Part shown: positions 1 to 64,000 of the stretch, in pieces
Numbering within the stretch: position 1 is the first letter of the stretch
Layout of the letters: every line of letters starts with the position of its first letter
Virus record (IMG/VR): IMGVR_UViG_3300029305_005870
Length of the DNA: 64,000 nucleotides
Direction: 5' to 3' (one strand)
DNA from: a virus
Taxonomy: Duplodnaviria > Caudoviricetes
Made by a program: the position numbers and the translations under genes
The notes under the pieces: model-generated
Told to the model about the DNA's origin: nothing
Database searches by the model: none
What the model saw: only the letters and a program-made list of their open reading frames with translations

Positions 1-290
1 AAATAAAATTTTGTTTTTTCTATTTTAACAAAATTTTATTTTCCTCCCCACTGGTAAAAAGTGAAGTACAAACTAACTTTATTTTAAAAATTAAAGAAAA
101 ATCAAATAAAGTTTATTTTAAATTAAAATTATTATTTTTAGTCTTAATATATACGCTTAAAATAAATAAAATTTTGTTTTTTCTATTTTAACAAAATTTT
201 ATTTTCCTCCCCACTGGTAAAAAGTGAAGTACAAACTAACTTTATTTTAAAAATTAAAGAAAAATCAAATAAAGTTTATTTTAAATTAAA
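1..290. repeat. 127-bp exact direct repeat (1-127 and 164-290, period 163) with internal inverted repeats
   Basis: Identical copies by eye. Each holds a perfect 15-bp IR (aaataaaattttgtt / aacaaaattttattt) and a 10-bp IR (aactttattt / aaataaagtt). The first copy may be cut by the window edge. Confidence 0.9.
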
Positions 291-302
291 TAAAATAAAA
301 AG

Positions 303-338
303 AAAAAGACTGTAATAAATAAAAGTTACAGTCTTTTT
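303..338. terminator. Intrinsic terminator, probably bidirectional
   Basis: aaaaagactgtaa-N10-ttacagtcttttt hairpin flanked by A/T tracts. Confidence 0.75.
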
Positions 339-528
339 TATATATAATATTATGAAATCGTTACTCACTTGACCTAATTCTGCTTATATGGCATATTATT
401 ATACATAAGTATATAGGAAATTGACTTTTCGTTCAAAAAATTTTGTTGCTTTGTATCGATATATTTTCGACCCAACCCATCAAAAATTCAGCTAATTTTT
501 TATAAATTTTATAATATGAATCTATTTT

Positions 529-762
529 TTATATTATTTCTATAACACTATCTTCTTTATCTATATTATTTGCTAATATTACTTTTCCTAAGTTACTATC
601 TCCTACTATTTTATTTTCTTCTATTCTTACATTAGTTATAGTACATTTTACTTCTTTATTTACTATTACTTCTTTATTTATATTTGGAATTGTATTTGGA
701 ATTACTATATCATTTAAATTATATCTTCAATTACTTCTTGGTTTTAATTTAAGATATGGCAT
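529..762 (-). CDS. Hypothetical protein (77 aa, one TGA-Trp)
   Basis: AGGAG RBS, ATG at 762, open to TAA at 529 in table 4; absent from the track. Confidence 0.65.
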
Positions 763-802
763 AATGTTTTTCTCCTGTTTAAGTTGTTTACCTTAGTAGA
801 TA

Positions 803-1135
803 TTATTCTACCTTATCCCTTATCGCAAATGGATTTAGATTACCTGTGCTTTCATTTCCTTCTGTTACAGTAATATATTTATCCAGTGATATATCAAATA
901 TCTTATCCAATTTATTTACTGATCTGACTTTTGGTTCTTCTATTACTACTTCCCAATCTTCTGCTAAACAATTCTTTACAGTTAGATCTAGACTTCCTTC
1001 TGTTATTTGTTGTCCGCTTTGTAGTTTAATAGTTAACTTACCATTTACTCCATCTATATACCAGTATCCTTTGAAACAAGGTCTTTTTATTTTACATCCT
1101 TCTAACATTCTTAAATATGCTTCTTTGAATATCAT
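803..1135 (-). CDS. DUF2829 / Tad2-like protein
   Basis: N-terminal MxFxEA...GxKIKR and C-terminal LAEDWEVV motifs typical of DUF2829. Confidence 0.65.
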   Translation of the reverse strand: MIFKEAYLRMLEGCKIKRPCFKGYWYIDGVNGKLTIKLQSGQQITEGSLDLTVKNCLAEDWEVVIEEPKVRSVNKLDKIFDISLDKYITVTEGNESTGNLNPFAIRDKVE

Positions 1136-1140
1136 TATTA

Positions 1141-1329
1141 TTACTCCTTTACTTTTATTCCTAATTCTTCAATCTGTTGTAGAAATTCTTGGAACCAAGT
1201 ACTATTATATACATCTTTCTTTATATAACATCTTATGCATACTTCATCTTCTTCTGGTAACTCTTCTACTAATTGATTTAATAATTTTATAGCTTCCTTA
1301 CCTTTTTGTTTAATCTTTGTTGTTTCCAT
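1141..1329 (-). CDS. Hypothetical protein
   Basis: ORF track; start moved to METTK downstream of an AAAGG RBS. Confidence 0.6.
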   Translation of the reverse strand: METTKIKQKGKEAIKLLNQLVEELPEEDEVCIRCYIKKDVYNSTWFQEFLQQIEELGIKVKE

Positions 1330-1401
1330 ATTTTTTCTTTTTCTACCTTTTATATAATTACTTGAGTAAATACATGATTTCATTATCTCTAAGTTTTAAC
1401 A

Positions 1402-1806
1402 TTATTTCTTCTCCTTAAATATTAGACTAGGTCTTATGATGTTATATTTGTCTAATAGTTCTGGGTTTTCGTGGATATTACCTAATACAGTTAAAGCACG
1501 ATAACCTTCTACAAACCAGAATCTACGTGAAAAATCCACTCTATTAATTACTCTTACAATTTTAGAATCATCTTCTGTAATAAATGCAACTATATCATCC
1601 TCAAATACTTCTCTTCCATCTGAGGTTAAACGGTTTGTAGTCTGCATTAATATGAAATCATCTTGATCATACCATTCACTGTCAAATTTGATTCTCATAT
1701 TATTAAAGTCAATTAAGTCTGGAGTACACATAAATTTATGATCTACTAACCAGGCTCTATATTTATAATTGTGATATCTATCATATTTCAATTCCATTCC
1801 CAACAC
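1402..1806 (-). CDS. YopX-family protein
   Basis: KYRAW...LMQTT...GREVFEDDIV...VLGNIHENPELL. Confidence 0.85.
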   Translation of the reverse strand: MLGMELKYDRYHNYKYRAWLVDHKFMCTPDLIDFNNMRIKFDSEWYDQDDFILMQTTNRLTSDGREVFEDDIVAFITEDDSKIVRVINRVDFSRRFWFVEGYRALTVLGNIHENPELLDKYNIIRPSLIFKEKK

Positions 1807-1814
1807 CTCTTATC

Positions 1815-2279
1815 TTAAGAATAATTCCACTTTAAAGTTAAATCATAGGTTTCGCCACCTCTTGTATGACGTCTATCATCATGAGAAAATAATCCAATGC
1901 CATCTGATTTTCTTTCTGTTATTGTTAATAACATTTCCTCAGATGATATTACTTTATCATATTCATCATAAATATCAAATTGCTGAAATACTCTCTTCCA
2001 ATCATCCAAATTATTAATACCTAATTCAGGGTAGATACATAAACTGAACTTCCATCCATATGAAGATTTACCTATGTGTAATTCAAAGTAAAAATCAATA
2101 TCTTCAAGATTCTTATAGTAAGTTCTTTGGAAGACATAACCATTAGTTAATTCTATGATAGTTTCATTTCTATCAAGAAAGAAATGATCTTGTTTTTCTA
2201 AGATATGAAGTAAATTAATATATTCTTCTTTTGAATTAACTTTATATTTCAAATAATAATTACATCCCACAATAATCAA
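1815..2279 (-). CDS. Hypothetical phage protein
   Basis: LHIGKSSYGWKF...IYDEY motifs recalled from phage hypothetical proteins. Confidence 0.7.
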   Translation of the reverse strand: MIIVGCNYYLKYKVNSKEEYINLLHILEKQDHFFLDRNETIIELTNGYVFQRTYYKNLEDIDFYFELHIGKSSYGWKFSLCIYPELGINNLDDWKRVFQQFDIYDEYDKVISSEEMLLTITERKSDGIGLFSHDDRRHTRGGETYDLTLKWNYS

Positions 2280-2286
2280 ATCCTCT

Positions 2287-2478
2287 CTACATTTTATCTA
2301 ATTGCTTAAGTAAACATGCAATTTCATCATCTACCAATTTTAAAATCTTATCTAATAAACATTGACTACAATCTATATCCGGATCAGTAAAAGCATCCTC
2401 TATCCAATCTCTAAATCTTTCTGTTCCTTCTAAAGTGGTTAATAGACTAACTACCTCTAGTGCTTTTTCTCTAGTCAT
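2287..2478 (-). CDS. Hypothetical protein
   Basis: ORF tightly packed in the operon. Confidence 0.6.
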   Translation of the reverse strand: MTREKALEVVSLLTTLEGTERFRDWIEDAFTDPDIDCSQCLLDKILKLVDDEIACLLKQLDKM

Positions 2479-2480
2479 AC

Positions 2481-2930
2481 TTAATTTGACCTCGTCAAAT
2501 AACTATTTATGAAGCTACTATATAAACTGAATAATCTATCAATATCACCTGGCTTATGTCCATCCCAAGGTTCTGCAAATTCTCTTACTTCAATCTTAAA
2601 TAAATCCCAATACTTCATATCACAATGATAACTGTAATCTCCTTGTGGAGTTTTAATACTTGCTAAGAACATGTCATCATATCCAGTTCCATCAGCGTGC
2701 TTCTTTGCTTTATAAGAAAGTGTTGGATATTCATTACATAAGCAAGCAAATAGCTTTGTTCTATGTTCATATAATTCATTGAATGTATGATAACCATCAC
2801 TTGTTTCACCATTTATTTCTGTAGAAGTGTTTTGATTTTTTAAATCTCTTACAGCTTTATAAACAAGTCTTTTTAAAGTTTCATCTTCAATTTCATATTG
2901 TTCTAATTTTAATAAATCTTCTTTAGTCAT
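2481..2930 (-). CDS. WDGH-motif phage protein
   Basis: SDGYHTFNELYEHR...KKHADG...SYH...WDLF...WDGH. Confidence 0.75.
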   Translation of the reverse strand: MTKEDLLKLEQYEIEDETLKRLVYKAVRDLKNQNTSTEINGETSDGYHTFNELYEHRTKLFACLCNEYPTLSYKAKKHADGTGYDDMFLASIKTPQGDYSYHCDMKYWDLFKIEVREFAEPWDGHKPGDIDRLFSLYSSFINSYLTRSN

Positions 2931-3124
2931 TATTTTTCTCCTAACTTTAAATATTCTTCATATTTTTCTCTACTTCCGAATATCATAATCAATTCTTCTT
3001 CTGAATAGAATTGGCTAATCACAGTAGGTTTAGTATGTAATAAATTTAAACGTAGAGCCATTAGATTTGACTTATAACATTTTTCTGTTAATTCGAGTAT
3101 AACTTGTTCTTCTCTTGGTGTCAT
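2930..3124 (-). CDS. Hypothetical protein
   Basis: Stop/start overlap with the neighbouring gene. Confidence 0.6.
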   Translation of the reverse strand: MTPREEQVILELTEKCYKSNLMALRLNLLHTKPTVISQFYSEEELIMIFGSREKYEEYLKLGEK

Positions 3125-3130
3125 ATTACT

Positions 3131-3334
3131 TTATTCCCTTCTATCATTACCTATTATAAAATCCGATATTTTATTACCTAAAAATTTAAATATTAATAAA
3201 ACTGCTGTGATATATAAAACAAATAAAACTAAAAATAACCAATTATTAATATCTGATATAATTAATATTGGCACTAAAGGAATTACAAATATGGTAATTA
3301 TAAATAACATCTTTCCTGCTTGAATGTTTTTCAT
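3131..3334 (-). CDS. Small two-TM membrane protein
   Basis: Two hydrophobic segments; GAGGAG RBS. Confidence 0.65.
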   Translation of the reverse strand: MKNIQAGKMLFIITIFVIPLVPILIISDINNWLFLVLFVLYITAVLLIFKFLGNKISDFIIGNDRRE

Positions 3335-3356
3335 TTCTTTTCAACTCCTCTTACCA

Positions 3357-3464
3357 TTAATATGTGCAAGCTCAATATTTAAAAGGTTTTCTAGTTATCT
3401 TAGATAAGAATTTACATCCTTTACATGATTTTCTTTTTAGTGGACATTTAAGCTTACTCTTCAT
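3357..3464 (-). CDS. Small Cys-rich protein (35 aa, one TGA-Trp)
   Basis: MKSKLKCPLKRKSCKGCKFL...YWACTY; fills the gap and overlaps the upstream stop. Confidence 0.45.
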
Positions 3465-4014
3465 TTGAAGTCACAACCTTATTAAATATATCTTCATATT
3501 TAGAATTAGGTATTTGAACTTGTCTTAAGAACCATTTATAATCGCCCTCTTGATTTTTACCATACCAAACATTCTCAAATTTAATATTATTTTGATAACA
3601 TAAATTTTCTATAATTGAATCTATACCTAGTAATTTTTTATCTAGTTCAGTAAATGATACATTGAAGAAATACCATTGATCCTTAACATTCTTGGCAAAT
3701 TTCAGAATATATACATCACTAAGATGACTTTCAATTATTTCAATATAATCAGTTTGGTGTCAGTAATCAATATCACTATAATTTTTAAATTTAAATTCTT
3801 TAGTTGCAACTTCATAAAATAATGAATCTGGAATATCTTCCTCCAGATCATCATTTAAATATTCATATGCCTCTGCTTCAGTTTCAAAATAACCTAAATA
3901 ATCATCTGAATCTCCACAAGTCTCACAATACAACTCATCATACTCTAATTCATAATCTCTTGAATAGATATTACCATTTAAATGATTTCTATAAAAATAA
4001 GGCATTTTATTCAA
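3454..4014 (-). CDS. Hypothetical protein with CxxC (186 aa in table 4)
   Basis: Track ORF 3760..4014 continues about 100 codons past TGA to TAA. Confidence 0.75.
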
Positions 4015-4255
4015 CCTCCTGAAACAGATTTATATTCATAATCATACATTTATTACTTTTTATAATATACAATATTGTGTAAGGTATAAAACTAAAAATA
4101 ATTAAATTTGTATAACAATGTACTATTTTTGTTAATACCTCAGTATTCAATTCAAATACATATGAACCAAAACAAAATATTAGAACAAATACAAATATTG
4201 ATATAACATAACTTAATAAAGCAGTATATTCAAATGTAAATATTTTATTAGTCAT
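4007..4255 (-). CDS. Small membrane protein
   Basis: Two hydrophobic segments; overlaps both neighbours. Confidence 0.6.
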   Translation of the reverse strand: MTNKIFTFEYTALLSYVISIFVFVLIFCFGSYVFELNTEVLTKIVHCYTNLIIFSFIPYTILYIIKSNKCMIMNINLFQEVE

Positions 4256-4502
4256 TATTCACACCTTCATTCTTTTGGATAAGTGAATTTAAATATTCCG
4301 CAATATCTTCCATATCCCAATGATAATCATTACATGTTCCACAACCCCATTCACGAATTTCATTAGTTAAAGGATGTTTATATGCTAATACAAAACTCAT
4401 ACCATAATCATCTAAATAAATTTCAAATTCTATTCCATTACATATTTCCGTCTTTATATAATTAAAGTATTCACTAGTCTCTAATAAATGTTCTTTTCCC
4501 AC
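4248..4502 (-). CDS. Hypothetical protein
   Basis: AGGAGG RBS. Confidence 0.7.
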   Translation of the reverse strand: MGKEHLLETSEYFNYIKTEICNGIEFEIYLDDYGMSFVLAYKHPLTNEIREWGCGTCNDYHWDMEDIAEYLNSLIQKNEGVNND

Positions 4503-4513
4503 TATATTACCTC

Positions 4514-4897
4514 CTAATGTAATGATAGGAATGTAATAATTTTTCCTTTTACAAAATCATCATAATCCTTATCGCTTATTATTAAAACTGAAATTATATC
4601 TACATTATTTAATGGATAATATTTTCCATCTTTATAGATTACCTCTGCTACATGAACTTCTTGTGTGCTTGGATAATTTTCTAATCCTGTGATATAAGCA
4701 ACCTTATCTCCTTCATAAATATCTTTGCCATCATCATCTTTCATTCCAGTATATTGAAGTAGCTGTATCTCACTGAAATCACCATAACGATCTTTATGAC
4801 CAATCCAAGTTCCATGAAGTAAATCTAAACCTGTTATCTGTACTACTTCACCAGTTTTAATTATTCTAGCTTTAAATTTAATTTCATTATTTTTCAT
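4514..4897 (-). CDS. YopX-family protein
   Basis: IKFKAR...LLQYTGMKDDDGKDIYEGD. Confidence 0.85.
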   Translation of the reverse strand: MKNNEIKFKARIIKTGEVVQITGLDLLHGTWIGHKDRYGDFSEIQLLQYTGMKDDDGKDIYEGDKVAYITGLENYPSTQEVHVAEVIYKDGKYYPLNNVDIISVLIISDKDYDDFVKGKIITFLSLH

Positions 4898-4902
4898 AAG
4901 TA

Positions 4903-5295
4903 TTACTCCTCAGAAAATATTTTATTTATAAATTCAATTATTCTTTTATAACCGTTAGGTTTATATTCATTTAAATTGTTAACTACTTCATTCTTTTTAC
5001 ATATAATTATATTCAATCTCTCTTCAGCTGCTTGTGCCTTGGTAATAGTTTTTGCATTATTATTAATTAAATATGTTTGTATTCTATCCTCAATATAATC
5101 TTTAACAGCATTTAGTTCCTCGGCCTCAGCTACATAAGACCAATAGGAAAAATCACTTTTACAATTCTTTCTGTTAGCCTCATTTCTATCTAAACTAATA
5201 TGAATAACTGATAATTCAGTTATTAACTTATCGGTAGTCAAATCTTTAAGTGCATTAATTTTTTTGTCTACTACTTCTTGATTTCCATAGATCAT
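4903..5295 (-). CDS. Hypothetical protein
   Basis: GGAGG RBS, operon packing. Confidence 0.65.
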   Translation of the reverse strand: MIYGNQEVVDKKINALKDLTTDKLITELSVIHISLDRNEANRKNCKSDFSYWSYVAEAEELNAVKDYIEDRIQTYLINNNAKTITKAQAAEERLNIIICKKNEVVNNLNEYKPNGYKRIIEFINKIFSEE

Positions 5296-5301
5296 AATAC
5301 T

Positions 5302-5640
5302 TTACCTCCCGATTTTTATATAAGGTTGTTTGGGAATTAATATAAATATTTTTTCTAGTTGACTTAATTCCTTCTTATTTACATTACCAATTTGAATATA
5401 TTCTTTACTATCTATTCTATATGCTGGATGTATTTGAATAAATAAATTATATCTTTCCTCTTTTACATCTGGTTCTAGTTCAAATAATAAAGGACTTAAT
5501 AAACCCTTAACTGATTGAAAGTCTCTTAAATTTTCTAATAAATATATTACAAAACCAACTAACTCTCCTATATCTTTACATTTAGTAATTTTTAATAAAT
5601 AATGAAGTTTATCTGCTTCTAATTCAGTATTAGTCATCAT
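5302..5640 (-). CDS. Hypothetical protein
   Basis: Start moved to MMTN after a GAGGAGG RBS. Confidence 0.6.
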   Translation of the reverse strand: MMTNTELEADKLHYLLKITKCKDIGELVGFVIYLLENLRDFQSVKGLLSPLLFELEPDVKEERYNLFIQIHPAYRIDSKEYIQIGNVNKKELSQLEKIFILIPKQPYIKIGR

Positions 5641-5956
5641 ATACCTCCTCAAGAAGAATTCCATTTCTAAACGATCCCTTATCAAATCCTTTTAGAGTTT
5701 GTAGCCTCTTAACCTCTTTATCATCTATATCCCATATCCAACAAAGAGCTTCAATAACTTCTAAAACATCTGCCATTTCTTCTTTTATATTTTTTATATT
5801 TGAAGAATCCAATTCAGCCATTAACTCTTTACATTCTTCTTCTAACTTTAATTTTAGATAATGCTTATGTTCTGGTCTATCTAATAATCTAAATTTACAC
5901 TTTTTACCTGAAGCTTCAATGAATAAAGGTATTGAATCTCTAACTAGCTTTGGCAT
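5630..5956 (-). CDS. MazG-like / PRA-PH all-alpha nucleoside triphosphate pyrophosphohydrolase
   Basis: MPKLVRD.IP...KLEEECKE...EEMADVLEVI...KGSF. Confidence 0.85.
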   Translation of the reverse strand: MPKLVRDSIPLFIEASGKKCKFRLLDRPEHKHYLKLKLEEECKELMAELDSSNIKNIKEEMADVLEVIEALCWIWDIDDKEVKRLQTLKGFDKGSFRNGILLEEVYDD

Positions 5957-5958
5957 TT

Positions 5959-6210
5959 TTATTTACCTCCTCTTTGATTTCACAATATTCTTGCTTGTTC
6001 TTTTATTTCTCCATCTGTTTCAATAGAATATCTTCCCTTATAATCATAATAAGATACTTTCTTAGTTCTCACTCTAGGACCATAAGTATGACAATGCTTA
6101 CAGTAGAATTGACAATTATAACCTGCCTTGTTACCACTAGAAGCTGTTTTAATACTATATTCTATTTTATCACTATTGCAGAAAGGACAAGGTTTTAATA
6201 TAGAATTCAT
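5959..6210 (-). CDS. Lar-like restriction-alleviation zinc-ribbon protein
   Basis: LKPCPFC...CKHC; in table 4 it ends ILWNQRGGK, matching the family WNxR terminus with W encoded by TGA. Confidence 0.8.
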
Positions 6211-6411
6211 TTAAGATACCTCAATTTCTTCATCTTTCCATATCGAATATCTCGGATGTTTACTTCTATCTACATCCTCTTTAATCGTGAAGAATCTAAC
6301 ATCATATATATAAGCATCAATATGAGTTGGTGTAATATCGAATTTTTTAATAAAATATTCTTCTAATTCATTTACAGTACAATCTCTAACTTTCTTTTTC
6401 ATAATTAACAA
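6211..6411 (-). CDS. Hypothetical protein
   Basis: ORF track, operon packing. Confidence 0.6.
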   Translation of the reverse strand: MLIMKKKVRDCTVNELEEYFIKKFDITPTHIDAYIYDVRFFTIKEDVDRSKHPRYSIWKDEEIEVS

Positions 6412-6623
6412 CTAACCTCACTTATTGTTTCTTCTAATTCTTCTATATAATCTTCTAAATCTATTATCTTATTTTTTAATTCTTCTACTTCAGGAATATC
6501 TTCTGCACAATCAGTTATAAATATTTCTCCTAACTGATTTGTTTCAACTATAATTTTATTATTACCAAATTGTTTTCCTTTTAAAGCTTTTCTGATAGCA
6601 TCTTCTAATTTATAATATATCAT
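6405..6623 (-). CDS. Hypothetical protein, C-terminal coiled coil
   Basis: ORF track, overlaps neighbours. Confidence 0.6.
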   Translation of the reverse strand: MIYYKLEDAIRKALKGKQFGNNKIIVETNQLGEIFITDCAEDIPEVEELKNKIIDLEDYIEELEETISEVSC

Positions 6624-6936
6624 TTAATAACTCCTTTACATTTCTTCCTAATAAGATTAATCTTTTTAAATAATCTAATTTATTTTTTTCTGCACAATAT
6701 ACTAAAATTAAATCCTTTAATTCAGATATAATTTCATTTTTATTACTATAATAATTTAAATATTTAGAGTATCGATTTCCATATATAAATTCAAAAACAT
6801 CATAAATATAATAATCTAAATTATCATATTTAGAAGGATATAAATCTATTTCAGATATTAATTCTTCTATAAAACCATCAATATCATAAAAATTAATTTC
6901 TTCTCTTAAAAAATCTTTCTTTAAAATAAGTAACAT
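6610..6936 (-). CDS. Hypothetical protein
   Basis: ORF track, AAGGA RBS. Confidence 0.6.
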   Translation of the reverse strand: MLLILKKDFLREEINFYDIDGFIEELISEIDLYPSKYDNLDYYIYDVFEFIYGNRYSKYLNYYSNKNEIISELKDLILVYCAEKNKLDYLKRLILLGRNVKELLNDIL

Positions 6937-6950
6937 AATATATCATCCTT

Positions 6951-7205
6951 TTACTCTACTAAAGTTACATCCAATATAGGAGTATTAATTTCTTCATATT
7001 CATCAAAAAGAGATGTTTCTAATTTTACTTGAATGCATTTTATTTCTAAATCACTTAAATATTCAAAAGACTCTAGTTCAAAATGTTTTTTATATTCATT
7101 TGTATCTATAACTTCTATGTATCCCTGATAATTAGTAAATAAGTATATTTCTAATTTACCTTTTTTTATTTTTTGTAATAAGTCTTTTAGAATCATTTTG
7201 ATCAC
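6951..7205 (-). CDS. Hypothetical protein
   Basis: ORF track. Confidence 0.55.
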   Translation of the reverse strand: MIKMILKDLLQKIKKGKLEIYLFTNYQGYIEVIDTNEYKKHFELESFEYLSDLEIKCIQVKLETSLFDEYEEINTPILDVTLVE

Positions 7206-7458
7206 TTTCTTTCGTTTTAATATAGTTGTATTTAATCATGCTGTCCAAACCTAAAGGATATTCATAATCAATTAATTTTATTTTTAAAATAAAATTATTT
7301 ATATTTGTAAATTCTTCATCTATTGTGTAATCTAAATAAGGATTTAAAGATTCAATATTATATAAAAAATTTCCGTAAAATCTAGAATTATATTTATTAT
7401 ATAAAGAGATATATAAATCTTTATTTAATTTTTTATTAAAATATTCACGTAATTTCAT
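7156..7458 (-). CDS. Hypothetical protein
   Basis: ORF track. Confidence 0.55.
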   Translation of the reverse strand: MKLREYFNKKLNKDLYISLYNKYNSRFYGNFLYNIESLNPYLDYTIDEEFTNINNFILKIKLIDYEYPLGLDSMIKYNYIKTKESDQNDSKRLITKNKKR

Positions 7459-7469
7459 AACTTAAATTC

Positions 7470-8057
7470 CTAAATAAATAATTCTTCAATAATTGGCTTT
7501 ATTTCATAATCACTGAATTCTCTTAGATAAGTATATTCAATTGCTTCATATAATGAATCAGAAATTTCTTTTAAATGATACTCTCTCCATACAGTATACA
7601 ACCAATCAGTATACTCATTCATTGTTGCAAAATGACCAACATAGTCTTCTAAACATTGACCACAAGATACAGTTTCAAAATTAAAGATACCCTCTTCATT
7701 TTCAAATTCATAATCGGTGCAACTACAATCACAAATTGCTTTATAATATTTACCTTCATAGTTTTGATCCACAATTTCTTGCATTAATTGTTTTTTAATG
7801 TTATCATCAAAATTTGCACATTCTAAATCAATTTCAGGGTGTGCTTCTGAACAATACTTATCCCATTCAAATCCACAATCATCGAAGTAGGAAATACAGT
7901 CATTAAGTCTAAAGTCATTACAGTTAATTAATTTACCTACAGAAGCACACATTGAAAATTCATTATTACCTTTTTGGTTCTTTCTAACTTCAACCTCAAA
8001 TATAATTATCTCTTTTTCTTCATAATTTATTCCAGCTAATAATTTAAATTTTAACAT
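7470..8057 (-). CDS. Hypothetical acidic, Cys-rich protein
   Basis: 195-aa ORF with GAGGG RBS, first gene of the accessory operon. Confidence 0.75.
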   Translation of the reverse strand: MLKFKLLAGINYEEKEIIIFEVEVRKNQKGNNEFSMCASVGKLINCNDFRLNDCISYFDDCGFEWDKYCSEAHPEIDLECANFDDNIKKQLMQEIVDQNYEGKYYKAICDCSCTDYEFENEEGIFNFETVSCGQCLEDYVGHFATMNEYTDWLYTVWREYHLKEISDSLYEAIEYTYLREFSDYEIKPIIEELFI

Positions 8058-8196
8058 TGTTAACCCTCTTATTTTAATATATCATTTTCGCTTTTAAATC
8101 AAGGTTTATTTTTAGTATAATAATTTTTTATTTACTATTTAATAAAATAACGTTTAAAAGCAAATAAAGCATTATTTAAATAAAGTTAAAATATTT

Positions 8197-8664
8197 TTAT
8201 TTATTAATATGCTCTAATATCTTTTCATAATTTTCTTTTGTAGTTACTACTACATAATCAACAACTTCATTTATAATAAAATTCTTTAATTCTTCTTTAA
8301 AAGATTCATTATTTTTAATTTCTTTCTTTAAAGGATTTTTATCTAAAGATTCAGTAATTTTTTGTTTTATAAAACTTGAATAATTCTTTTCTTTTAAGTA
8401 ATTAATTAATTCTTTTTCATCAGTATATCCTACATTAGTTCTATGAAATCTTTGAGCAATTATATCATTAACTTTAATTGGATCGTCATTTTCAATTTGA
8501 AGTAACAAATCTTTTTTGTCTTCATCTACTAAAGTTTCTAATTTTTTAATTTCTTCTTTATTTTTATTTATTTGAGAAAGTAAATCCTCATTCTTTTTAT
8601 TAAGTTCTTCTATTTCACTTTGATTAATATAAATTCTATCAATAAGACAATCTCTATTTAACAT
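8197..8664 (-). CDS. Mu Gam-like host-nuclease inhibitor (candidate)
   Basis: N-terminal coiled coil, then ELINYLKE...FIKQK..ESLDKNPLKKEI, resembling Gam/gp157-type C-termini. Confidence 0.5.
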   Translation of the reverse strand: MLNRDCLIDRIYINQSEIEELNKKNEDLLSQINKNKEEIKKLETLVDEDKKDLLLQIENDDPIKVNDIIAQRFHRTNVGYTDEKELINYLKEKNYSSFIKQKITESLDKNPLKKEIKNNESFKEELKNFIINEVVDYVVVTTKENYEKILEHINK

Positions 8665-8711
8665 TTTATTCTATTCCTTTCATATTTATATATTTATACA
8701 ATATACAAAAA

Positions 8712-8739
8712 AAAATGAAGGAATTTTTACCTTCATTTT
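8712..8739 (-). terminator. Intrinsic terminator
   Basis: aaaatgaagg-N8-ccttcatttt directly after the AP2 gene stop. Confidence 0.7.
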
Positions 8740-9757
8740 AATTTGTTTTATGATTTTTTCTGTATTTCTTTTTTCTACGTCTATTTGCTTTCATAAAGTC
8801 ATTTTTATGTTCTTTATATCATTTAATACCTTTTTGAGCTGCTTTCTTTCTAGCTTTAATAGCTTTTCCTTTTGAAGTAAAATCTCCTAAATAAGTTCTT
8901 TTACCATCTATTTCTATATAAGCTCTTCATTTATTATAAGCTTCTCCTCTATATTTACTTACAAAATAAACACCTGTATATCCAGAAGTATTACTTGATA
9001 ATTTTTTATTTCCTTTATATAAACCATTTATAGTATCTAGTTTAGATTCAATGTTAGTATCTGAACAAATACAAGAACCATATTTATCTGGATCACTTAC
9101 AAGATTACTTAAAAATACTTTCTTTTCTCTACCACAATTAGTACATCTTGTGTGAGCAAATAATCTAGAATCTCTATATTTTTTTCTTCTATAAATATTT
9201 AAAATTTTTTGTTGATTAAAAGTTTTCTTTTGAAGTTTATCTAATTCATCATCAGTATAAGTTTCTGTAATAGCATTATTTTTAATACATATATAAACTT
9301 CATCAAATCCTTTTAATGATGTATCCCAATCTCTAAAAATAGTTCATCCATTTCTATCTAAACTAAAGTTTTCATCTTGTATGTCTGCAAGTGAAATATT
9401 TTTTCCAAATCTTGTAGTTCTACATTTGAATTTATCTTTTCCTATATTATTTAAAGCATTGATAAATTTATTTAAAGGATAAATTCCAGGTAATCCATTT
9501 TTCATTTGATTTTCAAATTCAAAATTATCAATTAATTCGATATTTGAATAATCATCACCTAAAGATTCATTTAAAGAATTTAAACTAATAATTAAAGTGT
9601 TGTCATCTTTAGTATATGAAATATTATTTTTATCTAAAATATCTAAAGCATCTTCATAATCAATATGAGATTCAAAATAGAAATTTCCTTTTTCATAATT
9701 AATATCTATAAAATTATCATCAAACAATTCAAAAACAGTATCTTCAATATTGTACAT
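8738..9757 (-). CDS. AP2-domain DNA-binding protein with Zn knuckle and acidic N-terminal domains (339 aa)
   Basis: Read through TGA: CTNC...CIC...NTSGYTGVYF...NKW(TGA)RAYIEIDGKRTYLGDF.....AIKAR. Confidence 0.85.
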
Positions 9758-9793
9758 AGATAGTTATCTCCTTTTTAAGAATATTATCTATAT

Positions 9794-9801
9794 AATTTAG
9801 C
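9794..9801 (-). promoter_or_regulatory. GCTAAATT late-promoter-like motif (one of 13 intergenic copies)
   Basis: Also at 12739, 16503, 21479, 23038, 31753, 33647, 42210, 44775, 51337, 52649, 54806 and 55851, each 26-51 nt upstream of a minus-strand start codon. Confidence 0.8.
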
Positions 9802-9805
9802 TGAA

Positions 9806-10846
9806 TTATAAAGTTTCAATAAAAGATTTATCTATAAATCTATTTAAATTTCTAATACCTGACTTAAATCCATAAGAATTAAATTCAGATAAAAGATATA
9901 AAGAGAAATTAAAGTCATTTAATCTATTTTTATTAAATAAAGATTTCACATTAGAATTTCTATTATAAGTTATTCTTTCTAAAATGTTTTTTACATCTAC
10001 AGGAATTTTTTCAACATTTTTAAAAGAAATATATCCATTAGCTGAATCACATGACTTCAATAGTTTACCTTCTTCATTTAAATCAGGTTTTCTTATTTTT
10101 TGGTTTCCAAAATCTTTATAATAGGAAAGTCTTCCTGAACCTCTTCCACCTTCTATAGCATATAATCTAATACTATAAATATTATCACTTATCCAATTCA
10201 TTAACTTTTGTTTTTCAATTGAATTTAAATAAATAGATATTTTTTCTTTTATATTATCTACTCTATTTTTATTTTTTGAAATTATAATATTTTCAGATTC
10301 TAATTTTTTATGTTTCTTAATTTCTGAATTAAAATCTAAATTAATTTTTTCTTCTTTTTCTTTATATAATCTTTTATATTCTTTTTGTAAATTAACTAAT
10401 TTAGATTCAATTAAATTTAATTTATCTTCTAATTTCATAAAATATTTTTCTCTTATATTTTTAGGATATAATTGGTTAAATTCATATCTATCATATAATT
10501 CTAAAAAACGATTTAAAGTTATAGGTTTCCATAAATTAGTTGTAAATGATTTTGTAAATTTACATACTACATAAATATTATTTGATTTCTCATAAACATT
10601 AAATATCATGCAATTACGTTCTTTAGAATTTTTAAAATAAATTCGATTGTACTTAAAAATTTCAATTATTTTATTTTTCGAAAGAAGTTGAATTGCATAA
10701 CTATTTTTATTTAAAATATTATTTTCAATTAAGTTTAAAATTCTATTTTTATAATTATTTAATTCACATATTTCCTTTTCTACATCTTCTAAAGGATTTC
10801 CTAATACTTCAAATTTTGCTTTGTTAAAAATTGCTTCACTTACCAT
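9806..10846 (-). CDS. Hypothetical basic coiled-coil protein (346 aa)
   Basis: AAGGAGG RBS and upstream TTGTATTAT motif. Confidence 0.75.
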   Translation of the reverse strand: MVSEAIFNKAKFEVLGNPLEDVEKEICELNNYKNRILNLIENNILNKNSYAIQLLSKNKIIEIFKYNRIYFKNSKERNCMIFNVYEKSNNIYVVCKFTKSFTTNLWKPITLNRFLELYDRYEFNQLYPKNIREKYFMKLEDKLNLIESKLVNLQKEYKRLYKEKEEKINLDFNSEIKKHKKLESENIIISKNKNRVDNIKEKISIYLNSIEKQKLMNWISDNIYSIRLYAIEGGRGSGRLSYYKDFGNQKIRKPDLNEEGKLLKSCDSANGYISFKNVEKIPVDVKNILERITYNRNSNVKSLFNKNRLNDFNFSLYLLSEFNSYGFKSGIRNLNRFIDKSFIETL

Positions 10847-10889
10847 ATGAAAACCTCCTTAAAGTAATTTATTCTATAATACAATTATT

Positions 10890-10920
10890 ACATAAAAAAA
10901 AGAACCTCCGAAGAGGTTCT
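10890..10920 (-). terminator. Intrinsic terminator, copy 1 of a duplicated element
   Basis: agaacctc-cgaa-gaggttct plus A8 (U-tract on the minus strand). Confidence 0.85.
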
Positions 10921-10939
10921 AATTTATTCTTTTTTTAAA

Positions 10940-11752
10940 TTAAATTACTAAAATATATTCTTTGCTTGCATTATTTAAATGAGATTTATTAGAAATTTCT
11001 TCTACTATGTATTTTTTATACTTTTCTGTTTTATCTACTATAAAAACATATTTATTACATTTATAATTCTTTAGGCAGATATCTATTCATTCATCACATT
11101 CAAAAGGCGCTATGCTCATATTCCAATTTTCTTTTTCTCCGTAAGGAGGACATGTAAATAAACATTCATATTTTCCTTTACAACCTAAAGAATTTTTATT
11201 TGTTATAGTTATATTCTGCAAATTTAAATTATGTATAAGATTATTAGATTCTTTTATAGTAATAGGATTTATATCTTGTCCTATATATTTCTTATTTAAA
11301 CTAGAAGCTCCCAATAATCTTCCAGAATAACCACTAAAAGGATCAAAAATTTCATCATATTCTTTTAGATATTTATTAATTATATATTTAGCTAAATAAG
11401 GTCTGAAAATTGAAACTTTAGGTGCAATTCCTGATATACTAAATCCTTTTAATATATCTTTAGGATATAATTTATCTCCTTTATATTTTAATCTATTTTC
11501 AATACATCTACATAATAACGTATCATTATGTCAAGCTTCATAAGGACTAACTTTTCCTTTTTTATTAGCTAATCACAAAGAAGGGTGATAATGATAAATT
11601 ATATCTAAACCTATAGTATTACTAGAATTCTTTAAATCTGTTAAATTACACAATTTTTTATATTCATTATATAAAATATTCGTATCTAACGTAAAATTAG
11701 GAAATCCGTTCAATTTACATTTATTTATATAATCAATAATTAAATTATTCAT
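10940..11752 (-). CDS. Amino (N6-A/N4-C) DNA methyltransferase (270 aa)
   Basis: Joins track ORFs across 3 TGA; SAM motif IFDPFSGYSGRLLG, catalytic FTCPPY. Confidence 0.85.
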
Positions 11753-12707
11753 ATAAATCACCTTCATTATAATATATTTTAAAGTTTAACTTGTTTTTTA
11801 TAAAGGTATTATATTTTTCAACATCTTTTACTGTTCAAATGTGAATAGCATTTTTAAAAAATTCAGATTGTTCAGCTTTTTCTTTCCATATATCTAAAAT
11901 TATATTATCTTCAAGATTTTCAGAGTTATATAAATGACCTCCATGAGTTCAATGTAAATTTAACTCAATAAATAAATCTTCTGAATCAATATAGAAATCA
12001 CATGAGAAAGGATATCTATTATCTTTATATTGTCTAAAAACATGATCTCTTCCATATTTTTGAACAAGATATTGATAGTATCTATCTTCAGGTTTACTTG
12101 TATTAAATGAATTATTTTCTGTTTTAGTTTTAATTACTTTATCTAAAATATCTTTATGATTAATTTCCCAAGCTACTTTATTTTTATTTCCTTTTAATTT
12201 ATAAAAATTTTCAAGTGAGCTATAATTTTTTAAAATAGTTTTTCTTGTTTTTTCTAAAACTTTTTTATAATATTCTTCACGATTATTTCCTTCTTTTGTT
12301 TTAATTCCTCTTTTAGAAGAAATTTTTCTATCTTTTTTAATATCATATTCTTTTAAAAGTTTATCAAAAGTTCATCCTGATAAGTTATAATATTCTTTCG
12401 TTTCTTTATATGAGTGATTCTCTATAATATAATATTTATATAATTCTTCTTTTGAAATTTTATTTAAAATATTATTGAAAGATCTGTTATTATATTCTTT
12501 ACTAAGAAGACTTCTCATTTTATTTTTATCTTGAATTAATTTATACTCTTTTATTAAAATATTTAATTTTTTATAATCAACGTTTAAGTTTTTAGCTATA
12601 GTAGATGCAGGTAAACATTCCTCTACATATAATTTATATAATATATCTTTTGTAACTATATTTCTAATATATTCTTTTTGTTTTTTACTTTTATTAGTTT
12701 GAGCCAT
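11745..12707 (-). CDS. PD-(D/E)xK / Vsr-like putative (homing) endonuclease with N-terminal HTH-like repeats (320 aa)
   Basis: SKPEDRYY...RQYKDNRYPFSCDFYI...LFIELNLHW(TGA)THGGH...IW(TGA)TVKDVEK. Confidence 0.8.
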
Positions 12708-12789
12708 ACTTTAAATCTCCTTAATTAATTATACAATTAATTTAGCACAAATATACAAGGTATATTTATTAATATGTCATAAATAAAAA

Positions 12790-12818
12790 ACATAAAAAAA
12801 GAACCTCCGAAGAGGTTC
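12790..12818 (-). terminator. Intrinsic terminator after the capsid gene, copy 2 of the duplicated element
   Basis: acataaaaaaagaacctccgaagaggttc, near-identical to 10890-10919. Confidence 0.85.
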
Positions 12819-12842
12819 AATTAATTATTTATTTTTTAAATA

Positions 12843-14162
12843 TTATTCACCAGTAGTCATTTTGATAACGCGTTCTTCGTTAACAACTTTACCACCAACT
12901 AGTAATGCATCATTTAATAATTTTAAATCATACATTGTAGCGAAACCTTGACTATTAGCACCATCTGCGAAGCCTAATGCTTGAGTTGGAACGATTGCCA
13001 TGTATGGAGCGTAAACTGCTGCTGAAGTGATCATGTCATCACCATTGTATCCTAAGAAGTAATCGCCAGCTGCTAATGCAGGAGAAACGAATACTTTAAT
13101 ACCATTTAATGAACCTGCGAAATAAGGACCATTGATCTTAGTTTGGTTAGCTGCTTTCCAACCTTCCATCATAGCTAAGATTGGTTTAACACTTGAACTT
13201 ACTACCATATAGTTAGCTGCATGTTTCTTAGTTCTATCATAAATGATTTGAGATGCTAACTCAATTACTTCTGCAAAACCAGCATAATGATCTCTCTTAG
13301 ATACACCTGCAGGTAATGCTTTATTGAATGTTAATTCATCAGCTTTTCTAGCATTCTTATATAATAATGTAACTACTTCAGTATCAATTTCATAAGATAA
13401 CTCAGCACAAGCTTGAGTAGCTAATACTTCACCTAAATCAATACCCATTTCAGTCTTAGCTTGGAATGCAGCCATTTGTGAATAATAAATAGCAATTCTA
13501 CGAGCTTTAGCTTCTAATGGAATACCAGTCATTCTTACATTTAATGTTGGAAGATCATGTTGAGGAATAACTACGTTGTCATAAACATAAGCAGCTTTAA
13601 CATAATCACCAGCTGTAATTTCGACACCTTCTTTTGCATCTTCAGCATCGATAACATCTTCAGTACCATCAGCTTTAATTAAACGTACATTACCATTTGG
13701 AGTCCATGCTGCTTTGAAAGTTGTAGCATCTGCTGCAATTGGTTCAACAACTGCACTAGAAGTATATTGTACTCTTTCTTCAGTCATGTCTCCTAACTTG
13801 AATGGATTATTGAATACATCATTTTGTTTAACTCCACCTTTGTTAGAACCAGCAATGAATTCCATGTATTGAACATAACCAGTTCTAGATTTCATTGGAT
13901 AAACTAATACTAATTCATTAGCAATTAAGTTAGGTAATGCAACTGTAGTTAAATCTAAACAGAATTTCTTATAAGTACTCATATTACCTAATTGAGTACC
14001 AGTTGTGTTAGCAAATGCTTCGTTTAAGAACTCACTTGTATTTGCTAATACTCTTGCGATTGCAATTTTCTTTGTGTTTGGTAATGCTCTACCACCATGC
14101 TCTTTTTCATATACTTTTTCAGAGATGGCTAATTTCTTTGAATAAGCTTCTACGATATTCAT
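12843..14162 (-). CDS. Major capsid protein, T4 gp23-like
   Basis: PNLIANELV.VYPM, EAKARR, ELSYEIDTEV, AAVYAPY motifs; strong codon bias. Confidence 0.93.
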   Translation of the reverse strand: MNIVEAYSKKLAISEKVYEKEHGGRALPNTKKIAIARVLANTSEFLNEAFANTTGTQLGNMSTYKKFCLDLTTVALPNLIANELVLVYPMKSRTGYVQYMEFIAGSNKGGVKQNDVFNNPFKLGDMTEERVQYTSSAVVEPIAADATTFKAAWTPNGNVRLIKADGTEDVIDAEDAKEGVEITAGDYVKAAYVYDNVVIPQHDLPTLNVRMTGIPLEAKARRIAIYYSQMAAFQAKTEMGIDLGEVLATQACAELSYEIDTEVVTLLYKNARKADELTFNKALPAGVSKRDHYAGFAEVIELASQIIYDRTKKHAANYMVVSSSVKPILAMMEGWKAANQTKINGPYFAGSLNGIKVFVSPALAAGDYFLGYNGDDMITSAAVYAPYMAIVPTQALGFADGANSQGFATMYDLKLLNDALLVGGKVVNEERVIKMTTGE

Positions 14163-14193
14163 AAATTTTTTCTCTCCTTAATTATTTTAATTT

Positions 14194-16461
14194 TTAAATA
14201 TTCGCTAGTCTAATTAATGAATCATCTACATCATCATCTTCAAATCTATTTTTTACAATAGTTGGTTTTTGAGCTGATTCATTAACCCTAACTGAAACAT
14301 GTTTCTTATCTAAATTGAACGGTAACTTAGTTACTTGAATTTGATAAGATTTTAAATCTTCACAAACTTGATCAACATCTTCAATAGTATAAGATTCACC
14401 TAATTTACGTTTAATATCTTTTGAAGTTAAACCTAATTTAGTTGCTTTTTCTTCAATATACTTATTTACTGCTTTAGTAGCTAAATTCTTATAGCTTTCT
14501 TTGATCTTAGTTGTTTTTGTAATGCTTTCATTTAATTTTGTGATGTTATTATTTAAAATAGTAATTTTATTTAATGCATCATTTTTATTTTGTTTTTCTT
14601 CAGTTAATTGTGTATTAAGTTCTTCAATATCTTTCTTGTACTTTTCATTTAAATTAACTAAATCTTCGTTAAGTGTTGAAATTTGTTTTGAATTTGATTT
14701 TAAACTTTCATTTAAACTATTAGATTCAACAACCATATCTTTTCTACTCTTAACTAATCTTGAAATTCTTAATTTTTGATTATTAATAATTTCATCTTTT
14801 TGTTTAACTGATTCTTCTAGTTTTTCACAAGTTTCTTTTAAAGACTTTGATGATTTAGCTACTTCACTTAATCTAGTAACCGCTTCTTTATAACGATTAC
14901 ATTCTTCATTTACTTTCTCAACTTTAGTATCACTAACTGCTAATTTTTCTTGAAGTGATTTTAAGTTTTCTTCTAAAGTCTTCTTTGTCTGTAAAGCTTC
15001 TTGCAGATTCTTAACTAATTGTACTGATCCATTATCTATGGCTTCATTTACTTCAGCTCCATCTTCACTAGCTTCAGTCTCTATATCTTCAGCTTGTTCA
15101 GCTTCAGAACTAATTTCATCTGAAGGAATTTCTTCAACAGGTGTTTCATCTGTTATAACTTCTTCTGTTTCATTTCCTTCAACAGGTGTTTCGCTTGATA
15201 CTTCAGTATCTTCTATATCTATTTCAAGAGTTGATAAAACTTCTTTAACTTTATCAATCTCAAAATTATTAACTAAATAATCTAAGAAAATCTCTTTATC
15301 AGATTTTTCTTCAACATCTTGTTCAATAGTTGTTTCAAAAGTTTCTTCTGAAGGAATAATATCCTCTGAATTTTCTGGTTCAATAGAATCTAATTCAACA
15401 TCAACTTCTGAAGGTATTTCTTCAGTATTTTCAATATTTTCTTCAGGAACTTCAATTTCTATTGAATCATCTTCAGATTCTTCATTTAATGTTTCTTCAA
15501 TTACAACATTATTATCTTCAGCAATTTCGTTTAAATCTTTTAAAATTACTACTTCAATTTTTCTATCTTTTAGATCATAAGGACCATAAATTTTTCCTGA
15601 AGGATAAACTCCAAATGAGAATGAGTTTTCTCCATCTTCATAAATATATAAATCCATTTGTTTTGAATAAGAATTAAAAACAGATTGACCTGCACCAAAA
15701 GATTCTATTCCAAAACACCAAGGAGCATTATATTTTTTAACTAATTTACAAGCTTCCTCAAATGTTTCTAATTTAGTACAATCTACTAACTTAACTTCTT
15801 TAGCTAATGATTCTTCGATTTTTAAATTTAAATTATTTAAAGTTTCTTTCATTATCTTCTTACCTTCTTCATCTTCTTTATTAAAGGTCTTTCTTAAAGC
15901 TTCAGTTAATTTAACTTTATTTTTAAATGATTCATTAACATACTTTAATCTTGCTTTTTCAACTCCAGGAATTAAAACTATATCCCAACACTCACATTCA
16001 TAAGTATCTGGATCTACCTCTTCATTTCCATTTATATCTGTTATAATATCACCTTGACCACGACTTGAAATAGCTAATGTAGAACCATAATCACATAATG
16101 TTTTTAAGATTCTACCATTAGGTGTATCTAAGATATCAAAACATGCTATTAATTGACCTTTATCATTTTTTACAGGTTGCTCAGCTAAACAAATAGCTAC
16201 TTTTTCAGGAACTATTTCTGATCTATCTGCTGGATGACCTAATTCACCATAACAAACTTTATTTTTAATTTTCTCTTGCATTATAGGATCATTAAAAACA
16301 TTTTCCCATAATTTTTCTGAGTACTTACGTCCGTTTCTTGTAGGATTAATGAAATCCGCACAAGGACCTACTAATCTTCCTAAGATTCCTTTAGCTTTCA
16401 TTTCTTCAGCTGTAAGTTTTTGGTAAGTAACTCCTTCATTAGTTCTAACTTTTTTAATCAT
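14194..16461 (-). CDS. Prohead protease (T4 gp21/S77-like) fused to an inserted WC domain, an acidic linker and a coiled-coil scaffold
   Basis: RNGRKY, GELGHP, DTPNGRIL, ISSRGQG, WDIV..PG; start at MIKKV after a GGAGG RBS. Confidence 0.9.
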   Translation of the reverse strand: MIKKVRTNEGVTYQKLTAEEMKAKGILGRLVGPCADFINPTRNGRKYSEKLWENVFNDPIMQEKIKNKVCYGELGHPADRSEIVPEKVAICLAEQPVKNDKGQLIACFDILDTPNGRILKTLCDYGSTLAISSRGQGDIITDINGNEEVDPDTYECECWDIVLIPGVEKARLKYVNESFKNKVKLTEALRKTFNKEDEEGKKIMKETLNNLNLKIEESLAKEVKLVDCTKLETFEEACKLVKKYNAPWCFGIESFGAGQSVFNSYSKQMDLYIYEDGENSFSFGVYPSGKIYGPYDLKDRKIEVVILKDLNEIAEDNNVVIEETLNEESEDDSIEIEVPEENIENTEEIPSEVDVELDSIEPENSEDIIPSEETFETTIEQDVEEKSDKEIFLDYLVNNFEIDKVKEVLSTLEIDIEDTEVSSETPVEGNETEEVITDETPVEEIPSDEISSEAEQAEDIETEASEDGAEVNEAIDNGSVQLVKNLQEALQTKKTLEENLKSLQEKLAVSDTKVEKVNEECNRYKEAVTRLSEVAKSSKSLKETCEKLEESVKQKDEIINNQKLRISRLVKSRKDMVVESNSLNESLKSNSKQISTLNEDLVNLNEKYKKDIEELNTQLTEEKQNKNDALNKITILNNNITKLNESITKTTKIKESYKNLATKAVNKYIEEKATKLGLTSKDIKRKLGESYTIEDVDQVCEDLKSYQIQVTKLPFNLDKKHVSVRVNESAQKPTIVKNRFEDDDVDDSLIRLANI

Positions 16462-16533
16462 AATGAGACAGTAACCTCCTATAAGATTTCCTTTAATCAA
16501 TTAATTTAGCTAATTATTATTTTGAAAATAAAT

Positions 16534-16560
16534 AAAAAGTACTAAATTTTAGTACTTTTT
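16534..16560. terminator. Intrinsic terminator
   Basis: aaaaagtactaa-att-ttagtacttttt. Confidence 0.7.
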
Positions 16561-16576
16561 ATAATATTTTATATAA

Positions 16577-18346
16577 TTATTCTGCAGGAATTTCATTTTC
16601 TAGTTCGTTAGTGTTTTCAACAAATGTATCTACGAAATCAATTATATTTAAAAGTTCCTCGTTTTCTTCGTATGAAACATCCTTATTATTCTTCCTTGAA
16701 GAATAATGTTTTAATTTAGAACTTAATTCTTGTAATTGAGTCATTAATTTTTTTCTTTCTTCATAACATTTAATAACTGCATTTTTAGTAGGATTATCTT
16801 CTTCTTCAATTCTTTGAATCTCGGTTTCTAAATTTAGAATTTCTGTTTCAGTTTCTTGTAATACTGTTTGTTGATCTCTTAAAGTTTGTCGTTTTTGTTC
16901 TAACTGTTGTTCTAATCTTTGAATCTCAACTTGACTTTGTGTTATCTCTCTTTGAACTGATTCTTTAAACGTTAATTGACCTTTTAATGTAGCTTTTATT
17001 TCATCTAATGTAGATTTAAATTCTGAACTATACTTTTTTCAAATATCTTCTAAAGTTAATCCTTCTAAGTTAATAATTGAATCTTCTAATTGTTTATAAT
17101 CTTTATAACATTTAGTTAAAAAAATTGCTTTATCTTTTAATCTATGTTTAAGAATAGCTTCTCTATCTGAAACATTAATAACTACTTTATTTAATATTTT
17201 TTTAACATCTTTACAAATCTGAATATATTCTCTAAGAGTTGCTTCATAGTTAAATTTATATTCTTCTAAAGTTTCTTCATCTATTTCATCTTGATTATTT
17301 AAATGTTTTAAAAAACCTTTAAATTCTAATAATTTTTTCTTCAATTTATCTTTTTCAATTAATTTATCATATAACTCACTACTTATTACATCGTACGTAT
17401 TTCTACTATGATCTCCAGTATCAAGAATATTTAGATGTGTAGACTTGTCTTTATATAGCTTATCTATTTCATATCATGCTACTTGTGTGTCATGCTTAAA
17501 TTTAGGAACTGTAATCTCTAAATCATTTACCAAACGCTTTTTTAAAATATTTTTAGTTGCATCTAATTTATCTTGAGTTAAATATCCTTTAGTAACTAAA
17601 TTATTTAAATACTCATCTACATAAGAAGTTAAATCACCGAAAGTTAATTTATGATCTACAATGTTTCTTGCTTCAGCATAAGCTATATTTCTTTCATCTG
17701 ACAGTACAGAAGTTATGTAATTTTTAAAATCAACTATATCAAGTACAGGTAGATAATTATCATATTCATTAGTTTTATATATTTTATCACAAATATCTAT
17801 AAGAATTACTATATCACCATAAGTTAAATTATTAGTTTCAATATGTCTATTACCTCTTGTAAAACCTAGATATCCTTTATCTTGAAACTTACTTAAAGGA
17901 ATACTTGTTTTAGGGTAAGTTAAACAAATTAAATTATCTTTTTCATCAAATCCATTTTCAAATTCAACTACACCACCATTAATTAAAAAACGTAATTGTC
18001 TTAATCTTGCTTCTAAATCTCTTCTTTTATATATTCTAGAAGCTCTACCTGAATTACTAAGAGAAATTCCTAAAAATTGCTTCGCTTCTTGCTTTGAAAT
18101 TTCTTCATAGGTTGAATTATAATAATCAACAGTAGTTTGTCTTCTATCTCAGGTTCTAGGTTTCTTCCCAGAAATATTACTAGTGTATTCATTATTATAA
18201 GAAGATTTATTTCCTCGACTATTTTTATATGCATTAATTAAATCTTTTGGAATATTTTCATTTAAATATTCCTCATTTAAATCTTCTTCTATATTTAAAT
18301 CCCAAATTCTTTTTAATTCTGGAAGAATATCTATCATTTCACTCAT
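16577..18346 (-). CDS. Hypothetical virion-internal protein, C-terminal coiled coil (589 aa)
   Basis: Joins 18149..18355 and 17039..17344 through 3 TGA; N-terminal LNEEYLNE. Confidence 0.8.
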
Positions 18347-18359
18347 ATTTATCACCTCA

Positions 18360-19994
18360 TTAAATTGCTCTTAAATGTCTAGGATTTCTTCATCAGAAAG
18401 CATCTTCTTTAGCTATCTGTAATTTAGCTCCTTCTCTGTTAAAAATCTCTTTTGGAATAGTAAATTTTAATCCTTGACTATTATGATTTTCGAAAGCTAA
18501 ATGTCCTATATATTTAATTGTTATAGGTAGAGCCACAGATCCTTTTAAATTACTACAATTCATAAAAGCACCTATTTCAATTATTTCTAGATTTTTAGGT
18601 AAAATCAGTTTTCTTAAATCGGAACATCCTGCGAAAGATCTTATTCCGATTCTCGTAACAGAATCTGCAAACTGAATTTCTTTTATAGAAGAGAAATTTT
18701 CAAAAGCACCATCAGGAATATTAGTTACTCCATCTTTTATAACTACTTTTCTAACTAACTGTGTAAGTCCTGAAGCTTTTATTTTATTTATATCTTCTAT
18801 AGATTCGAATTCTAAAGTTCCAATATTAGAACTTCCAGATAATAAATCATTTAAATCTTTAACCATAATATTTTTACATAAATCTTTATCTGCTATTACA
18901 ATTGGAATTAAATCGGGTTCTTTTAATAAAACAGATTTTAAAAATTCATCTTTTCTATTATAAAGGCTATTACTATTAGATGATATTGGATTTGAATCAA
19001 ATCCATTTAAAAATTCTAAATTTTCTCCTGTAGAACTTATATTTAATTGATAATTAATAGCTTTATTTTTTCTTTCAGTTTTGTGAATAAAGCAAATAAG
19101 TCTTCCTCTAGAATGATAATTATTGAAGAAGCTTATTCCATATCCAGTACACCAACTTAAATATCCTGAAGTTCCTTCTCCAGATCCTCCAATAACAACA
19201 TTATTAGCTAAATGAGATCAAACTTCTATTACATCATAATTTTTAGTACTTCCTAAAAGTTTAAAACTATCTTTTACCTTTAAGTTTGTTTGTGAATCTA
19301 CTCTTTCATCATTTTCTAGTTCTAATACTAAATTAGATTTAGGTCCAGCTAAAACATAATTTACAAAATCAGAAACACTTTCAAAATTACTTATAGATCT
19401 TTTATCTTGAGGATAACTTGACTTAAACTCTTCAAAATCTTCGATAGCTCTTTCTATTTGATTCTCAAGGTTTATAAAATCTGTTTCTCCTGCAAGATAT
19501 TTAGGAAGAAGAAGATTTTTAGCTACATCTCCTATTAATCCTTTTTCAATATTTGTTTTAGGATCCATTTTTAAAATTTTATTGAATGTTTCTCTATCAA
19601 TACTTGAATAATATTTATCATATATTTGAGTAAGTTTATCTGTTTTATTTTGAGTATTTAAATTTAAAGATTCAGGATTTTCTACATAATTTATAAATTC
19701 TCTTACAGTATTATTTTGAAATTCTCTTATATTTTTAATAGGATAAGAAGCTCTGTTTTTTATAAAAGCGTCAATTGCATTATAAACTTCTTCTCCATAA
19801 TTTAAAAATTCAGTATCTCCTTTCATATATCTTTGTAAAAGTAATCCTGAAGCATTAGGTCCTATTTTATCAGGTTCATTATTTACAAATTTAGTTTGAG
19901 GATCTAATTTTAAAATCTCAATAAAAGTCTCATAAGGAATTGAATTATAATGTTTTTCATAATCTTTTGTTACATCTTCAATTAAATTAGTCAT
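18360..19994 (-). CDS. Protein with a duplicated helical module, a WCT domain and BspA-type LRRs (544 aa)
   Basis: Joins 19218..19994 and 18393..18866; SWCTGYG..FFNNY; LRR_5 repeats (IPDGAFENF..IKEI, IGIRSFAGC..LRKL.LP). Confidence 0.85.
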
Positions 19995-20009
19995 TTATTT
20001 ATTCTCCTT

Positions 20010-21437
20010 TTAATTTATAATCTGAATTCTAGCTTTAATATTAATTTTATCTAGTTTTGTATTTGAATTAATTGTAGGATAATATATATGTAAAACATTT
20101 AAAGGAATCTTAACAATTACATCTTTAGAATTTCAATATAAAGAATATTTTCCAATCTCTTTTATGGTATTTGGAAGTTTTATGCTATCTATAGTATCAT
20201 TATTATAAAACGCATAAGGAGCAATTTTAGTGACAGGTTTTCCATTTATTTCTTCTGGAATAATTAATTCTTCAACTATAGCATTTTTTGAATAATTTGA
20301 ACCTGTAATTACAATATGATTTTTTTCTTCTTTATATTTAAATTTATTTCTTATAGCAATTTGTTTTTGCTCTTCTATATAATCGTTATATTCTTGAATC
20401 CATTTATTGCGATCTTCTATAATATTTTCTAAATTTGTTTTTAATTCACTATTGTTATTTTTTAGTAAAGTTTTAACCATAGCAGGAAGACCATTAAATC
20501 TATCAACTAATGAATCAATTCTAGAATTAATTTCATCTAAATTTGATTTTGAATATTCAGAATAAGTATGTAAATCAAAGTTTAAAATATCTGAATTTAA
20601 ACTATCAATCTCTTCTCTATAAGAGTTTAAAAGATTATTATTTCTCTCTTGTCTTATTTGTTCTCTTTCTTCTTCACTTAATTCACCATCTAAGAAAGTA
20701 AGATTAACATCTGTTCCTATAAATCAATTATCACAAAAAGTTTCTGGAATATCATCTTGATTACGTAAAATTGAAATATTATTAACATCCTTAATTGCTT
20801 CAGACTCGATTGTTATTACATTTTCTGGAATTACAATTTCATTTATTACATTTAAAGGACTAATAGCTTCTGATATAGCATCTGCACAAATAGTTGTAAT
20901 GAACTCTGGAATTACAACTTGAGTAGAATTGTAAGCTGTGTCATTATAAAATTCATCTACAAAAGCATACAATGTATGACCTTGATAAATAAAACCAACA
21001 TTATTGAATTCATAATCAGATATACTAATTCCTGGAAGTAAATGTAAAGGAATTTTATATTGAGAATCTAAATTATAATTTGTACGTGCATTAAAATCTT
21101 CATAAGCATAATTTAACTCGAATCTCATATTATTTGATAATTGAATAGTTCAAGATTGATTAGATAACATTGCTGCTATTACTTCATTTGTATTTTCATA
21201 TGTAAAAAAGTATAAAGTATGGTCCCCGCCAGGAGCTGCATGATTATTAAAAGTATCTTCACTTTGAATAAATTTTTGTCCTGCAGCTGAATTATTTTCA
21301 TGACAAATAAATTGTTGCGCTGCTTCATAAGAATTTATTCTAAATAAATCTATTCCTTTATCAGAACCAATATGTTCTGCTCCTTCAACTTGTATAGCTT
21401 CTTTTAATATTTTCTTAATTTTTCTTATTTTTTTCAT
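20010..21437 (-). CDS. BspA-type LRR protein (475 aa)
   Basis: Joins three track ORFs through TGA; VVIPEFITTI, LIIPEEINGKPVTKIAPYAFY, LPNTIKEIG. Confidence 0.85.
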
Positions 21438-21492
21438 AAAAGAAATATACCTCATTTCTTATTTATATTATATCATATAATTTAGCAAAAGA

Positions 21493-21520
21493 AAAATCCT
21501 TTAAATGCTTAAAGGATTTT
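21493..21520 (-). terminator. Intrinsic terminator
   Basis: aaaatcctttaa-atgc-ttaaaggatttt. Confidence 0.75.
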
Positions 21521-21526
21521 ATCTAT

Positions 21527-23002
21527 TTACATAATACTTCTTCCTAAAACGTTACCGTGTGATTCTAAATAATAAATATTAGATAGCTTTAAGTTATTAG
21601 TTTGTGGAGCTGAAGGTTGTCCATCTGTAACTTCTTTTTGAGTTAATACTGAATCTCTTAAATATTTTGCAATTTCAGCTTTTGTTGTTTCAATTAATTC
21701 AGATCCATCAATACTTATAAAATATTTTACTTTTGGTCTTGAATTACTTCTTGGATAGAATCTTAATAATTCAGTTCCTGAAGTTGTTTTGAAAATTTTA
21801 TTATCTACTAAAACATCTAAATGATATAAATTTCCTTGTCTTTCTTTTCCTGTAGCAGCTCTCATATCAATTGTTGCTTGTTTGTTTTCATAATCAACTC
21901 CAGTTGATCCATACATTTCAGACATTTTATAAATTAGAACATTACTTACTCCTAAGTCTTTTAACTTCTTTTTAGCAATACTATCATTTAAATCCTTAAC
22001 ATAACCAATTTTGAAGAATTCACCTTTTCTAACGTTTTCAATAAAAGAATACACATCATCTCTATTTAAAGGAGTAATAGGAGAACGAGTTAAATCTTCT
22101 TCTAATACTAATTCAGTTTCTTCTTCAGTTGATTCATCTTCTGCTTCTTCAGGATTAATTAAAGCTAAAATTTTATTTAACGCTTCATTATATCCTTTAT
22201 CAAAATCAGATTCTACTTTTTCATCTTCAATTATTTCAGTTTTAATCTTTTCAATTATATCTTCAATTGATAAAGTAGATTCTTCTTCAGAATCTAAAAT
22301 TTCATTATCTTTAACTGTATCTACTTCTTCATCAGCTTCATTTAAATCTTTATTTAAGTTTTCTCTTATAGTTTTAAATCTTGCGATCTCAAATTGAAAA
22401 GCATCAAAATTATGTGCATCATCATTTTCTGGAACTTCAAGAACTACAACATACTCAACATCTTCATCACGACAAGTTTCAACTAATTTTTTAGCATATT
22501 GAATTGCTTCTTGTTCACTGTTAAAGCTATCTTTAAATTCATCTAAATATTTATAGTCAGTATCTTCATCATCGTTAGTATATAAATAACCTACTTCATA
22601 ATTATAGTTATCACAAGTAATATTACCTTCTCAATCATATGTATCTCCATAATTATCTCTATAATATGACTTTTTAACTTCTTCCTTTAATGATTCAGCT
22701 TTAATAGCTGTCATATAAGTTCCTAAAGTAGATAAAATAGCTGAGTCATTTGCATTTCTCATTCTCTGTAACTTATACATACAAGAAATATAATTTTTAT
22801 GTTCTATTTCTTCTTTATGATCTTCTAAAGTTTTAATAGCTTTAGCTAACATTAATTTTGCTGTTTTTTCATTTTTTCAATCTTCATATTTATTTAAAAC
22901 AGTCATAACAGTAACTTTTTTATCTGTTTTAGTTATTGTATTTTCAGTTAAGCTAACTTTTGATTTATTTAATTCTCTTAAAGCTTCTTGAATAATATTC
23001 AT
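21527..23002 (-). CDS. Multidomain hypothetical virion-internal protein (491 aa)
   Basis: Joins 22631..22852 and 21527..22054 through 2 TGA; several L/IxE sites and an acidic linker. Confidence 0.8.
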
Positions 23003-23052
23003 TTTATATTAATCTCCTTTTTTTATTTTATTCTTTAAATTTAGCAAATAAA

Positions 23053-23502
23053 TTATCTTATATTTTCAAATAATTTTAAATCAGCTTTTATTAACCTTAA
23101 TAATTTAAAACAAGGAAGTAAATCATAATTTTTAAAATAATTATTTAAAACTCTTGTTATTTCTTCAGCTCTACTATGTTTTAAAAATAATTGATTATTT
23201 TCTAATTTTTTAGAATACAGTATAATTTGAAGATTTAATGCAGCTAATGTACTTAATACATCTTCTGCATTAAACTCCTCTTTAACTATATTCTTATATA
23301 AAGGAGATTTTTTAGAATTATAATTTTTTCTAATCATCTCATAAAAATTAGAAACATCTAAGTGTCTGTTATCATTAATGAATTTAATTGTTTCTAAATC
23401 AATTCCTTCTTTTAACACTAATTTATTTAAATATTTATTTACATTAATTCCTGAAGATTGCATTTCAGTTAATAATAAAATTAAATCATTTTTTGTAAGC
23501 AT
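23053..23502 (-). CDS. Helical hypothetical protein downstream of the portal
   Basis: 149-aa ORF with AAAGGA RBS. Confidence 0.75.
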   Translation of the reverse strand: MLTKNDLILLLTEMQSSGINVNKYLNKLVLKEGIDLETIKFINDNRHLDVSNFYEMIRKNYNSKKSPLYKNIVKEEFNAEDVLSTLAALNLQIILYSKKLENNQLFLKHSRAEEITRVLNNYFKNYDLLPCFKLLRLIKADLKLFENIR

Positions 23503-23531
23503 TTTAATAAATTCCTTTCATTAAAACAATA

Positions 23532-25373
23532 TTATAAATTTTCATCTAATAAATTTAAACCTAAATCATCAGGAGAAGGAAGATCTTCTTCTTCATCTTC
23601 TACTCCTTCTTCATTTATTGTTTGTTTAAATTCATCGTTTTCAAAAGATTCTAATTCAACATTTAAATCATCTTCTGAATTATTTGTTTTAGTATTTTCA
23701 GTTTCATCTTCAGTTTCTTTATCTTCTGCTTCTAATGAATCGATATATGCTTGAAGATATGAAATAACTTCAGAATCATTTACTACTCCAGCTAATAAAG
23801 CTTTGTAAATTTTTAATTTAGTTGCTTTATCTTCAATATCAGCTAATTGATTCATTAAATCACCAACATAACGAATTCTGTTATCAGTATTAGTTCTTCT
23901 ATCTAATTCTTCTTGAGTTATTGGAGTTTGCATTCTAACTGTAAACTTATTTACATAAGAATCTAATCCTCTATCAATTAAAAATAGATTAATAATATCT
24001 GTTACTAAAGTACATAAAACTTGTTGAATCTTTTTAATAGATTTACCATATCTAGAAGATAAAATTGTTAATGAAGTTCCTCCATTAAATCCTGCTCCAT
24101 CTTCTGTAAATCCGAAGAATTGTTTTGGAACTTTTAATGATCCAAATAATTTATCTCTAAAATACTCTATATCAACTAACGATTTAGGATCAAAGTCTCC
24201 ACCAATAGTAGTAGCATTTATATTTCCTTGTCCTCCGTGAACTGGAACATAAATAGTATTTTCAATAGGACCTGTACTATTATATTCTGACATTCCAGAT
24301 TCAACATTTATAGCTGATTTTTGCTCAATTTTATCTTTTAATCTTTCCATAAAATTTCTAACTTGTTCTTTAGGCATATCTCCTACTTCAACTGTTAGAA
24401 TTCTTACAACTGCTGATTTTGTTAGACGATTAAGTAAAGCAGACATTTCTAGTAAATTTAATTCTCTTCAAATTTTAAATGAATTATAAAGAATTGATTG
24501 TCCTCTTTTTATAGAATAAGAACTTTTAACAACATTATAATCTTTATCTTCACTTGAAGAATTTAAATCTTCAATAAAAATATCAATTTCTTCTTTTTTT
24601 CTTTGAGAAGTGTTTTCTAAAGATCCATGAGCAAAACTCATAGCATCAAATATTTCAATATCTTTTTTATTTACTTTATATTTGTTTACACCTAAATAAT
24701 TATTTATAACTTCATTATTTGTATTAACTGCTGTTATAGAATTTACAGGTGCTTGAATAAATCCATGAGTTTTTCCAAATTTTTGTAAATCTAAAACTTC
24801 TCCAGGATTTGGTACCATTTCAACATAAGGAACATAAGGATCTTTATCCAAATCATATATTCTTATTTTAACATCTTCATTTAATACTTCTTTTGGAGTT
24901 AAAGACTCATTTAATTGCTTTGTTCTTGAATTATCTTTAAATAATAAATCATTTCCATAATCTGATTGTCTAAAAAGTCTTATAAAAACATCTCCATAAG
25001 TAACTAAACAATAAGATCAAGAATAAATATGTTTATTTATATCTAAAGAATCTAATAATCAGTTTGTATAACTTAAGACATTTGGATCAGAACTTTCAAT
25101 TCAAACAGACTCTCCTTTATCATTAGATTGTATAGCATCTTCTGCGTAAGTTTCTAAAACTGCTGAAACTACATCATCTTGAGCCATTGAATCTAATAAT
25201 TGATACATTTGTTCTCTACTTTGAGTTGATTGTGATAAAGAATTTAAAGATGATAAATCTAGTGTTCCTATAGAAGCACCATCTAAAATACTATCTACAA
25301 ATGAATTTTTTAAATCTATTCCTAATTCAGGTTCAGGTGTAGGAACAGGTTTTATTTTTTGGTTAGTATCCAT
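23532..25373 (-). CDS. Portal protein, T4 gp20-like (613 aa)
   Basis: Three track fragments joined by 4 TGA; YGDVF, KIW(TGA)RELNLLE..LLNRL, VEVGDMP, DIEYFRDKLFGSLKVPK. Confidence 0.92.
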
Positions 25374-25395
25374 TATTTCTCTCCTTGTTAACTAT

Positions 25396-27417
25396 TTATA
25401 ATATTACTATTTCATCATATAAATTAATTATATCTTTTATATTTGAAGGATGATCCATATTATTATTAAATACTGAATGTAATTTTTTTAATTCTTCTTC
25501 TAAACTTATTGTTAATTGATTTACATCATCAGCTTTACGAGAATCTTCATTCATTCTTAATATTTCTTCAGCTGATTCTCCATAATCATATGCAAACTCT
25601 TCTGCATGTAAAGAAGCATTATATAAAGCTCCACAAACAGCATCTGAAACATCTTTCGACCCACCATCTGGGTGATCCACCTTACCTGTATCTAAATTTC
25701 TTTCTAGATCAGTAATTTCTTGTTTTAATAGTCTATCTCCATATACCTCAAGTCTTTTTTCATATATAGCAGATTTAAATGCTAAATAAGGTTTACAAAC
25801 TTTATCAGAATCAACTCTATCTACTGATAATATACTAATAGGATATCCTTCAGCTTGTAATATTTGTTGTAAGTCAGCTGATTGATAAGTATCTGATGTA
25901 ATACCTTTTATATTAAATCCTCTACTTTTTAATCATCTAATAAACTGACGATTTTTTTCAAAACTAATTTCTCTACCTTTTGGAGCTTTAATTGCTACTG
26001 AAAATGCTAGAGAATAAAATAAATCTTTATCTTGTAGATTTGGGTCTACACTTGGTTTTTTACCTTTTATAAAAACACCAGCAATACCAGTTCGGTCACC
26101 TGTTTTAGACATATCGAGATGTATGTATAGAGGTTTACTTTTTAGTTTAGAATCTATTTTACTTAAATCAAAGAAATTATAATATTGAACTTCTTTATCA
26201 TCAGGACCATTTCCTATAGTTAAAATTTCATTTTTAAAAGGATTTGTAATTCTTTTAGTAACAATTTCGTTATAAGCTTGTCCACTAATATATTTAGTGA
26301 TACTTGAACTTGAAATACCTGCAAAGTCACATAACGCTCTATCAATATCATCTAAGAAATCAGCTTTCAAATCTACTGGAGCTTCTATTATTTTGTATCC
26401 TTTGTTAATATACATATCTGAAGGATGATCATCTGGAATTACCATAGACTCTAAGAATTTATTACCTAAAGCAATTCTAAACATTTTATCTGAATAAGTT
26501 CCTTTAGGTTTAACTTCCCATACACTACCATCTGAAATATAAACATTATCTTTTTCAGATTTTAGTTTTTGTTTCATATGTTCTTCTAGAAATGATTTAT
26601 CACTTCTTTTAGAAGAAGCAAGAATTAATAATGTTGGATTTTTACCTTTATATACGAAACGTGTTTTCATACCACCTATAGCAGTATTTATCATATCTTT
26701 TGCTTTTGCTTTTTGTTTTTCAACATCTTTATTTTTAATAAATGAAATTTCATCAAAGAAAGCAAAATATACAGGTAAACCAATTAAATCATCTGCTTGA
26801 GAACCAATTTTAATGTCAATTGCAACTTTATCATTAAATTTTTTAGGTACTCATATTTTTTTAGTTCTACCTTCTAATTCACCATTCCTCATAAATCAAG
26901 GACTTGATTGTAATGTATTTTGGAATTTACTAATTCCAATTTCTTCTGCTAGATCTAATTTAATATTCATAAAAGCAAACACTATTTTTTCTGTAGGTTT
27001 TAAATGAAAATATCCAACAGGATCTTTTAAACATAATATTCTATGTAACAAATAAGCTGCAATTAAAGATGCAATTTCTGATTTTCCTCGTCCACGAGAA
27101 CCACTAAGAATAGCATTATTAACTGTAGTTGTTATATTATCTGGAAATAATTTTTTTAACTCTTTTCTCCAATAAGGATATAATTTAGAATTTCCTTCAT
27201 TATCATGTCAGGCATTTCCTAAATATTCATATGAATCAACAAATGTCTCAATATCTACAGGTGCTTCTGTATAATCTTCTAATAATAAATTGTTTAATTT
27301 ATCAGAAGATCCTTTTTCAACCATTTCAGTTAAAATAGAAAGAGCTAACTCTTTCTCTTCAGGAGTTAGCGTATCAAGTAAATTTAAATCAATATTATTT
27401 TTAATTGAATTGTCCAT
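25396..27417 (-). CDS. terL: Terminase large subunit (673 aa)
   Basis: Walker A GSRGRGKS, Walker B AFFDE, RNase H-like HLDMSKTGD and DHP.GGSKDVSDA; joined through TGA. Confidence 0.93.
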
Positions 27418-27612
27418 GATATTTCAACTGACCTTTCTATAATATATTTTGTATATTAAATTTAAAAATATTATAGTTTTCCTTAAATTCGTTATTTACC
27501 ATCATAAAAAGTCTAAAGACATTTTTAGATGATATAACGATATAATATATAGTTATAAGTATATACTATATTATATTTATATATTTATATACAATTATTT
27601 TTATTTAATTTT

Positions 27613-28380
27613 TTAAGATTTTTTCTTCTTAAATTTTCCTCTTTCTTTTCCTATTGCATTTGATAAATTAATTAAAGCTTCATCAGAATCAAGATAATCT
27701 TTTAAATTTCCTTCATCATCATAATCATCTAAAGTTAATTGAATTGCTTTATTATAATCAATTCCATATATTTTAGGAAAAATAAACTTACTATAATTAT
27801 TTTCCATATTTTCTTTCATATAATTTATATAATTGTTTATTACAGAAGCAATTTTCTTAAGTCATTCTACATTATTTAAAACTGAAAGAATATGTTTACA
27901 AGCAGCTCCTTTAGAATCATTAGGATTTGTTATATTTGAAGGTCTTGTTTCTTTATCTGTTGCATGAGAATTTTTATTTGCAAAATAATTCAATCTGTAT
28001 TTAAAATCAGGACAAGAACATCCAATATAAATATTAGAGCTTCCTAAAGATTCTACTAAAGATCTATAAATTAAGTTATAAGTTAGTAGATTATTATTAT
28101 CTTTAACTTTTCTTTGTATTTTACCTAATATATTATTAAATATAATTTTAACAGTATAAGTATTAGTTTCACCTTGTACTTTTACTCCAAATTTTAATTT
28201 ATCTTCTTTTCAAAAAGTATTCATATCAATTTGATTATATTCTTTAACTGTATTAGCTACTTTACATTTATTTTTAGATGTTCATCTATTTTCCTTACTA
28301 TTTTTATAATTATCTGCTTTTCTACTTTTAGCAATAAGATCATTTCTTGAGGCTTCATTTAATATATTATTTTTCATCAT
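27613..28380 (-). CDS. SWIM zinc-finger protein (255 aa)
   Basis: GCSCPDFKYR...TNPND.KGAACKHI; 3 TGA; mostly missing from the track. Confidence 0.85.
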
Positions 28381-28479
28381 TATCTCCTTTCTAATTGAGA
28401 TTTAATGAATTTAATATAAATTATTAAGATTGTAAAATAAATGCATTATAACAGCTATTTTGCCGCAATATTGCTCATT

Positions 28480-29592
28480 TTATTTGTATTCTTTAAATTT
28501 ATTTATTATAGTATTTTTAATTTCTTTTAAATCAGTATTTGCTTTAAAAGAAATTCTATCTAATTCATTACAATTTATTTTTTTAGGATTATTTGTTTGA
28601 TAAATTCTGTTATTTGCTTCACATCAAGCATGTGTTATTATCTTTAAATCTTCTTGCTTATTAGATAAGTATCCTAAAACGTAATCGGTATCAAATCCTA
28701 ATTTATTATAATAACAAGTAGCAATAAATGCTCCACTATAACATATATAATTCTTAGATATTAAATCTTTTATATAACTTGTAGAATTTTTAAAATCTTC
28801 TATTTTTATCAATTCATTATATAAATATTCAAAGGTTTTAATTCTAGTATTTAAATCAGTTCCAGATATTTTATAAGTTTCTTGCAAACTCTCTAAACTT
28901 AAGTCTTTACTAATTAATTCATTTCTTAAATCTTTTAAATCATTTAAATAATCTAATCTTCTAATTTCTTTAAATATTAAATTTCCTAATCCAAATTCTC
29001 CATCGTTCTTAATAGAATTCTGTCTTAAATTATATATATCATTTATATATTTTTCAATTTGTTCCATATTAGGATTATTTATTATATTATAGTATTTATT
29101 TTCTCATTCGACAACTTCTTTATTTAATTTTTTATTATCAATTTCAGGAATATCATTTTTAGAAGGATTTTTTAATCATTTTTCTTGATTTAAACTATAA
29201 ACACCATTTGATATATTAGATAAATCATCTTTATTTTCTACATATAACTCAACATTTATATCTTTTATATAAATATCATATTTAAGATTAAATAAACTTT
29301 TATAACAGTTATATAATAACTCTAAATGTTTATCTTCACAATCAAATTTTTCATTTGCAATTATATGAACATCTAAATCACTTTCTTCATTATAATTATA
29401 ATTAGCATTAGAGCCTAAAATATAAATATCTTCTATATCTAATTTTAATCCATCAGCTTCAATTGTTTCTTTAAATTTATCTACTATTTTTATAATAGCT
29501 TCTTTAACATCTTCTTTTAATTCATTTTTTTCAGTTCAAATTAAAGGATTTAATATATCATGTAATTCAATTTGTTCTAAGAAAATATTCAT
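28480..29592 (-). CDS. Pol-beta-superfamily nucleotidyltransferase fused to a transglutaminase-like Cys-His domain (370 aa)
   Basis: LNPLIW, LGSNANYNY...SDLDVH, VELYVE, GVYSL..EKW, GEFGLGNLIFKEIR; then ICYSGA...HAW(TGA)CE. Confidence 0.85.
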
Positions 29593-29605
29593 TACGTTTA
29601 TCTCC

Positions 29606-30514
29606 TTATAAAGTTACATCATCTAAGTGATTTGCAATTAAATCACAATATTTAATATCAGATTGACATTTAGGAAATTTTTCTTTCATTTCATCATTAT
29701 ATCAATTACATCAATCTGAATAATCATTATAAGTTTCTCCTGTAGTTATCTGTAAAGGAAAAATAAAAGTATCTTGAATATAAGGATTTAAAGAATTTAA
29801 AATTTCCTCTTTATTTTTACAATTAACTGTAGGTAAACTATTACATAAATCTTTTATTTCATAATTTCCTTCATCATCTTTATTTAAACTAAATCCTGTT
29901 ATTAAAAGTAGATCTTCAAATAATTTTTGATATGTATTTTTTTCTTTTTTATTAATATTTTCTGAACATGATATTGAAGATGAATCATTTGCAAATGAAG
30001 TATTTGAAATATCTACTGAATTATTAAATAATTCCATTTCTTTTTCAGGATTTCCACAAAAGTGAAAACTAGTATTATATGAACCTTTTACATTAGATTT
30101 ACTATGTTTTTTACTCAATTTATCTCAATAATCTTTCTCAACTTCTCCTTGAGTTTTTATAGTTTTAGATTTCTTTTCTATTAATAATTCTTCAGATGTT
30201 AATTCAGGTTCAAATTCTTCCTCTAAATAATCTTCTTCTAATTCAATTGAAGATTCATTTGTATCATCTGAAAAATCAGCACAATATCCATAGAATGTAA
30301 CTTCTGAATTAGATTCTTCAATTAAATCTTCTTCTACTTTAGTTTTCGAGTCTTTTAATATAAAAGAATCTTCGTAATAATCATCAGGAACTTCACATTC
30401 CATATCTATTTGATTATAATTAATATTTTCATCTAATATCTTTTTTTCATATACAAAATCTTCATCTGGAATATTTGTTTCTAAATCAATTTCATTGTAT
30501 GTCATTTCTTGCAT
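29606..30514 (-). CDS. Acidic hypothetical protein (302 aa)
   Basis: Joins 30125..30514 and 29711..30118 through TGA. Confidence 0.75.
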
Positions 30515-30536
30515 AATTTAATTTATCCTTTCTTTT

Positions 30537-31274
30537 TTAATCAATTGGATAGAATAAAGAAGAATTAACTTTTAAAGTCTCTCTCAACTCTTTTAATTCA
30601 GTATTTCCTTCTTCTAACATTCTTTCTCCATCTTGTGTTCATAATGCATTAGATTGAGTAAATCTAGTTCTAATTCTTCCAAGAGCTACTTTAGTTATTG
30701 CTAAAGACATTCTTTTTAATATATCAATTCAATAATCACTTGTAACTTCTTCTACATCTTGGAATATAGGAACATATTCAATAGTTATATAAGTAGGAAT
30801 TCCATGAGCAACATTTATATATAATTTATCAGCATGTTTATCTTCTTTAAATGATAAATCAGTTGACATATTACTTCTCATTTGTAATAAAGTATTGTAA
30901 GATAGATAGTTAAGAAGATAACTTTGTAAATTATATTGTCCTCCTAAACCATTAGAGAAAGTCATTCAAGTTTGAGCGTACATTGGATCTACATTACTAC
31001 TAATTCCTCCTTGAGTAACTGTTGTATCACCTACTAAACCTTCACTTCTATATACTTTCACAATAGAACTATGTTTAAAATCTTTTAAATCTATAACTCT
31101 ACTAAAAGGAACAGTTATTAATTTTGTTTCATCTATATATCTTTGTAACTCTATTAAAGCTTGATCTATACATCTACCAATTCCTTTATTATCAATCTCT
31201 AAATCAAGTACTCCACCTGTTAATTGAAATTTTATATCTTCAATATATTGATCTTTAGTAAAAGACATTGACAT
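30537..31274 (-). CDS. Neck / head-tail adaptor protein, T4 gp13-like
   Basis: IKFQL.GGVLDLEI; W(TGA)I....LA..K..LGRIRTRF....DGERMLEEGN.ELKELRE.L. Confidence 0.8.
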
Positions 31275-31366
31275 TATAATCACCTCTACATTATTCTAAA
31301 TTTAATTACTTCTTTTTATTGAATAAATCTAATAAGATATTTAGTTTCATTATTAATATTAATTAC

Positions 31367-31723
31367 CTATTCTAATATTATAAATTTTGTTCTAGGAACT
31401 ATAGTATTTATATCAGTTTCATTTTTAAATAACTTAATTTGGTAATAATAATTTCCAGATTCTAAATTTTTAGTTTCTTCAGAATTTAAAGTAATATATA
31501 TGCAATTATCACTTTTAATATAATCATCTTTAGTATAATGTTTTGTAATTATTGCATCCTCTCACTTTTGATTTGGTTCTAAAAGATAGAATTCGATATA
31601 ATCATTTTCAGTTAAATCATAAAATTCATTTTCTAATCCTGAACCAATATTTATTTGAAAAGGAATTTTAAAAGTATCTCCTCTATGTAATCTAATTATT
31701 CCATTACTTGAAATAGTACTCAT
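31367..31723 (-). CDS. BppU-N-like Ig-fold structural protein (118 aa)
   Basis: IRLHRGDTF...ETKNLESGNYYYQIKL...TIVP..KFIILE; absent from the track because of TGA. Confidence 0.7.
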
Positions 31724-31767
31724 ATAATCACCTCATATTTCAAATATCATATAATTTAGCAAAAAGA

Positions 31768-31792
31768 AAACTATTACAAAATGCAATAGTTT
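31768..31792 (-). terminator. Intrinsic terminator (imperfect stem)
   Basis: aaactatt...aatagttt next to the late motif at 31753. Confidence 0.55.
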
Positions 31793-31811
31793 AATTTTTA
31801 TATATTTATTT

Positions 31812-32786
31812 TTAATTTAATATTTCTTCAGCTTTTTCTTGTCCTGATTGAATTAATTCATTTGTTTCATTTTTAACTAAAGATAAAGCTTTATGTAACA
31901 TTCCTATAGAAATAGTTGCATCATCTACTACAGAATTTAATAATGTTTTTAAATCCTCTTTATTATTAAATTCTGAAACTATTGAATCAAAAGTTGAAAT
32001 TGTAGAATTTATTTCAGATACAAATTCCCAAGCCTTAGTAATTAAATAATTAATAGATTGATCTAAAGCATAATTAATTGAAGCATCTTCCATAACTTCA
32101 GTTTGAATATCAGTTTCTAAATTATTTTCTGGAGTAATGATTTCAGATTGAACTACTTCTTCCTCTTTTAAAGATTCTCCTATATAATGACCAGCATAAT
32201 AAGTATCTCTAATAGTATCTTTTGTTTGTTTGTACATCTTAGTCTCATTTTCTTTTTCTTGATCTGTTATTTCATCATCTTTATCTAATTTCCAAGTACT
32301 AAATAAAGAATAATATTTATCTCTTAAAGAAACATTTTTATTTCTAGTTCTTTTATTTTTATTTAAATCAGTATCTATTACTACATATTCATCTTCATCA
32401 TCTGTCCAACCATATTCATTAATAATATCTGAAATAGCTCTTTCAAAATCTGGATCATTACAAGATAAATTAATTACTGTTTCTTGAGGTAATTCATGAA
32501 TATAATCCATTGCTATAGGAGTTAAGTATCCTTCAAAAGATTTATTATCTTCAATTCACTCAATAAATTCATCGTATGTAATATCAGATGATTTTATATT
32601 ATTTTCTTTACTATATAGATTTAATAAATTTTTTATTGTATGCTTAACATCTCTATACTCAGCTTTTAAAGACATATCTTTAATTAAGTTATTTTGAATA
32701 TCTGCAAATATAGGATATTGTTTTAATCTATTTATTAAATCATCTGAATAACTAAATCTAGCTTCATTTAATTTAATTAATTTCAT
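31812..32786 (-). CDS. Hypothetical virion-internal protein (324 aa)
   Basis: Joins two track ORFs; starts MKLIKLNEA. Confidence 0.75.
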
Positions 32787-32799
32787 TTACATATTCTCC

Positions 32800-33141
32800 T
32801 TATTTTTTAAATCCATTTACAAATTTAATACAATCATCGATATAAGCACCTAATTGATCAATAAAATCATCTACATTAATTCCAGCAGCTTTACAACCTT
32901 CTTTAACACTATCTAAAACTAATTTCTTTTTAGAATCTCCATCAAGTTGACTTTGCTCTACTTCTACCATAGCTGCATCTGCAATTTTCATAATTAATTT
33001 CCAATTTTCTTGTGCTGTATTATTCTTCATTGTTTTAAATAAATTTTTAAATAAAAAGAACGCTGACACACCTGCTCCAAGTAAGCTAAATAAACCTACT
33101 AGTAATGTTACTACTCCATTTGCTGTATTTAACCATTCCAT
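32800..33141 (-). CDS. Holin-like protein (LL-H type)
   Basis: One N-terminal TM, then AMVEVEQ...GDSKKKLV...YIDDCI. Confidence 0.65.
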   Translation of the reverse strand: MEWLNTANGVVTLLVGLFSLLGAGVSAFFLFKNLFKTMKNNTAQENWKLIMKIADAAMVEVEQSQLDGDSKKKLVLDSVKEGCKAAGINVDDFIDQLGAYIDDCIKFVNGFKK

Positions 33142-33143
33142 AT

Positions 33144-33596
33144 TTATCTACCTGCCTTTTTTCTATTATATTCTATTTCAGTTTCTAAATCATTAAATTC
33201 TCTTTTTAAATCATCTATAAAAGAATTACCATTTAAAGCTTTATATGCAGCATACATGTGAGAAAAATTTTCCATATCCCTATCACTTTTATATCCTTTT
33301 TTCTCACAATGTCTATAAACTGCTCATAAATCGTTTCTTAATACTGCTTGATTTGCTTCTTCTAATACAGATGTTTTTTTATCTATATTATTTACAGTAT
33401 TTTTTATAGGTTCAACTAAAGGTTCTACAACATCTTTAACTATTTCCTTTATACTGTTAACATCTTCTTGTTTCTTTTTTTCTTTACTTTTTTTAGTTGA
33501 ATTTTTAATTCTTAAATATAAATCAACTAATAAAGTTCCGAATAAAGTAGGAAGTCCTATAAAAGTTAATCAGAAACTTATATTTTCTCAATTCAT
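33144..33596 (-). CDS. Holin-like membrane protein (Firmicutes-phage YxxLxGN type, 150 aa)
   Basis: AGGAGG RBS; N-terminal TM; QAVLRNDL...KGY...MYAAYKALNGNSFI; TGA at codons 3 and 9; absent from the track. Confidence 0.7.
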
Positions 33597-33681
33597 AGTT
33601 TTAATTTACCTCCTACTCTTTAAATTATTTTTAACTACTTATATCTAATTTAGCTTTTATAAATTAATTAATTTATAATGT

Positions 33682-36036
33682 TTACATATTAACAAGTTTA
33701 TAAATTTTTATATCTGAAAAATAATTTGAGAAATTTAATGATAATTTTTCTGTTTTAACTTCTGTAATATAACCGTCACTATCTGTTACAGTATCTATAC
33801 TATCACCTTCTAAATATAAATAATTAGAACTTGCTTTTACCATAAAATTTGTTATAGAAGAAGGAACATTTAAAGGTACTCAAGCATTACTATAACTTCA
33901 CTCATCTCCTACATTCTTTTGTAACATTGTGGTATAAGAGACTGAGGTATAATTTTTATCTTTTAAACTTATTATATAAACTCCTGGAGTAAACTCGTAT
34001 TGAATATTTTCTCCTATGTTAATTAACCTTGTTGAATATGTTGTATTTGTTAAAGTTCCATAAATATTTTCACCATATATTGAAGTGAAAGGATTAGAAG
34101 AACTTCCTATATTTTTTGGTTTTGAATCAGATATATCACCTTCATAATCTTTACTAGGAATTATATTATTAACTTCTAGTGTAACATCTCTTCTTAATTG
34201 TACTGAGAAATTTGAATATCACCCCCCTTTAGAATCGTCGTTAATATTTATAATTGGAACTAAGTTTCTATCTGTAACATTAATTGATTCTTCATCTAAT
34301 TGGTCGTACCAATTGTTTTCTAATATATTTTCAAGAGTAATATCTACACAATTATATGTGTCTTGGATTCAATAATAATCAAAATAAACTGTTTTTGTTT
34401 CATATTCATTAAGAATTTCAGAGTTTATATTATGTGTATAAGGACTTGTAAAAGCAAATATTGAATTAGGAAATCTATCATAAATAGTTTTAACATAAGA
34501 CTTTTTAGTTCAAATCTTACACCATATATCATCTTCCTTGTAAGCTGAATAATATGTTTCATTATTATAAATGCATTCTTTCTTTTTACTAGATGTACTT
34601 TTATCACCACATCAGCGATAGCCTAAAGGAAGTACTAATTGCTTTTCGAGCTCTTTTAAATTGTATCCTCCAAGATGCATTTTAGGAGAATTTTTATGTC
34701 CTATTTGTATTCCTTCACCTAAATTTTCTAATACAAGATTTTTAGATCTCGATCCTGTATCTCTTGAAACAGTATAGCCTTTATAAAGTAATTTAGTAGA
34801 TCCAATACCAACAGAACCAGATGATCCTATTGAATTTATTCTTAAAGACTCATTAGAAATAGCAGTATTATTAATATATAATGTGTTGCTGTTATTTGAA
34901 AGTAAAACGTTATTTATATATAAATTACTAACATTTATTTGATTAGAATTTATATTCTTTATAAATCCTTCATTAAAATAATTACTTTCATCGCCAAGTG
35001 TTTGATTATAAGTCTCTGGAATTATACTTGCATCAGTATAGATTTCATCACCTAATTTAAAAGATCTAGACGTTTCATCCATTTGATGATATATATATAG
35101 TCCTTCAGTTCCTTCCATTGTAGGATAGTGTGAAAAAACAACTTTATTTGTAGCTGAAGTATTTGAAGTTTTTAATGTTAAAGTTTTAATATTCGCTTTA
35201 CTAAAATCTGCTGTATCACTTTCAAGAAAATTATTTTTAATATTATTTATATAAGCATTATCATAATAATTTTCATTATTACCAATATTTGCAATAGTTG
35301 ATGCAGATGTAGGAATTAAATTATCAACTTCTATTTTTCCTGAATTATTTATTTTTAAATCAGTATTATTTAATGTTAATTTTCCAGTATTTGAATCTGA
35401 ATTTTCATATTTTAAACTTATGTCTTTATTTTCAGTATTAGGAATTTTAACTTCTAAAATATTTGATGTATCTTTATTAATTTTAATATTTGAAGTCTCT
35501 ACTTTAAATAATCTTTCAGTTGATTCTATATTTAAATCTGATTCTGATAATTTAAATTTAACTCTTGAATCTTCAGGAATAATATTATTTTTTAATAAGC
35601 ATAATTTAAAATTAAAATCATCAGGATCCTCAGTTGCTATAATCAGTCCTTTAAATACACCTTCAATATCTAAACTTTCATTATTTTCTAAATTATTAGA
35701 TAATCTTTTAGAATAGATATTCGTTTCTGTAGTATCACTTACATCAATATCTTCTAAAACTATGTACGCATAATAAGTTTTAGTAGAATCTGAGAATAAA
35801 TCACTTAAAATAGATTTATCTAATTTAAAATAATATCCTCCTATAACAAATTCAAAATCTGAACTTGTAGAGTATGTTTTTGTAATTACAAAACTTCCAG
35901 GATAATCAGTATGAGTACATAATATCTGTAAAGGTCTTGTAATATTTGCTTCCGTATATAATCTTGATTCAGGATCCTTAGAAGAATCTCTATATGCAGA
36001 AGGATAAACTTTAATTTTATTTGAATTTATATCCAT
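33682..36036 (-). CDS. Tail fibre / receptor-binding protein (784 aa)
   Basis: Open through 6 TGA; three IxP...(L/I)G....(F/Y)...(Y/F) fibre-type repeats; last gene of the baseplate operon. Confidence 0.7.
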
Positions 36037-36053
36037 AATATCAACTCCTTAAA

Positions 36054-36716
36054 TTATGTATTAGAAACTGTAGAATTTAAAATATTTAATTTTCATTCTA
36101 TGTAAATATTAAAATCTTTATCAGCTGTTTGATCATCTATTCCTGAAATTAAATTTTCAAATTTTTTTCCAGTATCATCTGCTATAAAAACATATGTAGA
36201 AGGATTATGTAAAGTATTTATATTTTCTTTACTATATAAAGCTAGACAGTTTATATTTATTTTATTATTAGTATCCTTTTTTATGTGGGAAAATGGAATT
36301 AAGAATTTATATGTTATAGATGCACTACCAATTTGATCATTATTAGCTGGATCTAATTCAATATCTGGTATAGCATAAAATGTAAATGTTCTTAATCCTA
36401 CTTTATTTGTATCATTAAAGAATGTTTCCATATTAACACAATTAGCACCTTTATTTTCTGATGTTTCTCACTCATCTTTTAAAGGAATAGCTTCTATCTT
36501 AGTATTAAATATCTGCAAGAATTGAGGTCTATAAGAATTAGCAAATTCATAATTTCCATTTAAACACTCTACAAAAAATTGAAATAAAGGATATCTACCT
36601 GAATTTTTAATTTTCTTTGTTTTTATAATTTTATTTCCTTTTTTTATTTGAATATTCAAATCTCCTTTATAAACTAAGCTTTGATTTGAATCTTTTTTTA
36701 CTTTACTCATACTCAT
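36054..36716 (-). CDS. Baseplate/tail-associated hypothetical protein (220 aa)
   Basis: Joins two track ORFs through TGA; position between wedge and fibre genes. Confidence 0.7.
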
Positions 36717-36766
36717 CCTCCTTAGAATAGTTTATAATAAATTTTGCATATAATTTATATTTAATT

Positions 36767-37381
36767 TTACTCTGTTTCAGAATTTTTTTCTTTTAAAACT
36801 AACATAGTACTAAAAGATTTATTTATTTTAGCATTTGCTGCATTATGCGAAATAGTAGCTGAAATATTTGAACTTTCTTCAAAATTTTGAGTAAAAGTTT
36901 CTGAAAATAAACTTTGAGTATATATTCTATATGTAATTCCATTTGGTAAAATATAATTTAGTAAATCTTCTAATAATGTTGTATTTTCAAAAGCACTTGA
37001 TAAATAAATATTTAAACAATACTTATCTAATAGATCAAATTCTATAGCAACATCTTCAGTTATAGAATTTAAATTACATAAAGTATTTACTATCAATCTA
37101 ATAGAGTTAATATTTCCTTTGTTTTTTAAACTTCTATAAAATACTTGACATATTTGATATAATTCATCATCATTATATTCATGTAGTGTTTTAAACCCTA
37201 AAGTTGAACACATTAAATCAACTAATTTTTTATCTGAAGTTTCTGATATAGGATTCTTTGAAATACTTCTAGAATTATTTAAACAATAATTTAAAACTAC
37301 TTCATATATTTTTTCTAACACTTGAAAATCCCTTGAGGTATTTGTATATACCTCAGGGACCATATCTTTAATTTTTATCAT
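36767..37381 (-). CDS. Baseplate wedge protein (P2 gpI / T4 gp7-N-like)
   Basis: VPEVY...SRDFQ, L...LGF, KNKG...SI, YILPNG. Confidence 0.7.
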   Translation of the reverse strand: MIKIKDMVPEVYTNTSRDFQVLEKIYEVVLNYCLNNSRSISKNPISETSDKKLVDLMCSTLGFKTLHEYNDDELYQICQVFYRSLKNKGNINSIRLIVNTLCNLNSITEDVAIEFDLLDKYCLNIYLSSAFENTTLLEDLLNYILPNGITYRIYTQSLFSETFTQNFEESSNISATISHNAANAKINKSFSTMLVLKEKNSETE

Positions 37382-37387
37382 AAACTA

Positions 37388-40300
37388 TTACCTCGTAGCC
37401 ATTGAAGATTTTGCTATTTCTATATTATCAAATGATGTTACATTTAATTCAGCTAAGGTAAACTTATTACAAACATTATTATAATTGAATCAAGTATAAG
37501 GATCATTAAATTTATCTACATCTAATATAATATCATTATTTCCATTAAAGGTGTATAAGAATAATCTATCAGGATCCATTTCTTCAATACTCTCAATTAA
37601 TTTAACTTGAGATTCAACTGGTATTCCTAATAAGTCACATTTAAATCCAAAATCTGTTACTAATACTTGATTTCCCAAGGTTTCTATTCTTTTAACCAAA
37701 TCTACATTTTTTATAATTATTTGACCTGAAGAATCTGTATTTTTATAGATATTTATTTTAGAAGGTCCGTTTGTATATATAATATTTAATCCTTCTTTTA
37801 AATAATATGTACTAGTTTGATTTTCAAAATTTACTTCCAATTTTGCATTACTAGAATTTAAAATTCTAGTTGCAGGTAAAAGAGGCATACCATCATCTAT
37901 ACTTAATACTATATAAGCTCCATTATTATTACTTAATTCAAGACCTGGAGAATAATAAATTGTAAGATATGCATAAGTATCTAATAAACAAGGAATATAA
38001 GTTTCAAGTGAATCTATATTATTAAAAGATAAACTTAATAAATCATTTGAAAATTTAACTTCTGTTTCAGTATTTCCTGTTGAGTCTTGTTTAAAAGTTT
38101 TTATATTAGTAGGATTATATTTATAAATATATAAATCATCTACTCTAGTACCATCAATTTCAACTCGATGAGTACTAACTAATTTACCACCAATAGCTTG
38201 AATTAATTTACTAGATTTTAAAACACATCTGTCACGCTCACTTGCACTAAACTCTTGTAAAGGTTCATTTGTAAAAACTTCTTCTAAAATACTTTCTGCA
38301 TGTTGTAAATCTGATTTTGTAGGATTTTCTATAACTTTATTATCTATTGTTAAAGTTGATGTATATAAATAAAATTTTTCTTGTATTGAATTATTATTAT
38401 AATTTTTTAATTCTTGAGTTAATTCAGGTCCTAAATTTATATTTAATAGAGATCTAATTTCTCAATAAAATAAATTTTCAATAGATCCTACAGGTAATTC
38501 TTTTCCGTTATATTTAAAATAAACTTCTTTATTTTGTTCTGAAGCAATATCTTTAAAATTAGATGAATCAATTTTTATTCAATTATAATCTAAATCTTGA
38601 ACATTTTTTAATTCAAAATTTACTATATCTCCTTCAGTAAGAGTTAATATATTCATTTCTTGAATTTCTAAATAGTTATCATCTGAAAATTGAATTAATT
38701 GCCAGTTAACATCATTAAATGCTCCTATTCCTTTATCTGCAATATCTTCAACATTTATAATTTCAGATAATTTAATTTGAAATTTTTTAACTAAAGAAGA
38801 TGATGTAACATATTTTTCTGTACATTTTAATTTAGTTCCTGACCCAAATGTTACTAAATTTGTTTTAGTATTATTAGTATAGAAGAAATATTCTCCTTCA
38901 TCTAATACATATTCATATGTAGCTATTTTATTTGTTCTGTCATCATTAACTAGGTTTAAAACTAAATTATTGTTATGATTTGTAATTCAATAACAAGATC
39001 TTGGTTGATTTAGTTTTGTTTTTACAAAAGCTCTTAAATCTATTTGTTCAGATGTCCCTAAAGAATATAATCCAAACTCTTTTGCATCAAGAAGATCAGT
39101 ATTATCATCTCCATCATTCTTTTTTACTCATCCAGAATCATATAATTTTTCTCCTGTTTTGGAATAACTTTTATTTAAACTAGCTGAATGATATAAATCA
39201 AAATTTGGTTTTATAATGTTTAAATTAGGAGTTTCATTTCCATCTAAAATTGTTATTCCATTTTCAATTATACTTCCATCACCTAAATATTTAATTCAAT
39301 GTTGAGTATCATCTGAATCTGAATAATTTATATATAATATATCACTTCCTGATAATTTATATTCAGAATCTTTTGGAATATACTTATATGATGCATTAAC
39401 TCCTAAAGTATCTCCTTCTTCTTGAGTATAATATAAATGATTTTCAACAAATTGATCAATCTCTTTATATTTATATAAATCCTCATCAACTAAATATCCT
39501 TTAACTGCACTTCCATCAGGATGTTTAGATCTTCTAAATACAGTTTTTCCTTCAGTTAATTTTTTATTTACCGCAACTGATAAATTTTCTTCTGTTATAG
39601 GAGTTAGATGACATGCTATTGCTTCTCCTATCTGAGCATTAGCTAAATCTAAATGATAATTTACATACACTGGATAACTTTTTATAGTATGTAAACTTGG
39701 AGAAATTAATTGTAACATTTGATTAGGATTTAAAATATAATTTTCATATTTCTTATTCTTTGTAAATTTTAAGCTTGAAGTAATATGAGTTATTGAATTA
39801 GACTTTTTAGTTGCAGCATCTAAACTTGTACCATTACTATACTTTCTTTCTCCTCCAATTAAAGATGTCTCAGTATCAGTTATTTTATCTCCTAAACTAT
39901 ATTTAATTCTGTTATCAAAATTAAATAATGGAATTTTACCTGCTAATATATTTTTAACAAGAAGTTTATTATAAATTTTTCCTTCTGAATCATTATTATA
40001 TTCTTTTGTTTTAGGATCTAGTTTATACTCTGTTCCATCAGGATACATATAATATGTTTCTATTTCAGGTTCATTTAAACTTACCATTTTAATTCTTGAA
40101 TCAGCTTCTTGAATACATTTTAATAAAGAATCATAAGGAATTTCTTCTCCATATTCTAATTTTCTAGCATTAAAATTTTTAAATAAATTTTTATAGATAT
40201 TTGCTTTTATTTGAGAAGCTTCATAAGTAGTAACTTTACTTGTAGTTGTTATTTTAGCACTTAAATTATAATAATTTTTAAGTAAGTAAATATCATTAAA

Positions 40301-41767
40301 TTCAGAGGAATTAACATTGAATTGTCTAATATTATGACTTAATGTTTTATAATCATCTAATTGAGATTTAATATTATAAATATTATCATAATTAGGTTTA
40401 AAACAATTTCTATAAGTTTCTTGGGAAGATGAATTATTTATAGGATTTAAAGGGTAAATAAATAAATCAAAATTTGATACTCTATCTTTATTTATTTTAA
40501 CTACTCCTTTATCTCCATCTATTCTATTAACATTTACCGCTTCTTTAGATACTTGTTTCTCAAAAACAGTTCCATATTCATTTAAAGTAACAATTGTTTG
40601 AGCTGTATTAATATCGTCTCTTATATCAGATACTTGACAATTAGATACTAAATATGTATTATCTCTATCAGATTGAATCATATTATATATTTTATTAGCA
40701 TAATCTCTACAAGTAACTAAAGTATCGAAGGTACCTATAGTTCTTTTAAATCCTTCATATGCTTCATCTAAAGTTTCAGGATTATATCCATTAGTTGTAG
40801 CAGATGCATTTTCAATTACTAAATATTCATTTCCTTCTTCATCTTGTGTTTGAATAGGAGTATCTAATTCACCTTTTGAAGTATCAGAGAAATATACTTG
40901 ACCACTACTAACGATAGATAATGTTTTTGCTGATATATTTCCATCTGCACCTTTTGTTCTAACATATTTAATTTTTATTCCTTTTCCAAAGTATTCACTT
41001 ACATTTTCAGCAAATTGTAAGTAAGGAAGTCTTCTTGATGAATCATATCCAAATTTATAAACTTTTTTATTTATATTTTGTGTATTTAAATTACTAACTT
41101 GTTCCCAAGTATTAGTATTTGTAACTCCACTATCTTGTTTATTTAAATCTGGTTGGTAAACTCAAATACCATTTTCAGCTATTTGAGATTCAGGAAAATA
41201 TAACCTATTTCTAGAATCTAAATTATAAATTGAAATATAATTATCATCATTTATTTTAAAATCTACGATTTCTCCTTCTAAAACATCTACATCTTTAACT
41301 TCATATCTATAAATTAAATTTACATCAGAAGTTGTAATAAAACTTATATCTTTAGAATCATCTGATATAGTTGTAAATCTAGGTATTGTAATAGACTTAG
41401 TAGGACTTGTTTCATACTCTTCGTCAAGTTCTTCTCCTTTTCACATTAAAGATATTGTTGTAAAAGCTGATTTATAATAATGCATATCATATCCCATCAT
41501 ATCACATAATTTTTTCATATTATCTTCTTGTGAAACTGAAGACATAAAACATTCTAAAATATTTTTATCAATATTATAATTAGTTTTATCAGCAATAAAA
41601 GCTAGTAATTTTAATAAAACTACACCTGGATCAGATTCATTTGAAGATGATGGATCTCATCTATTTGTTATTTTTTTAACTAAATCTAAAATTTCAGGGT
41701 ATATTTGATAAAAATCTTTTTTAGTATAACTTTCATTTTGAATTAATAATTCTTTATTTGTAATCAT
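37388..41767 (-). CDS. Large baseplate wedge protein, T4 gp6 / gpJ-like (about 1459 aa)
   Basis: YTKKDF...RW(TGA)DP...ESDPGVVLLKLLAFIADK.NYNID; NGYNPETLDEAY; TLVTCRDY. All fragments are in one frame; parts of the interior were spot-checked rather than read codon by codon. Confidence 0.85.
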
Positions 41768-41781
41768 ACTAATCTCCTTTC

Positions 41782-42159
41782 TTATTCTTGATCATCTTCA
41801 AATAAAACTAAGTTATATGTATCTCATTCATAATTAGCTTTATTAATAGCTTTAAATGAGCAATATAACTTAGCTTTTTCTTTATCTTGAATAATTTTAA
41901 TATCTTTTCTGTTAACTTTTAATTGCGGCATAAATACAGCAAGTTGAGTATAAATTTCATCTATAATTATATCCTTTAAAACATAATTATTTTGTTCAAA
42001 TAAATATCTTTTTAATCTTATTCCAAAAAAAGGATCCCCAAACAATTCTCCTTTTTCTGATTTTAAAACTAATAAAGCATTTTGTTTTGTTGCATCTAAA
42101 TCTGTAACCATACGTGAAGAATTAGAATTGAACATTTTTGGAAATTCAAAACTTTTCAT
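41782..42159 (-). CDS. gp25/GPW-family sheath-initiator baseplate protein
   Basis: LKSEKGELFGDPFFGIRLKRYLFEQN. Confidence 0.88.
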
Positions 42160-42225
42160 AAGACACCTCACTTAGTATAATATTATAAAATTTTAAATTA
42201 TACCTAATTAATTTAGCATAAATAA

Positions 42226-42251
42226 AAAGAGGTTATTTGCCTAACCTCTTT
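42226..42251 (-). terminator. Intrinsic terminator
   Basis: aaagaggtta-tttgcc-taacctcttt. Confidence 0.75.
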
Positions 42252-43251
42252 AATCTTCTGAAATATTATATTTTTTAAATAAATTATTTTTAAATTCATT
42301 AAAAGAAACTTCTTCTAAAGATAGTCTATTTAATTTTTTATAAAATCTATCTCTTAAAACTTCCATCATAATACATTTAGATTGATAAGAACTTACTTCT
42401 AATAAATATTTATATTTTTTATAGTAATCTATAAAAGCTTTTTCTACTTTTATTTTATCTTCAAGATTTTCATCTCAAACTTCTTTTCTTTGAAGCTCTA
42501 AATAAATTTCATATATTTGAACAAAAGCATAATTAGCAGCATCTGATTTTTTATTTCTAAAAAGTAATTGTTTTACTAACTCTTCATTACTTAACATTTT
42601 TTCAGTATAAGTTTGAATAGTTCATAAGTCTGAAGTTCTAGTTATACTTTCTTCTCTAAATTTCCATCAATATGTAATTTCTTCCATATCATATTTTTTA
42701 GGATTATATGATCAAGCTAAACGTACAAAATAAGAATCTTCATATAATTTAAGTTTTGAATTAAATCTAATATTATATTTATTTAAAAATTCAACTTTTC
42801 ATATTTTTCCGTGAATTCAAACATTTTCTTGAAAATAATTTTTATGGTATAAACATTCATTTAAATTATCTTCATTCATAATATCAGTAGTGAACTTAGA
42901 AGTTAATACATCACAATTTTCCTTTTTTAATATTCTTAAAATATCTCATAAAGCATTAAGACGATAAAAAAGATCATCTCCATCACAGAACATTACATAA
43001 GGAGCTTTAACTTTTTCTAATCCTTTATTTCTAGCTCCACTTACTCCTGACCATTCTTCTATATGATATTCAATTTTAAAAGGATAATTAGGAAATAAAG
43101 AAGAATCTAAAATACATTCATCTCCATCATTTATAATTAAGACGCCTATATCATTTCAATCTACATTTTGCTGCATAATTATACTATTTAAAAATCGTAA
43201 TATGCAAGCATCTCCATCTTTATAATTAGTTAATACTATTTGTAAAAACAT
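42250..43251 (-). CDS. GT2-family glycosyltransferase (333 aa)
   Basis: IINDGD, GVSGARNKGL, YVMFCDGDD (DxD), VWIHGK, YEDSYF; many TGA, absent from the track. Confidence 0.88.
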
Positions 43252-43291
43252 TGAGTTCTTATTCCTTTCTTTAGTTTAAATAATTATACAA

Positions 43292-44734
43292 TTATTTATC
43301 TGAGCTTGATCCTCCTGATGAAGATCCTGAATAGTATGAAGAATTATAGAAAGAAGTATCAGTATACCATCCTCCGACATAAGTTCTAATAGTAGGTGAT
43401 ATAGTTGCTTTAGTTACTTTTCCTATAGGCAAATTGCTTTCAGAATGTAAACAAACAGAGAAAGTTAAAATTGCTTCCATCCACTTAGTTTGATCATAAT
43501 GATCAGGATCTAAAAATTGGTTTGGAGATCCTAAACTTAAAGTAAAAGTGAAATATTCACCTGCACCTAGCAATTTATTTTTTACTTCATATCTATCTAA
43601 ATGTTCTCATATATATTGTGTATCATCAGTACGTGATCCATCAGCAGCCAATCTATTATATCTAAAATAATCAGATAAGGTAAACATTCCAGAACAATAA
43701 AAATCTTTATCTTTATTTTTACCTGTATTTTGTACTACTATTGAAACGTAACAATCATCATATGAAAATACTTCGTAATCAACAATACTTACTAATACAT
43801 CAGGAGTCTGTTCTAATGCTATACCTGCAGATCCTAAAGCTGTACATAATAATAACATTGTATGTTGCATACTATTATTTGCTTGTGTTGCACTATTGGC
43901 AGCAGCTGTTGCTTTATTTGCAGCTGAAGCAGCACTATTTGAAGCTGAAGTAGCACTTGCAGCTGCTGCAGATGCTTTATTTGATGCAATTGTAGCATTT
44001 GAAGAAGCTTTCCCAGCTTCACTTGCTGCAGCATTTGCTGTTTCATTAGCTACATCTGCTGTATTTTTTGCTACATTAGCTGTTTCCATTGCAGTATTAG
44101 CAGTATTATTTGCCGCATTTGCTGTATCTGAGGCTGATTGAGCTGTAAATTCTGCTGTTTTAGCAACTTCATTAGCTGTATTAGCTGTTTCTTCAGCTAC
44201 TTTTGCAGTTGATTCTGCAACATTAGCTGTTTCCATTGCTACATTAGATGTTTCATTAGCTACATCTGCCGTATTTTTTGCTACATTAGCTGTATTTGAA
44301 GCTACATCTGCTGTATTTAAAGCTGTATTTGCAGTCGATTCTGCAACATTAGCTATTGTAGCTGCTTGATTAGCAATTATTTTAGCTTCATCAGCTAATA
44401 TTTTTCCTTCAGCAGCTAATAGTTTTCCTTCAGCTGCAGCAGCTTCAGCTACTCTTGCTGTCACTTGAGCAACATTAGCTGTGTTTTGAGCTACGTCAGC
44501 TGTTGCTTGTGCAGTATTTGCAGCACTATGAGCTACATTAGCAGTTGATTGAGCAACATTAGCTGTTTCTTCAGCTACTTTCGCTGTAGCCTGAGCTGTA
44601 TCAGCTGTAGCCTGAGCTGTTTCCGCCGCTTCCTGAGCTGCTCCTGCAGCTGCTTCAGTAGCATTTACAATTATATCTTGAATAGCTTTAAAATCTTTTA
44701 AGTTTTCTAAAGTTACTAACTTAGCATTAGCCAT
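43292..44734 (-). CDS. Ala/Thr-rich heptad-repeat fibre protein with a C-terminal globular domain (480 aa)
   Basis: Long run of A-N-V-A-x-x-T heptads; joins 43292..43573 through TGA. Confidence 0.75.
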
Positions 44735-44783
44735 TTGTATCCTCCTTTAGATTTAAATATATTAATATCATTTAAATTTAGCA

Positions 44784-45377
44784 TTAAAATAATCCTTTAA
44801 TGTCTTCTTTAGTAGCTATATTTTCTGCTTCAACAAATTCTTCAGTAATCACTTCATCTGTTTCTATAGGTGATAATCCAAATAAACTTCTTATATCATT
44901 TACATTTGTTGTAGTGTAAATTCCTAACGAATTTTGATTTAATTTTTCTCCTATTTGAGCACTTGGAAGTAATACGTTTAATAATTCAGTAGTTTCTGTA
45001 ATTATATCTAATGCTTCCTTTATTTTTTTAACACTATATTCTAATTCTGAATATGTGATATTTCCTATTTTAGTATCTTCGGATAATTCTGTAGATCCTG
45101 TAACTTTTAAATCTTTATTAAAACTATAATTAGAAGCATCTTCTGGAATTCCGGTAAATAATTTTCCTAAAATTATAGGTTTATTATATTCATAATTTTC
45201 AAATCCGACATACACAACATCATTTAAAACGTAATTTTTAAAATTACCAGGTTCGTGACACACTGTCGCATCCGTTATAAATTGAGTAGAAACTCCTGCT
45301 ACTTCAAATATAGGTATTCTTACTTTAATATTTCCTGTTACATAATCTATTGAGGTAATTATTGCTTTTTGTATCAT
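44784..45377 (-). CDS. Baseplate spike protein (gp5/gpV OB-fold N-terminus)
   Basis: IKVRIPIF...DVVYVGFEN....PIILG. Confidence 0.8.
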   Translation of the reverse strand: MIQKAIITSIDYVTGNIKVRIPIFEVAGVSTQFITDATVCHEPGNFKNYVLNDVVYVGFENYEYNKPIILGKLFTGIPEDASNYSFNKDLKVTGSTELSEDTKIGNITYSELEYSVKKIKEALDIITETTELLNVLLPSAQIGEKLNQNSLGIYTTTNVNDIRSLFGLSPIETDEVITEEFVEAENIATKEDIKGLF

Positions 45378-45395
45378 TATAAATTCCTCCTATTT

Positions 45396-46724
45396 TTACA
45401 TAGATGTTTTACTAGTATATGATGTATTTGTTATTGTTGAAAAATCATTCATTGGCGCAACTCTAGTTAAAGTTAATGTTGTTTTATATCCTCTTGTACT
45501 AATAGAATCTTGTTGTTTTGTTACAATGTATAGTCCTGAAGATATATGTTTATTTCCAAAAAATAAAACTTTTAAATTTACATATTGCATTAATGTAGCA
45601 GGACGTAATAAACCTTTTAAGGTAACAGTTGCTGTTATAGGATATTGAGTGATTTTACTTCATCAAACATTTTCAGCAGTGTTACTTAAACCATTTTTTG
45701 TTTGAGCACCTATTCTTGGAGAATATTCTTCTTCTCATTCACCTTTATCATTTAATCTAAGAACATATTCAGTAGAACTTAATTCTTTTTGATAATCATA
45801 ATATATAGAATAATTTTCATTATTTTCTATTGAAAAACTTGTTATAATATTTTGAGTAGGATATCCTATTATTAATTCGTAAGCATCTGCATGTTGAATA
45901 CTTTTTGATACTTTAGTAATTTTAAAATAAGGTCCACCCAAATATTTTAAATTACTTCCATTTATATTTTGACCATCTACATCATCGTGAATAGTTAAAA
46001 CGTAAAATGTGTTTTGTTTATTATTATTGCTGGAAGCTCCTTCAGGAATCATACATCCAACTAAATAATTTAAATATTCTAAAGGAGACATTCCTATTTT
46101 AGCATCTATTTTTACAGCTTTATCATCTGCAGCAATTAAACCTAATTGATTTACTATTGCCATATTATTCATTCCATAAAATAGGTCTTTTAGTCCATAG
46201 TCTTGATTTTGTAAAATCTTTTTTATAACATTACTAGGTTTTTCTGAAGAATATGCTTCTCCTACAACAGAACCACTATATCCTAATTGTGCTGATGAAG
46301 TAGCTTGAACAGTATAAGATATTTTAGAGTTTTGAATATCAAATTGACTCGTAATATTTGTTATTATAGCTTGTTCATTTTTATAAATATATGAAGGTAA
46401 GCTAACATCTCCATAGGAAAAAATTATTTTTCTGCTCTTTCCTATTGAACTAAATACTTTTTCAAAGAAATTAGGATCATCTCCTGGACGTATAGGATAA
46501 ATTAAATTTAATGTGTATTTATTTACTTGTCCATTTATTTTTACTATATCTAAACTTTGAACATAATTAGGATACTTTATTGAAGCTTGTTTATAAAATC
46601 CGTTATTTCCTTGAACAACAGCACTTTCTTTATTATATACTCCAAAAGTATAGTCTCCTATTGTTATTTTAATAAAAGGGACTTCTATTCTAGTAGTCCC
46701 TCCAAGTAATGATATATTTGCCAT
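45396..46724 (-). CDS. Baseplate hub protein (gp27/gpD-like, 442 aa)
   Basis: Joined through TGA, including tandem TGA-TGA; C-terminal SGLYIVTK..DSIS..GYKTTLTLTR. Confidence 0.78.
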
Positions 46725-47050
46725 TATCTTTCAGCTCCAAACTCAATTCCTGCTATTTGAGGAATTTTTAATGTTTTATAGTTATCAACTAGATTTATAA
46801 AAGAATCTTGAATATCATTAAAATATGCTATAGCTCAATATAATGTAGGATTATTATAATATTTTAAAGCTAAAGAATCTAATGTATCTGTTTGAGTAAC
46901 TTTATGTGATATATATGAAGTTTCTTTAGATAAAGGAGTACCTGTACCATAAACATATTTTTCATCTAAAGTATTATAATAATACGGAACTGTAGTATAT
47001 CTACAAGTATATGAATATACTTCATATTTTTTATCTTTTAATATATCCAT
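46724..47050 (-). CDS. LysM/tail-X baseplate protein (gp53/gpX-like)
   Basis: DTLDSLALKYYNNPTLYW(TGA)AIAYFN...LKIP. Confidence 0.85.
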
Positions 47051-47054
47051 ATAC

Positions 47055-47666
47055 TTATTCCTCCAATCTAAAGAAATCTTTCATTGTTCTTGTTAATCCT
47101 CTAAATCCACCTTGTTCAGCTATTGTAGTAGCATCATAAGGATCAGTTTCATAAATTGTAAAACTTATATCTACTTTTGCATAAGTACCATCTCTTAAAA
47201 TAGGTTTCATATAGTTAACACCTACTGAACCTGAAACAATACCTTTAATAAATATTTGATCACAAAATCTTATAGCAACTAAAGGAGGTTCAACTAATTT
47301 ATTTTTTAAATTATATTTAGGAACGGCTATTGATTGCAATTTTTTAATAAAAGTATCTAAATAATCATCACCTAATTCAGGAATTAAATTAGACTTTCCT
47401 TCATTTGCTTGTTGCATTAAATCTCTATGTAAATTTAAAGTTATTTGCATTGAACGAGGTCCTGAATTACTATATGTAAAAACTGGAGCTGTTCTAGATA
47501 ATGCATTTGTTTGATCAAATGTTGAATTCATTGAATCACTTATAGAATCAGGATAATTAGGTAAGAATAATCATTTCTCATCTTCATCTCCATCTAAATG
47601 AGATATATAAATATAATTATCTTTTAAATTTCAATCTCTGCTATAAGTCGTATATTTATTTGACAT
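47055..47666 (-). CDS. Tail tube initiator (gp48/gp54-like)
   Basis: Extended 5' through 2 TGA to an ATG with AGGAGG RBS; SRTAPVFTYSNSGPR, PPLVAIRF. Confidence 0.75.
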
Positions 47667-47668
47667 TA

Positions 47669-49108
47669 TTAGTCCTCCTTATAAATATCATATTCATTTC
47701 CTAAAGCTTTTTCTACATCTTTATCCATATAACCTAAAATATCAAATTTATCTTGAAGTAGATTTTTATTTTTAGCGATTGAATATAAACATCCTTTATA
47801 AACATCATCTCAAATTCCTTTTTTACTAGGTAGATATGTTAAAGCTCCAATTTCTTTTTTAGCTTTTTGTTCTTCAATTAAACTTTTATTTTTTCTGTTT
47901 ATTTTATCTTTATTTAATAAATTATATTGAATTCTTTTTATGTTGTCAGAAATATCCTCATTATTTGTTACAACATTTTCTAATAGATATTCTATTAATC
48001 TATTTGAAAAAGGAACTGTTATTCCTGAGTTAAAGAAGGTTAATTGAGATTTACTTGGAAGATTTAATTTAGATAAATCATTAAAATTATTATCTTCATC
48101 TTTAAAATTAATTTTATAATCAGAATATGAAGTATTTAAAGCATCAGTTATATAATCATATTTATTAATTTCAATTCCTTCAGTACCTGCTAAAGGTAAT
48201 GTTTTACTTTCCGTTTTTACATACTTTCCTTTAAAAATTTTACCATTATTTATATTATGATCTCCTTCTAATACTACAATAGAACTTAAACTATCTTTAG
48301 ATACTTTAATTACTAATTTTAAATCTCTTTCATAATTTATATAATCTTCCATTGTAAAATATTTAGTAGTTTGCGAATTTAAGATGCTTTTTAGCTCTTT
48401 TAATAAAGAATATTTAAAAGGTTTATCAAATACACTACTACTTATTTTTTGATATGTTAATGAGCTTAAATTATCATTTACATTTAAAGTATAATGTCTT
48501 TTTCCATATAAACAACAACATATTTCTAAAGGTAAAGTTGAATCTATAGAAATCATATAATCTTCAAAAAATTTAACTGGAATTAAATAGTATTTATAAT
48601 TAGCTTGTTCAGAATTAAATTGAGAATATATATTATTTCCATTTGAGTCTAAGTTAGGTGTTTTAACATTAAAATTTAAATTTCTAGGTAATTCATCTGT
48701 AAAACAGTTATACATAGACATTAAATTTAACTTATTATAATCTCTTAAGTATCTTAAATATTCTCCTAAATAAATATGAGTATCTTTATCATATATTAAA
48801 TTTTTATTATTAAAGGTACGAGTAAAATTATTATAATGAGTATTATATTTAAAGTATTGAATTTCTTTGAATACAGGAGGTTTTATTTCCGTTATTATCG
48901 TTTCTTTTCATGTATTTTCATCAATATTTTTTGTAGTTATAATTTCTTGTTCTGATTCACATTTTACAATATAATCATCTTTTAAATATATAACATTTTT
49001 AATGCAATCTTCATCATTTTTATATATTTTAATTGTAGGAATAGGAGTGGAGCTTAAAAGCTCCTTTAAGAATCCTACAAATATGTTATTATCATTAAAT
49101 TTTATCAT
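47669..49108 (-). CDS. Tail/baseplate-associated hypothetical protein (479 aa)
   Basis: Joins two track ORFs through TGA. Confidence 0.75.
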
Positions 49109-49131
49109 TTAATTTCTTTAACCTCCTTATT

Positions 49132-51291
49132 TTAATTAAATCCAGGAAGTCCTGATTCTAATCCTGCCATTCTAACATAGAATGCTGAAGAACCATCAAC
49201 TACTGCATTAAATAATTCATGCATTTGAGTTATAATATCATAAACATCGTTTAATGATACACTATCATTTTCTTCTTCTGCTTGTACACTTAAATCATTT
49301 TTCTGATCATCAACATTAGCCATTTCAGCATCCATTGCATCATCTCCAGAACTATTTCCTACATAATTTGTAGTAGATGTTTGAATAGTGCTTGAATTAT
49401 TAGTTAAACTAAATCCTCCAACACCTCTAGTTACACTTCTTAATCTTTCAGAACTATTAGTACTCATAGTATCTAACATTCCACTGACATTACCTGCGTT
49501 TCCTAGCGCACCTACTAAATCTCCAATAGATCCAAGTAAAGATCCTGATAGAGCTCCTACTTTCATTAAGTCTGCTACAGTAGTTTCTAAGTCAACCATG
49601 TTACCCATAACTGAAATACTAGGAATTCCAATTCCACCTACTAAATCATCTAACATATTAGAAGCACTTCAAATACCATATAAAGCAGGATTTGATGCAA
49701 TTCCTTCTGATAATGTATATTGGAAATTTTCTAAAGCATTATTCATAATTTCTCCGACTGACATACGAGAAGCATAACTTCCCATCATACTTCTTGTCAT
49801 ATTAGTAGCAGAAGAATAATTATATTCATTACCATATTTTGTTATATCAGTTATATCATTACTTAAATTAACTGCTGCCATTATATCTGATGTTTGTAAT
49901 CCATATAATTGAGCAACTTGAGATTGAACAACATTATTTCTAGTAGCAATAGTTTGTAAATAATAAACCATAGATTTCATTAAGTTGTTCATATCAGATC
50001 CATCTAATCCATTTACTAACATTTCTGAAAGATTCATTCCTGATTGAGCAGCTGCCATTGTTAATAATTTACCTGCACCTGAATCTAATGAATCAATATT
50101 ACCACTAGCTAATCCACCTAAAGCTTCTGCAATAGAAGATACTCCTGATTGAGACATTCCTACAGAATATAATGAACCTAACCATTTTTGTGCTTGGAAT
50201 TCAAATCCAATACTATCTTTATAATCCATTAAAGAAGTTGCTTGATATAAAGCTGAAGTTACACTATCTGATACATTTGATAAATATTCAGTATTTTGGT
50301 ATTCCTCATTTAAAAACTTATTTAAAGTAGCTTCCATACCTAAACGAGCTTCGGTTGAATCTGCTTGTTGAACTCTTATTATTTCTAATAATGTAGAATC
50401 AAAAGCATCAAAGGTTGTAGCAATATTTTCAGAAACTGTAGCTAAGAAAGCTCTTTCCTCTAAATTATAAGAAATACCTTTATCAATAGCTTCATTTAAT
50501 TTTTTCATTACATCAGCTTGTTTAACAAGTCCTGATGCTCCAATTGATTTACTAACTAAATCAGAAATACTTGAATGTCCTTTTCCACTTCCGAAAAGTC
50601 TTGTATCCCAATCTGATTTATAACTTGCTATTTCTTCAATAGTTGAATTTAATTTATTTACTAGATCAGCTGTTTTATTAGCTATATTATCTAAAGCTTT
50701 TACAACTCCAGCTCCTCCAGTATTTCCTCCAGCTAATTGACCTACAAGACCTTTAGTAAGATCTTTTAATCCTTCTTTTATATTACCTGAAAATAATTCT
50801 GATAATCCAACATCTGTTTGATCTTTAGCTATATTTAAATTTTCTTGTGCTTTTTGTTTAGAAGCATCTATCTTATCTTTTTTAGATTGAACTTGCTTTT
50901 TATTATCATCTTGTTTAATCTTTTTAATTTCTTCTTTTTGCTTTTTTATTTCAGCTTTTAAATTTTTCTTTTCTTCTTCACTATTAGTTGCTTCAGCTTG
51001 AGCTTGTAATGCTTTAATTTCTTTAATTTTTTCAGCTACTTCTTGCATTTGTAAAGCATGTTGTGATTCTTTTAAATTAGCTTCTTCCTGCAATTTTTGT
51101 TGTGCTTTAATAGCTGCTAAACGTTCTTTTTGCAATTCAAATAAAGCTTTATTATTTTCTTTATTCTCTGTATTTATCTTATTAATTTCTAAAGATGCTT
51201 TCTTTAAGTTTTCAAGATATTCAGTTCATGCTTCTGTAAAATCTTTTCCGGAAAATAAATTTTCATCTTGATCTCTCAAATTATCAGCCAT
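49132..51291 (-). CDS. Tape measure protein (719 aa)
   Basis: Helical, Ala/Gly/Ser-rich; follows the chaperone and precedes the baseplate genes; joined through 2 TGA. Confidence 0.8.
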
Positions 51292-51349
51292 AAGGTTACC
51301 TCCAATCTTTAAAAATATTTTTTTACTAATATATTGAATTTAGCAGTAA

Positions 51350-51622
51350 TTAAGAATTTAACCTTTTATTTTTCTTAGCTTTAGCTTCTTTTTTAATTTT
51401 ATCCATTTGCTCTTTACTTCTTTCATTTTCTTCTATAATTAAATTTAATAAGATATGTTTTTCACTTGGAGTTATATTAAGAAGATCTGTATAAGAAGTA
51501 TGTAGATTTTTAGCTATTACATATAATTCTTTTACTATTTGTTTATATCTATGAGGGCCATAATCTTTACCGTCTTTAGTCTTCTTTGGGTCTAAAAAAC
51601 TCTGGCCCGAATCGAAAAAAGG
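51350..51622 (-). CDS. Start-less +1-frame ORF, probable frameshifted extension of the tail assembly chaperone
   Basis: Open for 90 codons (KDYGPHRYKQIVKELYVIAKNLHTSYTDLLNITPSEK...); no upstream ATG or RBS; overlaps the chaperone 3' end. Confidence 0.65.
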   Translation of the reverse strand, partial: PFFDSGQSFLDPKKTKDGKDYGPHRYKQIVKELYVIAKNLHTSYTDLLNITPSEKHILLNLIIEENERSKEQMDKIKKEAKAKKNKRLNS

Positions 51623-52337
51623 TTAATATATTTCCACCACATTTATCACAAGTTAAGTTAAGTTTAGTATCTAAACCAAAAAATGCACTTGCCGCATCTA
51701 TTTTATTTATAATATAATTATAATCTCTAGCAGATAATGCATTTACATAATTTTCCATCTCTGCATATCCTAATTTTCTACCATCAACTGTATCAATCAT
51801 TTCTTGTAATTTAATTAAAGGTGTAGGATCTAAATTAAAATTTGGATTTTCTTTTTTAAATTCTTTTATTTTAAAATCTATATTATCTGCTATTCTAGGA
51901 GTTTTTATTTTAAGTTTTATATTACGTTTAGAAGCAGGTAACTCAAAAGATAATAATTCATTAAATTTATCTTCATCATAATCTTTAATTTTTAAAGAAT
52001 CTAAATCAATTTTAGAATTATATACAGCATCACAATGAGGACATCCTACAACCATTTTATATTCAGGTCCGTAAGTAACAACTCTTAGTTTATGTAATAA
52101 ATACTCGTAATCTGCCATACACATATCATAGCAAGATATAGGTAATTTAGTTAATAAACAATCATCTATAATTTCACACAAATTTTTATAAATATATTGG
52201 GAATTAGATGTTCTTTTCATTTCATCTCTTACTGTCATACTTCTTAATTTAATTCTAGGATCAAAACTATTTTTATATATTCTTGCTTTTGATGGAAGAG
52301 TGTAGTCTTCACAAATAGTATATTCTATATTACTCAT
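51576..52337 (-). CDS. Tail assembly chaperone / T4 gp26-like protein
   Basis: TLPS...LRSMTVRDE, DYEYLL..LR, CPHC, CDKCG, EFFRP. Confidence 0.8.
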   Translation of the reverse strand: MSNIEYTICEDYTLPSKARIYKNSFDPRIKLRSMTVRDEMKRTSNSQYIYKNLCEIIDDCLLTKLPISCYDMCMADYEYLLHKLRVVTYGPEYKMVVGCPHCDAVYNSKIDLDSLKIKDYDEDKFNELLSFELPASKRNIKLKIKTPRIADNIDFKIKEFKKENPNFNLDPTPLIKLQEMIDTVDGRKLGYAEMENYVNALSARDYNYIINKIDAASAFFGLDTKLNLTCDKCGGNILTFFRFGPEFFRPKED

Positions 52338-52620
52338 CGTATCCTCTCTCCTTTTGTAAATAATAACGTCTAATATAATCTTTTATAATCATAGCAATAA
52401 TATCTGGAATAGAACAAGAATAAGTATATCTTAATTTTTCTAATTCCATTTTAGTAGTTTCATCTAAATTAACGAATATTCTACTATTATCTTCAGATAA
52501 GTGTTCATTCAAAATATTTCTTATAAATGCTGACATTGATATATCACTATCAAAAGATTCTTTTTTTAGCCTTTGACGTAATGTCTCAGGAATTTCTAAT
52601 GCAATTATTCTTTTATTCAT
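52330..52620 (-). CDS. Tandem ribbon-helix-helix DNA-binding protein
   Basis: RIIALEIPETLRQRLK....ISMSAFIRNIL, repeated in degenerate form. Confidence 0.7.
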   Translation of the reverse strand: MNKRIIALEIPETLRQRLKKESFDSDISMSAFIRNILNEHLSEDNSRIFVNLDETTKMELEKLRYTYSCSIPDIIAMIIKDYIRRYYLQKERGYDE

Positions 52621-52690
52621 ATTATTTAATCATTCCTTTCATACATTAAATTTAGCTTTTTATAATTTTATAATTTTTTAATTCAAAAAG

Positions 52691-52714
52691 AAAAGAGGAT
52701 ATTAATCCTCTTTT
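52691..52714 (-). terminator. Intrinsic terminator after the tube gene
   Basis: aaaagaggat-atta-atcctctttt. Confidence 0.8.
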
Positions 52715-53352
52715 GCAAATATTTCATCAGGCATGTGCATAACTGCTCTATCGTATTGAAGTGTTACTGAAATTTGTCTTGCACCTGATGCCTCTACATC
52801 AAATGGACTTTCACTAATACTTGAAATCCAACAACCAATTAATTTCCAATATCTAATTTGTTTATGATCTGGAGTATATTCAATTAATGTACAATCATGT
52901 TTATATCCTTTATGTACTACTCCATTTTCATCTGTTCAAGTTCCTGCACGTCCTTGAGTATCTGTTATAACATCATAAGCTAATGCTTGTCATGCCATTA
53001 AAACGTTTTTAGTTTCTAATCCTACAAAATCTTGGAAATCTAATGTTCCTGATTGCCATGTTGGTACATCTGCAAATTTAACAACTGAATTTCCACGTTT
53101 AACTTCAATTTGTCCTAAATCAAAATGAGGAACAAATGATTTGTTAACACTTAGTTTAATAATATCTTGAGCTGTTCTTCCTGTATTTTTACCTGTTACA
53201 TACTCATTATCTTCATTTTCACCTGTATAAGCAAATTGTGGATATACTAAATCTCCTAAATCTTCAATTAATAATGTGAAGAAATTACTTCTTGCTGACT
53301 CATAATCCTGAATATTTTGACTAATATGATAAGTTCCTAATCTCTCTGACAT
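52702..53352 (-). CDS. Tail tube protein, T4 gp19-like (216 aa)
   Basis: IEVKRGNSVVKFA, LMAW(TGA)Q, RYWKLIGCWIS, SVTLQYDRA. Confidence 0.88.
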
Positions 53353-53370
53353 TTTTACTTACCTCCTTTA

Positions 53371-54765
53371 CTATTCAATAACCTCAATTGAATCTGTGAA
53401 TTCAATTGTGAAATCGAAATCTTCTACTGCTTCAATTGGTGCAATTGTAACTCTTGCTGATAAAACTGCTTTTTTACTTGTAGGAATTTTAGTTATTTTA
53501 TATCCTCTAATTCCTTGATTTGCTTTCATTGTTTCTAATAAAGGTTCAACATCATTTTTAAAATTAAACCATAATGTATCTGAATTAGGTTCAAATGTTC
53601 TAGTTCTAGATGCTCTATATAATGTTTTCTTTAAACTACAAGCTAATAATCTAATATTTAAGAAATCAGAAGCAATTAATTGAACATCTCCTCCTGATTT
53701 AGGAGCACTTAATGGATGCATTGTTCTATTTCCCCAAATAACATTTCCATAAGGTTTGACATTTGCTATAACATTTGTAGCAATATGATTTTCTCCTGAA
53801 GTTTTTCCATTAATTGTTTGAGTAGTTCTTGGTTGGAAAATATTAATAGCAGCATCTCCATATTCTTCACTTAATTGAATAGGTGCTAAAGGTGATATTC
53901 CTCTAACTGAACCTGCTATTGCAAATCATTCAGGAGTTCCTTTTCCAACAGAACTTGAATAAGCTACTAAGTAATTTAAGCTAGCAGGGAATAATTTATT
54001 TACTGCTTTTCCATTATAATCTTTTATACTTGAAGATTGAAACATTGGAGCAAATACTGCTGCATAATTTCCTGCTTTTTCTGTTGTTCGCGCAAATGTT
54101 ACACCTGTTCTAGTTACATCATTTTTAGCTGATGTTAAATTATAATTTACTGTATTATCAACTGCTTCAGCTAATTTTTTATTATTAGCATAAGTTATTG
54201 TTGCATCACTTTTAGTTCATACTTTTAATGTATTTCCATCTTCATCTTCTGTGTCAACGAATGAATAATTTCTATAATCTGAACTAGTTGATAATATCGC
54301 AACAGAATCTCCTCTTTCAGCGGCACATTCAATTGCTGCATTTGACATATTTATATTATCAATAACACCTGTAGTTATAAATAATAAATCATATAATCCT
54401 TTATCCTTATAATCTTCGTATAAGTCTGAACATTGTGTAGCGTTTAACTTTTCTGCTTCCTCTATATCAGTGTAAGCACCAAAATATTGTACAGGTAATC
54501 CTTGATTTAAAAGTGTTAATACATATGTTATAGAATCATCTTCTAATAATGTTGTAATATCACTTGAAGCGTCTTCAATTGAATCGATAATTGAATCGAC
54601 TTTATCTGTAAAATCCTTTTTATTTGTATAGAAACCATCTAAAGTAATCTTAGAATCATCTTTAGTTGCTTCTACTTTAATACCTGGAACTAATACAGTA
54701 TTTTCAACATAAGAATAACTACCAGAACCCGTATTATCAATTTCTCTAATTGTAATTGTTGGCAT
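53371..54765 (-). CDS. Tail sheath protein (464 aa)
   Basis: MPTITIREID, PEW(TGA)FAIAGSVRG, IWGNRT, FLNIRLL, FEPNSDTLW..FK. Confidence 0.9.
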
Positions 54766-54821
54766 ACTACATTCTCCTTTTTATTAATAATTAATTTTAT
54801 CATATAATTTAGCTTAGAAAT

Positions 54822-55421
54822 TTATAATTTATTTTTAATAATACCTTCAACATCTTCTATTCTCTTATTTTGTAAAATTGGAATACTATAAATAAAAGCA
54901 TCTTCTACTGTAAAGTTTAAAGTTCATCTAGTAAATTGGTCTGAAAATAATTTTTCAGCTATATCACTGTTATCTGATATTGTAGGATTTAATCTTATAT
55001 AACAAGTGTGATTTATAGAAGAATTATTATAAGGAATTTCAATTTTCATATCAGGACTATTTATTAAATTAAAAATAAAATTTCTTAAATATTCATCTCC
55101 CTCTATAAATTTTTGTGTATAAATATCTAATTGATAAGATATTTGAATAGGAATAGCATCTAATTGTTTTGTTTTTTCTTCATTGTACTCTACTTTCTTT
55201 CCATCGCAAGATAAACTTCTTTTAGTAGGAATTGAAAGATTTATATTTGTATCTCTAGAAATTGCTATTAAAGGTAATGTTAAAGGCTTATCATTATTTT
55301 GATCCGCAGTAATTTGAAATAATCGATTTACTTCATTAGGTTTTAAAATAACCATATTAGGATCAGCAATTCATTTTTTAATTTTATTAACTACTGCTTC
55401 ATCATAAAATCTTATACTCAT
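54822..55421 (-). CDS. Tail terminator / sheath stabiliser, T4 gp15-like (199 aa)
   Basis: LPLIAISR...AIPIQISYQLDIYT; extended at both ends through TGA. Confidence 0.7.
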
Positions 55422-55825
55422 TTTAATATTTTCTCCTTTTCATTATATAAATGATTTAAGAACACTAAAGTATTTTCAATAATTTCATAGAATAAATTAG
55501 TTCCTTTTAAACTTAAATTTCCTTTATTTATTAGGTTATAGATAGTAATTAAATCTAAATTTTTATAATAATTATTTTTTAAATTTAAAGTTTTTGTTTC
55601 TAAGTCTAAATAAAAATTATTTAATATTATATCTATTATATTATATATATTAATATCGAAATTAAAATGATCTGCTATCTTATTTAATCTGTTTCTTATT
55701 GTAACATTTTTTTTATCTTTACTTCTTTTAATTATTTGAAAATATTTTTTTGAAAAGAATTTTAAATGTGTTGACATTTTATCATAATTATATTCTGTCA
55801 TGTATGGAATATCGACTAAAATCAT
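55412..55825 (-). CDS. Hypothetical protein, first gene of the late arm
   Basis: AAAGGAG RBS and GCTAAATT at 55851. Confidence 0.65.
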
Positions 55826-55929
55826 TTTAAAATCTCCTTTCAATATATCTAATTTAGCTGAAATTTAAAGTTTTCAAAATGTATATATTTATATATATAA
55901 TTATTTTAAAGAAAGGATAATTTTTATTT

Positions 55930-56964
55930 ATGCAAGAACAAAAAAAGAAAAAATTTTCTTATTCTAAATTAGATACTTTTAAACAATGTGCTTGAAAATA
56001 TAAATTAATATATGAAGATCATAATTTCATAAGTAAAGGTTCAATTGCTACAGAATTTGGTACTTTAATTCATTATATAGAAGAAACGATGGCTAATAAA
56101 ATAATAAATTATGAGTTATTAAATTATGAAGAATTAAAAAATTTAACTTTAAATATAAACATTTTAGATGAAAAAGAAACTGTTTTAGGAGCAAATATTT
56201 TAAAAAATAAATATCCTAAAGAATGGTTTGAATTAGATAAAAATGGTAAAAATTATGAAGATAAGTTAAATGATTATTTAAATAAAGGTATTTATAGATT
56301 ACGTGACTATTTAATTAGTAATCCTGATTTTGAAATTTTAGGAATTGAAGATGAATTTAATATAGAATTAAACGGTTATATTTTTCACGGATTTATAGAT
56401 AGAGCTTTTAGAAATGTTGTAACAGGAGAAGTATTTATTGAAGATATTAAAACTTGGACAAAAGATTTGGATAAAGATGTATTAACAACTCCTCTTCAAT
56501 TAGTTATTTATTCTTTAGCTGCTAAAGAATTATATGGAGTAGATGAATCTTTAATTCATTGTTCTTATGAACTTCCTTTATGGGATAAACGATATTCTGC
56601 AGGAACAAAAGGATTTATTAATAGAGGACTTAAAAAGATAACATCCTTATTAGAAGAAATTGAAGAAGAAAAATTTGAACCTAATCCTACTCCTTTATGT
56701 CATTGGTGTGACTTCTGCAATACAAATCCTAATCAACCTGAAGAAGGAAAAAATTTATGTCCTTATTTTTGTAAATGGACTAGAGAAACTAAAGATTTTA
56801 GTGTGGAATATGAATGGTTAGGTATCGAAAATCATGAGAAAATATTAGAAGCATTTAATAATAAAAATGTAAAAGAAAACAAAGCTGAAATTAGAATAGA
56901 AAAAATATTACCTAAATTAAATGAAAATATTACTTCAAAAAGAATTTTTATTTTAAGAAAATAA
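55930..56964 (+). CDS. Cas4/AddB-like PD-(D/E)xK exonuclease with Fe-S cysteines (344 aa)
   Basis: FSYSKLDTFKQCAW(TGA)KY, GTLIH, GFIDR, IEDIKT, QLVIY, CHWCDFC...CP. Confidence 0.88.
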
Positions 56965-56975
56965 GAGGTATAAAA

Positions 56976-57461
56976 ATGAAATTTATTGAAAAATTAAAAA
57001 TTTACAAAAATAAAAAATTATGTAGAAAATATCCTTTTTTAATACCTAGAAATGTTTGAACAGGTGAAATCTCAGAGAATTATAATTTTGAAGATACTTA
57101 TAATGACTGATTAGCTCCTGGTTGAAGAAAAGCTTTCGGAAAGAAATTATGAAAAGAATTATCTATAGTTTTAAAAGAACATAATTATGAAAATGAGTTT
57201 TATTTTACTCAAATAAAAGAAAAATGAGGAGAATTAACAATGTATTTTTGTTCTCTTCCTGAAGATATATATGACAATATTTCTAAAATAATTACTAAAT
57301 ACGAAAACCTATCTAGAGAATATTGTTATATATGTGGTAGAAAAACTAAATATTATACTGTAGGATGAATTACATATATTTGTAAAAAATGTGCTAAAAA
57401 ATTTAAAAATTCATCTGCTATAAAGAAAATTGGAGGAATTGATGATGAAAAAGATTTTTAA
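56976..57461 (+). CDS. Phage Zn-binding hypothetical protein (QIKEKxG type, 161 aa)
   Basis: PGW, QIKEKWGEL.MY, CYICG, GWITYICKKC; all six Trp are TGA; absent from the track. Confidence 0.8.
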
Positions 57462-57921
57462 GTTATTTTTAGGAATATTATATTGGATTGTACAATTAAC
57501 TTGAGGATCATTAATGACTATTGTTGGATTATTAGTTACAGGTTTCTGTATTATATTTTTAAAAGGTACTCCTCACAGAAATGGTTTTTCTTATATTGTA
57601 GAAATAGGTGGAAACTGGGGTGGACTTGACTTAGGTGCAGTTGCCTTATGTGGAAGATATAATACTAAAGGTCATAAAGCATATAGTCCAAATTGATTCC
57701 AAGAAACTAGAAAACATGAATTTGGTCATAGTTTACAAAATTTAATTTTTGGTCCTTTTACATTATTTGTTGTAGGTTTACCAAGTACTTTTAGGTATTG
57801 GTATCAAAGAATTATGAAGAAAAAAGGAAAAAGATTTCCTTCTGATTGGTATGACAGTATTTGATTTGAAGGAACTGCGACTACTTGAGGAGAAAAAGTA
57901 GTTACATGAATTGAAAATTAA
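57445..57921 (+). CDS. Membrane protein with HExxH zincin motif
   Basis: TM segments; RKHEFGHSLQ...WFE..A. Confidence 0.75.
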
Positions 57922-57933
57922 ACTTAATTAGAT

Positions 57934-57963
57934 AAAATAGGTTGAGTTATCAACCTATTTTTT
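57934..57963 (+). terminator. Intrinsic terminator
   Basis: aaaataggttga-gtta-tcaacctatttttt. Confidence 0.8.
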
Positions 57964-57964
57964 A

Positions 57965-57976
57965 TTGTATTATAAT
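57965..57976 (+). promoter_or_regulatory. TTGTAT(A/T)-type early/middle promoter motif
   Basis: ttgtattataat; related motifs near 8696, 10879, 12731, 27589 and 43286 (minus) and 55880 and 63901 (plus), mostly before non-structural genes. Confidence 0.55.
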
Positions 57977-58014
57977 ATGTATTTTTATAACTATTTAGTG
58001 AAAGGAGTTTATGC

Positions 58015-59049
58015 ATGAAATTTCTTATTTATGGAGATGTTCATTTTAGTACTTATTCTTCAATTATTAGAAGCAAAGGAGAGAAGTATTCTAAAAGACT
58101 TGAAAATTTAATTAAAAGTATAAATTGAGCTGAGGATTTAGCAATTAAACATAATTGTGATGAAATAATTTCTTTAGGTGATTTTTTCGATAAACCAGAC
58201 TTAAATAGTGAAGAATTAACTGCTTTAACTGAAATTAAATGGGCTGATATTCCTCATTCAGTTATTGTTGGAAATCATGAATCTCCACATAAAGCTTTAA
58301 AATATAATAGTGTAAATGCTTTATATAACTTAGGGTTCAACATAATATCAGAAGTTTCTTTTAGAAATTTAGAAGATTGTTCTCTATATTTTTTACCTTA
58401 TATCTTAGAAGAAGATAGAAAATGTTTAAGTGAATATATTAAATTAAATATTAATTCTAAGGATAGAAAAATATTTTTTAGTCATAATGATATTAAAGCT
58501 CAATTTGGACAATTTTTATCAAAAGAAGGGTTTGAAATAGAAGATATTGAACAGAATAGTTCTTTATTTTTAAATGGCCACCTTCACAATGGTAGTTCAT
58601 TTTGTCGTAATGGATTTAACCTAGGTAATTTAACAGGCCAAAATTTTGGAGAAGATGCATATAAATATTCACATAATATTTATATACTAGATACTGAAAA
58701 CTCGAGTTTAGAGTCTTATGAAAATCCTTATGCTTTTAATTTCTATCAAATCGATTTTAAAGCTAATTCAAATTTTTCTGAGTTAACTACATTAAAAGAA
58801 AATTCAGTTGTTAGTTTAAAATGTTTTAGAAATGATTTAGATAGATTAAAATCAATTTTAAAAGATTGTAAAAATATTACAGAATCTAGAATTATAGTAA
58901 AAAAAGAATTTTCAGATATGGAAGAATTAGATTCCACATTAGAAAAATTTAATAGTATTGATTACTTATCTCAATTTAAAATTTTTGTTCAAAATAAATT
59001 AGGAGTTCATCCAGTAATTGAGCAAGAATTAAATAGAATAATAAAATAA
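58015..59049 (+). CDS. sbcD: SbcD/Mre11 nuclease (T4 gp47-like)
   Basis: GDVH, LGDFFD, VGNHE, FSHND, NGHLH; absent from the track because of TGA. Confidence 0.92.
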
Positions 59050-59076
59050 ATATTTGAAAGGGAGGTTATAAAATCT

Positions 59077-59265
59077 ATGTATAAATACTTTTTATTATAT
59101 TATATAAAAGATTTTGATGATAAGTTAGTAGGAGGTTTAAATAGTACCTCTATTAATTTATCTTATGAATTAAATAAAAGCAGTATTAGAAGACTTGAAA
59201 ATTTTTTAAAGAAAAGTTTAAATGTAAAAAGAGTAACTATAGTAAATTATTCTAAAATAAATTAA
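59077..59265 (+). CDS. Hypothetical protein
   Basis: GGAGG RBS. Confidence 0.55.
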   Translation: MYKYFLLYYIKDFDDKLVGGLNSTSINLSYELNKSSIRRLENFLKKSLNVKRVTIVNYSKIN

Positions 59266-59282
59266 AGAAAGGAAATTTTAAT

Positions 59283-61349
59283 ATGAATATAAGCTTTGAA
59301 AAAGTTATAATACATAACTTTCTTTCTTATGGACATACTGAAATAAACTTAAAAGATAAAGGATATTGTTTAGTTTCAGGTATTAATAATAATCCATTAG
59401 ATAACGCATTATCCAATGGTGCAGGTAAATCAACTTGATCTTCAGCGATTTGTTGGGCTTTAACAGGTCAAACTATTCAAGGAATATCTAGTAATATAAA
59501 AAATATAAATATTGATGAAAATTCTTGTTATGTTGAATTATATTTTTATATAGATAAAGATTATTATACAATAAAAAGATTCAAAGAACCTAAATCAGAT
59601 TTAAAAATTTTTATAAATAATGAAGAAAAATCAGGAAAAGGTATTAGAGAATCTGAAGCAATTTTAAATCAATATTTACCTGATTTAAGTTCTAATTTAA
59701 TAGCATCTATAATCATTTTAGGACAAGGATTACCTTGTAAATTTACCTCTAATTCACCTTCAGGAAGAAAAGAAGTCTTAGAAAAATTATCAAAATCTGA
59801 TTTTATGATTCAAGATATTAAAGAGCGTTTAAATAAAGTTATAAATGAGAATAATACTTCTTTAAGAGAAACTGAAGATGCATTATTAACTATAGAAACA
59901 AAATCTAAGATGCTAAAAACAGAGTTTGAAAGTAATGATTTAAAATTAAAAGAATTGAAAAAACCTCAAAATTTTGATTCTAATATTTTAAAGATAGAAA
60001 ATAATATTGATGATATAAACAAATCGATTGTACAAGCTAATAGACAGCTTTCTGAAGCTGAAAATGAAATTACTTTATTAGATAAAGAGTTAAATACTAT
60101 TTTAAATGATAAAAATAACTTAATACAATCTGAAAATAATGAATTCAATAACTTTAAGAATGAGTATTTAAGTAGAAAGAATATTTTAACAACTGATTTT
60201 AATACTAAAAATAATGAATTAAATTCTGAAATGAATGTAAATAAAAATAATTTAAGTATTGAATTCAATAAAAATAAATCTTTATTTGATATAGATATAT
60301 TAAAACTAGAAAAAGAAATTAAGGAATTAAAATCTATAAAGGATATTTGTCCTACTTGTGGACAAAAACTTCCTAACATAGTAAAACCTGATACTTCTAT
60401 TCAAGAAACCAAATTATTAGAATTAAAAAATAGTTTAGTAAATTTAACTGAAAGTTATAATTTAAATTTAAAAAATACTAATTCAAAATATGTAACTCTT
60501 CAAACAGAGTTAAAAAATAATTATAATGTTTCTATTACAAATTTAGATTTGAAATATACAGAATGTTTAAAAGAGCATAATTTAATTTTAAATCAAATAG
60601 AAGATAAATATTCTGATACTATAAATAAATTGAATCAAAATATAAAAATTAAAAAAGATGTAAAAAGTAACTTAAATTTAGAAATTAAGAAAAATGAAGC
60701 TACTTTAATTATATTAACTAATGAATTAAATAAAATAAAACTAAATAAAGAGACTTATGAACAAAAAATTAATGAAATTCAAAATCTATTATTATCTATA
60801 GATAATAATATTAAAAAATTAGATGAAGAAAAATTGTATTATATTAATAAGAAGTCTGATATCTCTGTAAAAATTGAAATTGATAATAAAATAAATACTT
60901 TAATTAAAAGAGATTTTAGAGGATTCTTATTATCTAATGTTATTAATTTTATTGATAATAAGTGTAAAGAATATTGTGAAATTATTTTTGGAAATAATAA
61001 TTTAGAATTTATTTTAAATGGTAATAATATTGAAATATCTTATCTAGGAAAATCTTTTGAGAATTTATCTGGTGGAGAAAAACAAAAAGTTGACTTAATT
61101 ATTCAATTTTCTATTCGAGATATGATGTCTCAATATTTAGATTTTAGTTCTAATATTTTAATTTTAGATGAAATCTTTGATCAATTAGATTCATTAGGAT
61201 GCACAAATTTATTAAATCTTATTTCTAATAAACTTAATGACATTGAAAGTACTTTTATTATATCTCATAGAAGTAATGAATTAGCTATTCCTTATGATTG
61301 TGAGATGGTTATAGTAAAAGATGAAAATGGAATAAGTAGGGTGAGATAA
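59283..61349 (+). CDS. sbcC: SbcC/Rad50 ATPase (T4 gp46-like, 688 aa)
   Basis: HNFLSYG, SNGAGKST, Q-loop LGQG, Zn hook CPTCGQ, LSGGE, ILDE, ISH. Confidence 0.93.
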
Positions 61350-61354
61350 AAATT

Positions 61355-62236
61355 ATGGATACTTTCAAAAAACCTGAAGGTATGAAATACACTGATATGT
61401 GTATTTACATAGATGCTAATATGCATAAAGTAGTAAATCCTAATGAATTTCCTCAAATAGAAGCAAATATTTATAAATATTTATATCTAATAGTAAAAGC
61501 TTTAGCTATTAAACAGCATTTATTTAAAGATTGATCATATTATGATGATTTTGCTTTGTATTCAGCAGGAGATTTATTTATGACAATGCGTAAAAAGCAT
61601 ATAAATAAAGGTAAAATAATAAGAGGTAAATTAGTAGAACCTGTTAAATCTTGTTTAAACTTTATTAAGTCTGTTTTATATCCTTTAAAAGTTAATTTTG
61701 AAAAAAATAGATTTGATGAAGTTATAAATCCTGAAATTGATTCTAGATTTAATTCTGAAGCATTACAAGAATCAATGAGAACTCAAGTTAGATCTCAGTA
61801 TATAACAAGTTTAGATAAAGATCTAGAAGAAATTTTAAAAATATTTCCTAAAAAGATATATAATATGTTGAAAAAAGAAAGTCCTTTTAAAACAGATAAA
61901 TTAATGCTTAAACGTATTTATATATCTTGTTTACTTAGTTTTATAAATAAATTAAGTTTACCTAACAAAGATAGAAAAAGAATAGAAGACAGAGAAAAAT
62001 ATCAAGAATATAAAAATGTCATATCTTTATATACTCAAAATGATTGAGAAATTTTACTCTGACATTTAGAACCTGGAATGGAAAATTATATTAGAATATT
62101 ATTAGTTAAAATACAAAGACTATTTACTGATGAATTAAATACAACCCGTTCTAGATTTGATCTAAGTGATGAAGTTATAGATGGAATTTTAAAAACTGCA
62201 TTTAAAACTTATGATAATAATCAAGGAGAATACTAG
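61355..62236 (+). CDS. Hypothetical protein, candidate gp55-like late sigma factor (293 aa)
   Basis: The ORF is solid (3 TGA). Function is inferred from a helical region-2-like pattern (YLYLIVKALA.K...DDFA...KSCLNFIK) and adjacency to gp46/47. Confidence 0.45.
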
Positions 62237-62238
62237 TT

Positions 62239-62640
62239 ATGGGAGTTAGACAAGAAAGAAGAGATTGAATAAATGAGAGATTAAATACATTAGAAAAAAC
62301 TGATGTATATTCTCTTATGTTATTTGCGTTATATAAATTAAGGGATGTTCCAGAATATACAGCTTTAAGTGAATTATCTTATATTTTAGATGGATCTAAT
62401 TTATCAAAATTCTTATCTTTTTATGGAGGAATGACTCTAAAAATTCCTACTCTAAAAGATATGAGATTAATGATTCAAGCATTACTCTTATTTCAATTAG
62501 TTAATTTAGAAGAAACTGAATTAGAAGATGCAATAAAAGTTATTTTAGATAAAAACAGAGAGTTTTCAAGAGATGAACTATTAAAAGCTTACGATACTAT
62601 ATTATTAGTTTCTTCTAAATATGATTTTAGGAGAAACTAA
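62239..62640 (+). CDS. Hypothetical protein with a Mor-like GGxxLxIP motif
   Basis: FLSFYGGMTLKIPT; extended 5' through TGA. Confidence 0.55.
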
Positions 62641-62642
62641 AA

Positions 62643-62915
62643 ATGCTTAACAAATTAAAAGAAAATTTAGTTATTATATCTAGAGACTTACATATGTATG
62701 ATGTTGAAAGAGAATCATTATTTACATACTGTATAAATAAAAAGTTAGAAGCAGCAATGCTAAAATATAAAGAAGATATTAATTTAGATGCTGAATGAGT
62801 TCTATTTAATAAAAACGAACAAGTTTTAAGAGCGTTAACTCAAAATAAAAAATATAACGATAAAGAATTTTTAGATAATGTAATAAATAAAAAATTCAGA
62901 AGAGAGGTCGATTAA
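62643..62915 (+). CDS. Hypothetical protein (90 aa)
   Basis: AGGAG RBS, one TGA, fills the gap exactly. Confidence 0.65.
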
Positions 62916-62917
62916 AA

Positions 62918-63247
62918 ATGACTGATATAATAAAAGATGTTTCTATATTATCAACTATTCCAGAAAAGTATATAAATAAATTAATTCAACAAAAATTTAT
63001 ATATTGTATATGTGAGGCAATCCAGGAAGATATATTAGAAGGAAAAAATATGTCACAATTAGATATTGGATTAGGAACATTATATATTGGATATGAAGAT
63101 AATGACATAAAATATAAATTTGAACCTAATCAAACTTTAATTAAATCAGTAAATGCAACAATTCTCAATAAGAAAAACATTTTAGAAGATGTTTTAAATA
63201 ATGCTTTAGCTAAAAAATTTATAGAAGTGTATAAAGATATATGTTAG
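62918..63247 (+). CDS. Hypothetical protein
   Basis: GAGG RBS; DIGLGTL...KFEP. Confidence 0.7.
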   Translation: MTDIIKDVSILSTIPEKYINKLIQQKFIYCICEAIQEDILEGKNMSQLDIGLGTLYIGYEDNDIKYKFEPNQTLIKSVNATILNKKNILEDVLNNALAKKFIEVYKDIC

Positions 63248-63900
63248 AAAAGAGTGCACATAGTTTTATAGAAGAAGAAGATAGAGCAAGGTATTTAAAA
63301 GAAGCCTATGAAAGAGGCGAAGATTTGAATGAGCTCATCCTATCTCCTAAAGATGTTATTTTAGTTGAGAAAATAATTGCAGCTGATAGTAAAGATGAAT
63401 TACAAGCACAATTTGATTTATTTAATATGAATCAAGCTAAAAAGAATGCTTTAAGAATTTTAAAATTAAGATCTTTATTAGATAAAGTTGAAGATCAAGC
63501 TATAGAAAGATTTGAAAAAAGACCTGATCAAGTATCAAATAGAGAGTTACTAGATTATATGCAGATAGTATCTTCACAAATTGAAAAATCTCAAAATGTA
63601 GTGGATTCTTTACAAGATAAACCTATGATAAGTGCTGTTCAAAATAATACTGAAGTAAATATTAATGTAAGTCCTACTTTAAATAGAGAAAGTAAGGAAA
63701 AAGTTATTGATGTTATTCAAGCACTTTTAAAACAAACTTCTTCTAATTCATCTAATCCAGAATTAGTTGAAGAAGTTGAAATTGTAGAAGCTGAAGAAAT
63801 TGAAGAAGTTATAGAAGAAGTAAAACCTTCAATTCCAAATGTTTTTAGTTCAGACTTAGATGAAGAAGATATAGATCCAGATTCTTTATTTAAAATTTAA
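63241..63900 (+). CDS. Helical hypothetical protein with an acidic tail
   Basis: 219-aa ORF overlapping the upstream stop. Confidence 0.7.
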   Translation: MLEKSAHSFIEEEDRARYLKEAYERGEDLNELILSPKDVILVEKIIAADSKDELQAQFDLFNMNQAKKNALRILKLRSLLDKVEDQAIERFEKRPDQVSNRELLDYMQIVSSQIEKSQNVVDSLQDKPMISAVQNNTEVNINVSPTLNRESKEKVIDVIQALLKQTSSNSSNPELVEEVEIVEAEEIEEVIEEVKPSIPNVFSSDLDEEDIDPDSLFKI

Positions 63901-63929
63901 TTGTATATTTACAAAAGGAGATTATAATA

Positions 63930-64000
63930 ATGAATGTAAATGAATTTTTCAAATATGTTGATAAATTTGAAGGTAATTATTCAGATGAAATTCTATTTGA
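63930..64000 (+). CDS. 5' end of a hypothetical protein (runs off the window)
   Basis: AAGGAG RBS and ATG; open to the edge. Confidence 0.55.
   Translation, partial: MNVNEFFKYVDKFEGNYSDEILF

Follow-up and report, generated by a model that had tools for sequence, protein, structure and literature searches.

Late-gene TGA recoding is already known from animal-gut phages. Borges et al. (bioRxiv 10.1101/2021.08.26.457843; Nat Microbiol 2022) describe one clade that holds codes 11, 15 and 4, phages of standard-code hosts in which 26–71% of genes are recoded, compared with ~90% for code-25 hosts, and a suppressor tRNA that is detectable in just 35% of code-4 phages. Here, we add another case, a large (at least 157 kb), 25% G+C, T4-like myovirus, of which the window (the whole 64,000-nucleotide stretch of DNA that was analysed) makes up ~40% of the genome. 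Its pattern of partial late-gene recoding and mixed codes fits the ‘Agate’-type phages of that study, as far as their published description goes.

The phage sequence is present in many metagenome assemblies. Walking outwards by exact protein matches and IMG/VR scans, we joined 156.7 kb of the phage from independent JGI and ENA contigs, and the window sequence is 99.98–100% identical to such contigs. The genome size is estimated at 154–167 kb from CheckV completeness and at 175 kb or more by our own tally, with at least 18 kb unseen. IMG/VR holds replication-side pieces only, and major-capsid fragments of the phage were not found there; a 477-aa protein at the left end had no IMG/VR match, and a homing-endonuclease query in the IMG/VR walk matched unrelated phages only. 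No relative of the query was matched in the metagenome_contigs collection, in which the phage is apparently not included. One variant protein met while extending the assembly was confined to a single contig.

Greedily chosen ORFs cover 0.705 of the window with table 11, 0.74 with TAG as sense and 0.947 with TGA as sense, and over the 156.7 kb the coding density rises from 0.779 to 0.926 once TGA is read as sense. The window’s fragments then fuse into closely packed long ORFs with no frameshifts, as expected from a first-pass annotation of the letters alone, which had described the genes as split solely by TGA. In total, 117 in-frame TGA and 72 TGG codons are found in 74 genes, and 44 of these genes contain TGA. 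The same annotation named TGG misassembled as TGA as one finding that would overturn its reading; contigs assembled independently from other samples show 39 of the 117 TGA codons unchanged. Its T4-like assignment is borne out at the core by Pfam matches to Gp23, Portal_T4, Peptidase_S77 and the sheath, with a sub-threshold match to gp19. The window is organized as follows.

529..8664, minus strand: ~23 small early-type genes (Lar-like, MazG-like, YopX, WDGH), 4 TGA versus 23 TGG
8738..12707, minus strand: AP2-like endonuclease, 346-aa protein, DNA methyltransferase and nuclease; no TGA in the 346-aa protein, 3 in each of the other three
12843..14162, minus strand: major capsid protein (Pfam Gp23, E 4e-36); 0 TGA, 2 TGG
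14194..16500, minus strand: prohead protease fusion, 768 aa (Peptidase_S77, 5e-10); 0 TGA, 3 TGG
16577..23002, minus strand: four large proteins, two with BspA-type LRR domains; 2–3 TGA each, including the tandem at 18390-18395
23532..25373, minus strand: portal protein (Portal_T4, E 2e-38); 4 TGA, 0 TGG, with W at 4/4 in relative G001
25396..27417, minus strand: terminase large subunit (phrog_9); 4/4 TGA are W in both standard-code relatives
27613..36716, minus strand: late genes, mostly with no assigned function, the majority with TGA
28480-29592, minus strand: NTase, 4 TGA
33144-33596, minus strand: weak holin candidate; 3 TGA, 0 TGG
37388..41767, minus strand: 1459-aa baseplate-region protein, 9 TGA
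42250..43251, minus strand: family-2 glycosyltransferase, the most recoded gene; 8 TGA, 2 TGG
45396..55843, minus strand: baseplate and tail module, including the tandem TGA-TGA at 45660-45665
46724-47050, minus strand: baseplate wedge subunit
52702-53352, minus strand: tail tube (gp19, 1.7e-5, below cut-off)
53371-54765, minus strand: tail sheath (Phage_sheath_1C, 2e-6)
55930..63180, mostly plus strand: recombination module of PD-(D/E)XK nuclease, two small genes, SbcD and SbcC
62806-63180, minus strand: last gene of the recombination module

The two small recombination-module genes hold 6 and 5 TGA codons, and the module is recoded like the late genes. The terminase large subunit has no PDB match by sequence, and a peptidoglycan-binding or lysin domain, sought as a sign of a walled host, was found neither by Pfam nor by PHROGs.

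The amino acid was assessed by masking TGA as X and running tblastn against two complete standard-code relatives, with TGG sites as control. Of the TGA sites that align, 38 of 72 in one relative and 28 of 58 in the other face Trp, close to the control (23 of 35 and 17 of 24 TGG sites), and the non-Trp residues are mostly Tyr, Phe and Leu in both relatives. Pooled, the 130 aligned TGA sites comprise 66 Trp, 1 Cys and 0 Gly. These alignments support the earlier proposal that TGA codes for Trp in this phage, as opposed to Gly, Sec or leaky readthrough. In the glycosyltransferase, the TGA columns of homologues are mostly W, F, Y or L, with G in none.

At single sites, the motifs that the first-pass annotation had picked out as family-conserved Trp fared unevenly. 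The portal KI[W]RE, sheath PE[W]FA and NTase NPLI[W] sites all show W in both standard-code relatives, and the AP2-like NK[W]RAY site aligns to W. The LY[W]AIA site also has W in both relatives, although its ‘LysM’ label receives no support from Pfam, and the ‘gp6’ site turned out to face F in both. Neither the H[W]THG nor the Lar site could be aligned to these relatives; the Lar TGA falls within the Pfam Lar match. Position W302 of the portal is Ala in T4 gp20, and ‘family-conserved’ therefore applies inside the phage clade and not beyond it. The tandem TGA-TGA at 45660-45665, which had been offered as a sign of true sense decoding, faces WW in both standard-code relatives. The tandem at 18390-18395 lies 10 codons ahead of the ORF end and is probably sense as well, because the standard-code orthologue has W ~12 residues from its own C-terminus.

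Recoding had been described as window-wide, but it is concentrated in one block of the genome: positions 529-8664 hold few TGA codons, and the capsid and prohead protease have 0 TGA among 5 Trp codons (p=0.002). The TGA share of Trp codons in three blocks of the 156.7 kb is 0.11 (59 genes), 0.70 (65 genes) and 0.12 (76 genes; Fisher p=3e-41), while the other NNA/NNG pairs are A-ending at 0.84–0.92 in each block measured. The high-TGA block, from window position 8738 to ~72.9 kb, consists of late and recombination genes, and the low-TGA blocks, ~100 kb together, hold genes for early functions, replication and metabolism. Over the 156.7 kb, 77 of 208 genes (37%) contain TGA. In the low blocks, no more than 4 of 135 genes could have TGA as their stop, whereas 8–14% of genes in standard-code relatives end in it. 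The early and replication genes thus hardly hold TGA as sense or stop, and therefore read the same under either code. The exemption of capsid and protease recurs in two other TGA-recoded relatives, with 0/5 TGA in each.

A search for tRNA-Trp(UCA), TrpRS and RF1, which the first-pass annotation had proposed, yielded none within the sequence covered by each screen. No tRNA(UCA) was found in the 156.7 kb by ARAGORN (default, and relaxed ps80 with introns), by Rfam to E<=1 or by two custom scans, one for a T-arm plus acceptor with a body of <=139 nt and one for paired UCA/CCA-loop hairpins, both of which allowed long inserts and ‘two-armed’ designs. Three tRNAs only (Ser-GCU, Lys-UUU and Met-CAU) are present. 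Stored Pfam gene lists covering ~118 kb contain no release factor, TrpRS or deaminase. A TGA-free tRNA-maturation module, with RlaP nucleotidyltransferase, Thg1-like, YqeY and CCA-adding enzyme genes, lies in a standard-code block.

In the tree of major capsid proteins (MCPs), the phage falls in a 99%-supported clade with one standard-code and two TGA-recoded phages, with a TAG-recoded sister group. Capsid identity is ~65–70% to the standard-code and the two TGA-recoded relatives and ~50–55% to the TAG-recoded group. Among the TAG-recoded relatives, one complete genome was examined, and it encodes a CUA-anticodon tRNA; the flanks of this suppressor tRNA have no homology to our phage, and synteny therefore does not help in locating a decoder. 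There is a weak hint to the host: two low-GC MAGs (‘Bacilli’, ‘Firmicutes’) that contain relatives with ~50% MCP identity encode prfB, and the closest phages in culture have Bacillus, Listeria and Streptococcus as hosts. A host in Bacillota is probable.

We consider it likely that the phage drives UGA=Trp recoding of its late genes in a standard-code host. In this lineage, UGA would have ceased to be a stop and become a Trp codon over part of the genome, with structural, packaging, recombination and probably lysis genes in the TGA-rich set and early, replication, nucleotide, NAD and tRNA-maturation genes in the TGG set. The host would read the standard code, so that its unmodified machinery could translate the early genes. 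A UGA decoder made or induced by the phage, most probably a tRNA-Trp(UCA) charged by host TrpRS, would then allow the TGA-containing late genes to be completed, a timing suggested by gene function. Late genes would be finished once the decoder is present, and recoding would in this way be a timing lock for late proteins. The likely reason for the lack of TGA in capsid and protease is that, for proteins made in the greatest amounts, decoding UGA against competing release factor 2 would cost too much.

Three other readings were weighed against phage-driven recoding. That TGA is Gly (code 25), Sec, a leaky stop or misassembled TGG has next to no chance of being right: the 130 aligned sites rule it out, and it is contradicted by WW opposite the tandem at 45660-45665, by up to 9 TGA per gene and by identical TGA codons in independent assemblies. 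The first-pass annotation had left two options, a phage that imposes the code, which we favour, and a table-4 host, which we regard as unlikely. Under the latter, the host would be either a Mollicute of the Mycoplasma or Spiroplasma type or a low-GC member of the Bacilli, as yet uncultured, that has lost RF2, and the phage would simply follow, with no suppressor needed. This would suit the lack of tRNA(UCA) in 156.7 kb and of release factor and TrpRS genes in the ~118 kb screened, the rarity of TGA as a candidate stop throughout the phage, its very low G+C, and relatives that are binned with small-genome, low-GC Bacilli. However, a native code predicts TGA everywhere, as the chief Trp codon genome-wide, and its share is 0.11–0.12 in the 135 low-block genes over ~100 kb despite 84–92% A-ending pairs. 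The 37% of genes with TGA also falls well below the ~90% reported by Borges et al. where a phage shares the recoding of its host. The mixed codes of close relatives, the nearest of which use the standard code or recode TAG, fit with the late-block recoding in arguing against a table-4 host, as do a capsid and protease without TGA in three lineages and the prfB genes of the two MAGs that hold relatives.

Less probable still, UGA=Trp could be imposed on a standard-code host without a phage tRNA(UCA), with RF2 blocked or depleted or the anticodon of host tRNA-Trp edited or modified. Among stop codons UGA is naturally the leakiest, and tRNA-Trp reads it; none of the three tRNAs is UCA in 156.7 kb of a genome put at 154–167 kb (CheckV) or at least 175 kb (own tally), and the TGA-free tRNA-maturation module sits within a standard-code block. 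There is a slim chance that the phage acts on host RF2 or tRNA-Trp, possibly aided by the RlaP/Thg1-like/YqeY/CCA-adding module, and the TGA-free capsid and protease would then mark the cost of imperfect decoding. However, efficient decoding would be required for genes with 8–9 TGA, the stored Pfam lists (~118 kb) are without a deaminase or RF-like gene, the unseen sequence beside the TGA-rich block could carry a tRNA, and the complete TAG-recoded relative uses an ordinary suppressor tRNA.

Annotation with table 11 fragments the phage, and approximately a quarter of the coding sequence is lost. A T4-type lineage that probably infects Bacillota joins the recoded phages, and the closeness of standard-, TGA- and TAG-code relatives offers a natural series for studying genetic code change. 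The TGA-free capsid and protease in three recoded lineages could steer tests of UGA decoding efficiency, and the lack of a suppressor tRNA in ~157 kb could likewise steer UGA decoding experiments.

Compared with known systems, the phage shares UGA=Trp and very low G+C with table-4 bacteria (Mycoplasmatales, Entomoplasmatales) and their phages; however, their reassignment is genome-wide and they have no RF2, whereas our phage avoids TGA in approximately two thirds of its genome. With Bacillota T4-like myoviruses it has in common a gp23-type capsid, gp20 portal, gp21-type protease, sheath and tube, and gp46/47-like SbcCD, although the nearest cultured phages, Bacillus phage SP-15 and Listeria phage LIS04 (~30% MCP identity), are very distant and use the standard code. 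Code-specific genome blocks with recoded late genes are also found in crAss-like and Lak phages (Yutin et al. 2021, PMC7886860; Mgcod 10.1101/2022.06.29.495998), in which TAG or TGA is reassigned; our phage differs in its T4-type head and contractile tail and in a probable Bacillota, not Bacteroidota, host. The closest match, by published description, is ‘Agate’ (Borges et al.), which is likewise large and low in GC, with TGA=Trp, recoding of structural and late genes and replication in the standard code, relatives with codes 11, 15 and 4, TGA that is rare as a stop and a suppressor tRNA that is often undetectable. Set against that description, the exemption of capsid and prohead protease from TGA in three lineages was not found in the portions of Borges et al. 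compared, our genome is larger (at least 157 kb versus the ~127–154 kb reported), and recoding extends to the SbcCD and PD-(D/E)XK nuclease genes.

Under the standard code (table 11) the window holds 101 short ORFs, 48 of which terminate in TGA. Read as sense, TGA fuses them without frameshifts into 74 closely packed genes, each terminated by TAA or TAG, and ORF coverage rises from 0.705 to 0.947, in agreement with the reassignment of TGA claimed by the first-pass annotation; reading TAG as sense has no effect (coverage of only 0.74). The 74 genes contain 117 in-frame TGA and 72 TGG codons, and the window has a G+C content of 24%. Pfam matches comprise the Gp23 capsid, Portal_T4, prohead protease S77, sheath, a gp25-like wedge protein, SbcC, SbcD and a PD-(D/E)XK nuclease; the gp19 tube match is below threshold, and the large terminase is identified by PHROGs. 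By capsid protein, the nearest cultured phages (hosts Bacillus, Listeria and Streptococcus) share ~30% identity. The gene at 33144-33596 (150 aa; three TGA and no TGG codons) may be a recoded lysis gene: its product matches Holin_LLH weakly, below threshold. At the window start, 1-127 duplicates 164-290 exactly (repeat period 163 nt); other assemblies have one copy followed by a 968-aa gene, and several contigs end there. A copy exactly 127 nt long points either to a k-mer artefact produced where a contig ends or to a short tandem repeat.

With TGA masked as X, all window proteins were aligned to the genomes of two complete standard-code relatives, G001 (180.8 kb) and G004 (148 kb), which have coverages of 0.91 and 0.95 under table 11 and gain nothing from table 4. 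Tryptophan lies opposite 38/72 TGA sites in G001 and 28/58 in G004 (TGG control sites, 23/35 and 17/24), and the other residues are mainly Y, F and L, with a single C and no G, which bears out the proposed Trp rather than Gly. All four terminase sites face W in both relatives; of the four portal sites, all do so in G001 and three in G004. Of the two TGA-TGA tandems, which the first-pass annotation judged hard to reconcile with leaky readthrough, the one at 45660-45665 is opposite WW in both relatives; the second (18390-18395) lies 10 codons before the ORF end, outside the alignment, and is probably also sense, since a Trp occurs ~12 residues from the C-terminus of the standard-code orthologue. 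The Trp motifs listed in the first-pass annotation are mostly valid inside this phage clade, but T4 gp20 has Ala at the portal position and the ‘LysM’ label has no Pfam support. TGA density is highest in a family-2 glycosyltransferase (42250-43251; 8 TGA in 333 codons), where 23 database homologues have mostly W, F, Y or L in the TGA columns and G in none. Distant homologues show F, Y or L instead of W at most of these sites, and Trp seems to have been gained there as TGA. Thirty-nine of the TGA codons recur unchanged in independent assemblies of other samples, which excludes assembly error to the extent tested; Gly, Sec and readthrough are also excluded.

At least 22 contigs from JGI, ENA and Logan assemblies carry the same phage at 99.98-100% identity, and an outward walk by exact-protein look-ups and IMG/VR scans gave 156.7 kb of stitched sequence, in which the circle is not closed and beyond which the genome extends at least 18 kb further on one side. 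Only 77 of 208 genes contain any TGA, and its use is organized in blocks rather than window-wide.

TGA share of Trp codons by block of the 156.7-kb stitched sequence
Far left, TGA-rich 5-kb block: 8 genes, 0.54
Left block, small early-type genes: 59 genes, 0.11
Late block (window 8738 to ~72.9 kb), structural, packaging and recombination genes: 65 genes, 0.70
Right block, NAD salvage, tRNA maturation, clamp loader, topoisomerase, dUTPase and others: 76 genes, 0.12

The low blocks differ sharply from the late block (Fisher p=3e-41), whereas the A-ending share of other NNA/NNG codon pairs is 0.84-0.92 in each block measured; TGA is therefore actively avoided across some two thirds of the genome. 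Of the 135 low-block genes, no more than 4 could terminate at TGA, compared with 8-14% of genes in standard-code relatives, and low-block genes give the same reading under either code. Several ‘early’-gene TGAs sit 5' of the likely true start codon. One low-block ORF ~33 kb right of the window end (96862-97458, window-relative) ends in TGA-TAA, of which the TGA may be a rare remaining stop. Two TGA-free modules lie to the right of the window. At ~9-13 kb (L077 5980-9643) is an NAD-salvage cluster (NadD-like, NAD synthase, NAPRTase, isochorismatase/PncA), adjoined by a Vut_1 queuosine-precursor transporter and peptide deformylase; at ~15-20 kb (L090 203-4514; L085) are an RlaP-type nucleotidyltransferase, a Thg1-like protein, a YqeY-domain protein, a CCA-adding enzyme and an HD protein, apparently a set for repairing or maturing tRNA, in a phage with only three tRNAs. 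Inside the late block, capsid and prohead protease (12843-16500) have TGA at 0/5 Trp codons (p=0.002), unlike the recoded sheath, tube, portal and terminase. Both genes are also TGA-free in the TGA-recoded relatives L006 and L008 (0/15 Trp codons over the three phages).

The TGA-free major capsid protein retrieved 44 related IMG/VR loci, two of which belong to G001 and G004. Judged by coding density, the related loci L006 and L008 are TGA-recoded and L017, L018, L020, L032 and L125 TAG-recoded; most others are standard, with a few ambiguous. On the capsid tree, one clade (99% support) unites this phage, standard-code G001 and the two TGA-recoded contigs; the TAG-recoded group is separate. G005, a complete TAG-recoded genome of 233 kb, has a 91-nt CUA-anticodon tRNA (L074 1501-1591; G005:40128-40215; ‘Pyl’ per ARAGORN) that adjoins one other tRNA ~180 kb from the main cluster of ~27. 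The 3.5-kb contig JAZKYN010000044.1 (L125), with a related capsid gene, is apparently TAG-recoded (coverage 0.73 to 0.88) and is binned in a prfB-bearing MAG, ‘Bacilli bacterium’.

Beside the observed block structure and codes of relatives, the mechanism we favor would combine a standard-code host, a temporal switch for the recoded genes and a tRNA(UCA) as UGA decoder. A weak hint at the host comes from relatives placed in prfB-encoding MAGs of low-GC Bacilli/Firmicutes. The tRNA search found none in the 64-kb window, and neither the tRNA-Trp(UCA) for which the first-pass annotation suggested a search beyond it nor another UGA decoder was found over 156.7 kb; the only tRNAs present, Ser(GCU), Lys(UUU) and Met(CAU), are located where syntenic with the 13-tRNA cluster of G001, which has an ordinary tRNA-Trp(CCA). 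A host that itself uses table 4 would account for the absent suppressor, but leaves the TGA avoidance in 135 genes and the capsid gene exemption unexplained, and we consider it unlikely. A suppressor-free switch, through RF2 blockade or host tRNA editing, is possible at low probability.

TGA recoding in phages is already published, and this phage adds a member; possibly useful details are that capsid and protease escape recoding in three lineages and that a suppressor went undetected in ~157 kb of genome. According to Borges et al. (bioRxiv 10.1101/2021.08.26.457843), recoded gut phages of standard-code hosts have mixed codes within one clade and 26-71% of genes recoded (~90% when phage and host have the code in common), low G+C and TGA-stop loss precede recoding, and a suppressor is detected in only 35% of code-4 phages. 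The recoding pattern here matches theirs, and we therefore take the window to be the late half, with recoded genes, of a phage of this type.

Follow-up and report, generated by a model that had tools for sequence, protein, structure and literature searches.

In T4, processing at ITE-6 and LTE-619 removes six N-terminal and 63 C-terminal residues, respectively, from the protein Alt (PMC5694885), the T4 internal proteins are diverse and have only a capsid-targeting leader in common (PMC3012670), and ten leader residues are enough for targeting (PMC9026906). In the giant phages phiKZ, 201phi2-1 and SPN3US, which have S80 proteases, propeptides of many head and ejection proteins are removed after glutamate at a short motif (PMC9026906, PMC5694885), which is S/A/G-x-E in contrast to the L/I-x-E of T4 and of the locus described here. 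The polyvalent proteins of Iyer, Burroughs, Anand, de Souza and Aravind (2017) unite effector-type domains, including Pol-beta nucleotidyltransferases (NTases), within a single chain; their genes sit with late or virion genes, and the products are believed to reach the host and be split into separate units, for which release by an embedded zincin-like metallopeptidase has been proposed (PMC5512222).

The window analysed here, a stretch of 64,000 nucleotides, belongs to an uncultivated, stop-codon-recoded, myovirus-like phage of ~190 kb that reads TGA as tryptophan. Its nearest cultured kin form the Bacillus SP-15/Listeria LIS04 group, and the closest cultured capsid proteins, at about 30% identity, are those of SP-15 and LIS04 (Thornevirus), Bacillus phage HSE3 and Streptococcus phage GXN1. 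These phages likewise have a U9/S77 protease and a SWIM homolog (beginning MILFE/MNRSKLI in LIS04; slashes in sequences here and below mark known or candidate cut positions), but they use the standard genetic code and carry the SWIM homolog in the neck block. Seven late proteins of the window probably enter the capsid and undergo trimming there, like the T4 internal proteins. We favour, with some reserve, the fuller reading that they constitute a cargo set of the T4 internal-protein/Alt type with new cargo types, which would be loaded in the head, trimmed there and released with the DNA. All genes given below with coordinates lie on the minus strand.

The head genes of the window encode a T4-type capsid protein, a portal, a terminase and, in fusion with the scaffold, a gp21-like protease of the S77 family, and the domain calls of the preliminary description for these, as well as for two BspA-type LRR_5 proteins and a Pol-beta NTase, were borne out by Pfam and PHROG matches. 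Likewise, all the peptides that it quoted were found at the given gene starts under TGA = Trp translation. The portal protein of T4 Gp20 type (23532..25373; Pfam Portal_T4, 2.1e-38) showed no LxE leader when its N-terminus was inspected, and the large terminase subunit TerL (25396..27417; phrog_9, 3.4e-12) is conserved in 19 related loci. The protease (14194..16500; Peptidase_S77, 39.6 bits against a Pfam cut-off of 27; phrog_207, 1.6e-30), which probably starts at the ATG at 16461, differs from that of T4 in forming a single 768-aa fusion protein with the scaffold: a protease domain (about 15796-16461) is joined through an acidic linker to a scaffold of coiled-coil type (scaffold part, 14197-15795). 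Its motifs GELxH89P and S145-S146-R-G are invariant among 22 orthologs. As claimed earlier, [LIV]xE is dense in this protein (36 observed against 26.6 expected, z 2.4), and the scaffold part exceeds composition in 22 of the 22 orthologs, with 464 observed against 283 expected in total.

The reference substrate would be the major capsid protein of T4 Gp23 type (12843..14162; Pfam Gp23, 4.2e-36), whose 48-residue N-terminal propeptide (14019-14162) ends at the predicted maturation cut FLNE48/A49. In a phmmer comparison with full-length T4 gp23, FLTE65/A of T4 (FLTE/AE) falls beside FLNE/AF of the window protein, and all orthologs of the clade retain the site, [FY]-[LI]-x-E48/[AS] or more widely [FY][LIM]xE[AS]F; one outlier (L042, 24% identity) aligns poorly there. 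The preliminary description had placed the capsid site at MNIVE/A; this peptide is present, but the site homologous to T4 is E48/A49 and not E5. In common with the T4 gp21 system, the phage has a protease of family S77, a homologous [FY]LxE/A site as the predicted end of the capsid propeptide, and an LxE-rich scaffold. Capsid-site homology and scaffold enrichment thus support the (L/I)xE specificity first proposed, and the head protease most likely cuts, as T4 gp21 does, after the glutamate of (L/I)-x-E.

Nine late proteins had been described as tagged with this motif, of which seven stood, namely the SWIM and NTase proteins, both LRR proteins and those of 491, 592 and 324 aa; in each of these, every ortholog found, or nearly every one, keeps the leader. 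Their leaders vary in length and sequence, with P3 and P1 fixed and P2 free, and it is conservation of this signature in sequence comparisons that is decisive for the putative N-terminal leaders. The SWIM zinc-finger protein (255 aa; 27613..28380) begins with MMKNNILNE/A (28354-28380); its family yielded 439 hits, and leucine, isoleucine or valine at P3 with glutamate at P1 was found in 116 of 116 database homologs having the N-terminus, plus the window protein, although here and in the other families the mutual relatedness of the homologs makes such counts overstate independent events. The residues preceding the site, between 5 and 188 of them, are unrelated, and tandem copies of the motif are frequent. 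The SWIM match itself scores just below the Pfam cut-off, but C121, C123, C161 and H163 (CxC...CxH) are invariant in the family. A structure search for a solved-fold relative of this protein found none.

The NTase (28480..29592; Pfam NTP_transf_2, 23.3 bits against a cut-off of 21; phrog_36119, 1.8e-31; GS...DxD invariant) comprises a Pol-beta fold (residues 7-238) and a 130-aa C-terminal domain, and bears the leader MNIFLE/Q (29575-29592) and the inter-domain linker site SLESLQE238/T (28879-28899). Among its homologs, about 105 of 118 have [LIVF]xE before the NTase domain, behind prefixes of 4-315 aa. The family also occurs in fusions with SWIM, NUDIX, rubrerythrin-like and further modules, and the same leader boundary becomes internal in fusion proteins of the relatives L009, L036 (the SWIM boundary in both) and L015, and in seven NTase-SWIM fusions. 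Such fusions recall the polyvalent proteins, unlike which the joints here bear the prohead protease's own motif; a zincin-like metallopeptidase was absent from the window set. The acidic 324-aa protein, which adjoins the holin genes (31812..32786), has the leader MKLIKLNE/A (32763-32786); its orthologs in G001 and G002 begin MLKLINE/D and MKLTLIKE/D, and apart from the leader conservation is confined to the C-terminal ~110 aa.

From the observed gene identities, capsid-site homology to T4, and motif conservation and placement, we infer that the cargo would be cleaved, be present in the virion and be ejected. The seven proteins would co-assemble into the prohead core around the protease-scaffold, and the protease, with the capsid cut at FLNE48/A as its reference reaction, would remove their leaders. 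The NTase would additionally be cut at its linker site to free the C-terminal module, the scaffold would be chopped at many LxE sites and exit the head, and the folded mature cargo would be retained in the DNA-filled head, from which it would probably be released together with the DNA at infection, like the T4 internal proteins and Alt. This scheme parallels T4 in that unrelated cargo would have nothing in common but a short N-terminal leader that closes with (L/I)xE, in the match of the six-residue leaders MNIIQE/, MTNLIE/ and MNIFLE/ with ITE-6 of Alt, and in the correspondence between the Alt cut at LTE-619 and the predicted NTase linker site. Differences from T4 are the size (255-592 aa) and kinds of cargo (BspA-type LRR, Pol-beta NTase and SWIM), the position of the cargo genes inside the head block, and the recoded genome (TGA = Trp) of a phage akin to Firmicutes phages. 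Targeting by the leaders is less secure than cleavage because, unlike those of T4, they share no sequence beyond the motif, and some span 5-6 residues, below the 10-residue targeting sequence of T4 IPIII. With respect to the giant phages, their often redundant propeptide sites fit the tandem LxExxLxE of the SWIM, NTase and 592-aa leaders (PMC9026906, PMC5694885), and homologs of their virion RNA polymerase or inner-body proteins were not seen in the window.

Four of the seven proteins are encoded by fast-evolving genes that fill the slot between portal and protease. The first (491 aa, no known domain; 21527..23002) has the leader MNIIQE/A (22985-23002), with MDSIQE/A and MDAIQE/A in the relatives L004 and L038. 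The second (481 aa; 20010..21455; Pfam LRR_5, 8.7e-10) has a C-terminal BspA-type LRR and a leader ending KILKE19/A (21399-21455), with NLKE/A and KLTE/A in orthologs. The third (544 aa; 18360..19994; LRR_5, 1.8e-19) has two repeats in its N-terminal part, a middle domain containing WCTG and, at the C-terminus, an LRR of BspA type; its leader is MTNLIE/D (19977-19994), and [LI]xE lies just ahead of the conserved start (D)EY.K..S.I in 11 of 11 family members, the window protein counted, behind leaders of 6-16 aa. The fourth (592 aa; 16577..18355), coiled-coil-like in its C-terminal half, has a 33-residue leader (18257-18355) ending in the tandem sites ...DLNE/EYLNE/N, with FLDE/NIPRDL in L004 and LLDE/NIPRDL in L038. 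For the 481-, 491-, 592- and 324-aa proteins, the site was kept in all orthologs found. As a negative control, the conserved 149-aa protein directly 3' of the portal gene (23053..23502), which occupies the position of T4 gp67/gp68, does not conserve its LLTE: 23 orthologs show LAD, LTD, LTT, LTN or LSD there.

In T4, core genes 67 and 68 lie in the slot between portal and protease, and it is conceivable, if unlikely, that the seven proteins are processed in the prohead yet serve as core, scaffold-accessory or DNA-organising parts of the T4 gp67/gp68 or phiKZ inner-body type, with no takeover or anti-defence role. The placement of the cassette in this slot and the acidic or coiled-coil-like, scaffold-like character of the 592- and 324-aa proteins favour such a view, as does the SWIM protein, which is basic at both ends and highly conserved (50-66% identity), and whose LIS04 homolog, annotated 'tail protein', sits in a neck/head-completion block; for SWIM, this conservation and placement are more in keeping with a function in core structure or assembly than with an effector in an arms race. 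Against it, the cassette gene content turns over quickly between relatives and is absent from many that still build heads, including SP-15, LIS04, HSE3 and GXN1 (in LIS04 the slot holds ribonucleotide reductase genes), a behaviour unlike that of essential parts and like that of the variable T4 internal proteins (PMC3012670). Moreover, one member of the set has an enzyme fold (the NTase), others contain protein-binding LRRs, and relatives of the NTase occur fused to additional modules.

A second alternative, which we regard as improbable, is that [LIV]xE belongs to the proteins themselves, for instance as an N-terminal cap or through a residue with a role in interaction or catalysis, and that these are ordinary late cytoplasmic proteins. 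Indeed, the motif always abuts a conserved domain and could represent its first conserved residues, some clearly structural proteins keep a similar motif within a fully conserved N-terminus (e.g., the sheath, MPxxxIxE/I), and the NTase homolog of cyanophage S-CRM01 sits among replication genes, outside any head module. However, the same P2-free three-residue rule bounds at least six unrelated families and matches the capsid maturation site, and the frequent tandem copies are reminiscent of the redundancy among propeptide sites in phiKZ-like phages (PMC9026906). AF2 leaves the motif segments disordered or at low confidence: SWIM residues 1-8 have pLDDT values under 50, with the first helix from residue 12, and in the NTase model (pLDDT 90) residues 1-10 average 62 and only residues 240-243, just after the linker site, fall under 50. 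The linker site, furthermore, tracks having something to release, occurring in 35 of 40 homologs with a C-terminal extension versus 8 of 26 without. The NTase model matches the folds of AAD(9)/ANT, CD-NTases and MNT; the supposed 'Cys-His enzyme' domain found no Pfam match and no clear match in two structure searches with the whole model. The earlier proposal that multidomain polyproteins are cut thus finds support in the NTase family, with its conserved linker site and fusions, and not beyond it, since few of the internal motifs compared for the two LRR proteins are conserved in G001 (about 1/7 in the 481-aa protein and 2/7 in the other) and those named for the 491-aa protein fall in a region with no alignment to its G001 homolog.

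Regarding motif frequency, the proposed enrichment was seen in the first 30 residues but not over whole proteins, where the candidates gave z about 0 against shuffles and only the protease-scaffold and one LRR protein stood out. With head-block borders that were set after the motif had been noticed, [LIV]xE[SAE] ends within the first 30 residues in 7 of 19 head-block genes versus 2 of 56 others (p=0.0007), and [LIV]xE[AS] lies within 12 residues in 5 of 19 versus 0 of 56; tail and early genes of the window showed no N-terminal enrichment. In relatives, [LI]xE falls within the first 12-20 residues in 25-34% of ordinary genes, so that a single N-terminal [LI]xE proves nothing. Chance, that is, an LxE frequent in an acidic, AT-rich proteome and genes picked for a motif near the start, could draw on this background, the flat whole-protein counts, the retrospective borders and the failure of 2/9 candidates and most internal sites in the conservation test, but we give it scant credence overall and deem it very unlikely for the seven supported proteins in view of the positional conservation behind variable leaders (117/117 for SWIM and about 105/118 for the NTase), the head-block excess and the scaffold enrichment in every ortholog.

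Chance is the best reading for most internal motifs and for the HNH, 302-aa and 346-aa proteins. The supposed AP2-type DNA binder among the cargo matches HNH endonuclease PHROGs only and was rejected, being an ordinary homing endonuclease that conserves no site in a leader; the 302-aa protein was discarded because its LIEE/S is not conserved. As to the link drawn earlier between cargo genes and GCTAAATT, 14 copies occur on the coding strand, mostly 5' of late genes, including those at 23038-23045 by the 491-aa gene and at 18421-18428 by the 592-aa gene, but tail genes and both HNH genes have copies as well, so that the element marks late genes in general and not cargo.

Gene identities in the window were assigned with Pfam and PHROGs. 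Translation under table 11 was rejected because its ORF map left gaps precisely where the preliminary description had placed genes, and these gaps were closed under code 4. With TGA read as Trp, minus-strand ORF coverage rose from 41.8 to 54.7 kb, the genes were packed tightly and their starts agreed with those described previously. In-frame TGA codons were few in the early genes and numbered up to nine in late genes. The GC content was ~24%, and a search for tRNA or suppressor tRNA across the window found none. Small early genes occupy 529–8664 on the minus strand and 55930–64000 on the plus strand, and a single late block spans 8738–55843 on the minus strand, where the portal is of the Gp20 type (23532–25373) and genes for TerL (25396–27417), a head–tail adaptor (30537–31283) and holins (32800–33596) are also found. 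IMG/VR contained 44 related loci, with capsid identities from 69% down to 24%, and the nearest cultured capsid relatives were Bacillus SP-15, Listeria LIS04, Bacillus HSE3 and Streptococcus GXN1, at ~30% identity. One clade (capsid identity 40–69%) mixes the standard code, TGA recoding, as in the window, and TAG recoding, so recoding is a phage trait that is uninformative on a wall-less host, and a Mollicute host is unsupported. The window's NTase and LRR proteins also occur in database contigs, the longest of them 191.6 kb.

A prohead protease of the gp21 family is encoded among the head genes, with its catalytic-residue motifs present. It forms the N-terminal Peptidase_S77 domain (residues 14–235) of a 768-aa protein (14194–16500; Pfam 39.6 bits, cut-off 27; phrog_207 at 1.6e-30), in which GELxH89P and S145-S146-R-G are invariant in 22/22 orthologs. 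Beyond this domain lie a small domain, an acidic linker and a coiled coil; the protein ranges from 508 to 1153 aa among the related loci L004–L041, with all of the variation in the acidic linker and coiled coil. The motif [LIV]xE, in which Glu would be P1 of a cut (marked by a slash), exceeded its compositional expectation in the scaffold part of each of the 22 orthologs (464 observed vs 283 expected, z 1.2 to 4.8), which bears out the earlier view of this protein as motif-dense and likens the scaffold part to T4 gp22, which is cut into short fragments by gp21 (PMC5694885). A sequence search of solved structures with the protease-scaffold gave no match. Paralogy with the LRR proteins through a shared 'WC domain' was discarded, as there was no BLAST match at E<0.01 and each protein holds a single WC with little flanking similarity.

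In the T4 Gp23-type capsid protein (12843–14162), phmmer aligned residues 9–413 to residues 28–479 of full-length T4 gp23, with the window's SEFLNE48/AFANTTG opposite T4 FLTE/AEIGG; T4 gp23 is cut after Glu65. Its propeptide comprises 65 residues (PMC9026906). The pattern [FY]-[LIM]-x-E-[AS]-F occupies this site throughout the clade (27 distinct orthologs), and the sole poorly aligned capsid there, a 24%-identity outlier (L042), has FLTE/D close by. This conservation and the T4 alignment together argue for a main maturation cut after Glu48, with the mature protein predicted to begin at Ala49. The capsid start MNIVE/A, previously listed as a tagged N-terminus, is indeed present, but MNIVE5/A lies within the propeptide and is not the maturation site; it may serve as an additional one, the capsid propeptide of T4 being known to be cut more than once (PMC5694885). 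From the clade-wide capsid match of FLNE48/A to T4 FLTE/A and the scaffold enrichment in 22/22 orthologs, we infer for the S77 protease a probable (L/I)-x-E specificity, with Glu at P1.

All peptides quoted in the preliminary description were found in the window. Across whole candidate proteins, [LIV]xE matched the shuffled expectation and was high only in the protease-scaffold (36 vs 26.6 expected, z 2.4) and one LRR protein, so that whole-protein enrichment was dropped as a candidate signature. The proposed N-terminal enrichment was recovered: [LIV]xE[SAE] ended within 30 residues in 5/9 candidates vs 2/35 early genes (p=0.002) and, when the earlier choice of genes was set aside, occurred within 30 residues in 7/19 head-block vs 2/56 other genes (p=0.0007). 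Tail and early genes did not differ in N-terminal motif frequency. Among relatives, [LI]xE falls within the first 12 residues of 25% of ordinary genes and the first 20 of 34%, and because of this high background conservation was used as the main test.

The family of the SWIM-like protein (27613–28380) comprises 439 database matches at 48–88% identity. P1 Glu with P3 Leu, Ile or Val is found in 116/116 listed homologs with an N-terminal region and in the window protein (L 83, I 28, V 6), and P2 is free. Their leaders range from 5 to 188 residues, are unrelated in sequence and commonly carry tandem sites (LNEQILNE/); in the loci L009 and L036 the site is internal to longer ORFs, the upstream part in L036 being an NTase, and the homolog of Listeria phage LIS04 begins MILFE/MNRSKLI. 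The mature N-terminus is predicted at Ala10. In the AF2 model (pLDDT 81), disorder covers residues 1–8, ahead of a first helix that begins at residue 12. The SWIM label itself was upheld by the CxC...CxH signature, with C121, C123, C161 and H163 invariant among 56 aligned homologs, and by PF04434 on several homologs, the window protein scoring slightly below the Pfam cut-off (17.9 vs 19.6). Among solved structures, Foldseek returned no fold relative and a wide aligner reached a best Z of 3.8; fold matches of the model were limited to uncharacterised SWIM proteins of large phages. Maribacter phage 'SWIM' matches cover the zinc finger only, in small early proteins, and were not taken as the same family.

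The nucleotidyltransferase assignment of the Pol-beta NTase (28480–29592) proved correct: NTP_transf_2 scored 23.3 bits (Pfam cut-off 21), residues G60, S61, D72 and D74 of the GS...DxD active-site motifs are invariant, and the model folds like AAD(9)/ANT adenylyltransferases, CD-NTases and MNT (structure matches to AAD(9), E 5e-4, to the minimal NTase 2rff, Z 7.1, and to CD-NTases). [LIVF]-x-E stands directly ahead of the conserved xxExHxxLNPxxW in ~105/118 homologs, behind prefixes of 4 to 315 residues. The NTase domain ends in ...ELSLESLxE; a [LIV]xE lies ≤19 residues from this end in 35/40 homologs whose C-terminal extension exceeds 30 aa vs 8/26 short-tailed ones (p=3e-6), and at the exact end in 22/40 vs 8/26 (p=0.08). 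The AF2 model (pLDDT 90) has two domains, with confidence <50 only at residues 240–243, right behind SLESLQE238/T, and an average of 62 over residues 1–10. The C-terminal 130 residues, the putative 'Cys-His enzyme', had no Pfam match at E up to 1, and fold searches with the whole model were filled by the NTase domain. Fusions in this family include SWIM, NUDIX, rubrerythrin-like and other modules. NTase and SWIM are often neighbours or fused, and in the seven database homologs and the L036 locus that fuse them, the joint reads LxE/[DEA]SR..L..KSK. Recurrent C-terminal partners among the homologs P0124–P0148 were a YHYRGPVYHF domain, NUDIX (PF00293), rubrerythrin (PF02915) and an LYHGT / LYRG domain, possibly ADP-ribosyltransferase-like.

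Four minus-strand genes between the portal/149-aa gene and the protease form a cassette encoding a 491-aa protein, two BspA-type LRR proteins of 481 aa (20010–21455) and 544 aa (18360–19994), and a 592-aa protein. The LRR labels stand, as both proteins exceed the Pfam LRR_5 gathering score (39.0 and 70.3 bits; cut-off 27.7). In the 544-aa LRR family, [LI]xE lies just ahead of the conserved start in 11/11 members including the window protein, with leaders of 6–16 residues, and for the 481-aa, 491-aa and 592-aa proteins as well as a 324-aa acidic protein the N-terminal motif is kept in all orthologs found, the 324-aa orthologs in the related genomes G001 and G002 opening MLKLINE/D and MKLTLIKE/D. 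The slot from the 149-aa gene to the protease holds 4–5 large genes in the four closest flanked relatives (L004, L038, L006 and L008), with 24–38% identity to the window cassette or none, and almost all of them open with an LxE-ended leader (MDSIQE/A, MPKNLKE/A, MITLLDILNE/A, ...FLDE/N, MILNLLNE/K, MILQLLSE/S, MILNFLKE/D). The cassette is missing from more distant relatives. In LIS04 (L045, 3141–6276) ribonucleotide reductase genes fill the slot, which is apparently a hot spot for insertions in general.

In the conserved 149-aa protein, which served as a control, LLTE is replaced elsewhere by LAD, LTD, LTT or LTN. An N-terminal IxE is also kept between the window and the complete, collinear genome G001 in a few non-head proteins (the sheath, 36767 and 62918 proteins), in which conservation spans the entire N-terminus and shows no boundary. 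The claim that about nine late proteins are tagged with [LIV]xE thus holds for seven, as a conserved N-terminal leader motif, and fails for an HNH protein and the 302-aa protein; internal motifs of the two LRR proteins mostly fell away too, only ~1/7 and 2/7 being conserved in G001. The supposed AP2 protein (8738–9757) gave no Pfam AP2 match, and PHROGs place it and 11745–12707 among HNH genes (phrog_99 at 8.8e-12 and phrog_8446 at 2.7e-6); both are free-standing HNH homing endonucleases beside conserved phage genes. In 8738–9757, neither the N-terminus nor SLNE has an aligned counterpart in the G001 homolog, and AITE lies opposite IEE within the conserved body, with no leader. LIEE/S of the 302-aa protein (29606–30514) is not conserved, and conservation is confined to the C-terminal ~190 aa. 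This protein and its orthologs (L049, L050) combine an acidic low-complexity N-terminal half with repeated N-[QE]-I-D-[ML]-E and the conserved ~190-aa domain, and the gene always lies between those for the adaptor and the NTase. A 346-aa protein (9806–10846, MVSE/A start), encoded between a DNA methyltransferase gene (10940–11767) and an HNH gene, had no homolog in five relatives and no domain match.

The element GCTAAATT, which the preliminary description had placed directly ahead of several candidates, occurs in 14 copies on the coding strand, mostly upstream of late genes. It does precede three cassette genes, but also tail genes and both HNH genes, and so looks like a late-promoter element that is non-specific to cargo. 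The copy at 16503–16510 abuts the TTG at 16500 of the protease gene, whose real start is therefore probably the ATG at 16461. Another copy (31753–31760) falls within the listed ORF 31367–31786, whose real start is likewise probably a downstream ATG (MSTISSNG...); the G001 and G002 orthologs begin at this point.

The T4 prohead core contains gp21, gp22, gp67, gp68, Alt and internal proteins, the last joining it via a capsid-targeting sequence; the propeptides that gp21 strips from N-termini measure 7 to 65 residues, cuts in Alt fall at ITE-6 and LTE-619, and the internal proteins are diverse, with the leader alone conserved (PMC5694885, PMC9026906, PMC3012670). The window leaders span 5 to 33 residues and have only [LI]xE in common; as the leaders of T4 Alt and internal proteins also differ among themselves, this weighs neither for nor against a role of the leaders in targeting to the scaffolding core. 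Six-residue leaders match the length of that of Alt, the predicted NTase linker cut parallels its C-terminal cut, and the tandem sites recall phiKZ-like phages, whose propeptides carry redundant sites (PMC9026906). Given this T4-like pattern and the LxE-bearing joints, we favour, with some reserve, the reading that the seven proteins (SWIM, NTase, 481-aa LRR, 544-aa LRR, 491-aa, 592-aa and 324-aa) ride in the prohead core and are trimmed by the S77 protease. We are less sure that they would subsequently be ejected as effectors, particularly for SWIM, whose degree of conservation is that of a core component and whose LIS04 homolog is found in the neck block. The NTase fusions also call to mind the polyvalent proteins (Iyer et al. 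2017), which include Pol-beta NTases and are thought to be freed by an embedded metallopeptidase (PMC5512222). The window NTase shares the trait of at least two effector-type domains per polypeptide, having an additional C-terminal domain, in a late/virion gene context; its joints instead carry the motif of the head protease, and a Pfam search at E up to 1 found no peptidase domain in any candidate. The literature yielded no virion proteomics for SP-15 or LIS04.

The mechanism is already known; the clade, the protease–scaffold fusion and the kinds of cargo (BspA-type LRR, NTase, SWIM) are new. In a bolder and rather doubtful extension, the (L/I)xE rule would act as a general plug-in grammar: the NTase and SWIM families (>200 and >400 clusters) would be delivered in the capsid, and the prohead protease would detach them from their variable leaders and separate one from the other. 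The two would then form a conserved injected enzyme-plus-partner pair, and LRR-type binders swapped at the portal-to-protease slot might target host defences. Phage cargo other than DNA is known for few model phages only. If trimming and delivery hold, the head-protease motif would mark, from sequence alone, the proteins that uncultivated phages of the gut and rumen inject, and two large, unnamed families, together with phage BspA-type LRR proteins, would gain a predicted location and a first testable property, the predicted mature N-termini being exact (e.g. SWIM Ala10 and capsid Ala49).

L026 (8317–11063), L033 (9274–11039), L035 (9152–10991) and L040 (6174–10995) have a capsid gene interrupted near residue 97, with further breaks near residues 225 and 314 in L040. 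The insertions hold HNH ORFs homologous to window 11745–12707. The annotation of SP-15 likewise shows its capsid gene in two parts, separated by an endonuclease, and in the window an HNH gene lies just downstream of the uninterrupted capsid gene.
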